DNA of 64,000 bases from Octopus vulgaris (Eukaryota), in NCBI GenBank assembly GCA_951406725.2, contig OX597831.1, positions 70,308,001 through 70,372,000 on the forward strand, written 5' to 3'. The number at the start of each line of letters is the position of its first letter. Position 1 is the stretch's first letter. The position numbers and the translations under genes were made by a program. This document shows positions 1 to 64,000 of the stretch, piece by piece. Under the pieces are notes generated by a model. That model searched no databases, was not told the origin of the DNA, and was given only the letters and a program-made list of their open reading frames with translations.

Positions 1-372
1 AGAGAGTACAAGCTTCTGTACATTCTGTAAATTCTACTCAATTTGCAATGTTCAAGCAAAAGCTCAAAGCTCAGTGAGCTACACACCGGTTTCAGACCTG
101 GAATTAGATGGTTATAAAATTAAAGCACACTTCTTAGTCTGACAGTCACTCCTGCATATATTATCAGTCAATCATTCACACGCATATGTTGAATTTAATT
201 CAGGAGGCAACCTGTCTCCCCAGCAGAATCATACGATATTGTCTCTAATTAGGGAAGTAATACTTACCAGTTCACAAGTGGGAAAAAGAAAAAAATCTAA
301 TACTTTGAACAGGACATTTTTGTTGGTGTAAATTTTATTAAATTACAGACCATCATTATTTTTCTTGAACAC

Positions 373-499
373 GACTTATTCTTTATAAGCCCAGTACTTA
401 TTCTATCGGTCTCTTTTGCCGAACCGCTAAGTGACGGGGACATAAACACACCAGCATCGGTTGTCAAGCAATGCTAGGGGGACAAACACAGACACACAA

Positions 500-534
<35 letters not shown>

Positions 535-706
535 CATATATACGACAGGCTTCTTTCAGTTTCTGTCTACCAAATCCACTCACAAGGCATTGGTCAGCCT
601 GGGGCTATAGCAGAAGACACTTGCCCAAGATGCCACGCAGTGGGACTGAACCCAGAACCATGTGGTTGATTAGCAAGCTACTTACCACACAGCCACTCCT
701 GTGCCT
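373..706 (-). mobile_element. tRNA-derived SINE family A, 3'-truncated
   Basis: Reverse complement of the GGCGCAGGAGTGGCTGTGTGGTAAG...GGTTCAGTCCC head (A/B boxes) with internal (TA)/(TG) tract; about 18 near-identical copies in the window. Confidence 0.9.
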
Positions 707-1207
707 ACATTGGAAGTGATGTCCAATGGATCGGGTTTGCTTACCTCTACTGACCATTCATATTTAGTGTCCATTTAGCAGTACCATAAAGCTTTCTGTC
801 GTAAAAAAGAAACATTTTGTTGCCAGTTATAACTGGCAGCTCTTTAAACTTCTTCCATTCTCTCTTTACTCTAACTGCTATGCTTTCAACTAAACTAATT
901 CCTGCACTAATTAAATCGCATTTTTGAAAGAAACTATCGACTACACTTTTGCAAGCTATCTTTGAAGTTGATAGACATCTTTTCAGAATCTGTTTATAGT
1001 GATTTTTACTGCTAACTAATCTTGTGCTTGTATCATGCCTAAAGTTCCACTATTTTTGTCAGCTTCCAGAGATCCTACAGCACCATTAGTCTACACATTG
1101 CTTGCACCAGACACATAGTACATTCCTTTTTGCTTTCCAGATATATCATACCTAAAGTCTTAATAATATTTTTTTTTGTCAGCTTCCAGAGATCCTAAAA
1201 CACTATT

Positions 1208-1456
1208 AATCATTTTCCTATAGAATTCCTATAGATTTCCTATAGAAGTTATAGCTACCACTGATTTGTTACGAAGTTTCATATCTGAATACACCTGAAT
1301 GTAAACAACAAGGTGATCAAAGATGGAGAAATGGTTAATGGATGTATATGCCATATTTCCATCTTTGATTACAGTGTTGATATGAAATGCCATATCAAAT
1401 TAGTGTTGGCTATAATTTCTATAGGAAATCTGTAGAGATAACCTTAGAAAGTGATT
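1208..1456. mobile_element. Fold-back/MITE-like imperfect palindrome
   Basis: CTATAGATTTCCTATAGAAGTTATAGCTACCACTGATTTG (1229-1268) pairs with CAAATTAGTGTTGGCTATAATTTCTATAGGAAATCTGTAG (1396-1435); inner arms GATCAAAGATGG / CCATCTTTGATT. Confidence 0.7.
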
Positions 1457-1880
1457 TAAAAATATTACTATATACTTTGAATTTACTTCGTAATGTATTA
1501 GGGTTGCATAACGAAATATGATGTCCCTACAAGTCAATGACACTATTCATCTACACACTTTTGGCCCTAAATGCATAGTACCTGCCTTTTCTCTTCCTAC
1601 ATGCTAAGTAGTTTCTCTTTTCAAGAATCACTAGTATCTTAGTCTATTTCACTAAGGGAGCACTTTGCTCTTCACCCTGCTAGACTTTTAGGCTATTGGA
1701 TTCCTGAACAAGCGTTTTGCTTTGAATTTTTTCTACAGTTCTTCAACAGATTCTGCTTTGAAAGCCAAGTCAGCATTGTATATATATATAGGGAGATTTT
1801 ACGAAAAAAACAAAAGACAAAGACAGGTGGTGTACAAAACAAACAGATGTATTAGTATAATGCTCAGGAATAGAAAAAGT

Positions 1881-1916
1881 CTTTTACATTTCGAGCCTAC
1901 GCTCTTCTACAGAAAG
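1881..1916 (-). ncRNA. Minimal type-I hammerhead-like motif (A6U core, extra 9b A) in a small (TA)n-flanked element at ~1790-1975
   Basis: Minus strand: CUUU-CUGUAGA-A-GAGC(GUAG)GCUC-GAA-AUGU-A-AAAG; stems I and II pair perfectly; stem III is one base off the ACGU palindrome. Confidence 0.55.
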
Positions 1917-2059
1917 GGACACGGAAAAACAAGGAGAGAAAAAAATGTGTGTAGTGGCTAACGATCTATCATGTCAAATAGTGCCGGACATAAATTGATC
2001 CGATTCATTAGCAGAATAAAAGAACGTTGAGAGCAGCACACTAGCGAAAAAATGCGTGT

Positions 2060-2330
2060 TCTTTAAATTCCTTTTTAAACTTACTACCATTCCTTAGTTA
2101 GCTAAGACATGAACACTAAATAAAAGAGCAAAGGAACATGTCAAAGGTTTTGTCCATATTAGCAAATACAAAGCAATATGGTTTATTGCTAGCAAAAAAT
2201 TTCTTTTAACCTTCTTAGAAATATGTCCATTGTGTGTTACACTGGCACAAACTCAAACTGAATTCGTCTTGTATTAACTTTACTAAAACTTCTTACCTTC
2301 TGGTTAAAACTTATTCTTTTAGTTTGAGAT
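2060..2330 (-). pseudogene. Heavily decayed RTE-type LINE RT fragment
   Basis: Minus-strand translation FFASNKPYCFVFANMDKTFD resembles RTE YLAKNKPLYxAFVDxEKAFD. Confidence 0.45.
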
Positions 2331-3407
2331 CCTCTTTGATAGATTGTCTCTTAGTGTCACTTTTTCTTTTTAGTGCAGTTCGTGTTGGTGTTATTACTAA
2401 TACGCCAGCTTTTGAGGATAGGACCTTTCTGAGCCACCCGATCAAATTCTTACCTTCCCCATTGTCACATTCCCAATTGTCTTAATCACTTTGACTGTAA
2501 TCTTAATATCTGTTATCTCCGTTGATTCCTCTTTATTTAAGTTGAGGTGTTTTTGGTAGAACCATGTAAGTTATATTAATAGCACATCCTTAATTTTAGT
2601 TTTACCACTATCAATCCTGTGCAGAGTAATTGGCTAAGAGATTGTCAGTTCATATCCTGATAGCAGCCATTGCATTGTGTCCAGAGCTAGGACCTTACCT
2701 TTGAACAATCCTGTTCATCTACTTATATATAAGTATTACAGAAGCAGGGCTAAAAAAATTTGCATAGATTTCTTAATTTAGATATCAGATAATTCTGCAA
2801 GTCTGGGTCTTGATAAAAAAGAACCAACTAATAACACAACCTTCATTTTAATCGTATATCCATTAACATCCCACAAGGAAATCAAAACTAAATGAAGCAC
2901 AATAATACTTATTTGATTGCTATATGAAAGTTCAGCACTAATATTTCTTTTATTCTTACTGCTTAACCAAAGAAGGAAGGGCATTTCCCTTGGTCCTGTA
3001 TTTTTCAGGGATTTTAAGACATGTGGAAAGAAAGGGAGGAAGTTATCTGCAAATCAAAGACATGGCCATAATTCTTGCATCAGACTGGCCTGAATTCTTG
3101 CATAGAAATAAAGAGACCCCATGGTGGTACTAAACATTACCAACCATGAATGCAAATTGCAAAAAGCCACAACAAATATCTCAAGACACCTCATCCAACA
3201 CTCTAAGAATTATTTTAGTCCACCATTAAGTATTTTATCTCCAAGTCCAGAGATTCAGAAGAAACATCAAACAATTCTGCCAATCCATTGGATAGAAAGG
3301 TTTCTGTGAGATTACACTGGATTAGAGAATTCTAACAAACTGTATCCTATGAGAGTGCTTGATCACAGAGCTCTCAAATCTTCTTCGCATAAATTTCTAT
3401 ACATATT

Positions 3408-3548
3408 TCGACCCCAGTGTTTCACTAGTACTTAATTTGTCGACCCTGAAGGAATGAAAGGCAAAGTCATACTCGGTGGCATTTGAACATAAAGTGGGAT
3501 AAGATGTTGCTATGCATTTTGCTCAGCATGCTAACAATTCTGCCTGAT
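3408..3548 (-). mobile_element. SINE family B, diverged
   Basis: CGACCCCAGTG...GAATGAAAGGCAAAGTC matches the reverse complement of the family B copy at 35101. Confidence 0.75.
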
Positions 3549-3558
3549 CACCATCTTA

Positions 3559-3602
<44 letters not shown>

Positions 3603-3638
3603 TAATAATGATGATGATGGTGGTGGTGATGGTGGTGG

Positions 3639-3684
<46 letters not shown>

Positions 3685-3700
3685 AACAACAGCAATAACA
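3559..3700. repeat. Compound (AAT)/(GAT)/(GGT) microsatellite
   Basis: Visible trinucleotide tracts. Confidence 0.95.
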
Positions 3701-3998
3701 ATCGTTGTGAAGGGCAGGTGTATCAGTGCTCTTCAGGCACATATTGGTGATTCAAATATTTAGTAAATTAACAAAGTGGAGGAAATTATATAAGACATTC
3801 CTGCCTTGAGTCCAATTTCCTATCCTTTGAGATTGTCAAATCAGTAAGAAAGGAGGAAATTTGCTAAATCATGGCAAAGATATATATATAGCAACACAAT
3901 AATAAATATGACAAGAGCATTAGAAAACCTTTGGCAATTCAATCTTCTGGAAGGTTTCCTGCAGATAAGAATCAGTTTTGTCCACACATGCACACACA

Positions 3999-4049
<51 letters not shown>

Positions 4050-4149
4050 TCACACACACACACATACACACGCACACACATATATACACACACACACATA
4101 CATGTGAGTATGAGTAAAACGAAGTCCTAAAAGCATATCATTAATGGCT

Positions 4150-5044
4150 TTATCCCAGCACCTGATCTGTACCTGTCAAGCTTTGTCAGGCACTGCAGTT
4201 CTTTGAGAGCAGACCAATACATTCCTTCCCCATTCCTGTACTACCAGTTATCCCTCTCCTTGAGACCACTTCCTTTTTCGTTCATCTTACACTCCCAACA
4301 TCATCCCATACCACTTTATTTTCCAATGAATGCCTCTTTTCCCTGAATGCCCTCTCATATTTGCCATTAATGTCCTCCTCACCCACTACTTTTATGGTCC
4401 CCCCTACATCCACTCCTACATGTCTCTGATCTCTGTCTTCATCTCTGTGAGTCTTCACTCTCCCTCTTTCTCACCTGTCTACAGTTTTGTATTATTGTTT
4501 CTCCCTACTCCTCCTCCCACTTTTATGCATTGCCACCTATCACCTCCTCCTCCCTCACCCACTCATATTTTCCTTTACCTTCTCTAGAACTGAGATCCAC
4601 AATGACCACACTTCAATCTATGCTCATCATTCACTGCTTTCACCTCTATCCTCATCTAGAACCTTCTGTCACGCTCCTTTTTATCCTCTTGCAAATCTAT
4701 CCACCCAGCCACCCTCAGTTCTCTCTTTATATACCTCCTCATACTTTGAGGGAACACCTTGACATGTAGTAACTAAGATCCTTTTGCTCTCTCCTCCTGG
4801 GGTAACTGTGTACCTCCACAGCAGCAAGACACCTGTTCCTGTCAAGCACAGAGCTACATATCTCAACACTGCATCCCCACTCTAATCAGTTGGGGTCTTG
4901 TAAGGTCTTGAAAACCTCAGTACTGCCAGTACCATAGAAAAAGGACCCAGTACACTCAGTAAAGTGGTTGGTGTTAGGAAGAGCCATCCAGTCTATGCCA
5001 GCATGGAAAATGGAAAACAGATGTAATGTAAAACAGCAATGATA

Positions 5045-5075
<31 letters not shown>
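4150..5075 (+). mobile_element. RTE-like 3' UTR/tail fragment ending in (GAT)n
   Basis: CT-rich UTR followed by GTGGTTGGTGTTAGGAAG...CATGGAAAA...(GAT)n, the same tail as the RTE element at 11395. Confidence 0.6.
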
Positions 5076-5076
<1 letters not shown>

Positions 5077-5085
5077 ATATATATA

Positions 5086-5466
5086 GGTGCAGGAGTGGCT
5101 GTGTGGTAAGTAGCTTGCTTACCAACCACATGGTTCGGGTTCATTCCCACTGCATGGCACCTTGAGCAAGTGTCTTCTACTATAGCCTTGGTAGACAGAA
5201 ACCGAGAGAAGCCCGTCGTATATATGTATATATGTATGTATGTGTGTGTATATGTTTGTGTGTCTGTGTTTGTCCCACAACATTGCTTGACAACCGATGG
5301 TGGTGTGTTTACATCCCCGTAACTTAGCGGTTCAGCAAAAGAGACCATTAGAATAAGTACTAGGTTTACAAAGAATAAGTCCTGGGGTCGATTTGCTCGA
5401 CTAAAGGTGGTGCTCCAGCATGGCTGCAGTCAAATGACTGAAACAAGTAAATGAGAAATAAAAGAG
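5086..5466 (+). mobile_element. SINE family A
   Basis: Full head-to-tail match. Confidence 0.9.
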
Positions 5467-5488
5467 AAAATATATATATATATATATA

Positions 5489-5881
5489 GGCGCAGGAGTG
5501 GCTGTGTGGTAAGCAGCTTGTTTACCAACCACATGGTTCCAGGTTCAGTCCCACTGCGTGGCATCTTGGGAAAGTGTCTTCTGCTATAGCCCTGGGCCGA
5601 CCAATGCCATGTGAGTGGATTTGGTAGACGGAAACTGAAAGAAGCCTGTCGTATATATGTATGTATATATATATATGTGTTTGTGTGTCTGTGTTTGTCC
5701 CCCTAGTGTTGCTTGACAACCAATGCTGGTGTGTTTACGTCCCCGTCACTCAGCGGTTCGGCAAAAGAGACCGATAGAATAAGTACTGGGCTTACAAAGA
5801 ATAAGTCCCGGGGTCGATTTGCTCGACTAAAGGCGGCGCTCCAGCATGGCTGCAGTCAAATGACTGAAACAAGTAAAAGAG
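5489..5881 (+). mobile_element. SINE family A, tandem to the previous copy across a (TA)n tract
   Basis: Full match ending GAAACAAGTAAAAGAG. Confidence 0.92.
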
Positions 5882-6961
5882 TATATAATAGTTAAATGTG
5901 ATCTTGAATACAGACATTGCTATTTATATTTCAAGAAACCAACACAATTCCATAGTATATTGTAAAACATATAAAAAAAAAAACCAAGAACTCAAACACA
6001 AACACTAAACTAACGTGGTTCCTACATTTGCTCAGTAGTGATTCATTAAAAGCTATTAAGTAATTTAGGTTAAAAAAAGGAAATAATTTTCATAAAATGT
6101 GTTTATCACTTAAAAATCATCCAAGATTGATTTCAACATCAGATTCTTTAAATAATTCCAGCCATCAGTAGACCATCTTCTTCATTTAAACTCACAGTGG
6201 AGTCTATACTTTTATCTTGAACACTGCACAACAGGTTATCTTTCATTCCATCTTGGAAACGGAAGATAACTTTTTACAATCTTACATCAATTATTGATGC
6301 CAGTCTTGAAAAAGCTCTTGAAAACCATTTGTTAAGTAGAGAATTCAAAGCAACATTAAACTTTGTAGCAGTAGTAGTAAAGTTAGGTTTTTCTAAATGA
6401 CCTCCCATTATTTTGTTTTGAATTTCATGAGAAAACATCCATGATATCCTTTGCTTCTTGAACTCTCTTTTCCTATCCATAGCTTCATTATAAAGTGTAT
6501 ACTAAAGACTTTTACTACAAGCATACATCAGTAATATTTTGAAGTGTTATTTTCTTAAATTGAATAATCACTTTTAAACAACAGAGAGTAAAATCACACA
6601 CCACCAGTGTTCTGTTAACAATTGCTTTGGGATGTATTCATTGCACATATAAAGTTACATGACTGCAGGCAATGAGATGTGTACATTAGATTAGAAAAGT
6701 CTCAGTTGCTACTTTCTGCATCTTTGTTTTTGCAGGCTTGTCATTGCATCTCTCCAGTCTAGCTATATATTTCTTTCTTATTCATTTGTTTATTTTATAC
6801 TCAAGTGTAATTCCACTTCTTACTGTTGACGAATTCTTTTGATATTAAATCACTCCATCGGTTATGAGAGTGAGAATTCCAGTTGATCTGATCAACAGAA
6901 CAGCCTGCTTGTGAAATGAATGTACAAGTGGCTGAGTTCTCCACAGACACGTGTACCCTTA

Positions 6962-7407
6962 GGAAGCCAGAAATTGAGATTGTTGAAGTCATAGAAATTG
7001 TCTTGCAAACACTTCTGACTCTTTCCAAGGAGCCGAATCCTGCTGCCACACATATGACTTTCCAGCAGCAACCTTCTCCAGCCAGGGCTTGACCACAGTC
7101 TCCAGAAGCTTCACACAGCTGTCTGAATTAAATCTTAGGCCCTGTTCAAAGATCTAAGGCAGCAAGACAACATTCACACTGAAGATACAGTCAGTGACCA
7201 TCACAGTTTAAGGGAAATTGATTTTTGTGATATATAGGCGCAGGAGTGGCTGTGTGGTAAGTAGCTTGCTAACCAACCACATGGTTCTGGGTTCAGTCCC
7301 ACTGTGTGACATCTTGGGCAAGTGTCTTCTACTATAGCCCCAGGCCGACCAATGCCTTGTGAGTGGATTTGGTAGACGGAAACTGAAAGAAGCCTGTCGT
7401 ATATATG

Positions 7408-7440
<33 letters not shown>

Positions 7441-8325
7441 TTGTGTGTCTGTGTTTGTCCCCCTAGCATTGCTTGACAACCTATGCTGGTGTGTTTACGT
7501 CCCCGTCACTTAGCAGTTCGTCAAAAGAGACCGATAGAATAAGTACTGGGCTTACAAAGAATAAGTCCCGGGGTCAATTTGCTCGACTAAAGGTGGTGCT
7601 CCAGCATGGCCACAGTCAAATGACTGAAACAAGTAAAAGAGTAAAAGAGTAAAGAGAGTAATAGGATACCACATGGATTGTAGGCAAGGGACCTGTTTTG
7701 CAAGATGTTGTGCAACTGGTCCTGGAAAAAATGTCTTTTTTTTAATATGTGAAGAACCAGATCATCTCCAGCTCAGCAAGAAGCCTAAGCTTGTTCAGGA
7801 ACTTCTTTGCCTTTGTCAAGCAGTTCTCTTTGGCTCTTTCACCTCTTGTACAGGTGGTAGTGAAGGTGCACTTTTAAAGCCAACTTCATGTTAGTGACTC
7901 CAACGCCCATCTCTCTCACAAAAACCTGGATTCCCTTGCTTGGATCTTCCATCACCTTTCCCTGCAGTTGTTAGATGAATTCTGGTGTGCAGATGCAGTC
8001 AAAACAACTGCTGTGTCTCTTCCTGCTGGCCACAGCTTTGTAATCCCCACTGCAGTTGTCCATGTCATGTTTTATAACCTTGGCAGCACTCACAGAGCAT
8101 TGAACTGCAGTCGTGATGTTGACAGTTTGATACTCAGCAGGAATAAGCTAACACTTTCCCAATACTCAGATGGCTTCCAGTCCTCCATATCTGCCACTTT
8201 TTTCTCAACTACTACTCGAACGTTTATGCTCTCCAACACTGTTGACTCTTTTCTAAATACATCCATGCCATCCCTGATAAAAAGAAGACATGAAAAATTA
8301 TCAAATTTAACCCAAACATCCTCAG
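6962..8325 (-). mobile_element. Decayed Tc1/mariner-superfamily transposase (DD37D/maT-like), interrupted by a SINE
   Basis: Minus-strand translation IFEQGLRFNSDSCVKLLETVVKPWLEKVAAGKSYVWQQDSAP (~7035-7155); possible N-terminus MEDWKPSEYW near 8190. Confidence 0.7.
7237..7660 (+). mobile_element. SINE family A
   Basis: Full match with (GTAAAAGA)n tail. Confidence 0.92.
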
Positions 8326-8396
8326 TGTGTGTGTGTGTATGTGTGTGTATGTGTATTTGTGTGTGTGCTTGTGTATGTGTGTGTTTGTGTGTGTTT

Positions 8397-8457
<61 letters not shown>

Positions 8458-8494
8458 TGTGGTTGTGTGTGTGTGTGTTTGTGTGTTCTGTGTG

Positions 8495-8554
<60 letters not shown>

Positions 8555-8645
8555 TGTGTGTGTTTGTGTGTTTTTGTATGTGTGTGTGTGCTTGTGTGTG
8601 TTTGTGTTTGTGTTTGTGTGTGTGTGCGTGCGTGTGTGTGTGCGT
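8325..8645. repeat. Long imperfect (TG)n microsatellite
   Basis: Visible dinucleotide tract. Confidence 0.95.
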
Positions 8646-9274
8646 ATACTCATGCATTTACAAATACATTTTACCTTCCCTTACAATGTTTGTCCTTGTG
8701 TCTGTATTCGAAATTTATGCCCCTGTTTCCATATTAAAAATCTGTGACCTTCCCATCATATTAGAATTCACTATTCAAATTTGCTGAACTGTTAATTTAG
8801 CTTTTAGAATGTTTTTACCAGAGTTATATTTATACATTATTTTGATCAGTTTGATCTCTGATCTTTATCAAATATTTTATCCTTTGATATGGTTAGTCTG
8901 TTGCATGGTGTATAAGCTTATCACTGCATTTCGAATTGGTTTGATAAAGGTATTATATCTATAAATATTGTAAAATATTTATATAAACTGGTGATTAATA
9001 ATCCAGAAAATTATAATCTTATGTCAGACATTTTGACTTTTGGCCAACTACTGACAGAGATGCTGCTGTTGAACCTCATGTCCATGCTGATGAGCAGGAC
9101 ACTGACCAGAAGTAGTTCAGCCATAATCTTCACTTTGAAGCAACCAATTTACAAATCACTATGTCCTTTTGTCGTTTTCATATTCTGAGTTTGTGATATT
9201 GTCTAAGATGCCACTTGTGATAGAATCTGTTGAGACAATATTTCAATAATAGAAGTCTGTGTTGCTTGTAGAAG

Positions 9275-9452
9275 AATAGGTAACATGTGTCTCCTCCTAA
9301 TGAGACGATATTTCATCCAAAAATTAATGTTGATACCAGTAATACTTGAAGACATTTATCAATGTCAATAGGTAACATGTGTCTCCTCCTAATGAGACGA
9401 TATTTCATCCAAAAATTAATGTTGATACCAGTAATACTTGAAGACATTTATC
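9275..9452. repeat. Tandem duplication, two identical 86-bp units (period 92)
   Basis: AATAGGTAACATGTGTCTCC...GAAGACATTTATC at 9275-9360 and 9367-9452. Confidence 0.9.
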
Positions 9453-10097
9453 GATGCTTTATCAATGAGAATTAAATTGTGATATCTTAGGAAGTGAACT
9501 TGCTCGTATCAATTAAGAGTATTGATTGTTAAAATATGGTACATGTTGTCATATGACCTAACAGTAGTGATGCACCAGTAACAGCCCATGTAGCACGTGA
9601 CACATTAAGGTTCTTGTTCCTCAGAACCAAAAATATAATATTCATTAAATAAGTTTTACCACATACTCCTGAATCTTTGATATAAAAGAGACTGCATTCC
9701 AAACTCAATTCTCTTCTCTTCTTTTCAACTGCATTTATCACCACATTATTCAAATTAGTTGAATTAACTTAATAACATTAAAGTTCTCATTCGTTCATGT
9801 TCTTAAATCATCCCTGAAGTTCTGGTCATCCTACTTTCTGGCAACTCCTTCCATTTTAGATTAAAATTTGATTTATTGAATGAAGGGATGAGTGTTCTGC
9901 TTTGCTTTGCTGTCTTTTTATGCCAAAAAAAAAAATGAAGAAAAATTCTGGAATCATTTGTATTGTAAAAGAGTTCCAAAGCTGAATTGCATTTTGAGCA
10001 TTACAAAATGCACAAACAGCTGCAAACATTACTCTAAGATATAATGGCATCTTAAATATTGAAGTTTCCTCTAAAAATGGTATTAGAAATATCATTA

Positions 10098-10505
10098 TAC
10101 TCTTTTACTCTTTTACCTGTTTCAGTCATTTGACTGTGGCCATGCTGGAGCACCACCTTTAGTCGAGCAAATCGACCCCGGGACTTATTCTTTGTAAGCC
10201 TAGTACTTATTCTATCAGTCTCTTTTGCCGAACCGCTAAGTGACGGGGATGAAAACACACCAGCATAGGTTGTCAAGCAATGCTAGGGGGACAAACACAG
10301 ACACACAAACATATACACACACATACATATATATATACATATATACGACAGGCTTCTTTCAGTTTCCGTCTACCAAATCCACTCACAAGGCATTGGTCGG
10401 CCCGGGGCTATAGCAGAAGACACTTGCCCAAGATGCCACGCAGTAGGACTGAACCCAGGACCATGTGATTGGTTAGCAAGCTACTTACCACACAGCCACT
10501 CCTGC
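10098..10505 (-). mobile_element. SINE family A
   Basis: Full reverse-complement match. Confidence 0.92.
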
Positions 10506-10692
10506 AGGGCATTATGAAATTGTTTTCCTATAATCATTACTGTAGGTAAGCTATTTTAAAGTTGGTATATTTTCTCCTTGAATGATTCTTAGTTCTTCAG
10601 TTTTTGCTCCAGAAATCTAAAATAGAATAGGTGCAGATAAAATTCCTGGGGAGTTTTGAATTTCACTAAATGCATGGGGAAAATAATATAAT

Positions 10693-10909
10693 CCTTTCTA
10701 CTCTAGGCACAAGGCCTGAAAAATCTTGGTGGAGGGAGCCAGTTGATTAGATTGACCCCAGTACACAACTGGTACGTAATTTATCGACCCTGAAAGGAAG
10801 AAAGACAAAGTCAACCTCGGCGGAATTTGAACTCAGAACGTAAAAACAGACGAAATACTACTAAGCATTTTACCTGGCGTGCCAACATTTCTTGTCATCT
10901 CACTGCCTT
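10693..10909 (-). mobile_element. SINE family B variant with 16-bp TSD
   Basis: GGGAAAATAATATAAT at 10677-10692 and 10910-10925 flanks the SINE B core. Confidence 0.85.
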
Positions 10910-11394
10910 GGGAAAATAATATAATGCTTTCTTTGTCTGACAGCTCTTTTGGGAGGTGGGGTGTGGTGGCAGGTATATTGTTAAGGAATTTCAGTGTATA
11001 GGTGTATAAGTACTGATGTAAATTTTCATTTTCATTATTAAATTTGAATCGTATAGTGAGATGTGTGTCTTGATGGTGCTGAGCATCTGCTGATTATGTT
11101 GCTAATAAATAAACACTTCGTTGGTGTGAGACATGCTATGTATTTTATGCGAAGATAACCTCCATATAGCTTTAAAAGGTGAGGTATACCTACAGGACAG
11201 ATAGAATGTAATTTCATCATATTTAAATAATTGATTTTGCCATTCACTTATAATGACATAGTTGGTTATTTCAAATTTATTATTTCAATAGTCATGACAT
11301 ATTTAAAATCTTCGGACATATTGGAAACGATGTCTTATACTTTTAACAGTTGAAACAAATCTTATTTCCAAACTTATATATATTCATAAAGGCA

Positions 11395-13380
11395 TCATCA
11401 TCATCATTGCTTAACATCCATCTTCCATGCATGCATGGATAGGATGGTTGACAGGAGCCGGCCAGGTAGAAAATCTACCAAAGGCTACTGTGTCTGTTTT
11501 GGCAGGGATTTTACAGCTGGATGCCCTTCCTAACACCAACCACTCTTCAGAGTGGACTCAGTGCTTTTTACGTAGAACTAGCACAGGTGAAGTTAGTTTT
11601 GGCAAGAATTTTTACAGCTAGATGCAGCTTCCAGATCCCAACCACTTTACAGTGTGGACTGGATGCTTTTAACGTGGCACCAGCACTGGCAGGGTAACCA
11701 AGTAACTCACAAGACAATGAATTATAACAGAGGCAGGGCATTTGTGCCAGAGGATAGAAGTTAGAGTGTGACAAAGAGACAGAAGCAGGTGTCTTGCCAC
11801 TACATTGGAAGAGGTGATCCAGTATCAAATGATGAAAGGTTAGAGTGTAACAGAGAAATAGAGAGGCAGAAATAGGTGTCTTGCTACAGAAAAGGTACAT
11901 GGATTCCCAGTGAGAGAGGGAGAGAGAAAGAGGAGAAAGAGGCCAGAAACGAGCATGCTGATGTAAAGGTGATACTTGGTTACCTAGTCAGAGGAAGAAC
12001 AAGAGAAAGAGAGAAAATGATCAAAGGGAAAGAGAAAGTAGATAACAGCAAAAGAGTAAGAGAGAGAGAGCAGAGGAGAGATGGTAGGGTATACTCACAA
12101 GTAACAAGAATATGAGTGCAGAAACTGGTTAGAAAAGTAGGGGGGGGGGCTTTGGGGGGAAGCAGTGATACTGTGAGCATGGTAGTGAGGGCAAGAAAGG
12201 GGACTGGGAAACAATCATAATGTACGAGGAGGAAATGTGAAGAAGAGAAAGATGCAATTAGAAGAGGAGTTGTAGTCTGATTTCTTGGGTGAAAAGTATG
12301 TTGTTACATGTGGGTGGGACACAACTCTTCTAGCATTCTGTTTCGTGGACAGGTCTTCCCTAGGACCTCATATCACCAAACATTTCAGTCTACTGTCATT
12401 TCCTCCATGAGCTCCAACATCCTAAGATCAGTCTATACCACTTCGTTCCATGTCTTCCTGGGTTACCTTCTTTCACAGATACCATCCACTTTCTGTGACA
12501 GGCACTTCTGTATACAGCTATCTTCACTCATAAACCTCACATGTCCAAACCAACACAGTCTTTTCTCCTGCATACCACATTTAATCCCTCTTATGCCTAA
12601 CCTTTCTCAAAATATAGTTGTGCTGTGTCAGTCATGTTCACAGATGCTGCAAACCCATCAAGTTTAATTCTGTCCCTAGTTGGTTGAGATATAACTCTCT
12701 CTGTAATTTTCATGACCTGATCCGGTACCTCTTTAGTTATTTCTATCTAAGGCTTTACCTTTGCCCTTGTAGCAGCTAACTACACCAGTCTTTGGGGATG
12801 ATGCCTTCCTGAATAACCTGATTAACTATGCGAGTGACTAGGCTGCATTCCACACTGTCTGATATTTTAATCGTCTTCACAGTGATACCCAATGGTCCAG
12901 GGGCTTTCCTAGTCTTCATTTTCTTAATTGCCCTATCTATTATACTGCTATCCACTCTGATGACTGGTCTCTTAATTGTTTCAATTAACTGCTTCTCCCA
13001 ATCATTCTCCACATTTAACAACCTTTCATAATGTCATCTCCACACATCTTTCTTCTCTGAATCTCTAAATGCAAGCATACCATCATCCATTCGCACACAT
13101 TTCCCACCTACCACATCTCTATTCTCTCTGATACACTCCTTTGCAATCCTGAACAACTCATGCTTCTGATCCTCATACTGCTTAACATTGGCAAACTTCT
13201 TATTTTCTGCTATTCCTTTTGCTATGTAAACCTGTCACTTAGCCTCCCTTCTAGATCCCTGATGTAATGCTTTGCTTCCACCATTTTCCCAGTCTTTCCA
13301 GGCCTGTCTCTTTGCTTTTATAGCACTGTCCATTTCCTTGTTCCACCACCAACTTACCCTTGGCCTGGGTGGGACTTTGC
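11395..13380 (-). mobile_element. RTE-clade LINE, 5'-truncated and internally deleted, with 3' UTR and (GAT)n tail
   Basis: WWWNKEMDSAIKAKRQAWKDW, KKMKTRKAPGPLGI...IIPKDWCS, then C-terminal EKRLCWFGHVR...PRKTWNEVV; the central RT is missing near 12665. Confidence 0.85.
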
Positions 13381-13408
13381 ATATGTATATGTATATATAT
13401 GCATGTGC

Positions 13409-13448
<40 letters not shown>

Positions 13449-13611
13449 ACATACATACATACATACGTACATACGTACATACATACATACATACATACAT
13501 ACATACATACATGTGTACATACATACATACATACATACATGTGTACATACATACATATATACATACATACATACATGCATACATGCATCCATCCATCCAT
13601 CCATACATACA

Positions 13612-13646
<35 letters not shown>
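13380..13646. repeat. (TA)/(TACA)n microsatellite
   Basis: Visible tract. Confidence 0.95.
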
Positions 13647-14060
13647 GGAATTTTAACCTGCTTCTATCAGATAACATCAATAAGAGCTATTATTCTTAGT
13701 TCATTTTCCAGATTAATGAAAACAACTGGGCTGACTTCAGTTTATTCTGTAGGAAATACTGTCTGAAATACAATAGCTTCTTACTTCATACCAAATGTGT
13801 CTCGTTCTCTTCAGCATTAAGGAAGCAATGATTGAAAACAACTCATCTCTAAAGATGCTGCGGTTTACAAACAATTTTATATAAGCAGACACATTCACAG
13901 ACATGCTGTATGACTGGGATATTTGCTTTGCAACCATATGGTTCAGGTTTCATCATTATTGCACAGCACTTTGCTTTCATACTCTAGACTTAGATTGATA
14001 AATGACTTGTAGAAACCTGTTATTCATTCATTTGTTCATACATACATACTTACATATATA

Positions 14061-14320
14061 TTTCTTTACTGCCCACAAGGGGCTAAACATAGAGGGGACA
14101 AACAAGGACAGACGAAGGGATTAAGTTGATTACATCGACCCCAGTGCGAAACTGGTACTTTATTTATCGACCCCGAAAGGATGAAAGGCAAAGTCGACTT
14201 CAGTGGAATTTGAACTTACAACGTAATGGCAAACGAAATACGGCTACGCATTTCAGCGGAATTTGAACTCAGAAAGTAACGACAGATGAATTACCGGTAA
14301 GCATTTCACCCGGCGCGCTA
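14061..14320 (-). mobile_element. SINE family B with duplicated head segment
   Basis: GGAATTTGAACT...GAA(A/T)TAC...GCATTTC occurs twice (14205-14255 and 14258-14310). Confidence 0.85.
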
Positions 14321-15124
14321 AATACCCACCAAATGTAAATAATGTAAATAATCTAAAAATGAAAACCTAAAAATAAAATGTTTGACAATACTAGCTCTGT
14401 GGCCAGGTGACAATAATAGCTATCTTTCACAAAATAAGAACATCAGGTATGATGGCCCCATAAATAAAGAGAGGACCAGGAATGAATACCCCAGAAGAGT
14501 AAAAGAGAATATGGCCACCAGAACTCTCAGCTTACAAGCATATTGCCCTCAACACCTTTGCAGTGTCTGTCCTCAAGCCTACAATTTTGGTAAGCAGCTA
14601 CTCTCTGGACACCTGTGTGATTAAGAAAATTGAAAGAGAACAAATATATCTACAGACCATTGATAAAAATTAAACAAATTCAATAGAAGGGATTCACTTT
14701 CAGCTTCATATCTATTATTATTGGAGTAACAAGATACAGACAAGACTGACTCGAGCAGAGTATGGTAGAACCTAGGGTCTTGGAGAAAGAAAGCAAATCC
14801 TTGATGCATATGCTTCAAATGATCCCGATATCTGGAACAATAAAATTCTGCAAGACCCTTTCAAGATTTAAAGGATGATAGTTAAAAGAAGATACTTTCC
14901 TTCATAACCTTGTTACCAAGTAGGTGGCTGGTCAAAATTTATTCTATATTAAAATGAAAAAGAGAACAAGACGTTCATGAGGTAGTTAACTCCCCTGTCA
15001 GTGTTCATATATTGCACTCTTCTTACATCATACACACACATACATATACATATGCATGTGTCTGTATATATGTACATATGTATGTGCATATATGTGTATA
15101 TATGTGTGTGTATATATATATATA

Positions 15125-15340
15125 TATGTAGAAAATCCCAAAAAGAAGAACAAACACAAAAAACATCAACGCAAGGAAGTGGTACATGTAAAGTATTAGC
15201 AGACATGCAGGGAAGGAAAGAAAGATGGTTTAATGGTTGAAGCAGATGGTCTTTTTGGGAAATAGAGCAAAGTCCAACAGAAGGGAAGACGGAGGAAGAA
15301 AATCGTCAACGATTCACATGTGGTTTCATTTTGAAATAAC
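15125..15340 (-). mobile_element. Degenerate relative of the hammerhead-bearing element at 24500 and 31815
   Basis: Follows (TA)n and shares the ...AAAGTATTA...CAGG...GAAAGA..GGTTTAA...GAAGGGAAGAC.GAGGA layout; the ribozyme core is eroded. Confidence 0.55.
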
Positions 15341-15619
15341 TGGAAGGGAATGAGTGTAACAGGAGAGTGTAATAGAAGGAGGTATGTGTGTGTATGTTGT
15401 ATGTATGTGTGTGCGAGTATGTAGGTGTGTGTATGTGTGCATGTGTGAGCATGTGTATATGTATGTGTGAGTGCATGTATGTGTGTGCTTGTGTATGTGT
15501 ACGTGTATATGTGCATGTGTGTATGTGTGTGTGGATTATATGAGTGCTCCTGTGTGTGTGCGTGAGTATATGTTTGCGTGTCTGTATGTGTGTGTGAATA
15601 TAGGGTTGCTGCTCACATT

Positions 15620-16150
15620 GCCTCCCCTCGGAAAGTTTGTGAGGAGCCCATTGACCCATTTTGCTGACTTTTCTGATAGCATGCAGGTGTTGATGAATGG
15701 TTGAATAACCAAATCCAAGCTTCTCTGCTAGTTCCTCAACAGATACGATGGGATTTTGTTGCACCAGAGTTTACAGGACGTCCTCATTGCACACAACAGA
15801 TCTTCCAGCATGAGGCTTATCTTCTAGGCTGTACTTACTAGCTCAGAATTTCTGGCACCACTGTTGACACTAGCTTACACTTATTGTCCAATCTCCATAT
15901 AATATTCCTCACACTTTCCACTGCATTGTTACCTTTACTGAACTCATAAAGGAAAATATGCCGAAGTTGCTTCTTTGTCATTTCCATTATAGCTTTAAAA
16001 GAATAACTGTTAAAATCGAACTGCATTCTTCAAAAAACTTGCACTAAGATTAAGGACGAGGTAAGATTACTACCTACTTTTAGAACAAGTTGATGCAGAT
16101 AGTTTATCCCATCCCCTTCTGACTTTAAATTCATGCAATTGAAAAAAATG
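15620..16150 (-). mobile_element. Mariner transposase 5' remnant
   Basis: MEMTKKQLRHIFLYEFSKGNNAVESVRNI and ELAEKLGFGYSTIHQHLHAIRKVSKMGQWAPHKLSE (WVPHEL-like motif). Confidence 0.85.
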
Positions 16151-16154
16151 CATA

Positions 16155-16398
16155 GGCACAGGAGTGGCTGTGTAGTAAGTAGCTTGCTTACCAACCACAT
16201 AGTTCCGGGTTCAGTCCCACTGCGTGGCACCTTGGGCAAGTGTCTTCTACTATAGCTTCGGGCCGACCAAAGCCTTGTGAGTGGATTTGGTAGACGGAAA
16301 CTGAAAGAAGCCCGTTGTATATATGTATATATATGTATGTGCGTGTGTGTTTGTGTGTCTGTGTTTGTTCCCCTAGCATTGCTTGACAACCGATGCTG
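16155..16398 (+). mobile_element. SINE family A, 3'-truncated
   Basis: Head match; breaks off after ACAACCGATGCTG. Confidence 0.9.
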
Positions 16399-16620
16399 AA
16401 TCACTTTGAATTTGTTCTGTATATCCGATTGTATCGCACAGTTGAAAGGAATATTCAGCCATAATATATCTTTTTTATTAAATTTAGGGTTCGTAGAATT
16501 ACTACTATTCATCTCACCGGAGTTATTGTGAGAATTGAAACCCACCTCGTTGTAATTAAAAATGGATAAGTTTGTCTTCTGTGAGTATGTAATCCCTCAT
16601 CATATCTCTGGAAATTCATA
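16399..16620 (-). mobile_element. Penelope-like element ORF remnant (region after RT)
   Basis: KKDILWLNIPFNCAIQSDIQNKF resembles the PLE motif RxIIWFNPPFSxxVxTNIGxxF. Confidence 0.6.
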
Positions 16621-16808
16621 TGTGCACTATGGATTAGGTCACCTTCTCTGTGATGCTATTAAAACTTTTTTAAAATTCTGTGATAAGACTGTACATCATC
16701 TTTAAAGAACTTTAATGAACTTTTGAAATCTGTTTATGTTACTTAATTATCTACATTACTTCATGAGTATAGCCTCAACCACTAGGATGTCTAGAGAACT
16801 CACATGTA

Positions 16809-16899
16809 TTTTAGCTGATGAGTACGGGACACGTTTATATGCTGTAATTTTTGCAACTTTTAATAAAGCCTGTCCTTGTATGAAACGATTGTACTAAAA
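16809..16899 (+). ncRNA. Type-I hammerhead ribozyme, canonical core
   Basis: UUUUAG-CUGAUGA-GUACGGGACA...UGUCCUUGUAU-GAA-ACGAUUGU-A-CUAAAA; 6-bp perfect stem I, long stem II, quasi-palindromic stem III, GUA cleavage triplet. Confidence 0.8.
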
Positions 16900-16951
16900 A
16901 CCTATCCATTCTTGTTGCTTCATTCTCGCGTATATATATATATATATATAT

Positions 16952-17160
16952 ACGCGAGGTCATTGCCAGTACCACCTGACTGGCCCCCGTGCACGTGGCA
17001 CGTAAAAAGCACCCACTACACTCTCGGAGTGGTTGGCGTTAGGAAGGGCATCCAGCTGTAGAAACTCTGTGCAGACATCTGGTTGCCAGCCCTCAGTCAA
17101 AACCGTCCAACCCATGCTAGCATGGAAAACAGACGTTAAATGATGATGATGATGATGATG
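16952..17160 (+). mobile_element. RTE-tail short element
   Basis: GGCACGTAAAAAGCACCCACTACAC...GGAAGGGCATCCAGCTGTAG...(GAT)n. Confidence 0.8.
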
Positions 17161-17261
17161 ATATATTTATATACATGTATAATGAGGGTAATAAATTGAA
17201 TATTAATTTAATTAACATCAATTTAAAACCAGTGGCCTAGCATATAACTATTTATATATTA

Positions 17262-17767
17262 CTAGCTGTATCGCCCGGCGTTGCTCGGGTTTGTAAGGGA
17301 AATAACTATATAAGCATTTTTAGAGAGTTACTTCCCTTATAAATTCGGGCTTTCTTAGCCATTTTTATTTTGGTGTCTTCAAGCCATGAAGTCGTTGTTC
17401 TAAAAGAACGCTGGTTTCCTTCACAACGCATTACGACGTTGATTTCTTTACACTCCCTTCCCCACAGCTTCACGAGGGAGGGAAGGGGGAGAAGCAAACA
17501 GGTGCAGCTGTGAGCGTGGACGCCAACTCCGCCGCCATCGACACACGATGCATTTTATGCATTAAAATGGAATAAAAAATGATGTTAAATTATTTTTAAA
17601 ATCGTAGACTCATCGTTGACGCGTGCTAATAGTCAGACGGGCTTGATATGAATCACAACTATAAGATACCCGAATTTGGTTAAACTGCACCGCAAAATGT
17701 GGGAGGAGTTAGGCATCTAAATCGAAGGGGACAGACACTCACACAACTAGAGTTTTATATATATAGA
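17262..17767 (-). mobile_element. Non-autonomous Helitron
   Basis: Minus strand begins A|TCTATATA and ends CCCGAGCAACGCCGGG-N8-CTAG|T; inserted between A and T with no TSD. Confidence 0.85.
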
Positions 17768-17939
17768 TATACTTTATTTATATACTATATAAAAACAAAC
17801 ATCTGTTCTAGATATAGAATACTCTTCCCATCATACAAAATATTTTGATATGAAATGAATCACATTCTCAAAAACTACACACACACACAATACGGTTTTG
17901 TGCACAGTTTTCATCTTACAAATTTCATAACATAACATG

Positions 17940-18640
17940 TCATATTACATGTTTGCTTTGCAACCTTAATAGCTGCGCCATTGTATACGAATTCCAGCAT
18001 TGTTTCATTTATTAATAATCTTTTGGTAAACTTTGTAGCGAAAAACCATATCGTTAACTGTACACTCTTACACATACTCTTTTTTTACTCTTTTACTTGT
18101 TTCAGTCATTTGACTGCGGCCATGCTGGAGCACCGCCTTTAGTCGAGCAACTCGACCCCGGGACTTATTCTTTGTAAGCCCAGTAGTTATTCTATCGGTC
18201 TCTTTTGCCGAACCACTAAGTGACGGGGACGTAAACACACCAGCATTGGTTGTCAAGCAATGCTAGGGGGACAAACACAGACACACAAACATATATATAT
18301 ATATATATATATACGACAGGCTTCTTTCAGTTTCCATCTACCAAATCCACTCACAAGGCATTGGTCAGCCCGGGTCTATAGCAGAAGACACTTGCCCGAG
18401 ATACTACGCAGTGGGACTGAACCCGGAACCATGTGGTTGGTTAGCAAGCTACTTACCACACAGCCACTCCTGCGCCTGTTAAATATTTGATACGATCTTT
18501 AATGAGTTCCTCTATAAGCTCATGCTAATACCTTATATCCAATATCAGTTTTTAAATTTAGAGTATAGACCTAATGATGCAATGATTAGGGGTCTAGTTT
18601 TGTTATTTGAAGTATCATCTTTGTTGCTGCTGTAATATTT
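17940..18640 (-). pseudogene. Possible second, very decayed PLE ORF remnant split by a SINE
   Basis: With frameshifts, KTRPLII...KTDIGYKVL...YQIFN resembles PLE KTNIGxxFL...KIFN. Confidence 0.35.
18075..18477 (-). mobile_element. SINE family A
   Basis: Full reverse-complement match. Confidence 0.92.
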
Positions 18641-18786
18641 GTCGAGCAACTTGACCCCAGGACTTATTCTTTGTAAGCCCAGTACTTATTCTGTCGGTCT
18701 CTTTTGCCGAACTGCTAAGTGACGGGGGCATAAACACACCAGCATTGGTTGTCAAGCAATGCTAGGGGGACAAACACAGACACACA

Positions 18787-18824
<38 letters not shown>

Positions 18825-18990
18825 TATGCGACGGGCTTCTTTCAGTTTCCGTCTACCAAATCCACTCACAAGGCTTTGGTCGGACCGAGGCTATAGTAGA
18901 AGACACTTGCCCAAGGTGTCACGCAGTGGGACTGAACCCGGGACCATGTGGTTGGTAAGCAAGCTACTTACCACACAGCCACTCCTGCAC
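18641..18990 (-). mobile_element. SINE family A, 3'-truncated
   Basis: Reverse-complement match lacking the tail. Confidence 0.9.
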
Positions 18991-19114
18991 TTATGTTGGG
19001 TTAATAAGAACTTCATCATAACTAGCTTTAAACCAAATGTCAGTTATTGTACTTGTGAATGACAACAACAGCCTAATCATTGCGATGTATCAACAACACA
19101 ATGGAGCAACTGCA

Positions 19115-19380
19115 TTCATCACCATCATTATCATCCTTTAACGTCCACTTTCCATGCTGGTATGCGTTGGACAGTTTGACCAGAGGTAACAAGCTGGGAA
19201 GCTGTGCCAAGTTCCAGTCTGATTTGGTTTGGTCTCTATAGCTAGATGCCCTTCCTCATGCCAACCACTTCACAGTGGGAGCTCGGTGCTTTTAATATGC
19301 CATTGGCATGAGCCCTTTTATGTGGCACTGGCACAAGTGCACACTATGTGGCACCAGCATAAGTGCATTTTACATGGCAC
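19115..19380 (-). mobile_element. RTE-tail short element, diverged
   Basis: (ATC)n...TTTAACGTCCACTTTCCATGCTGG...GATGCCCTTCCT. Confidence 0.7.
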
Positions 19381-19386
19381 TAGCAT

Positions 19387-19775
19387 AGGAGTGGCTGTGT
19401 GGTAAGTAGCTTGCTAACCAACCACATGGTTCCGGGTTCAGTCCCACTGCGTGGCATCTTGGGCAAGTGTCTTCTGCTATAGCCCCGGGCTAACCAATGC
19501 CTTGTGAGTGGATTTGGTAGACGGAAACTGAAAGAAGCCTGTCGTATATATGTATATATATATATGTGTGTGTATGTGTTTGTGTGTCTGTGTTTGTCCC
19601 CCTAGCATTGCTTGACAACCGATGCTGGTGTGTTTACGTCCCCCGTAACTTAGCGGTTTGGCAAAAGAGACCAATAGAATAAGTACTGGGCTTACAAAGA
19701 ATATGTCCCGGGGTCGAGTTGCTCGACTAAAGGCGGTGCTCCAGCATGGCCACAGTCAAAGGACTGAAACAAGTA
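19387..19775 (+). mobile_element. SINE family A
   Basis: Full match. Confidence 0.92.
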
Positions 19776-20181
19776 ATGTACAATGTACATAATGAACATA
19801 TCTGTTTCGAAGATACAAATGGAATTCCAAATAACTCAGTTTATTTACAAAATTTATAAATATACACATGTTTATTTTAACCTGTAAAATTCATTATTTT
19901 GTGTGTATTTACACACAATACAATGAATATATAACTTGATTGTTCTGTTATACAAAAGTTGATTCCTTATCATTTTGCAAGGCTTCATCACTCCCAAAGC
20001 AGGAATTCCTCCCTGGACACTTAAAAAGACACAGGAAAACCAAAGTTTAACAAATGTGGTATAAGTTTAGTAGTTTAATGGAGAAATTCATTATTTACTA
20101 CAGTATTGCAACCCTTTTTTATACTTATTTTATATATGATGCACTCACACTCACACATGTTTATATGCAGTATTTACACAT

Positions 20182-20345
20182 AGGCGTGGCTGTGCGGTAA
20201 GTAGCTTACTTCCCAACCACATGATTGCAGGTTCAGTCCCACTGTGTGGCACCTTGGGCAAGTGTCTTCTACTATAGCCTCAGGCCGACCAAAGCCTTGT
20301 GAGTGGATTTGGTAGATGGAAACTGAAAGAAGCCTGTCGTATATA
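20182..20345 (+). mobile_element. SINE family A, 5' half
   Basis: Head through GAAGCCTGTCGTATATA. Confidence 0.85.
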
Positions 20346-20473
20346 TTAGTACGGCATTGATTCATTTACTGCCAACTGAAACTGTGCTTGCGTGGTGAAT
20401 TTGAAAAATTATAATGTATAATGATGAGACACTTGGTATTCGTCCCTTAATTATATGTTAGTGTTACGGTGCG

Positions 20474-20543
20474 GGCCACTGATGAGAAATTTGCCTAGCA
20501 AATTATTTTACTTGCTAAAATATTTTGAAACCTAGATCTGACC
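20474..20543 (+). ncRNA. Type-I hammerhead motif, canonical core, slightly decayed
   Basis: GGCCA-CUGAUGA-GAAAU..UAGCAA..UUGCUA..AUUUU-GAA-ACCUAGAU-C-UGACC; one mismatch in stem I and one in the ACCUAGGU-type stem III palindrome. Confidence 0.65.
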
Positions 20544-20574
20544 GGATTAAAATAATTGGATTTGGGTAAAAGAA

Positions 20575-20710
20575 AATACAGGAGGATCAGTTAATTATGG
20601 CTTTATTCTACATATTCCCCTCTTAGATTCACACACTTATTGCAATGGTCCTTCAGTTTTTCTAAGTCTTGTAAAAGAACTTAGAAGGTTGAGTTTTCAA
20701 CCAGGCCATT
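20575..20710. mobile_element. Dispersed mariner-like end fragment (second copy at ~22467-22630)
   Basis: AATACAGGAGGATCAGTTAATTATGGCTTTATTCTACATATTCCCCTC... is near-identical at both sites. Confidence 0.6.
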
Positions 20711-20827
20711 TTCATTCCTTTTGAAGATTGCTCTTAAGTGTGGTTTTGGTCGTTTTGACTACTTCTTCTAGCGTGTAAAAATTGCCTGTTGAAGGCAGTT
20801 TTCTCTTGTGTTTAAATGTACACTATT

Positions 20828-20859
<32 letters not shown>

Positions 20860-20861
<2 letters not shown>

Positions 20862-21280
20862 TATAGGAGTGGCTGTGTGGTAAGTAGCTTGCTTATGAAC
20901 TACACGGTTCCGGGTTCAGTCCCATTGCGTGGCACCTTGGGCAAGTGTTTTCTACTAGACTCGGGCTGACCAAAGCCTTGTTAGTGGATTTGGTAGACGG
21001 AAACTGAGAGAAGCCCATCGTATGTATATATATATATATATATGTATGTATGTGTGTGTATATGTTTGTGTGTCTGTGTTTGTCCCCCACCCAAAACATC
21101 ACTTGACAACCGATGCTGGTGTGTTTATGTCCCCATAACTTAGCGATTCAGCAAAAGTGACCGATAGAATAAGTACTAGGCTTACAAAGAATAAGTCCTG
21201 GGGTTGATTTGTTTGACTAAAGGCAGTGCTCCAGCATGGTCGTAGTCAAATGACTGCAACAAATAAAAGAAAAAGAAAAA
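20860..21280 (+). mobile_element. SINE family A
   Basis: Full match after (TA)n. Confidence 0.9.
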
Positions 21281-21304
21281 GAATGTGTTATATGAGAGAT
21301 TTGT

Positions 21305-21450
21305 GAAGACGTGTGGTTTGGTGGTTAGGGTATTTGGCTCAAGATCATAAGGCCATGAGTTTGATTCCTGGCAGCATATTGCGTCCTTGAGCAAGACACT
21401 TATTTCCTGTTGTTCCTGTCCACTCAGCTGGCAAAAATGAATAGTACTGA
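21305..21450 (+). mobile_element. Different tRNA-headed SINE (family C)
   Basis: TGGTTTGGTGG A-box, GAGTTTGATTCC B-box, then GTCCTTGAGCAAGACACTT. Confidence 0.6.
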
Positions 21451-21551
21451 ATCTACCTGAGAGACACATGTATTCAAATTACCTTTTATGTGCAGGTGAT
21501 GTGCCTACATTAACTAGCTCTCATGCAGCTATGGTTCTGTTTTATTCTCTA

Positions 21552-21861
21552 CTAGCAGTATCGCTCGGTGTTGCTCGGGTTTGTAAGGGAAATAACTATA
21601 TAAGCATTTTTAGAGAGTTACTTCCCTTATATAACCTGAGCAAAAATCATTAAAAATGCGGAAAAATGATGGTAATTTTTTTAAAAATCATAAACTCATC
21701 GTAGACGCGCGCTAATACATACCCAGAAGGGCTCGATATGAATGACGACTATAAGATACCCGCTTTTGGTTAAACTGCACCGCAAAATGTGGGAGTAGTT
21801 AGGAATCTAAATCAGAGGAGACAGAGTCTCACACACACAACTTCAATTTTATATATAAAGA
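21552..21861 (-). mobile_element. Non-autonomous Helitron, shorter variant
   Basis: Same TC start and hairpin-CTAG end as 17262; A|T insertion. Confidence 0.85.
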
Positions 21862-22881
21862 TTACTGACTTACTAAGATTATATTGAAAGTGAAGCACTA
21901 GAAGAGTAGCACATTCATAGAACATCAGAAGTTGCGAAATACCTACATTGTTGATATTTATATTGAATGTCTGCTACAAGGAAGTCAGTTAAGCAGCTCT
22001 AGAGAACATATGCATTTTGTAAATAGAGTTGTTTCTTCAAGTGATAGATACATATTCAACAACAACAATGCTAAAAGCATGCATCAGAAGTGGAAACCAA
22101 CAATAATGGTACATCAACTCTATTGATATAAAGATGTAATAATTATATTGATGTAATAGTGTAGTGATATAGTGTAATGATTGTGATATCATTACTTATT
22201 AAATGATGAGATAAAGTTAAATTTTTTTTTTTTTGTCTTGTCTATTCACCAACAGATGATAAATTACATTCACAAAATCATGTATAATTGAACAAATCTA
22301 AAGCAGAACAATTATGTTTTAGTGGTCAAAACCCATGACATTTCAGGGTTCAGCTAGATATCATTATTATTATGATGGCTCATTTGTACTGCACCACAAG
22401 ATGCACCTCTGGGTTCTTGAGGTAACACTCTACGTGGAAATGTACAAGGATATTTGGGTAAAATAGAATACAGGAGGATCAGTTAATTATGGCTTTATTC
22501 TACATATTCCCCTCTTAGATTCACACACTTATTGCAGTGGTCCTTCAGTTTTTCTAAAAACTCAGAAGGTTGAGTCTCCAACCAGGTCTTTTGCAATACC
22601 CTTAAAGCCAGGAACTTTTCAGCACCCCTTCATAGACTTGGGTTTGTAAATTACATCAATTTGCTTTATTGTCGAGGTGTGTTGTAGTTTCTGGTGTGGT
22701 TCTATTGCTTCACCTGTTGCGTAGAGCATGTGGAATGTGAGTTGTGTTATTTAGTTAATATGTAGTGTTATATTACTAAGTGTAATGCTTTGTATGAATT
22801 GTTGTGTTTACTTTATATGATAGTAACTGTATAGAGGAGTATGTCTTTTGAGGATTGCAATATGTTATTTGGTGATGATTT

Positions 22882-23293
22882 ACTCTTTACTCTTTTACTC
22901 TTTTACTTGTTTCAGTCATTTGACTGCGACCAGGCTGGAGCACCGCCTTTAATCGAGCAACTCGACCCGGGACTTATTCTTTGTAAGCCCAGTACTTATT
23001 CTATCAGTCTCTTTTGCTGAACCGCTAAGTTACGGGGACATAAACACACCAGCATCGGTTGTCAAGCGATGTTGGAGGGATAAACACAGACACACAAACT
23101 CACACACACACATATATATATACATATATACGACGGGCTTCTTTCAGTTTCCGTCTACCAAATCCACTCAGAAGGCTTTTGTCGGCCCGAGACTATAGTA
23201 GAAGACACTTGCCCAAGGTACCACGCAGTGGGACTGAACCCGGAACCATGTAGTTGGTAAACAAGCTACTTACCACACAGCCACTCCTGTACC
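22882..23293 (-). mobile_element. SINE family A
   Basis: Full reverse-complement match. Confidence 0.92.
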
Positions 23294-24466
23294 TGGTGAT
23301 GATTTCACAATATAATTCATGTTTATTTTACAGAATGGTGATTATGCAGGGTGTGAGTTGTATGGCTGTATTATATTGTTTGGTAATGATTTCATGGTGT
23401 GGTGTGTTGTGTTGTGTAGCTTGTGTTTATTCTACTGGATGGGGGTTGTATAGAATATGTGTTACATACAGAGACTGTACTGCTTTCATTGCACTATTGA
23501 ATAAAAAATGTGTTGGATGTGGGTTGTGCTTAGCTGGACTATTTTTGGGGGACTGTGTGTGAAACTGAAAGTCCTAGTATAAATTCATGATTTTTAACAT
23601 ACCACCATTCACCCTCCCCCTCCTTCTTGTCGTCATCATCATCATCGTCATCATCATCATCATCAACATCATCATTATTCTATGTTGTCACAATTCTATG
23701 TGCTAGACGTATGTATTATTAAACTGCTTTTACATGTTAACTGCAATAACAGTATCGTCTTTACTCCAGGCGATTGAAACAAAATTAATTAAAACTTCCC
23801 ATTTATTACATTTGCCAACATGTCGCTGTCTAATGTTAACTTTCCTGTTGTTCTTTGGTGTTAATTTTGAAGACAAGATAGAAGTTTCAAACAGACTACA
23901 CAATATATATACATTGTGTATTCAATAAATATGTTGCCATCTTTTTCCTCATCTTTTATCATTTCCTTTAAAGTTTGTATACTTACATATGCATAAACTA
24001 AGGTATCTGTACACTTATAAATACACATATATTTTGTGTCTGGTGTGTGTATACACACACACACACACTTCTGTTTGTTCTTAAGAACAATCAACAAAGA
24101 TACAAAGTAAAGTACTATTTCAGGAAGGAGAAAATGCTACATTCTTTATTGAGCGAATGGTTTATAGAATTAATGCTGTTTTGATTTGAAGTGAATTTGA
24201 TCCCAACTACAGTAATTAACCAAATAAACTAGGCTCATGTTCTAATTCCTTGGGGTAAGAAAAGATATGTAGTTGCATTTATGTCTTATTAGATGTAAAA
24301 TTGTGAGAAAGACTAGTTGGTATAGAGTAGCCTGCCATAACTTTATCGCAAAGGTAATAAAATACAATGTTAGCCAAGATGAACAAAGGCTTTGCATAAT
24401 GGTAATATTTGTTTAGATTTAACTCATGACACTAAGACAAACTCACACACACACATAAATAAATAA

Positions 24467-24499
<33 letters not shown>

Positions 24500-24595
24500 A
24501 AGTTAATCCAAACAAGAAAGTACAAAAAACACAACACGAGGACATGGAACAAATACAGTATTATTGGACGCTCAGGAAAGAAGGAAAGAAGGAGG

Positions 24596-24630
24596 GTTTA
24601 ACGTTTCGAGCGGAGCTCTTCGTCGGAAAC
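24596..24630 (-). ncRNA. Minimal type-I hammerhead motif (U4C core, extra 9b A) within a (TA)n-flanked element at ~24500-24660
   Basis: Minus strand: GUUU-CCGACGA-A-GAGC(UCC)GCUC-GAA-ACGU-U-AAAC. Confidence 0.7.
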
Positions 24631-25527
24631 ATAGGAGAAGGAAAGACAGAGGAAAAAATGTTTATATATATATATTTGTAAAATGGAAAGGAATGACTTC
24701 ACTGGTAGTTCTAATCAGTTTAATTTAATGTTTTTTAAGTTTTTAATAATATAAATTTTAGTTCATAGATCTAGTAAGTTTTTTGACAACTTAGGTGAGG
24801 AGAATTTTTTTGAAAATATTTTCTTGTTAACTTCTTTGGAGAACTGTCTTTCATTCCTTGTCAAATAGATCAGAGGATTTGGGGTTTTGTGATTCTATAT
24901 ATGGGATTTAGGTGTGTTTGGGGTGGTGTTAGGGTTTATGAATCAGTGAGGGAGTGAAAAACTGTTGATGAATAATAGTTGAAAGATACTAGTGAATGGT
25001 CAAGGCAAGATACTTGATTTGGGAAATGGGGGAGGTATTAAAGGAGTGCTTTGTGAAGCCATTTGATTAGTTGACCTTTCATCTGAAATCTAATGACCTG
25101 ATGTTTTACCAAATTATTGCTTTTAGTCATTTTCTATGTTTCAGTTCTGTGTATGGGGTGGTGGTGTTAATGAGGTATAAGATACATGTCTTTTGATAAA
25201 AATGTTTGTTGATAGAAGTGTTTTTTTTATATATATTTTGGTTTGTGAGGGGCAGTGTTGAAGATCATGCTAGCTCACATATTTATTTCCCTACATATTA
25301 TAAGCAAAAATTAAATATTCATTTCTCCCTCTCGCTGTCTCTCTCTATACATACACATGCACACATATATACACACACATACACACGCACACATATATAT
25401 ATATGTATACATGCATTCACACCTATACAAATGTACACAAAGATATATATATATATTAATAAATAAAACATATATATATATACATATATGTACGTACCTA
25501 CCTCTACATGTATATATACACACATAT

Positions 25528-25830
25528 ATGAGTACAGGGCACCAAAAAAACGTCGAACACAATGAGAAACGAAAACATAGACACAAACCCAAGGAACTGG
25601 ACATTTTTCTTAAACAACAAAAAAATAGAGTACAGGACAAATAACACAAGGAAAAAAACCCCTTCTTCAGTCGCCATGGTTTCATCTACTCTACGTTTCG
25701 AAGGTGAAAGCGAGGCATATCTTCGAAAGAAACTTTCCTTCCTGCGAAAAGCAAATCAAATATAATTTGAGATCTTTTTGCAGAGGGGTAAAAATGGTAA
25801 CAAAACCAGGACAGTAACGACAGTACAAAT
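25528..25830. mobile_element. Unclassified ~300-bp element between (TA)-rich tracts
   Basis: CpG-containing insert bounded by TA repeats; the minus strand has GAAACGUA and CUGAAGA but no clean stem I. Confidence 0.45.
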
Positions 25831-26967
25831 ATATATATATATATAGCAAAATAATCAACAAGGATATCCAGGTAATGCAGTACAATCGTTTCCTGAGGGG
25901 ATGGGCATGACTGAAACACCATTTGTCATAAATCTACTCAACCAGAGCCTGACCAAGGTTAAACAACAAAAGTGATAGTTCTATTGTGTTCCTGCCATAT
26001 GGTACATCTTTTTGGCTGAATGTCTTGGCTGCTTGAGAATTAATGCCTTGCCAATTTCAGGATAGGAAACTAGCAAACACTTGTTTGCCATCCTTTACTT
26101 TCAAGTCTATTTCCTCACTATTCAAATATTTTCTATGGAGGTATTATGTTGATGACTAGTGAAATTTTAAGGTTTATTTATTTTTTATTTGTTGTCTTTT
26201 CCTGAAACCAGTCGACTGTGAGTTGAAAGTGATGCTTGTTCCATGTAAGGGAGTCTGTAACACATTGATTAATGTATCTTACAAGAAACACAATACAATT
26301 TTGCTATTAAAGTTTGAACATAAGATCACAGGAACAATGGTTTTTGTTCAAAGCATTTAACCATCAATTCAGCTACGTAAACATTCTTTTCCACTGTCCT
26401 GTACTTACAATACCTGTTTGTTGTATAAGAAAGAGTGGTGCATATACTTTCAACAAAAGTATATTGATTAATTGTGCATAAGGAACGGGTTATTTTAGCC
26501 ATGTAGAATAATTAAAGATCTAAATTATCTAGAGAGTGATTGACTCTAACAACCAATAGATCAAGATTTCATTTTAGTAAGAATTAACATCAGTTTTGAT
26601 ATATTTTAGACTACATGATCTTTAGTTAGATTGTATAAACTCTATAAAAGCCAGCAGTGAGCTAAGTTTCCCAATAAGAATGCAACCACTAATAAATAAT
26701 CTATCACCCAGCAAATTTTAATTAATCAGTTCTAAGTAAACATTTAGGATTAATTTAAAATAATTATGCAGTTAAAATCTATTTTGCTTTTAAATTACTA
26801 GATTACTTTTTATCATAGAACCCAGATTCAAATATTTTCCTCCACAAAAGACATAAGGGAAATTGAACCCAATTAACCTTGAGTGCCAAGCGATAAATAA
26901 CATCAGTTTCTGAGCTACACATCTAGAACACATAGAAATGTACATTTTAATATAAAAAAAATAGTTT

Positions 26968-27078
26968 AGAATAAGTACTAGGCTTACAAAGAATAAGTCA
27001 TTGGGTTGATTTGTTTGTCTAAAGGTGGTGCTCCAGCATGGCCACCGTCAAATGACTGAAACAAATAAAAGAATAAAA
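26968..27078 (+). mobile_element. SINE family A, 3' tail only
   Basis: AGAATAAGTACTAGGCTTACAAAG...GACTGAAACAAATAAAAG. Confidence 0.85.
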
Positions 27079-27168
27079 AGTGGTAAGACTACTAAATAGA
27101 AACACGTAAAAATCTGAGGATATTGTCTTGAATTACCATCTGGGAAATATAGTTCTAATGTTGCATCA

Positions 27169-27383
27169 CTACTCTTTTACTCTTTTACTTGTTTCAATCA
27201 TTTGACTGCGGCCATGCTGGAGCACCGCCTTTAATCAAGCAACTCGACCCCGGGACTTATTCTTTTTGTAAGCCCAGTACTTATTCTATCAGTCTCTTTT
27301 TGCCCAACCGCTAAGTAACGGGGACATAAACACACCAGCATCGGTTGTCAAGCAATGCTAGGAGGACAAACACAGACACACAA

Positions 27384-27426
<43 letters not shown>

Positions 27427-27587
27427 TACGACGGGCTTCTTTCAGTTTCCGTCTACCAAATCCACTCACAAGGCATTGGTCGGTCTGAGGCTATAGTAGA
27501 AGACACTTGCCCAAGGTGCCATGCAGTGGGACTGAACCCGGAACCATGTGGTTGGTAAGCAAGCTACTTCCCACACAGCCACTCCTA
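27169..27587 (-). mobile_element. SINE family A
   Basis: Full reverse-complement match. Confidence 0.92.
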
Positions 27588-27599
27588 CTATCATCAGCT

Positions 27600-28400
27600 G
27601 ATTGAGAAACACACTTCATTGTTTACAACACATCAGTATCCCTTCAGATTTAAATTGACTTCAAGTCATTTTCTTGATATATTCAATCAAATTCACATCA
27701 ATATTCATCAGGAACTTATAAAATTTGCAATACTTCCTCAATTGAAGATAATTTGAACTCTTGACTAATCCTATTCAGAACATTCAAAATGCTCGAAACA
27801 TCTTTCCACATGGCACTGTATGTGGGAAGACACTTATAACTAGCTTAATTCTATATTTCCAACCTACATTTATTCTAATTAGACAATCTGTCTATAGTTT
27901 CAGCCAAATTTTTATGTGGCATTTGCCAGTTCCCACTATATTGGGAATTCAGTTCAACATCAAGTCTGAAATTTTTGATAAATCCAGAAATATGGCCCTA
28001 GTGGTTTAGCCATGTTATATTATTATACTTGCAGGAAATAACCCAGCCAAAAATCTGGTACAACCCAACTTTTTGAACTAATTAGTGTTCAATTTCTCCA
28101 AGAACATAAGAAATCTTTCCTGTATCCATTTTGCCATGGTAACATGATGAGATGATTATTACAAGTTTGAATATTTCTTTTTAAACTGTTGCAGTAAATA
28201 GTTTTATGACCAAAGATTTCTCCTATACTTGGATAGGGTAATAGAAAACAACTGAAAAACATTTTCCAGTAAAATCAGTAGATTCTTTACTTACAGACTC
28301 ACATTGGTCATAATGTGAGAAGCTTTTACTTTTGAGCCTTGAATGTTTTCTTATCCAATAAAACAGAGACGGCATATTCTGAAAACTTTACATATTCTTA
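27600..28400 (-). pseudogene. Ancient LINE RT remnant
   Basis: TTRAIFLDLSKISDLM (~27955-28005) resembles the RT motif AIFLDLSKAFD; many stops. Confidence 0.45.
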
Positions 28401-29495
28401 TGTGAAAAGATTAAATTATTTTCTAATTTTTGTTTTTAATGACAGTGAGACAAGAAAGAGCAGCTCTTATAACCAATTTTATTATCCTTATAACTAGTGG
28501 CAGACAGCAAAGGTGTATTTAAACTATTGACCTGGCTCAAATGCAAGAGACAGAATAGTCTGCTAAATGAATCCAATGCTAGGTGATGGTATTAAACTCC
28601 ATTATGAATGAAATCTACAAAATAAGGAAAGTATTAGGCTTAACCAAAGGAAGAAAAATCTTAATAACAAAACAATAAATATTGATAAGAACTCTGAGAA
28701 AATAATAGGAACTAGGGCTTATATCCACCTGACTGTTTTCTAAAAATATGATGCCATCCTATCACAGACAACAGAGCACACAGCACTTCTAATCCCAACA
28801 AATATTTACTAAGCAAGAGTATGAAATGCCTGCAGTGAATTTAAACTGAATGCCTCAGGGCTGCCAACACAGTGACTTCTTGATCAACTTAGCATATTTT
28901 CCTTTTCTAATAGAAATGTTTGATCTTCATCATATTGCATTATGTCTATACTCCAGTACAAATGGTTGTGTGTTTAAGAAGTTCACTTGGCAACTACAAT
29001 GTTTTGGATTCAGTCCCACTTTGCAACAACATAGTTGAGTGTCGAAAGTTTTGTAGACAGAAATTTATGTTGCTGCTCTTCAGAGAAATCACTCCTGTTC
29101 TTTGTTGCCCTGTTTAATACCATCACCTAGCATTGGATTCATTTAGCAGACTATTCTGTCTCTTGCATTTGAGCCAGGTCAATAGTTTAAATACACCTTT
29201 GCTGTCTGCCACTAGTTATAAGGATAATAAAATTGGTTATAAGAGCTGCTCTTTCTTGTCTCACTGTCATTAAAAACAAAAATTAGAAAATAATTTAATC
29301 TTTTCACATAAGAATATGTAAAGTTTTCAGAATATGCCATCTCTGTTTTATTGGATAAGAAAACATTCAAGGCTCAAAAGTAAAAGCTTCTCACATTATG
29401 ACCAATGTGAGTCTGTAAGTAAAGAATCTACTGATTTTACTGGAAAATGTTTTTCAGTTGTTTTCTATTACCCTATCCAAGTATAGGAGAAATCT
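28214..29495. repeat. 384-bp inverted repeat (arms 28214-28597 and 29112-29495, 514-bp spacer)
   Basis: Arms are reverse complements; I found one mismatch (C28370). Confidence 0.95.
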
Positions 29496-30531
29496 AAGAT
29501 CATTCCAAGAGATTTGACACTTATTCCTTACAATTAGATGAGCTGAAATATATAAAAGTATCTTTCTGAAAAATATAACAGAATGCCTCCATAAGATTTG
29601 AACTTATGTGCTATTTGCACCAATGCTCTCACCTCACAGTCTGCTGTGAATTTCTTAATGCTAATGAAAATCTAAAATTTCCAGAGAACTCTAATCCATG
29701 TTTGAAGAGATAAATAGATAAAATGCCGAAAAGAAATCCAAATAAAAATGGAATCTGCCATGCCAGTATGAAAAATGGGATAATAATTGATATTTATGCT
29801 TTTAGCCAAATATAAAAAAAAACGATGTGCAAGTACTTCAGAATCCATCACGCTGTTTCAATAGCAAAGCTCTAGTCAGGGTCCATTTGTTATTGAGTTA
29901 ATCAAATTTGCCAATGCTATATGGATGAGAAAACACAGTAATATTTTAGCCTTATCCTTTTCCGGGTGAATCATAACTTCACAAAAGGCAAGGGTTTGAA
30001 CAAACATGGAAATTTGTAGTTATCAGTTGAATGCATTCTATCAATTATCCTATAAGTTTTATTTTATATTTAAATTTCGTTCGGACATATTGAATAGTTT
30101 CATTAAACGAGAAGATATAATCCACCGCTTTCTTTTGATTCAAAGAACTATTCCTATTCAACATCCGTTTTCCCATATTTCTGTGACTGAATTGTGAATT
30201 CTTGCAACAAAGAAAGGGAAAAATCTATTACTAAAACATGATTACATTGATGGTTTAGATTATTTTTACTGATATTTGATTCAATGAGGCATTAATTCTA
30301 ATCGAATCAAAAATAAGCCCTCCCAAATAAATGACAATTTTGATAACTTACAATATTCATTTAGAAAAGGATGTGAAGCAATATACCAAGAAAGTAATAT
30401 ATCTCAGTATATTGCCATATATCATTAGAGTTCATCTGCATGATGGAAGGGAAATATTATAGCTGTAAAAGTGCAACTGGAGTACAAACCATAGCACTAC
30501 ATTCATTGTACAATCATTTTTTTTTTACACC

Positions 30532-30880
30532 TATGCAATGCACAAGAATTTTCTTACCTCTGTTTTCATGGTTACATAACAGCATTTACTATTTCATAGT
30601 CAAGAGTTCAAAAAGTGGAAGCTTACATCTGTGAAAGCACTTCTTTTATAACACGCTAATGTTAAGGTTTTTTAAGCCATTCATTTTACTCCAATAAAGA
30701 AAAAAGTAATGTATAGGCACAGGAGTGGCTGCGTGGTAAGTAGCTTGCTAACCAACCACATGATTCCAGGTTCAGTCCCACTGCGTGGCATCTTGGGCAA
30801 GTGTCTTCTGCTATAGCCCCGGGCCGACCAATGCCTTGTGAGTGGATTTGGTAGACGGAAACTGAAAGAAGCCTGTCGTA

Positions 30881-30919
<39 letters not shown>

Positions 30920-31314
30920 TTGTTTGTCTGTGTTTGTCCCCCTAGCATTGCTTGACAACCGATGCTGGTGTGTTTACGTCCCCATCACTTAGCGGTTCGG
31001 CAAAAGAGACCGATAGAATAACTACTGGGCTTACAAAGAATAAGTCCCGGGGTTGATTTGCTCGACTAAAGGCGGTGCTCCAGCATGGCCGCAGTCAAAT
31101 GACTGAAACAAGTAAAAGAGTAAAAGAGTATGCAATGCACAAGAATTTTCTTACCTCTGTTTTCATGGTTACATAAAAACATTTACTATTTCGTAGTCAA
31201 GAGTTCAAAAAGTGGGAACTTACACCAGTGAAAACACTACCTTTATAACACGTTAATGTTAAGTTATTTTTAAGCCATTCATTTTACTCCAATAAAGAAA
31301 AAAAGTAACGTATA
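30532..31314. repeat. ~185-bp direct repeats (30532-30715 and 31129-31314) bracketing a SINE
   Basis: TATGCAATGCACAAGAATTTTC...AAGTAA(T/C)GTATA on both sides; roughly 15 differences by eye. Confidence 0.9.
30716..31128 (+). mobile_element. SINE family A, full length
   Basis: GGCACAGGAGTGG to GTAAAAGAG. Confidence 0.93.
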
Positions 31315-31774
31315 TCAGTTGAAACAATTTGATAGAACTTGACTATAGAATGTAAGTGAACTCCCAGTGAACTACATCGCTCCAACCTTAATCATCTCAA
31401 CTTTGATTTCTTTCTCTCCTATAGGTCAGTAAGTCAATCACACATTGAGAGTTACAAAACATAATTGGCAACCAACTCTGTATTCCATATCTGAAAATGA
31501 TAAATACAATATTGATTAATTAAACTCCATTCAAATAATTATTTTAATGAAATAATTTTCAAAATATGCTTTGTCAAGATTTTGTATAAACATTAATCTC
31601 TCTGTTGAACCAAAACTGGGACTTTTTAACCATTTCTGATAGAACTGTTTCATATCTTCTGTTGCTGTTCCAGTGAGTTTGGTCATATTCAGCAGCCTAA
31701 AGTGGGATAGACACAGCCCTGCTGTCTTTTACAAGAAGATTAATTAAATGTCTAATCTTTCAGATGAATTGTTG

Positions 31775-31820
<46 letters not shown>

Positions 31821-31922
31821 ATCCAAACAAGAAAACACAGAAAAAAAAGAGAAAAAACACAGCAATGCGAGGACGTGGAACAATTAAAGTATTATTGACG
31901 CTCAGGAAAGAAGGGAAGGAGG

Positions 31923-31957
31923 GTTTAACGTTTCGAGCAGAGCTCTTCGTCGGAAAC
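31923..31957 (-). ncRNA. Minimal type-I hammerhead motif (U4C, 9b A), second copy, in an element at ~31815-32100
   Basis: Minus strand: GUUU-CCGACGA-A-GAGC(UCU)GCUC-GAA-ACGU-U-AAAC; differs from the 24596 copy only in loop II. Confidence 0.7.
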
Positions 31958-32279
31958 AAGGAGAAGGAAAGATCCCAAGAAGGGAAGACAGAGGAAAAAA
32001 TATTTTTGCTGGTGGTGCTCAAGAGATCACATGTTGAAAGAACAGAAGTTGAGAGGTAGACGAATCATGGTTTTTAAAAGCAAGAGAGTTTCAAAAAAAG
32101 GTGTGTGTGCAAGGATGACAAGTTTGTTTGTTTGTGCGTGTGTGTGTGTGTGTGTGTATTTATGGTGAATAATAAGCAATGGCAAGTAGGCTGTCATAAG
32201 GCACTCCTTTATGACTACTAGCTTCTTTGTATCCAGCCAGGTCAAAGCCAGGTCAAAAAACAAAGGGGTATATGTATCG

Positions 32280-32764
32280 TGTGTGTGTGTGCATGTGTGT
32301 GTTCGTGTGTGTATGCGTAGAGTGTGGGTGTGTGGCGAGTAACTGCTTAACCTAGTGCATGTGTGTGTATGTGTAGGGATGTGTGTGGGTTCATTTGTGT
32401 GAGTGTGTATGTATGTACGTGTATGTGTGTGCGTGTATGTGTGCGTTTGCATGTGTTTGTGTGTATGTGTGCGTGCGCGGATAGGTGCATATTGTGTATG
32501 TATATCTGTCGGTGTGTATGTGAGTTTGTGTGTGTTTGTACGTGTGTATGTGTGTGGGAGTGTATAGTATATATATGTAAATGTGTGTGTGTATGCGTGT
32601 GTGTGTACGTGCGTGCGAGTGAATGTATGTATATATGTGTGCGTGTGTGTACAATGTAGAGGCTTATATGTGTGTTTATATGTTTATATGTATGTGTGTA
32701 TGTGTGTATGTGTATGTATGTATGTATATGTATGCGTGTGTGTATGTTTATATGTATGTGTGTA

Positions 32765-32795
<31 letters not shown>

Positions 32796-32940
32796 GTGTA
32801 TGTATGTATGTATGTATGTATGTGTATGTGTATGTATGTGTGTGTGTATGTATGTATGTACGTACGTATGTATATATGTGTGTGTGTATGTGTGTAAGTG
32901 TGTATGTATGTATGTATGTACGTAATGTGTGTGTGTGTTT
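32280..32940. repeat. Very long degenerate (TG)/(TA)/(TATG) microsatellite
   Basis: Visible; runs directly into the 3' half of a SINE A. Confidence 0.9.
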
Positions 32941-33133
32941 GTGTGTCTGTGTTTGTCCCCCTAGCATTGCTTGACAACCGATGATGGTGTGTTTATGTCC
33001 CCATTACTTAGTGGTTCGGCAAAAGAGACCGATAGAATAAGTACTGGGCTTACAAAAGAATAAGTTGCTCGATTAAAAGGCGGTGCTCCAGCATGGCTGC
33101 AGTCAAATGACTGAAACAAGTAAAAGAGTAAAG
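32925..33133 (+). mobile_element. SINE family A, 3' half
   Basis: GTGTCTGTGTTTGTCCCCCTAGC...GTAAAAGAG. Confidence 0.88.
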
Positions 33134-33344
33134 AATGTATGTTGTTTAGATATTCATTTATCATCAGATGCTGCCTTCTTTGTTAGAAAGAATGCAATTA
33201 GAGAACATACGGGTAACTACACCCAGTGCAAGCTATGGGCACATAAGAGGCGCAGTGGAATCGCATATAGTTTAACAATGAAAGTCATCTTTTTATGTGG
33301 TAGATGCACAGAAAAAATAAGTGCTAGAACACATGGAAAGTAGA

Positions 33345-34455
33345 CACTCTGAAATGCCAAGGAGGCTCTCTTGTAGTTGTAGATAGTTTCTTTTACCTAA
33401 GTGAGTGGTGGAGGATGTCCTGAAAGTATTGTTGCCTGAGGTAGAATATGATGGAGAAAGTTCAGAGAACTATTACCTCCGTTGATAACAAAAGGACTCC
33501 CTGGCAGAGGGAAAGGCAGATTGTATGATGCTTGAGTATCACAGTAGTGAGGTATGGGCTCTGAATGCAGAAGACATGCATATAATAGAGAGGAATAAAG
33601 TTAGTATGCTCTATGCAACATCAGGGTGCATTTATGACAAAGTGCAAATGTGTTGAAGGAAAAAATTTGACATAAGAGGAATCAGATCTGGAGAGGACTT
33701 GTCCACCTCGGCAAAACTGAACACTGGAAGCACTGTGTCAACCACCAACATGTAACATTAAGTTTTCACACACCCCACCCCAATAAGCCACACAACATCT
33801 CCTCTTCTCATCCTTCTTCCCCCCTCCTCTCTTCTTCTCTTCATAACACTTCCTCTTTTCTATATACTATATTTATCTCTCCCTCCCCACTCCTGCATTC
33901 CAGTCATGTTCCCCCCACCCTGCCAACTGTATCCTTGCTATCCTGTTGTCACCCCCTCTCTATATACCCAGATTTCATCTGGCACTCCATACCCCCAGCT
34001 TCCCCTCTTTTTGCATTCACATGAACTCCTTTCTTATGCACCCTTGACAATGCTCTACCATTCCACTTAGTTTCTCGTCCCAGTAACTTGAGTCTATGTT
34101 CTGGCACATCACCACCTTCTCTCTTTCTCCCTCTCAACTTTCCTCTCTTTCATTCTCATTCAGTCTCTTTCTGTCTGTGTCTCTGTCTGTCTGTCTGCCT
34201 CTCTCTCTCTTTCTCCCTCTCTAACTATCTATCTATCTAGCTAGCTAGCTATCTCTATCTCACTGTCCCCTGACTGTAGTAACCACATGTCTCCCCTACT
34301 GCAAGACATCTATTTCTGTCCCTCTGTCATAATCTAACCTCTCATCACCTGGCATAAAGTCACCTCCTGGCATTTGGAAGGGTATCCAGCCGTAAAAGCT
34401 ATGCCAAAATAGACTGTGGAACTTGGTGCAGTTCTCTGGCCTACCACTTCCTGTC
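33345..34455 (+). mobile_element. Decayed RTE LINE 3' region
   Basis: VVDSFFYL, GGGCPESIVA, WRKFRELLPPLITKG...GKGRLYDA, SEVWAL, followed by a CT-rich UTR and RTE tail. Confidence 0.75.
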
Positions 34456-35100
34456 AACAAACAGCAATATTCACCCTGTTATGTTTAAACTTGACAGATG
34501 CTTTAAGGGGAATGCTCCACCAGTATTCTTAGTGTTGATGTTTGTCTATATACTCCATAACAGGAAGATTTGCTATATTTATTCTAGGACAGTCTTCTTT
34601 CTAAATGGCATTGTATATTGCTTTTGTTATAACTTTGTACGTATTTATGCATATATGTACAATCATACAATCATTCCAGCGGTTCCTGCAACCTCTTGGG
34701 TTTGCTTTCGACAAATCTCTTTTTCCGTTGGTTCCTGTGTCTCTTTTGGATGCCTTTTCTACTTTTTACCCAATACATCATTTTACCTTTGCATTTGGTA
34801 ATTATTCTATCTTCCCAACTCTGCTTTCCATTCTTACATGCCCTCATATTCACCTTTTCACCAACTGTAAAGAATCTGTTCTTACCAGGTGGCAATTTAT
34901 CAAAGACTGATTTTACATTCCTTGCAAGCATCAGCTCCACTGGTGAGCCACCTGCTGGTGTATTCAGATTTGATGTCACATGGTACACTCTTAAACTGTT
35001 GTAGAGCTACCTCACCCATGACTTCCTCATTCGATATTTTAAGGGCTCTTTTGAAGGTATCGACAAAGCATTCTGCCTATCCATTAGATCTGGGTGGTAT

Positions 35101-35515
35101 GGCGGCGAGCTGGCAGAAGCGTCAGCACGCCGGGCGAAATGCGTAGCCGTATTTCGTCTGCCGTTACGTTCTGAGTTCAAATTCTGCCGAGGTCGACTTT
35201 GCCTTTCATCCTTTCGGGGTCGATTAAATAAGTACCAGTTACGCACTGGGGTCGATATAATCGACTTAATCCATTTGTCTGTCCTTGTTTGTCCTCTCTG
35301 TGTTTAGCCCCTTGTGGGTAGTAAAGAAATAGAAATAGGTATTTCGTCTGCCGCTACGTTCTGAGTTCAAATTCCGCCGAGGTCGACTTTGCCTTTCATC
35401 CTTTTGGGGTCGATTAAATAAGTACCAGTTACGCACTGGGGTCGATATAATCCGTTTGTCTGTCCTTGTTTGTCCTCTCTGTGTTTAGCCCCTTGTGGGT
35501 AGTAAAGAAATAGGT
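35101..35515 (+). mobile_element. SINE family B, full copy plus 5'-truncated tandem copy, inserted in the Gypsy integrase
   Basis: GGCGGCGAGCTGGCAG head; the second unit starts at ~35338; GGTAT at the left flank, the junction and the right flank. Confidence 0.92.
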
Positions 35516-36756
35516 ATGGCACCATAGTTATATGTTCTACTGTGAATGTTTCACAAAATTTTTTAAATTCGCAAGACACAAATTGTGTTCCGTTCTCAGA
35601 CACTATCTTGTCTGAGATGTCAAATCTTGCAAGCAATTCATGTAAAATATTTATTACGGTTGAGGAGGTTGATTTTTTACACTTACAAATTTCAGGCCAT
35701 TTCGAAAAACTATCAACTACCTCTAAATAGTAAGAACCGTTTAAAGAACCAGTGAAATCGATGTGTAGTCACGGAACATCTACTTTTGGCCAAGCTTCAA
35801 TTTTTATAGTTGGTAATTTTGCTGATAGAGCACATCCGCTGCAGCCTGTCATCAATTTTTCGATTTCTCTGTCCATTTTTGGCCAGTATACATAACTCCA
35901 AAGTAAAGCTTTCATCCTTGAAATATCCGGATATCCGACATGAAATTCTCTTAACATTTTGTTTTGTAGTGTGTTTCTGGTATTACTACTCTGTGTGCAT
36001 ACATCAGTACACTATCATACATTGAGTATAGGGTCATGCCTTGCTTTCGTTTCACAGTAAACCTATTCCTATTTGCTTCTGTTGACGACAATGTTCATTT
36101 TGTTTCCCTTATAAACTGGTCTTTTAATATATTCCGCTTTATATCTCAGTAACTCTCGAAATACGTTCCACATCACGTTTTTTTTTTTATTTCACCTTCA
36201 GTTCTTAGAGCTGTGATTACCCATATATTCGAATGGTTTACCGTGTTTTAGTATCAATCTGGACAAACCATCCACATGCCCTAGTTTTTCGACGGCAAAT
36301 ACTCGAATACTCCATTCTGTAGTCGTAATTTAATAGTACAGTTCCCCATTTCTGTAGTCTTTTTTGCTGTGTGTTTTGGGATTCCTTTTTTGGAACCATA
36401 TATTGTCAGTAGTGGGCGGTGATGTGTTTGCAAACAGAAACGTCTTCCATGAATAAATCTATGGAACTTCTTGACACCATATATAATTGCAAACAACTTC
36501 TTTTTCTATCTGACTACAATACTTTTCAGCTGGCAATAACAACCTTGACGCATGGGCTATAGCCTTTCTTCTGTCATCGTCCCGCTTGTGGTGTAGGAGC
36601 ACTGCTCCAACCCCGTACTCACTAGCATCTGTAGCCAGTATCGTTTCCAACTTTAGATCGAAATGTGTTAGTGATAGGACAGAAGTTAAAATATTTTTTA
36701 ACTCCTCAAATACCTTCTAGCACTTATCTGTCCAAAACCATTTTGTATTCTTTTTC

Positions 36757-36913
36757 AGGAGTGGCTGTGTGGTAAGTAGCTTGCTTACCAGCCACATGGT
36801 TCCGGGTTCAGTCCCACTGCGTGGCATCTTGGGCAAGTGTCTTCTGCAATAGCCCCGGGCCGATCAATGCCTTGTGAGTGGATTTGGTAGACGGAAACTG
36901 GAAGAAGCCTGTC

Positions 36914-36991
<78 letters not shown>

Positions 36992-37209
36992 GTGTGCTTG
37001 TGTGTCTGTGTTTGTCCCCCTAGCATTACTTGACAACCGATGCTGGTGTGTATACGTCCCCCGTAACTTAGCAGTTCGGCAAAAAGAGACCGATAGAATA
37101 AGTACTGGGTTTACAAAGAATAAGTCCCGGGGTCGATTTGCTCGACTAAAGGTGGTGCTCCAGCATGGCCGAAGTCAAATGACTGAAACAAGTAAAAGAA
37201 AAAAAAAAG
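36757..37209 (+). mobile_element. SINE family A inserted between Gypsy RT and RNase H
   Basis: Full match interrupting pol. Confidence 0.92.
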
Positions 37210-37277
37210 CAGTTCATGAGTGGGGCCTTTATATTATATATGTTTAGAATATAAACTTGATAATAGTTCACCAAACT

Positions 37278-37838
37278 TTAAAATATTGTAATGTTTGTTG
37301 AGGGGGGCATATTTTTTATTGCATTCACCCTTGTTGGATCTGATCTGCGTCCATCATAATCAATGACTTGTCCTAAGTATTTGATTTTTTTCAGCAAGAA
37401 TTCACACTTTTCCTCTGTTAATCTGAACTCGTATTCGCTTATTTTCCTGAATACTCTTTTAATATGTTCGAAGTGTTGCTCCTGTGACTTACCCTTTATC
37501 AAAATATCGTCCAAATAGGTGATAGCGAAATCACAGTCACTTGGCATCGCATCCATTATTTGCTGAAATATGGCAGGAGCCACTTTTACTCTGAAGGGAA
37601 GCTGCTTAAATCTAAATAAATCATCGTGTTTGTTTATTGTTAACAAATGTGTGCCTTCTTCCTCTACTTGTATTTGTAAATATGCCTCCGGGAGGTCTAA
37701 TTCTGAGAAAAATTTTGCTTCTTTTAATTTTGCAAACACTTTCACCAGACTCGACAATGGATAGTTGTGTGCGACTAAGCAGGTATTCAACCCTGGTGAA
37801 AAAGTTGCACGCACTCTTAGTTTGTTATTCTTTTCCAC
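37278..37838 (-). pseudogene. Gypsy reverse-transcriptase core (largest open pol segment)
   Basis: 186-aa ORF with YLDD and KCEFLLKKIKYLG. Confidence 0.9.
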
Positions 37839-39765
37839 GTAAACCCTCGGTGCTGCTCAGTCTGCGTGGTCAATTTTTTCCATTATGCCAAGACTTTCCA
37901 TTCTTTCCACTTCTTTGTTAACCTGGTCTATTGCTGCAAATGGCACATTCCGTTTGGGTCTAAAGACCGTTGGGTTGTGCAACAACCCAACTCTTCCAAA
38001 AACACATCTGGAAATAATTTTAAAATGTCTTTCAGCCTCATTCGATCCTTTGACCGAACCCATTAAGTTTTCACACAGAACACTTATGGGTGTATCCCAC
38101 TATTTAAGTAGTTCTATCCATTCAGTGCCGAATAAATTAAATGAATCTTTCAACACATAAATCTCTGCCTTTTTCATTTGACCTCTAAAAGTTACATTGC
38201 ATTCAAATTCACCGAAAAAATATACTCTTTTTCCTGTAACACGATAGGCTACCATTTTAGATTTGATTAAATTCGGCTTACTGACATATTACCACAATTT
38301 TTCGTTTATAACAGTAACGTCACTCCCATTTTAACATTTGCATTTTTGATTTTCACCTTCTTGAGTTTCCTCATCGTTGTATTACCAATTTCTTTTGATG
38401 ACATACTATTTATTTCTTTCCCTTTGTTCTGACATTTTGTCGGGTTCATTTTAAAGTGCGTCTTTATATGTCCTATATTTCCACAACGAGAACAGTCCGT
38501 TTTTTTTTAATGGACAATTTTTCCATAGGTGCATACCCTCCTATGCAAAATATAGGTTTATTTCATGATGTTTGTCGTATTTTTTAGAAAATACTTTATC
38601 TCTATTCAGACAATTCTGTACTGGTTTTACTTGGAAACAATCTTTACATTCAACTTCCTCTGTGTCGCGTCTTAATTTAAGGATCCTTTCACATTCTTCA
38701 GATATTTTTTGCAGGGTTACATCCTGGTTTTGCTCCAGCTTTGCAAGAATTCTAGTTCTGACTTCGGCATCCTTTTTGGCAGTAAGACCCTGTGTAAATA
38801 ATCACGCATTTGAACATATCTGGAGTTGATTTATTCAGTTTAAACTTCTCTCATTTCCCGTTTACTCTTCCAGCATATGTGATGTAGTCTTTGCCATTGT
38901 TTTTCTCTATGTTCAGACACTTCCAACGTGTGTTAAACAACGACCATCTTTTACTGAAAATTTTACACAATATATCAATTGTGTCATTAAAATTTATGTC
39001 CGAAGGTTTTCTTGGAAGTACTTAATTACAGTATTGTTTACGTTCTGCTGCCACCAGTTTTCTCAAGATCGAGCACGTTTTCATCTCATCGTCTCAATTT
39101 TTACATTCTTTATCAAAACTTTTTCTCTTATCTTCTGTAATATGCTTTGAAGGTAATTCCATCGCCTAGTTCCTTCTTTGAACTCTGTTATGGAGTTCGC
39201 GACATAGTCTGGCGAGAACACTTTTTCTAACTTTCCTGATGACTTTAGTAATTGTAGCATTTGTTGTAATATTATTTGTTGTTGTTGTTGCTTCTGTTAT
39301 CGCTCTTGAAGTTGTATCTGCTGTTGGTGGTGTTGTTGTTGCTCCAGCTGTTGTTCTTGCAATTGTAGCTGCTGCTGTTGTTCTTTCAGTTGCTGTTGTC
39401 ACTGTTTTTGCAACTTGAGTATACGGCCAACAAATTTTACATAATCTTACGCTTTTTTTTTCCACAAAATTAACACACCAAAATTTTGTGAGTTTATTAA
39501 TTCCTCTTCGAGTTTCTATTAACTCTACGTGAAATGGTTTATCCTCGTTGAGTTTATTAATTCCTCATGAGTTGTCTAACTCCTCGTCACCACTGTTGTA
39601 ACTTGCGTCGTCACTGGTTTAATTCTTTTTAGATTATTATAACGTCCACTTCGGTATACAGTATACTTAGTAAAACCAGTAAAGACACGACTATCTCTGA
39701 CCGACTTCTGTGGTCCTATTTACAGTAACAACTCATACCACTTGTTATGTTGGTGGGGTGTACCA

Positions 39766-39960
39766 TCTGTTATATAAAATCCGTTATGTCTGTCTCTGTG
39801 TGTGTGTCTTCTCGGATCTCTGGCATCCTCCATCCGATTGTGCTCAAATTTGATATGTAGATACCGATGGTATCAGGGCGTGTATAAGTCTTGAAAAAAT
39901 TACAAAAATCGATTCCAGGTGCGAATACGATCGATAAAGCCGTTTTTGTCCTGCTTTTCT
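39766..39960 (+). mobile_element. Probable 5' end of another non-autonomous Helitron-like element
   Basis: A|TCTGTTATATAAAA...GTCTGTC...CCGATT...AAATTTG layout; 3' end not located. Confidence 0.45.
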
Positions 39961-40652
39961 TCCGCCAACCTGTACATAACTGCACCTTCCATTTTTTGTT
40001 GTTTTTGTACTGCTTAAAAGCACATTTCTTTCCTGCCAAGCTTACTATTTAAACCATGTTTGTGTTCTCCCAGTCAACAGCCTTATCATTACTGGTACTT
40101 TAAACTCTTCGGTTGCACATTTGTGTGAATAAAATCGTTTTTTCTTTGGAATAGTAAAAAGTCTATCTTTATTTCTTCTTTTGCTGGTGTCTCAAATTTA
40201 GGTTAAATCAGTGTTTCTCAAAGGGGAGGCCTATGGGACGGACGGACAAGTTGTTTTGAGAAAATTTGGTTTAAATGGTTGCCAACTCAGTACCGTCCAT
40301 TGGACGGGGGGCGTTTTGCTCGTTATTACTAATTCCCTACAACGGTTTTATGAATGTATTCTCATGCATATAATTGCATATCTAGACATGCTCATATATA
40401 TTTAAATTTTAAACTTCTGGAAAGTTTTACAGATTTTCACAGTTCTGGTGATGGATTAGATCTGTAGTCTTCGAATTACTTTTCTCCTTTCTGGTTTTGA
40501 GAAGCCTAATTTATAATCTGGATAGAGTAACTACAAAATTTTCAATAGTTTAGCATAGGTATTCTCTTTTTTGCTGATCTTCAGCTTAATGTTAACCTCT
40601 ACTAGGCAGCTAATTTCCACAACTGTACACAGTTTCTCTTCTTTATTTCAAA

Positions 40653-41042
40653 CTAGCAGTACCGCCCGGCGTTGCTCGGGTTTGTAAGGGAAATAACTAT
40701 AAAGCATTTTTAGAGAGTTATAGCCAAAAAATAGCAAAAAAATGCATTAAAAATGGAAAAAAAATTATAGTAAATTTTTTTTAATCGTTGACTCATCGTA
40801 GACATTTTTAGAGAGTTACTTCCCTTATATGCAAAAAATGCATTAAAATGGAAAAAAATGATGGCAAATTATTTTTAAAATCGTAGACTCATCGTAGACG
40901 CGCGCTAATACCCAGAAGGGCTCGATATGAATCACGACTATAAGATACCCGGTTTTGGTTAAACTGCACCGCAAAATGTGGGAGTAGTTAGGAATCTAAA
41001 TCGTAGGAGACAGACACACAACTTCACTTTTATATATAAAGA
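40653..41042 (-). mobile_element. Non-autonomous Helitron (same family as 17262 and 21552)
   Basis: TC start and CCCGAGCAACGCCGGG-N8-CTAG end. Confidence 0.88.
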
Positions 41043-41164
41043 TTTGTGCAACAACTAAAACATTCGGTTGTGCAAATTGTTTGCACAGGAAACCTGCCCT
41101 GTGTGGCGGTTTTTGCCGTTTTTGTGGATCTGTTTCAGCTTTTTTAGCGATTTCTGTTTTGGCG

Positions 41165-41556
41165 ATTTCAAGCCATGAAGTCGTTGTTCTAAAAGAACGC
41201 TAGTCTCCTTGACAACGTTTTACAACGTTGATTTCCTTACACTCCCTTCCCCACAGTTTCACGAGGGAGGGAAGAAGGGGGAGAAGCAACACAGGTGCAG
41301 GTGTGAGCATGGACGCCAACTCCGCCGCCATCGACACACGAAAAAATATGCGTTAAAATGGAAAAAAATTATGGTAAATTATTTTAAAAATCGTAGACTC
41401 ATCGTAGACGCGCACTAATACCCAGACGGGCTCGATATGAATCACGACTATAACATACCCGAATTTGGTTAAACTGCACCGCAAAATGTGGGAGTAGTTA
41501 GGAATCTAAATCGTAGGAGACAGACACTCACACAACTTCACGTTCATATATATAGA
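41165..41556 (-). mobile_element. Non-autonomous Helitron 5' portion lacking its own 3' end
   Basis: Matches 17378-17767; TC start at 41556. Confidence 0.85.
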
Positions 41557-41557
41557 T

Positions 41558-42736
41558 TGTAGGAACTACGAACGCACGTGGTCGCATTGTGTAGGAAATG
41601 CGATCGCACGTCGTCCTATTCTTAACGAATTATTACAAGCCATAAATAATGCAGTAACAACAGAACATAAGTGAATCGACGACAAGTCTTGCTGTGGAGA
41701 GATAAATATTATTTATTTTACAACCGTGTCAATGTTAGGAGTTCGTAAGCGTTAACACGTGTGTGCGCCTGCAACACGTGTTTGTGTCTGTGTGTTCGTG
41801 TGTGTGACAGATACAATAAGGGTGAATGCGTGTGGCATAGTAGGTACAGAGCATAGAGTTCATAATAGATTTACTGTTCATGAGGTACACGAAGTGTTAG
41901 AGTTCAATATCAAGATGTTGTGTCTCGGAGCTGTGATTAGTTGAATCACTTGTGCTTATCTTTCTCTTGATATAGATATTCTTTCAGATATATACTGCAA
42001 CTGTTTTTCCGTGGTGAGATTTTCACCTAACAGCATGAGTTGAATCTGTAGTTATCTTGTGTACAAGTTAAATCTTCGTAGATAGAGACGATGTTGGCGA
42101 TGACGTTATGTCTGTCGCTTGGTTTACTATAGCGTCTTCATATCATGTTTTGCTTGGTTATTTTTCTCTTGATATAGATATTCTTTCAGATATATATACT
42201 GCAACTGTTTTTCCGTGGTGAGAATTTCACACTAACAGTATGAGTTGAATCTGTGAAGTTGGTGTGTACATGTCTGAAGTGGACGATGGTGATGGCGACT
42301 TGAAGTTGGTACAATGATGGTGACGACGGCGGCGGAGATAGAAATTGGTTTTCTGTTGCGGGTGTACATTAGCGTCGTCGTGGCTGATCGTCTGTCGCTG
42401 TGACTGGAACATGTTGAGTAGCTCTGTGTGGTCAGAGGTTAGCCCTTATAAGGACTGGAACCAAAGACGCAAGTATACTGAAAACACTCCCTTATATACA
42501 AGTAAGGTGGCTCAACAGAGCCTAGGAAATGGGACCTTAACCAAAGGCCGTGATTAGTTGGCTTTGGCCAGTGGCGCGAAATAAGTAGAGACAGACCGCG
42601 CTTAGGTGCCAACCAATCAAAATAGTGGACACAACAACGTTAAACTAGCCAAAGATGTTTGTAATCTCAAACGAGATCATTCTTAATATTTCTCTCAAAC
42701 GGTGAAGATAGCAATGAAGAAAACAACATTGCTACA
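41558..42736 (-). mobile_element. Probable solo LTR (~1.18 kb)
   Basis: TGTAGGAA...TTGCTACA termini; CpG-rich; minus-strand TATATAA (~42492) and AATAAA (~41712); internal ~90-bp direct repeat (41961-42049 and 42163-42254). Confidence 0.65.
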
Positions 42737-43348
42737 AAATCAATTTATCAGGCCTGTCGTGATTACATTTTATTGAGGTTTTCACTGGGACATTCCATCA
42801 GTGCTCCTTTATGTATGTATGTATGTATGTATGTATGTATGTATGTATGTATGTATGTTCGTTCTATTTTTCTTTTTAATTTAGAATATTTTAACTGGCC
42901 ACCTACATGGTAACAATGCTGTGAAGGAAAGCATTTTGCTTTAATTACAATCCCTTAAATCTTAAGAAGGTCTGGCAGATTTTTATTATCCCAGATATCA
43001 TGATCTACTCCCCAAGATATCAAGTTCGGCCATACTTTGCTCTAGACAGGTTGGTATGTATCCTGTTGCTCATAGCTATGTATCTTGGGTATTAGATTTG
43101 CAAACTCTATATCAATGGTCCATAGGTGTTTTCTTTCTCAGGTAGTTTTCTTACCCTTTTGGTGTTGAGAGGGCATCTGATTTCCTTTTTCATATGTATG
43201 AATTTGTCCAAGATAATTATAAAAGATATTTGGTAGTTGTTTTCCATGTATTTTGATGAATTAAAGAGTATAAAATTACAAGTTTTTTTGCTCAGATATA
43301 GCAGAAAATAATTTCTTGCTGTTTATTGGTTGTATAGTACTTTTCAAA

Positions 43349-43560
43349 GGTGGAGAGCTAGCAGAACTGTTACTGTGTCAGGTAAAATTATTTGCAGTAT
43401 TTTGTGCATCTTTGTATTCTGAGTTCAAATTATGCCAAGTTCGACATTGCCTTTTATTCTTTTGGGTTTGATAAAATAAGTACCAGTTGAGCACTGGGGT
43501 CGATGTGATTGATTTACCCACATCTCTAAACTTGCTGGCCTTGTACTAAAAATTGAAACC
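43349..43560 (+). mobile_element. SINE family B, diverged
   Basis: GGTGGAGAGCTAGCAG head and AAGTACCAGTTGAGCACTGGGGTCGAT. Confidence 0.75.
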
Positions 43561-45239
43561 AATATAGTACTTTGCATATTCAGCCACTTCAAGCTTACAT
43601 AGATTGACATATCATGTAATTTCACCTTTAACAGAAAATCTATCATAGACATTCTGAAGTAGGGAATACATCAAACCATAATCAAGTAGAGAAACCCTGC
43701 TTCAATGCAATATTTTGTTTTATATTCATCAAGTTGGAGATAATAACATTGTGTTCTTTTCAGTATCTTCCTACTGATTAAACATTGCTACACATTTTAG
43801 GTTGATGGATTTAGGAGATAGTGATGTTCATGCTATATCAAAGCAGTAAAACCTGACTCTTTTGCAAGAGGAGTAGTATTGCACCTTTTCCTGGGAGAAA
43901 TAAAATAGTATATGAATTGAAAAGCACTGCAGATTTGTCACATCAAGAACATATCTTGAACTAAAAAAAACAACTACCACTAATATTTTAAATAAATTAC
44001 ATTGCCGATTTATCTTTATTTACAAAGTTATCTTTGAATGAAAGCAAAACAAATCATTATCATTTTCACATTGACTTTTTTAAAATATTCTAAATACAAT
44101 TTTTTAACTTTTACTCTCAACTTCCATATCTGAGTTGATTAAGTCACACAAATTTCAGGCCAGTACTACACACTATTATTACTATAGCTTTGAATATTAG
44201 AACATGACAACATAAGATTTGTATGTAGAAAGAGTTCTATTTCAGATGTGTGGGTTTCCCTGATGCATTTGCTTTGACACATACCTATCATGCACTGTAT
44301 TTGATCATTGGTTAACAAAATTACCCAGTTGTTCTTATTTATTGATAATTAAGCATTATTCAGAATTAAACCAAAATTATATTTCCTTAAATTAACGAGG
44401 GTAATTGAGTTCAACCATAATCAGTCTATGAAACTGTTAGATAATTTAATTACATCTGACAAGGGATTAATTATTTCATGTTATTATCTATTTATGAAAT
44501 TATTTACATATTTATATTGCTATTCAAGTCTAGCAAATGAAAGTAAGGCTTTCTATGGACCTGTTGGCAATTTCGCACAAGTCCAGCTAAAAGAACATCA
44601 CGTCTGTATGAGTTTGACTGCCCTAAGATGATAATCAATTACAATAATACCAACCCTCTTGAAATGACCCCTAATATAAACTCCCTGTTTTGAAGTATTT
44701 TAAGTTAAAACCTACCAACAAAATATCATGCTCATTTATGTTTCAAACACCTGCATAATAATGACAGGATTTTTCCTTGTTTTCGAAATTCCTAGAAGCA
44801 AAGTGTACAGCAGGAGAAATATGGTAACAAAGGGTTTCAGAAGTAATCAGTTAACAAACTCAATAAAGTAAGTGGATGGCAACTGAGACTGAATGGGATC
44901 TAGATATTGCTTCATAATGTGAATATAAGTGAGTCACTCTAGTTAAGATATGGGAGTACTTGTCTGTTTATCAATTGCTTTATTACTGCACCAGTTCTTT
45001 GACCAATGTATTTAATTCTAAATGCCTCGATCCAATTTTGTAATAAACAATTAATATAGGGATCATGTTAAGCAACAGAGTTACTGAGTGGGATTAATTA
45101 AATCAAGCTTAAGATTTTACAAGTATTTATTTTATTAATTCCCAGGGGATCCAAATTCAGAACATAAAGGAGACTAAATACCTTTAGATTATTTAGTCCA
45201 TTTTATCTTAGTCAGAGAAGAAAGTGCATGGACTCCAAG

Positions 45240-45430
45240 ATCATCATCATCATCACCATTTAACATCTGTTTTCCATGCTGGCATGGGTTAGATGGCTTG
45301 AGAGGAACTGGTAAGGTCAGGGACCACACCAGGTTTCATAGCCTGTTTTGGCTTGGTTTCCATGGCTGGATAATGCCGACCACGCCACAGAGTGTGCTAG
45401 GTGTATTTTAAGTGGCACCAGCACCCACAC
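45240..45430 (-). mobile_element. RTE-tail short element
   Basis: (ATC)n-TTTAACATCTGTTTTCCATGCTGGCATGGG. Confidence 0.7.
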
Positions 45431-45694
45431 CAATACTTTTTACACAGCACCTTTGTAAATGAGAAAAAGCATACCTGGTCGAAGTGTTTGAAATAGAATG
45501 AATATTAGTGAGATATCCAGAGGCCAAATGGTGACATTAAATCAGATGTCCAATGAAGTGTACAAACTAAGGACAGGTAGAGTTCAAAAATGACAGGTTT
45601 CAGTACAGTTTAGAATTTCACCTACAAAGACATTGACTGAGCTGAGGCTATGCAATGATAGACTTGCTCAAGGTGTCACCCCATGATACCAATC

Positions 45695-45910
45695 TGTTTC
45701 TTTACTACCCACAAGGGGCCAAACACAGAGAGGACAGACAAACGGGTTAAGCCGATTACATGGACCCCAGTGCATAACTGGTACTTATTTAATCAACCCA
45801 GAAAGGATGAAAGGCAAAGTCGACCTCGGCAGAATTTGAACTCAGAACGTAGCGGCAGACGAAATACAGCCACACATTTCGCCCGGCGTGCTAACGGTTC
45901 TGCCGCCGCC
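45695..45910 (-). mobile_element. SINE family B with 13-14-bp TSD
   Basis: CATGATACCAATC at 45682-45694 and 45911-45923. Confidence 0.9.
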
Positions 45911-47047
45911 CATGATACCAATCACCAAGCAAACCTCGTTGTCACATTTTCATTCAGGTACCTATATTTTAAGCATACAGTTTTGATGGTATATCTTCAT
46001 TGCTCTATGTTTTCTTCTAACCATACTATCCCATTCTTGTAAACTGCTGGATAATTGTTAAAAGTATCTTTTATAAGATTGGTTTGAATCCTTCCGTGTT
46101 TCATGCTTGGAGAAAGAAATACATTTTGCAAGGATGTCTGGTTCTAGATTATTCTGCTTCAGTGCTTAGTTTTCAGTGCCAGCTCCAGATATCCAGCTAG
46201 GCTACATTACTCATGACAGGTTAACAATATATAAACTCGTGTCTGAGTCTTGTTAAAACATTTGACCGCTAACTATTAAATATCTATGAGAAGATGAATG
46301 GACTTCCTGTGATGATGGTATTAAAGCAGTCATTAATCAAATACTCAGACACCGCATTGCAGCATCTTCAAAGGTTGCTTATTAAAAGTTTCATCATCAA
46401 TTCCAGTAAAGACTAAATTAAATATTAGGAGATGAAAAAAGTATTCAAAAAACTAACAAAAGCCAAAAAAAAAAAAACATAAATTGGTTTTATGCACACA
46501 GAGTATATGTGTGTATATATATATATTCATTAATTTATAAGGGCTGACAGTTGGTGGAATAAGAGTACATGGGTGAGTTCTTCGTGGCATAAAAAGTAGA
46601 GGAAAAATGGAATGTGTTTTAGATTAATAATGTAAATACAGTCTATCATACGTATATACACACATATGTATACTCTTAAAATTGTGTGTGTGTGTGCGTG
46701 TATGTTATTTGCGTATATGTGTGAAAACTGCATTCCAGCATTTGCACAAACACACACACAAATATACACATACACATGTGTTATTTTCTTCCAGTTATGA
46801 AATTCTAAATGGTTTTTCATTTCCAAGAACTAAAGAAATAGATTATAATTGAATTCTCTATCTGGTTATTTTCACTTTTCCTTGATAATTTGTTGATCTT
46901 TCTGTATGATTATTTTGCATTTTTCTTTGAACAAGAATTAATTTTTAGCTTGACAGTTTTCATTAAACAAGCAATGGGTCTGTATGAATGTATACATATG
47001 CATACACACACACATGTACATACAAGTATGTACATGCATAATGATGA

Positions 47048-47090
<43 letters not shown>

Positions 47091-47284
47091 TATTCACTTA
47101 GTACCAGGGTTCATTTATGTATAAAATACATTATGCAAAGGTAAATATTCCTCAGTGGTTTGTTGCTTGACTGGCTTAAAAACTTTTAAGCAGGTAAGCA
47201 TGGCAGTGCTTAAAAAAGGCTGGAGAATATTAAAAATATTTCGTTGCAGATAATTCAGTCTTGTATCAGAATGATTCAACTATA

Positions 47285-47650
47285 TCATCATCATCGTCGT
47301 CGTCGTCATTTAACATTCATTTTCTATGCTGGCATGGGTTGGACGATTTGATAGGAGCCAGCTAGGTAGAAGACTAGAAGACTACACCAAGGCTACTGTG
47401 TCTGTTTTTATGACTGGATGCCCTTCCTAACACCAATGATCCCATAAAGTGAACTGAGTGCTTTTTATGTGGTACCAGCACAAGTGAGTCAGTTTTGGCA
47501 TGACTTTTTTTACAGCTGGATGCCCTTCCAAATGCTAAACACTTCACAGTATGGACTAGATGCTTTTTATATGGCACCAGCATCAGCAGGGTCACCAAAT
47601 AACTTGCTAGACAAGGAATTTTGAGAAGTGGGGAGGCATTGAAGGAGGTG
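47285..47650 (-). mobile_element. RTE-tail element
   Basis: Same two-module tail as 11395-11720. Confidence 0.75.
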
Positions 47651-47689
47651 ATATTGTGATAGATAGATAGATAGATGTATTGCACCAAA

Positions 47690-48450
47690 CAGGTGGAAGT
47701 CAGAGTGCACCAGATTAGGGCTTTCTGCTTGATGGAGTCCAATAACCTGCTCAATTTGTACATCACCTGATTTGTTGCCAAAGATGTTTCTGGTCGAGCA
47801 TTCTCATGGCAAATGTGGGTGGTTTCCAGATAACTGTTCAATCTTTACCTCTTTACGACTTCTCTTAGCTTTTTAAATATCTCTAAGTACTGCTCTCTGT
47901 TCACAATCCAGGAAATCAAAGAGAATGTTGTCCTAGCTGTCCCTAAAAATTAGTCTTCTTGAATTTCTTTGGCAATCACAGGCAGCTGAGCTTCTTAGGT
48001 CTTGAAGAAGAGGCTGAACCTTCGTTTCTGGTTAATAAACATACAACACTGTTTCTAGGACATAAATATACTGCCATGTTTCAAGCCTTGCCCCGAGATT
48101 GAAGAAATAAATGGCTTCAGACAATTCCAACTGCTCAGAGCAGACTTTCACCCTTCTCTCCTTCAAATCGGGTGTCAACTACTGAGGTACTCACTTTGGA
48201 CACTCCTTCCAATACTCACTGTCTTTGACCTCTTCTGTAATGTATTGTGACCATTGTCCAGTTGTGCAACAAGTTCACAAATTGTGACTTATCTGGCCAT
48301 ATGAATCAGTTCATTCGCTCACTGATGATTCATATCCATAGTCACAGTTGATGGTCTTCCTCTGCATGGCTTGTCTTCAGGGCTAAACTTCATCTCTCTA
48401 TGCATGCTGCACTTTCAGTGACGTCATCTCCATAAATAAAACTCTTTCAT
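47690..48450 (-). mobile_element. Decayed mariner transposase
   Basis: HICHENARPETSLAT resembles LHHDNARPHTS, followed by a degenerate SPDLAPSDF-like region; GRPST-like motif near 48350. Confidence 0.7.
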
Positions 48451-48828
48451 AGGTATCAGACAAGAATACTTTTGCTTAGATCCTATTATTTACTGGTAAC
48501 AAAGAAGAACAGGAAGAAGAGTTACTATAGTGGAAGAATTATTCTACCAACACGTGCAATTTGAATGACTTATGTTTGTTGATAAAAAAGGGATGCCCAC
48601 TTTTGCCTTACTTTCATACAACCCATGTGTGTGTGTGTGTGTTATTTGTAGAACATTTGTATGTACAAAAATTATCAAAATTACATTTGTTGTTATTGTT
48701 TTGTGTACCATTTCATCTCAAGCAATTTTACTGGCAAGATGAATTAGTTTACAGAAACATTCAAAAGCTTTTCTTGTCTACAAAAGATACATTAAAAAAG
48801 ACTCTCAAATGCATACACAAGTATACAT

Positions 48829-48859
<31 letters not shown>

Positions 48860-49287
48860 CATGTACGTGTGTGTGTGCGCTTGCATGTGTGTATATACAT
48901 ACATATATATATATATATAACTGTTACAATATGTATTAATGTTTAGTGTTGCCTAAATGCTCCGTGGTTTGAATGAACAGTATGACAATAAATTTATCGA
49001 TGTATTCAGCATACTGAAATTAATTGAGAAAAGTGATTTTATTGGCTGCATTGAGTTACCCATTCTGGGTCAAAATATTACAAAATCTTCATCCATATTT
49101 TTTTTCATGTACAAGAGCGGAACATCTCTTCTGAGACACAGCCAATTACAGCAAAGGCAGGTACTTGAAAATTGAGGAGATGAAAGAATCCCAAAGGACA
49201 CTTGAACATTGATTATGACTTGCTCTTTTGGTTACAAAAATGTTATGAGTGCTATGTGTGATTTGGATAACAATAATGATGATGACG

Positions 49288-49358
<71 letters not shown>

Positions 49359-49372
49359 AAAAAGAAGAAGAA

Positions 49373-49761
49373 GAAATCAGCAAAATGTGGAACCTGAAGA
49401 CTAAAACAATACCTGTTGTCATAGGTGCCCTGGGAATGATAGCAAAAGGCGCTGATTGCTACCTAACTCATATACCAGGAAACCCCAAAATGGCAGAAAT
49501 TCAAAAGATAGTGCTCATGGGAACTGCTCATATCCTACGCAAAACACTTTCTATGTAATCTCAAGTTTGAAAACAAACCTAATTTTCGTGTATTTTTTTT
49601 TTGGACATTCACTAGTACAACACTAAATACAAAACCAAATATATGGCACACTAGGCATAACAACAACACGAACTTCCAACCTGTTGTCTCTTGAGACTTG
49701 GAGCCAACTTGTTCAGATATAAAGCAAAAGTCAAACATATAATAATAATAATAATAATAAT
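49373..49761 (+). mobile_element. 5'-truncated R4/Dong-like RLE non-LTR retrotransposon 3' end
   Basis: Open frame EISKMWNLKTKTIPVVIGALGMI...EIQKIVLMGTAHILRKTLSM* (49373-49558), 3' UTR, (TAA)n on both sides. Confidence 0.8.
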
Positions 49762-50151
49762 GATTTGACCATAAGCACTTGAACATGTTTCTTAATGGCA
49801 GACAATAGGTGCATCTCTGATCATAAGCAGAAATATTGGGGGAGCATCATAGCCATGTGTTGAGAGGAATTCTTTGGGTTTTGGATAATTCATCTTTGGA
49901 AACAGGTATTTTGTTCAACATCCTTAAACAACCCTTATTCAGGGACCTTTTGAGTGGGATGGGCTACTCGACCTAAAGAAAATTCTAACTGGGCCCTTCC
50001 TGCAAGGTCATGCACTGTTAATCTTGTTGTGAGATCACCATATCATGCATATAGGGTTGTGATGCATGTGACGGGTAGTCATGATGGCTATACTGGGCTT
50101 TGTATATTTTACCCCAGTGTCACTTTGATGGCATGCACTGCACTCTCACTC

Positions 50152-50189
<38 letters not shown>

Positions 50190-50190
50190 T
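49762..50190 (+). mobile_element. Unclassified retroposon ending in (AAT)n
   Basis: ~390-bp insert between two (TAA)n tracts ending CTCTCACTC(AAT)n. Confidence 0.45.
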
Positions 50191-50541
50191 GATGATGATG
50201 ATGGTGATAATAAAAACGTTTCAAATTTAGGCACAATGTTAGGAATTACGAGGGGGTGAGGCAAGTTGATTGCATCAGACCCAAATAATAATAATCATTT
50301 ATTTAGCCACTAAAAGTAATTTCATTGAATTCTATTCATTTACACGAACCATTAAAAACTAGGGAGGATTAGAAGAATATGGGAAAGTGGTTGGTCAGAG
50401 AAGATGGGCTAGGAATTTTCTACAAATAAGACACTTTAAAAATTTGTATAAAAGCCTTGTGAATAAATAATTGGAAGGTGTTTGTAAGCCATTTAAGAAA
50501 CACACAAAAGCCGTTCGATTCACTTCAACATTTAAGTTTAA

Positions 50542-50592
50542 TTTGTCAAAATATTTTCGTCGCTTTAAGACCGCGACCTGTTCACTGACAAA
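50542..50592 (-). ncRNA. Type-I hammerhead motif, G3:C8 variant (left arm)
   Basis: Reverse complement identical to 50647-50697. Confidence 0.7.
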
Positions 50593-50646
50593 AATCCATG
50601 CTGACAAAAATCCGAGATACAGCACGAATTTTTGTCAGCACGGATT

Positions 50647-50697
50647 TTTGTCAGTGAACAGGTCGCGGTCTTAAAGCGACGAAAATATTTTGACAAA
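50647..50697 (+). ncRNA. Type-I hammerhead motif, G3:C8 variant (right arm)
   Basis: UUUGUCA-GUGAACA-G-GUCGC(GGUCUUAAA)GCGAC-GAA-AAUAUU-U-UGACAAA. Confidence 0.7.
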
Positions 50698-51059
50698 TTA
50701 AATGTTGAAGTGAATCGAACGGCTTTTGTGTGTTTCTTAAATGGCTTACAAACACCTTCCATGCTGCAATTGTTTTCGTTTCAACACACGATCTCAGATC
50801 AAATCACATGCTATGCAAGTACATCTCCGTAAAGAATAAATAATTGTTGGAAAAATAATAAACTATGCATGTTATTTTAAAACTGGAAACATTTAGGGTC
50901 ATTACACTCACTAATTAGATCAATCTGAAGCGTCTCACATCACAATTCACCTATCATCATTTATACTGGAAAATAGTGTACCTAAATGTACCCATTGACA
51001 TCATTCAGGTTTTCATTATTCCTTTTTTTTTCCAAGTTTTTTTTTACACTCCCACACAC

Positions 51060-51955
51060 ATCACTGCAAGACGATAGAGTGATCCTGATATTGGTGAAGG
51101 AGAGAGCTTTACCTTACCAGGTTTTAGAATCAGGATAGGACATATCTTTTGGTGTTTCCGAGATCTGCAATCAGTGTTGTAACTGAGGGAGTAGTCTCCA
51201 AGACTTGTTATAGTTGCTTCTGTTAATTACGCACCCCCCTTTCAATTTGTCTTCCCTGTCATTGATGTTTGTGATCAGAAGAAATGGATCCATAAGTTTT
51301 TTTTATCAGTTTTTGAGACAGATGATGAAGTGATCTCCTACATCATATCTAGATCTTTGACTGACGGCATTGTTGAAATGTCAACCTCCGAATCCTGACG
51401 GTGGGTGTTGTCACTATATACTGCTCCTCACTTTGTCTCACTTCTTGGTTTTTCAATTCTTTGAGGCATAAAACTTTCAAATGACTCTTGCTTCTACAAG
51501 TATAACAGCTGAGTCTCTTGCACTATGACACCTATACTATAATCTCTGAGAACAGTTAAGGACTAGTCCTGTGGTTGTGATGGGTCATAAGAACTTTCAA
51601 GTCTATACTGAACCTTTTCTGACCACATGGCATTATTTTGTGACCTTTGTGCTTACCACAAACCCATATTACCAGCGACTGTATTGAGTTATGAATTCAT
51701 GGATGAGTGTGTCACATATGACTTCTGCCTGGTGTCCCTCCTACGTTTTTGTTTTGATGAGCAGATTGAGACTTTCATAAGCTTTCCCTTGAATACTGAT
51801 TGAGTTAATGCCCACACATCACTCAGAACTTCCTTCAACTGATCCTTTCAGGGTACACCATATCCTGCTCTGCTTTCGGTGAAAGATATGTATTGTCAGC
51901 TTTCTCCTTGGCTTAGTGTTGCCAAAGCTCCCTCTAGGCTTCAGATCTGTCCATA
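51060..51955 (-). pseudogene. Decayed gag/ORF1-like remnant with a CCHC zinc knuckle
   Basis: CYTCRSKSHLKVLC (CX2CX4HX4C) at ~51466-51507; no long open frame. Confidence 0.5.
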
Positions 51956-52140
51956 TTTAAATTCTTTATATACTAGAAACAAAAGGTGCAAAAGGCAAAT
52001 GAAGGAATGGGAGGGAAGGAAAGAAACAGAGGATTAAAGTGAAGAAGTGGCTCTTTACTTCTCCTCCTCCATCTCCTCATTCGTCACAATGTTTTTTGAT
52101 AGAGGGAGAAATGTAAATTGTGTAAGTGTGTGAGTGATTT

Positions 52141-52177
<37 letters not shown>

Positions 52178-54306
52178 AGCTATAGACTAAACGAGAGGAA
52201 TTATTGAAGAGGATGAGAGAGAATATGAATAACAGAAACACAGAATAAGAAAACAGACACATAGAAGACAGAAAGAAACATAGAGAGAACACAAGTTTCT
52301 ATAGGAGAAGTTGAAAGGGATGGTAGGAGAGAGAGCGAATGTTTGATACTGTATGTTCTATAGGTGAAAGGGAAAGAAACCTGGCACAGAGAGGGGGGGA
52401 AGCAGGAGAGAAAGAGATGTTAATGTTTAATATTGTATATATATATGTGTGTGTGTGTATGTGTGCGTGTGTGTGTGTGTGCAGCATTCCACAATCATTG
52501 TTAATTTCAATCACTCTTGTGAAGATATTTACGCAACTTTCATTCATTTTGGTTTTTTTAATTCACGTTTTCATTTTCGAAAAAGTCTCTGAGAAAATGT
52601 TCTCACTCTCTACAGAAGGATACAGGGTGGATGTAGACAGTCAGTATTCTACAGTGAAGCAAAGATGAGTACAGGTAGCCAGAGTAAGATCACTAGAGAC
52701 CCCTGCACGACAACAACTAAAACATGGAAATTACTGAAGGAGAGCTGCTGCATGCAGGGCCAATGAGTCAAAAGGGACAAGGGAAAAACAAAATTCAATC
52801 TACAGGAGCCAAGAGTCAAAAAAGGAAAGAGAAAAAAATTTAAAGGGTACAAGACAAAGACAAGATACCAGAGTTGCCTGTGAGACAATAGGTCAGTGAC
52901 AGATGAGACAAAGAAAAAATTAGGAAGAAACAGTTGCTGCAAAACTTCGCCAGGAAAGACGTAAGCATCTTGAATGTTTGACAAAAGAGTTGCACCTTTT
53001 AAGGGGACTTGGAAAAGATCAGCTTTCAGGTATGATCCAGAACATGATTATTCTACAGAGAAATTGATTGATAATGGAGCAATATCAAAAGAGCGCAATG
53101 TTTTTAAAGCAAAGAAATAAGAAAGAGAAACGACCACTATGTGTTGTGGTGGAGGAAAGGTTGTTTTACTGACGTTTGGTACACCTACAGATACTTTGAA
53201 AGCATTGCTTTTGGGAAACACACCCATGAGCATTAGGAATTATAATTCTGCTTTCCAGTGACCTCCTTTGGTAGGAATATTATAAAAGAAGGACATAAGA
53301 GGCAGCAATAAATCTATGAGAGGAGTTACATTAGTTTTATCATGAGATTTCAGACAGACATTACCAGTCATTCTGAGAGGAACAAGATCTGATTATATAA
53401 AGACATGCATTAAGTCTTCACACCTATGGAATAAAGTACAGAAATTCTCCTTCAGTACTAATGTGTGAGCTTTATTACATGGGGATCAATGTGCAAAACA
53501 GTTTTCAATCTGGCTCCTACAATTAGGAAGTGGGAAAGTACCATTTGATGGGAATTGTGATATCAATTTGGATCATATTGCTATCATGGTGAATTCCCCA
53601 GCTGAATTGAAGAACAGGATATTGCCAGACTTGAGTAGAAATTATAATTCACATAAATGGTTGTGTGAAAGGGCAATTCTTACTCCAAAAAATGAGACAG
53701 TAATTAACCATGAATTAATGAATAAGATTCCAACTTATTAAGGAGAACAAATCTGTTGAATCAGTACTTGATGAAAATCAAGCTGTCCATTACCCAACAG
53801 AGTTTCTTAATTCCCCTGAGCCACCCCGGAAATCCTTTGCATAAACTTTCTCCTGAAGGTAGGAGTCCCAATAATGCTTCTAAGAAATTTAGATCTTCTT
53901 GAATTATGCAATGGGACAAGGTTGATTGTGAAGACGTTTTCCCCTAATGTGATAGAAGTTACCATCATCACTGGATGTGCCTTGGAGGAAAAGGTTTACA
54001 TTCCAAGAATTCCAATCAAACCAACAGACATACCATCTGAGTTCAAACGAACACAATTCCCAGTGCGACTTTGCTTCACAATGTCTATTAATAAAACTCA
54101 AGGTCAAACGTTCAAACCTACTGGCTTGCACTTAATTGACCCTTGCTCTTCTCATGGTCAACTTTGTTGGTTGCTCCAGGGTTGGTAGTTTGCAAGACTT
54201 ATTTGTCTATGTTCCAAACCAGAAAACAAAGAATGTTGTTTACCCAGAAGCTCTTATGTAATAGAATTTATTTCCCTTCATAAAAGTGGTAAATTTTGTA
54301 TTTTCA

Positions 54307-54795
<489 letters not shown>

Positions 54796-55258
54796 TTATT
54801 ATTATTATTATTTGTATTATGAAATCAGAATTGATTTCCCAACTGAAGAATAAATTGAATTTAGAATAATAAATGTCTATACAACATATTTTGATTTTTT
54901 CTTCCAATATAAAAGGAACAATTCCATTCCTAGGTAACGCCGGGTGCCTCTGTTAGTATTCTATAAAATTTTGATTTCATTTCATTTGGTTTATATAGTG
55001 TGTCAGGAAATTTAAAATTAATTCTCTTTAGATTTGACTTCCTGAGTTTATGCAGATGAGATATTTGCTCGCTCCAGCTTAACAAAGTGAAAACCTCTTT
55101 CAGGTAACATTTCCACATGATCTACTACCAAGAAACTAGTTGAACTATAATACTTTCACCAATAATGATAGTATATTTGAAGTCTTTCTATGTGAGTTGG
55201 TAATTTTGTGTCTTATCCATTAAACTGCATTAGTTCCACAGAGTTTACACAATGTATA

Positions 55259-55654
55259 GGCGCAGGAGTGGCTGTGTGGTAAGTAGCTTGCTTACCAGCC
55301 ACATGGTTCTGGGTTCAGTCCCACTGCATGGCATCTTGGGCAAGTGTCTTCTACTATAGCCTCGGGCCAACTAAAGCCTTGTGAGTGGATTTGGTAGATG
55401 GAAACTGAAAGAAGCCCGTCGTATATATGTATGTATATATATATGTGTGTGTGTTTCTCCCCCTAGCATTGCTTGACAACTGATGCTGGTGTGTTTACGT
55501 CCCCGTCACTTAGCGGTTCAGCAAAAGAGATCGATAGAATTAGTACTGGGCTTACAAAGAATAAGTCCTGGGGTCGATTTGCTCAACTAAAGGCGATGCT
55601 CCAGCATGGCCGCAGTCAAATGACTGAAACAAGCAAAAGAGTAAAAAGAGTAAA
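55259..55654 (+). mobile_element. SINE family A
   Basis: Full match. Confidence 0.92.
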
Positions 55655-56215
55655 ATGTATATATCGAATGGCTTTTTAAAAAAATCTTAGAATTCAAAGT
55701 AAAAAAAATCATCTCACCTGAACTATATTTGAACTAATTTCAAATTTTCTTTGGTATTTACACAATCACTGCATTTGAGATGGCCCATTCTGTACAGTAC
55801 TGTTTTGATGCATACACATTGCTTCACTGATCTGAATTAGAATGACATTGAGGCTAACTCAGTCTGTCATCTCTCCCAGGAGAGAAGTATCAATATAATA
55901 ATTACCGGTGATGTTTTATAGTTGCTTTAGTTAACTTAACTCATTTTCAATTATGGTTGACCTTGAACCTATTGAAACGGTATTTTCTAAATATTTCAGA
56001 GGAACATAAAGTAGATATAAATCCCAAAACAATTTGTTCATTTACCTTGTGTTCTATTCTCAAGTGCAATCATCACAATCATTATTTATGATTGCTGTTG
56101 AGAAAATGCATCAGTTTTAGCCAATCTCATTTTTCCTTTCTCTGATACTCTGAAATTATTAAAGAAACCAATATTTTCCCATTATTACACATTAATATGA
56201 TTAATTTACTCTGAA

Positions 56216-56447
56216 GGACGGCAAGCTGGCAGAAACGTTAGCACCCCGGGCGAAATGCGTAGCCGTATTTCGTCTGTCGTTACGCTGCGAGTTCAAATTC
56301 CGCCGAGGTCGACTTTGCCTTTCATCCTTTCGGGGTCGATAAATAAAGTACCAGTTTCGCACTGGGGTCGATGTAATCGACTTAATCCGTGTGTCTGTCC
56401 TTGTTTGTCCCCTCTATGTTTAGCCCCTTGTGGGTAGTAAAGAAATA
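56216..56447 (+). mobile_element. SINE family B
   Basis: Full match; TTTACTCT on both flanks. Confidence 0.9.
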
Positions 56448-59400
56448 TATTTTACTCTATAGATTTTTGTATTGCTAAGAGGTCCACTGCCTGGAAATTC
56501 AAGCTTGTTTGTAATGAGATTTTTGGCATGTAAGAAGGGTGCTTTAAATCTAATGCAATTTAATTAACCCTTTTGGCTCTGACCCACCTGAGACACTTTC
56601 TACTTCAACAACACAAAAATGTCCGATTTGTGTTCATAATTAAATAAAAAGCTTAATTACAAATTTCATATCACTTATATTGGTAAAGACTTTAGAAAAA
56701 GCATCACATTTCTCTACTTCCCTTACAAAAAGGGTGAGAGGCTTCATATTTAGTTAAAGTAAACCAATAATTTTCAGCCGATTCTTAGAATTAATTGCAA
56801 GTCTTTTACTTTACAATTTTCTGTGATGATTCCAATTTGTATATACTTTGCATTTTTCAAATAATTCAAAATAATTAATCATTATAGCTAAATACACATA
56901 CTAGTATTTGAAAAGACTACAGCAAGTTTGGACAAATGAAAATCAATTCAGTTGAATGTACAGCTTCAAAGTAATTTACTAGAATGCTGTTTTGCTTTTC
57001 CCTCAGTTTTCAGAAATTCTTTGGTTTAAATTGTAGTTTTCTATTTTCATTTTTTTATTTAATGAAGGAGTGTGAAACACATATCACTGTATCTTGTTCT
57101 ATGAGTATTTCCTTCTCAGTTCACACATGCATGAAAAAATTATTAACATAGAATCTCTGGGTATGTGCCAATGTAAAAAATATAAAATACTGCTATGTAT
57201 TTAATGGATTTCAACACTTTTTCTATTTGCTTCCTACCTTAAATATGTAGTTTGGTTAACATAGCTCTAATTCGAGCCATTTATAATCATGACCCAATAA
57301 GCTATGCACCTGCTTGAAACAAATGTATTTCATTTCCTGTGTGGAATTTTCTTTTCTTTATGCACTGGTTACATGATATCGGTGTGTTGAGTAGAAGGTA
57401 AGAGAGAGAGAGAGAGATATTGAATTAGAGTACATAGATTGATTTGAAATATTTTTTAAAATTATGTTTTATTTTCATTATATTGTGTATATACATCTAA
57501 CTTGCTTTTACCAAAAGTAGTTATTAAAGACATAAATAAACTAGAAATATTTCTCTTTTATTATTTATTTTATCCACTTTCATGCTTTGTGTTTGAAGTG
57601 TTTCACTCCATTCTCTCAAAAATCATTCGTAACATTTTTCATGCTAAATGTTTTTTGATCCAAACTGAACAAGAATTTTTATTTCCTTTCCCAACAGTAG
57701 TTCTTAAATTTTTATCTTAACAAATATCCTTTGTTCAATAATTCATATTTAAAACTCATCAGTTTTAAAATGCAGTAAAGCAACTGCTAATTTAAAGCCA
57801 ATGCAGATCACTTAACTTACACCTCTAATGTCTTTCTCTCTTCATCTGATACTTTTATCCAGTGGATCTGGGTAATTGTGTTTATAGAACAAGTTAACAC
57901 TTTCAAGAAGTGACTAAGCAAGTGTTCTCAGACCCAGGGTTAAAGTCTCATCTCCATCTTAATTATCAGGAAAAATATGCCAGTGGAGATTTTGTACTCT
58001 TTCACCACATGGGGAGCAGCTGTTTCTTTTCATCTCCCTCTTCCGATGTCTCTACTTTCAGCTTAATTGGAAGATGGTGAGTTGCTAGAGTTTAAAGAGA
58101 GCCAGACTAAATATCTTATGAGCTTATATTTAATCACTGTGTTAATTGTGTTAATTGTGCCTTTCCATTATTTAGGGTTAATCTGATTAACTCTACCTCC
58201 TTTCTTATCAGAATTAATTATTTGTTTTGCTTGGTGTTTATACAATATTTTAACTCAGACACCACTAGCCATTGAAATTTTAACCTCTATGACACTGTCC
58301 CTTCTGTGAGAAATAGTAATCAAATTTTTTCTTATTCACCATCTTAAAAAAGGAGACTACATTAAATAATGTAGTTATAGATATCAATATTTTTTGAGAA
58401 CAAAATTGGGATATTCATATACTGAACCTCTTTGATCATGGCTCAGTTTGAGATAATTGACTGGAAGCTAAGTATTAACAATTACAGAAACAAGCACCAT
58501 AGCCTGAGATGGTTTCAATATCCACTTGAAACAAATTCAACTTTCATTGCTTAATGCCCTTCAGTAAGATTAAAACATAACATCATACAATCTTATTTTT
58601 CTGTTCTATTCCTAATTTGTGTAGTTGGGTGGTATTGTAAGCAATCGATATTATTCCACAGAGTTATAGTGAGTGCCATCGGGCAAGGATACAAGAATTC
58701 AAAGAAGCTAAGACTTTCATGCAGTTTCTGTATCAGATTGAAGCTATTTCACTTCATGTAAACTATCAATGATGATGGGAGAAGATATGGAAGTAACTTT
58801 TCTATTTCTCTTTTCTTAAAACACAAGATTCTTCCTCTGCCAAGTGAACATGAAATAAATACTTTATATACAGTTTATGAATCAAACACTGAAATATATT
58901 CAAATAGTCATAGTGGTATCTAAAAATTATTTTGGTTTTTCTGCTCAAATCTCCTTTTCCAGTATTTCACAGTTTGAAAATTTTCACTGAAGGTCAAATA
59001 TACCAGATCATGCATCTGAATCAAAGAATGTGCAAGACACATGCACAAACACTGCACACATATATGTACATGCACATACACACACTGATATGCAAAAACA
59101 GATAAATAAACACATGCAGATATCCCACAGCAAGATACACAATTCCATTATGCAATTGTAATGTGGATGCTTAGAAAGATTTTCTTGGCAAAAAGATAAT
59201 GCAATTTTATATTTATTTATTTCTTATTTTTGACATGCTAGATCCTGCCTTTGCTAAACAGAAACTTGTCAAACAATTAAATGATACAAGTTGTGTTGAA
59301 AGCAAAACTGGATTGGTATGTTTTTATTTCAGTCTGTTTTTATTTCTCAACTTTTATCTCTTTTTGTTGATGTAAAAAAAAGCCAAAAATAAAAAAAAAT

Positions 59401-59619
59401 TAGAAAGCATTTTATCACTTTAGTTGAAACCTATTATTTTCTTAACAATATATGAAAAATATTGAAGCTGTTGCTATCACGGAATAATGTCTTTATTTAA
59501 GAAACAATTTGGGATGGGATATTTTTTGTGTTGTTATATATTTTATATTTACAAATTTATATATATATATGCATTTTATTATTTTACACTATCTTGGGTT
59601 TACATGGCACTATTAGTAT

Positions 59620-59900
59620 GTGCACACATACACACATCAAAACACACATATACACTAATACATATGCATATGTGTGTGTACAAATATATATATATATATA
59701 TATAATACACATATGTATATATGCATATGTGTGTGTGCACGTGTGTGCATGTGTGTGTGTATAATAATACATGCATATACACATTTACATACACACACAT
59801 GTGTATATATGTATATGTGCATATATATATGTGTGTGTGTGAGTGTAGATAGATAGATAGATGTGCATGCATACACATCTATATAAATCTATCTATACAC
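59620..59900. repeat. Degenerate (TA)/(CA)/(TG) microsatellite
   Basis: Visible. Confidence 0.9.
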
Positions 59901-62339
59901 TTATGTGTTTGTAAAAAATGTCTTTCATGGTGGATTGCATACAGCAGTTTCAATTTCCTAATGGTTTTCAGCGCCTTACCATATTGACTACAAACATAAC
60001 CACAACTATTTTGCTACTAGCATTACCATCAACATCACCATAAACGCTATCATCATTTTCTTTCCAGTTCCTCAAACAACATTTTAATACGCAGCACTAC
60101 CACTACAGCTGCACCAACCAGCCACCACTGTCATCATTACCACCTCTACAATCAATGTCACAATTGTACTATTATCCTCATAGTTCCACTGAAGGTACTA
60201 CAGTCATCATCACAATCATAATCATCATCAATAGCAACTACTAGCACACACTAGAATTATTACCCTTTCTTGCTGCAACTCATTGCATGGCCATTAATCC
60301 TGCTAGAAACAATGACTATTTCTCTGAGCTGAGCTTCCCTTTTTTGAAAATGGGAAGGACAAATGTTTGCTAGATACTGTAAGTTACCTAAAATGATAAT
60401 GGGACGTTCATAGCAGGGAATCCTTTGATCATACATTTACTGAATCGATCTGACTTGGGTTTAAACAACAACCACCAAAACAACTATGATTCTTGTCACT
60501 GTCACTTCTACCATAGCAAACACTGTTCCTTCTAAAATAACAAACATTGCCTTCACTAGGTATTACCTACCCTCCCCCACAGCAACTGTTACTACCACCA
60601 TTGTACCATTACCAGAACTGTTCTCATAAAAAAATCAAACACACTAGATCAAAGTTCAATTATAGGTTAGTGGATTTAAAAGAGAATATTGATTTTTAGC
60701 ATTGGCACATATCAACAAAGTTTAGAACTGATAGGTAGGGTAGGATTAATCGATCATAACTGGGCCCAGCACCTTCGTTATTGACCTCAGTAAGGTTGAA
60801 CTATAAATACTGCAGAGCATTTTGATTGGTAGTGTACTAATTTTTTCAGCTACTGCAACACTTAAAAGGAAATATGAATATATTAAAGGATAACTGTTAC
60901 CTAATGTTAAAATATGACAGCTAATACCTCTTGCTTGCAGCATTGACTTTCTATTCCAGAATGGAAAAGAAAATTCTCTTACTTTTGCACTATCTGTGGC
61001 TAACTATGATTAAAAGGAGGAAGAGGAATTAACATACTATTAACAGGAATATGGGTGAAACAAACTCAAATCCTCATCTTCGGCAACATGTAAATATACA
61101 AGAAATAAGATAATAAAATATATAACGTCAAATAAAATAAAACTATTGAAAAAGTAAAAAAATTAAAATAAATAAATAATAAAAAGTCATTTAATCTACT
61201 TAATGTCAATGATTGTGTGTCTTTGAGATAAATACAAACAAAATATTGAGAAATATTTTCGATTTACTTTTATCAATTTTACAAAACTTAAATAATGCAT
61301 AATGAACTAATTAACACTAAAACCAATCAACAGATTTACCAAACCCAAGAGAAATCAGCAATAATTATTTATATATTAGTCATAAGGACAAGGAAAAGAT
61401 AATAATACGTCACAAAGCCATATATTTTAAAAGAATATGAATCAAGCAAAATTAATTGAGATATACATAAATGTATGATTTCTAACATTAGTACTCGGCA
61501 GCTATGCATAGTGGAGATGGAGGGACTATAACCGATTGTAGGTGCACCAATATACAGGTGGAACTGTATTATTTTATGGACTCAGTTAGATAAAAACCAA
61601 AGTCAACATCCAAAACTATTTGATGTTTACTTTGCTTCTCATCCAAAGCAAAGATGAATGAGAAAGGAGATAGTTTAACTCTACAAGCCATTATTTAATC
61701 TAGTGGTTAATGGTTCCTGCTTGTCCACCAATTTGGCTTACATAACTAAATATATATTTATAATGTAGAAATATTAAAATAATATATGATTGTTGTATGT
61801 TCAACACAACAAATGAATAGCATAGAGTAGTGAGTAAAGTCTTGTCAGTCAACTTCTGTAGTGCACAATATATTGCATCCAGGAAACACTGTAAAAGGGT
61901 TTGTGATAGGAAGGGTATTTTAGTGCAAAAACCATATCAAATTAACTGTGATGATATTAGGTGCAGAAGACCATCTAGTTTTGTTGACAGGGCAACTAAA
62001 ATTAATAGTAGACTTTAAACCTAGCCTAGGAGCAGAGCCACTGGCCAGAAAGATCCAAGGGCTAAGAACTCCATGCCACTAAAATTATTCAAATCTTGCA
62101 GGGATTTTAGCAATATATCAAGTCTTAATATAGATAAGCTATGATTTAAAGAGACTGATTTTCTTTGTAAAGTTTGCTGGAGAAGAAAGAGAAAATATAA
62201 ACATCTGTTCACTTAACTTGATGATTCATTGAAATTTAGATACATTATCTAGAATCACCGTAATAGGTTCAGTAATACAAAATTTAGAATTCTCATAATT
62301 AAACAAAACACACTTTGCATTCCATTTTTGAAAACAAAA

Positions 62340-62900
62340 GTTTTATTATTTCAGTGATAGCAATACTCCCTACCAAATTCATTCCCTTTGCTGAAGATAG
62401 CTAGATTGATATTTCCCATAACATCTTGCTTCTCAAGAAGCTTTTGAAATGTTTTATCTTGCTGAAGGATTTCTCAGTAAAACTGACAGTGATGCAGGAA
62501 TATTTGCAACATAAAACATACATTTGAAAAATGGTATTTGAATTGTAAATTTTTATTGCATTTAAAAATTCATGAGAGCTCACCAAAGTTTGTTGCATGT
62601 ATCAAGGTACTGCATTTTTTCCTGCATGGATTCTGAGAAATCATCTAGTTTTATGTTCAAAGTTCTGCATGCACAATTGAGTTCTTCTTTCACTATTCTT
62701 TGATATCACAAAGTACAGAGCAACCTATTAATTGTGCTTGTACTTCCAAACCACTTTGACATCCTGAAAAAGGTTCATAAGAGCCATCAAGAAGAAATTT
62801 CCTCTTGTCCATCATAGTCCTCAGAGATCCTAAGTCTTACTCTTTTGTCAACTTACCCATGTGATAGGAATGGGATTAATTTTGATTTCCTCAGTAACTA
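62340..62900 (-). mobile_element. hAT transposase C-terminal (dimerisation domain) remnant
   Basis: ITVSFTEKSFSKIKHFKSFLRSKM resembles VTVASAERSFSKLKxIKxYLRSTM. Confidence 0.75.
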
Positions 62901-63786
62901 ACTTTACTTTATTTAAAATTTGTGACTATTTACCAGATTGACCTATAAGTTCATTGAAAAGTAACTCTAGATTTGAGACCCCTACATTTGTTGTGGCATC
63001 TCTTGCTTAGGTGAGATGATTTCTACTGTCCACCTGTATACGAATGTTAGGCCGCATCAGTAGCATAAGAATGCAAATGATGGATATGTTTCATTACACA
63101 TTTGACTCCATTACAGGTCCTGGCAAGTGATTGAGAGACAGAAGTTTGTTTAATGCAAGTCACATTACCGTAAGATGAGCAGGAAATAATCCCAAACCTG
63201 CACCTCAGACCTGTTCATTGAGAACCTGACAAAGCATGGATGGATTCATTTGGATTCTCCTTAGGAATAATCCCAAATTATAAACCGGTTGTGTAATTCC
63301 AATAAATTCCTGTTTGTCTCAATTTGATCGAAATCTATTATCAACAATGAAGATGAATCACAAATCAATAAAAGATGGCAATAAATCATTCACGAAATTC
63401 AGAGAGGTTAAGTTTAAAGTTTTATTGTTTTAGCTGCACTTACTTTAAATTAAAACTTTAATAAAAAGAATACTTTAATATTAATACAGTTAACACATTA
63501 CTGAGAGTAAGATATTGATAAATGAATGCAATAAGATACTGCACTATTTAGTAAAAAAACAACTCATTCTCCTGAAGCAAAGTTTAAATTTGTTTCTTAG
63601 CCTAATATGGTTATTATACTGTGAATAAGTGGCACAATACGCCAAGCTGATCAAACATTGGCTTTTAAACATTATAGGCCATTTTCAATGTTTAAAAGCC
63701 AATTATCAATCTATCTATCTAGCTATCTATCTATTTATCTATCCATCTGTCTCTCTATCTCTATCCATCCATCCATACACACACAC

Positions 63787-63992
<206 letters not shown>

Positions 63993-64000
63993 GAGAGTGT

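Follow-up and report, generated by a model that had tools for sequence, protein, structure and literature searches.

Seven hammerhead motifs in 64 kb of Octopus vulgaris DNA probably belong to the terminal repeats of four PLE lineages, some with variant cores

What are seven hammerhead motifs, spread over some 50 kb of one octopus contig, and do they still act as ribozymes? In the window, by which we mean the whole stretch of 64,000 nucleotides of Octopus vulgaris DNA that was analysed (contig OX597831.1), our preferred reading, with a probability of about 80%, is that all seven are minimal hammerheads of type I located in 3′ terminal repeats from four lineages of Penelope-like retroelements (PLEs), and that the six truncated or short copies carrying them, likely inserted as uncleaved RNA, would be largely inert here.

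Motifs, insertions and lineages in the window

The original prediction had named motifs at 1881(−), 16809(+), 20474(+), 24596(−), 31923(−), 50542(−) and 50647(+), and all seven are there, the coordinates marking the outer ends of stem I. The motifs and the insertions that carry them are as follows.

1791–1989, minus strand: short copy of lineage A, which represents the 3′ end of a Neptune-type PLE and stops at (TA)n; loci L267 and L354-L373 connect the lineage to an ORF.
1881–1916, minus strand: minimal type-I hammerhead motif (relaxed scan); A6U core CUGUAGA with an extra A, stems I and II of 4 bp each, AUGU as stem III; predicted cut after 1885.
15089–15335, minus strand: old decayed relative of lineage B (71% identity to L073), outside the original prediction, with a hammerhead no longer recognisable.
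16398–16529, minus strand: inverted fragment of the family C ORF (linker region), an instance of the 5′ inversions that PLE insertions typically show (tblastn 97% over 38-41 aa; blastn 99%).
16532–16930, plus strand: family C 3′ UTR/pLTR of a young Hydra-clade PLE, 5′-truncated, ending at (TA)n.
16809–16899, plus strand: type-I hammerhead motif; its core CUGAUGA is canonical, stem II is long, stem III reads ACGAUUGU, and the cut is predicted after 16893.
20345–20833, plus strand: family D copy, PLE-like by architecture only, broken at about 20556-20708 by another repeat.
20474–20543, plus strand: decayed hammerhead motif, core CUGAUGA; compared with its family, stems I and III contain mismatches.
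24501–24658, minus strand: short copy of lineage B, the sister of A, between microsatellites.
24596–24630, minus strand: minimal hammerhead motif (relaxed scan); U4C core CCGACGA with an extra A, ACGU as stem III; cut predicted after 24600.
31816–32000, minus strand: second short copy of lineage B.
31923–31957, minus strand: minimal hammerhead motif (relaxed scan); U4C core CCGACGA with an extra A, ACGU as stem III; cut predicted after 31927.
50472–50831, plus strand: family E (parent in L405 and L406), one palindromic insertion with an inverted arm and a direct arm with tail; the junction holds a discrete 5′ boundary at 50615, preceded by G.
50542–50592, minus strand: hammerhead motif in the inverted arm (relaxed scan); G3-C8 core GUGAACA with an extra G, stem I of 7 bp, stem II of 5 bp, AAUAUU as stem III.
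50647–50697, plus strand: the same G3-C8 motif in the direct arm (relaxed scan); predicted cut after 50690.

Otherwise the window is an ordinary repeat-rich stretch. The claim of at least five unrelated families was overstated. Not every stem is unrelated to the others: the motif at 1881 has stem II (GAGC/GCUC), stem III and the sequence downstream in common with those at 24596 and 31923; 93 of 142 aligned positions of the copies are identical (E = 3e-9), and all three fall into one cluster. Because these three belong to one lineage and the motifs at 50542 and 50647 are the two arms of one insertion, the seven motifs derive from six insertions and four lineages. Stem III ACGU, as predicted, is the state of the 1881 family, but AUGU stands at 1881 itself.

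The predicted type-I topology with a palindromic stem III was confirmed, the palindrome being present in all families, and the three-way junction, a CUGANGA + GAAA core, an open stem I and an NUH cut site were found, with broken stems in the D copy. The predicted combination of a core change with an extra base in three families was found as A6U with A in lineage A, U4C with A in B and the G3-C8 swap with G in E, one core change each, whereas C and D have a canonical core and no extra base between 9 and 10.1.

For the scan, we used a relaxed type-I descriptor (positions 3 and 8 paired, at most one core change, an optional base 9b and a palindromic stem III). Matches in the window were six of the seven motifs and one weak match, and dinucleotide shuffles, the control named in the original prediction, gave far fewer (in 1-kb blocks: mean 0.13, maximum 1, in 60 shuffles; mean 0.16, maximum 2, in a second set of 100); since the descriptor was written after the motifs had been seen, this control is generous. 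The motif at 20474 fails the scan because of a C-A mismatch in stem I and ACCUAGAU where family D has ACCUAGGU. The weak match at 31695(−) and a scan match at 35702(+) are regarded as chance. Exact patterns of the 1881/24596/31923 and 50542/50647 families matched twice each in the window, against 0.77 and 0.11 expected per 64 kb; the window thus holds more of them than an average stretch.

In the 39.7 kb of DNA flanking the window there was no scan match. An unselected sample of 20 × 10 kb, which is small and measures density only weakly, gave nine matches at three loci, with seven in a single array; shuffles of these 200 kb had a mean of 0.375 and a maximum of 3. An Rfam search of the window gave no match at gathering score and 129 at E up to 5, among which there was no hammerhead but only microsatellite-driven miRNA matches. 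As monomers, four of the five motifs tested folded no better than shuffles (z −1.3 to 0.2); the E motif reached z −2.4.

Parent elements and the variation of the core

The proposed PLE origin and ORF association could be traced to ORFs in three of the four lineages (A/B, C and E). Parents of A, C and E encode RT and GIY-YIG sequence with the hammerhead downstream on the same strand (in E, RT thumb and EN only); Pfam scores of the parent proteins are near or below the cut-off, and the full family C protein has no match. C, D and E copies often carry an inverted 5′ arm, the parents of A and E end in microsatellites, and (TA)n follows the 3′ end in 41/46 A, 41/47 B, 8/8 C and 21/41 E copies.

In lineage A, the A6U hammerhead lies 3′ of frames of 606-1047 codons with RT and GIY-YIG in 18 of 20 long-ORF loci, and no 5′ pLTR was seen in the 20 long loci. 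In the family E parents L405 and L406, an ORF with RT thumb and GIY-YIG lies upstream of the hammerhead, together with inverted arms. Linker motifs ahead of GIY-YIG (CSRPRCRTC in A, CQSNCAVC in E) resemble the CX2-5CxxC linker of Neptune/Nematis PLEs (PMC8557442, available part), a putative assignment by motif; A and E differ from these elements by their A6U and G3-C8 cores. Lineage B is tied to A by sequence, and within 1.5 kb no linked ORF was found in 38 B loci. Apparent ORF links of B in L188 and of E in L348 and L185 were rejected as nested insertions, and the tandem pair of E copies in L404, which lacks an ORF, arose by local duplication. A MITE reading of 50472-50831 was ruled out by the asymmetric ends, single-arm copies and the PLE ORF in the parent. 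For family D, no linked ORF was found within 1.5 kb in 30 loci and the stems vary as much as the flanks; its parent is likely also a PLE.

Family C has intact 980-aa ORFs with RWK, DKT, YRDD, CxCX5C and GIY-YIG, flanked by the hammerhead on both sides in 5 of 7 full-length loci, and its pLTRs are arranged in tandem. The RWK, DKT and CxCX5C motifs, the C-terminal GIY-YIG, CxxC/CxH, the (TA)n targets and the canonical hammerhead are shared with the Hydra-clade PLEs of Craig et al. 2021, whereas the family C unit of about 4.6 kb, with its Asn-rich linker and 980-codon frame, is longer than the elements of under 3 kb in the available part of that paper (PMC8557442), where Hydra-1_Obim has 2,507 bp. 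A relative of family C in L222 shows compensated stem changes. Contigs of four runs, whose RNA status is guessed, cover the family C element in 25-30 of 30 bins; ends, strand and circles are not visible in contigs.

The large and diverse population that had been predicted is there. Genome-wide, the exact patterns of lineage A/B and family E have at least 33,556 and at least 4,951 matches (reversed-pattern controls, 0 each), and 1.8 Mb of mostly targeted loci gave 278 distinct hammerhead matches with 12 multi-copy clusters. Much of this agrees with the PLE hammerheads of Cervera 2014 (PMC4209133): type-I topology, the palindromic stem III, the extra base after A9 (between 9 and 10.1) and opposite-strand pairs, there 100-700 bp apart, are already part of the published consensus, as are a short stem I and G10.1 starting stem II, and their copies too are mostly single, derived from truncated PLEs, and number thousands per genome in several families. 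The U3-A8 variant also occurs in both. However, no G3-C8, A6U or U4C core appears in the rows compared of that alignment (PMC4209133, available part), the extra base is H there and G in family E, and at least 38,000 copies for two patterns here stand against 2,000-9,000 in its larger cases.

Constraint on stems and core is clear in A/B and modest in E. Among 22 core, 9b, stem II and stem III sites of 171 A/B copies, only U4 and A6 differ between subfamilies, and 56 of 132 flank sites vary; stem I covaries between C-G and G-C. In E, 1/40 sites vary against 7/24 in loop II and the 5′ flank (p 0.003), and the constraint is not clear against the tail (13/127).

A different reading of these cores, possible in our view but somewhat doubtful, is that the A6U, U4C and perhaps G3-C8 variants are dead ribozymes and that their stems are kept in another role, such as a signal to the PLE protein (for binding or folding) or a part of the promoter. 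A6 changes lower the activity of a phage hammerhead below 0.1 per min, catalytic mutants had no effect on PLE insertion in vitro (PMC11167929, available part), and only 4 of the first 30 A/B matches have a canonical core, yet at least 33,556 copies exist. What speaks for retained catalysis is that C3, G5, G8, A9, G12, A13 and A14 are fixed in the A/B subfamilies, in contrast to the variable N7, H17 and loop II, as catalytic constraint would predict, and that positions 3 and 8 pair as C-G, G-C or U-A by family (198, 72 and 8 matches; the scan itself required pairing).

5′ ends of the short copies and a model of insertion

A 5′ boundary at an initiator-like TCA motif, 59-97 nt upstream of the cut site, is common to many copies in A, B and E, and these short copies therefore likely come from short transcripts of a terminal-repeat promoter. 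Among 37 incidentally found copies, a small sample, 17 start within 8 nt of the upstream boundary and none within 5 nt of the cut site; 34 family C copies all start at least 194 nt upstream, a count biased by the choice of loci and therefore set aside. The short copies were likely inserted from RNA that had not cut itself. A similar case is the PAc Poseidon element of Anolis, described by Frangieh et al. 2024. There too, insertion uses mainly uncleaved RNA, reads ending at the cut site are absent and a 3′ tail is optional (PMC11167929, available part).

At the E boundary an additional base is seen: 16 of 19 short E copies have G at −1, where the parent has C (genome G 0.18), and short A and B copies show no excess of G. 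The inverted arm (CCG) could supply the G in 8 of the 16 G-bearing copies; in the other class it is present in 8/11. Loose contig ends gather at the same base, G last, in two runs of guessed RNA status (X15, 59 contigs; X2, 8 contigs). The extra G would likely be a copied cap. Alternatively, the short E copies may begin at a 3′ splice site, a short or host exon joined to ATGCAGC supplying the G and setting the boundary. The E parent does have CTAAC-polypyrimidine-CAG directly before the boundary (CTAAC ... TTTCTCAG). Nevertheless we consider splicing unlikely, because the copies have no common sequence upstream of the G, contigs mapped on L406 show no spliced joint, and the base before the retained AG is G, where A or C is usual at exon ends. 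In its favour, the intron of the Penelope pLTR ends at helix I (PMC4209133).

Returning to insertion from uncleaved RNA, the PLE protein would nick AT-rich DNA and reverse-transcribe its own RNA from the 3′ end, so that most copies would keep the hammerhead region only. The ribozyme would be slow, acting as a dimer through the palindromic stem III or aided by the PLE protein, and would be dispensable for insertion; published work likewise found the hammerhead not needed for PLE insertion in vitro (PMC11167929, available part). A slow, dispensable ribozyme would let lineages fix G3-C8, a compensated swap, and A6U or U4C, likely weakening changes, with the fold still constrained. Seen more broadly, and only tentatively, the elements may represent a natural mutagenesis of the hammerhead core within mobile elements, with C-G, U-A and G-C at 3-8 across PLE families, A6U fixed in coding elements, tens of thousands of SINE-like copies from short capped transcripts inserted uncleaved, and slowed cleavage favoured because it would preserve the insertion template.

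Host transcripts, chance and what the variants mean

The original prediction had also raised, for the case of an intronic region, cleavage of host pre-mRNA or the formation of circular RNAs. That the dispersed motifs are active in this way could be argued from the very high copy number, from the youth and canonical core of family C and from tandem retrozyme-like arrays elsewhere in the genome (L412), since such arrays yield circular RNAs in other animals. The window copies, however, are all single, none tandem, and on both strands; the D motif is decayed, and the arms of E pair with one another: an RNA that spans 50472-50831 and includes both arms is predicted to fold into a single long hairpin (−233 kcal/mol) in which both motifs are buried. 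A host gene was not detected, and 126 of the 157 candidate ORFs of the window (at least 62 aa, so that short exons would be missed) gave only transposon domains and no host-protein domain, which lends an intronic location no support. Published monomers of this hammerhead type do not cleave in vitro (PMC4209133) or need the PLE protein (PMC11167929, available part). Activity in host transcripts is accordingly quite improbable, and host pre-mRNA cleavage by the window motifs looks unlikely.

Non-LTR retrozymes are likewise non-coding type-I hammerhead units related to PLE pLTRs and occur as dispersed monomers, but they form tandem units of about 170-400 nt that yield circular RNAs (PMC7229834; bioRxiv 10.64898/2026.07.22.740005; available parts), whereas the six insertions in the window are each single and correspond to the 3′ ends of coding parents. 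The array at L412 is a true tandem hammerhead array.

Chance matches to a loose descriptor within ordinary repeats might be suggested by the empty Rfam search, the weak monomer folding, the chance-like match at 31695 and the three loci in unselected DNA, but are hardly credible given seven matches against 0.13-0.16 in shuffles, a fixed position in PLE terminal repeats, the fit to the published consensus and compensatory changes in stem I, and for A, B, C and E position and covariation rule them out.

In the literature searched, outside which most subscription journals lie, we found no report of a natural G3-C8 or A6U PLE hammerhead, nor of a cap-derived G in PLE copies. Lunse et al. 2016 reportedly described small PLE hammerhead variants and may already include these cores. 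Within that literature, three observations are apparently new: a natural G3-C8 core, present in at least 4,951 copies; fixation of A6U in autonomous elements that otherwise keep the fold (in a lineage of at least 33,556 copies); and short copies with 5′ ends clustered upstream of the ribozyme, where one family has an extra G that suggests a copied cap. An engineered C3G/G8C double mutant partly restores cleavage in PAc Poseidon; G3-C8, a laboratory rescue there, is the natural state of family E in thousands of copies (PMC11167929, available part).

Most of these copies escape Rfam and canonical descriptors, so that hammerheads are undercounted in such genomes. A natural G3-C8 family would confirm the tertiary 3-8 pair by covariation. 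The function of the hammerhead in PLEs is described as “still unclear” (PMC8557442, available part), and the canonical, U4C, A6U and G3-C8 cores in close relatives, together with a young intact family and a precise boundary of the short RNA, make its role in PLEs testable.

Hammerhead motifs and their lineages

The window (handle G000:C18:70308001-70372000) belongs to a genome of 2.8 Gb in 227 contigs, has a G+C content of 36% and is rich in microsatellites and short repeats. When the sequence was checked, each of the seven hammerhead ribozyme motifs of the original prediction was present at its named coordinate.

Hammerhead motifs in the window (extra base: after A9, position 9b)
1881 (-): family A, A6U core with an extra A
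24596 (-) and 31923 (-): family B, U4C core with an extra A
16809 (+): family C
20474 (+): family D
50542 (-) and 50647 (+): family E, G3-C8 core with an extra G

A relaxed type-I scan recovered six of the seven motifs and one weak extra match at 31695 (-), compared with a mean of 0.13 and a maximum of 1 in 60 shuffles (0.16 and 2 in a second control of 100 shuffles); because its descriptor was modelled on the motifs themselves, position and covariation are stronger evidence than the scan. The D copy was missed because its stem I contains a C-A mismatch and because it carries ACCUAGAU where the family has ACCUAGGU. An Rfam search recognised no hammerhead in the window.

The observation is real and of a known kind. 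A and B, identical at 93 of 142 positions (E 3e-9) and placed in one cluster, are one lineage; a single palindromic insertion (50472-50831) carries both E motifs, one in each arm. The motifs therefore represent six insertions from four lineages, and the proposal of at least five unrelated families overcounted their independence. A fully decayed eighth copy, of the B lineage, was seen at 15089-15335 (-), and the window also holds other repeats.

Other repeats in the window
35370-37856 (-): fragmented and decayed pol of an LTR retrotransposon, with Pfam matches to RT, RNase H and both the zinc finger and the core of integrase
28206-28597 and 29112-29503: inverted repeat whose 392-nt arms are 99% complementary and separated by 514 nt; not a microsatellite
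15841-16029 (-): Mariner-type HTH fragment (domain search)
53820-54185 (+): Pif1 helicase fragment (domain search), likely a Helitron
479-713, 5479-5778, 7227-7526, 10282-10516, 30706-31005 and others, both strands: interspersed and very abundant repeat, 230-400 nt long, enclosing a (TA)n/(TG)n tract; 14 or more window copies; likely SINEs

Exact patterns matched the genome 33,556 times for the A/B lineage and 4,951 times for E, and both reversed controls gave 0. From these counts 0.77 and 0.11 matches are expected per 64 kb and two of each were seen, so the window is above the genome average in motifs. Scanning 39.7 kb of flanking DNA gave 0 matches. Twenty unselected 10-kb stretches, a sample that is weak taken alone, gave 9 scan matches at 3 loci, 7 of them within one tandem array (shuffle mean 0.375, maximum 3). 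In 1.8 Mb, most of it from targeted loci, the scan gave 278 distinct matches, which formed 20 clusters, 12 of them with at least two members; position 3-8 was C-G in 198, G-C in 72 and U-A in 8, counts shaped by locus targeting and by the 3-8 pairing that the scan demands. A Penelope-like element (PLE) family with a U3-A8 core (UUGAAAA; 6 distinct matches) was noticed at L185:1840-1880 (-), where it lies downstream of a GIY-YIG ORF by about 740 nt, and at two other loci of this genome (L056, L275).

Penelope-like parents and sequence constraint

Walking upstream from A, we met a pyrimidine-rich UTR and then RT and GIY-YIG sequence. Twenty A loci, with a mean pairwise identity of 93.5%, were chosen because their open frames are long (606-1047 codons); 18 of them had an A6U hammerhead downstream on the same strand, and the linker of the A parent, CSRPRCRTC, fits Neptune/Nematis PLEs. 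For B, no linked ORF was found in 38 loci. The first 30 A/B pattern matches comprised 20 A6U, 6 U4C with A6 and 4 canonical cores. In 171 A/B copies, aligned with pattern-selected loci excluded, the 22 sites of the core, 9b, stem II and stem III varied between subfamilies only at U4 and A6, compared with 56 of 132 flank sites (p = 8e-5, with U4 and A6 set aside post hoc). N7, H17 and loop II were free to vary, and stem I covaried between C-G and G-C.

Of 77 E copies, 63 had the core GUGAACA with the additional G. A longer E form, with 443 exact genome matches, led to two loci (L405, L406) where a frame with RT thumb and GIY-YIG lies upstream of the hammerhead, together with a long inverted arm; the Pfam GIY-YIG score of the E parent was 24.9 bits against a cut-off of 22.6. 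Of 40 structured E sites 1 was variable, compared with 7 of the 24 sites that make up loop II and the 5' flank (p 0.003), a modest support for constraint because the tail also varies little (13 of 127 positions). In D, inverted copies were present and the core was fixed, the stems were as variable as the flanks, and 30 loci gave no linked ORF.

For the 3' end of family C, the best 40 genome matches listed were all 100% identical over about 250 nt, and the window copy joins an inverted ORF fragment (16398-16529) to this end. Frames without a stop extend over 941-984 codons in the parents, and a hammerhead lies on both sides of the frame in 5 of 7 full-length loci, about 205-230 nt before and about 1.5 kb after it. 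Pfam gave no match for the full protein and RVT_1 below threshold for a fragment; a homolog labelled Octopus (P0027) was 69% identical over 21% of the query. One relative (L222) has compensated stems. In the protein at L220:2504-5443 (-), a long Asn-rich linker separates RT from endonuclease; 31 homologs reach E 1e-20 or better, and almost all of them lack a name and measure about 700 aa. At L082, L084, L085, L108, L110 and other C loci, the direct copy stops about 37 nt past the cut site and the inverted copy continues for about 120 nt as an extra tail, which exceeds the 30-40 nt described for PLEs.

Ends of the short copies

The 3' end was followed by (TA)n in 41 of 46 A, 41 of 47 B, 8 of 8 C and 21 of 41 E copies. 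Loci retrieved for one family happened to contain copies of another, 37 in all (16 of A, 13 of B and 8 of E); of these, none started within 5 nt of the predicted hammerhead cut, and 17 began within 8 nt of a boundary upstream of it, by 97 nt in A, 91 nt in B and 59 nt in E. These boundaries, TCAGTC (A), TCAAAA (B) and TCAGAT (E), resemble an initiator; an internal promoter is known in PLE terminal repeats.

In the E parent the base preceding the boundary A is C; in the short copies it was G in 16 of 19 (2 of 21 rows being excluded as parent-type; p 7e-10 against a genome G fraction of 0.18). The inverted arm is a possible source of the G in 8 of these 16 copies, and the remaining class is 8 of 11. 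Loose contig ends at the same E boundary base, with G last, numbered 59 in one sequencing run (X15) and 8 in another (X2). A and B short copies showed no G excess at the boundary. For L1-type insertions, an untemplated 5' G that stems from a copied cap is known; our literature search found no paper on a cap-derived untemplated 5' G. A 3' splice site at the E boundary is a possible alternative to a transcript start.

Possible mechanism and effect on the host

Our observations establish the PLE parents, hammerhead position, target, inversions, 5' boundaries and core variants. Copies would arise when uncleaved RNA undergoes target-primed reverse transcription, the short copies may derive from short promoter transcripts, and hammerhead cleavage would be slow, as a dimer or with protein assistance. 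Such a mechanism is consistent with the inactive monomers and weak dimers of PMC4209133 and, in PMC11167929, with a hammerhead dependent on protein, insertion by catalytic mutants and partial restoration of cleavage by C3G/G8C. PMC3088659 describes U3-A8 and A6C as natural cores, the latter at less than 0.1 per min, and a viroid U4C core; the section consulted names neither G3-C8 nor A6U. As far as a partial coverage of the relevant literature shows, these particular cores are new, and so is the boundary of the short copies.

Cleavage of host RNA by the window copies, which the original prediction had raised, is unlikely because the copies are single and occur in both orientations, the D motif is broken and the E arms fold into one hairpin (predicted at -233 kcal/mol). 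In monomer folding, 4 of 5 motifs were no better than shuffles. None of 126 window ORFs searched had a host-protein domain. Elsewhere in the genome, a retrozyme-like tandem array was noticed at L412:2200-4700 (G000:C1:20002200-20004700), whose 353-359-nt units, five in direct and two in inverted orientation, each carry a canonical type-I hammerhead (core CUGACGA, with ACCGGU as stem III). This array is a better candidate for circular RNA than any copy in the window.
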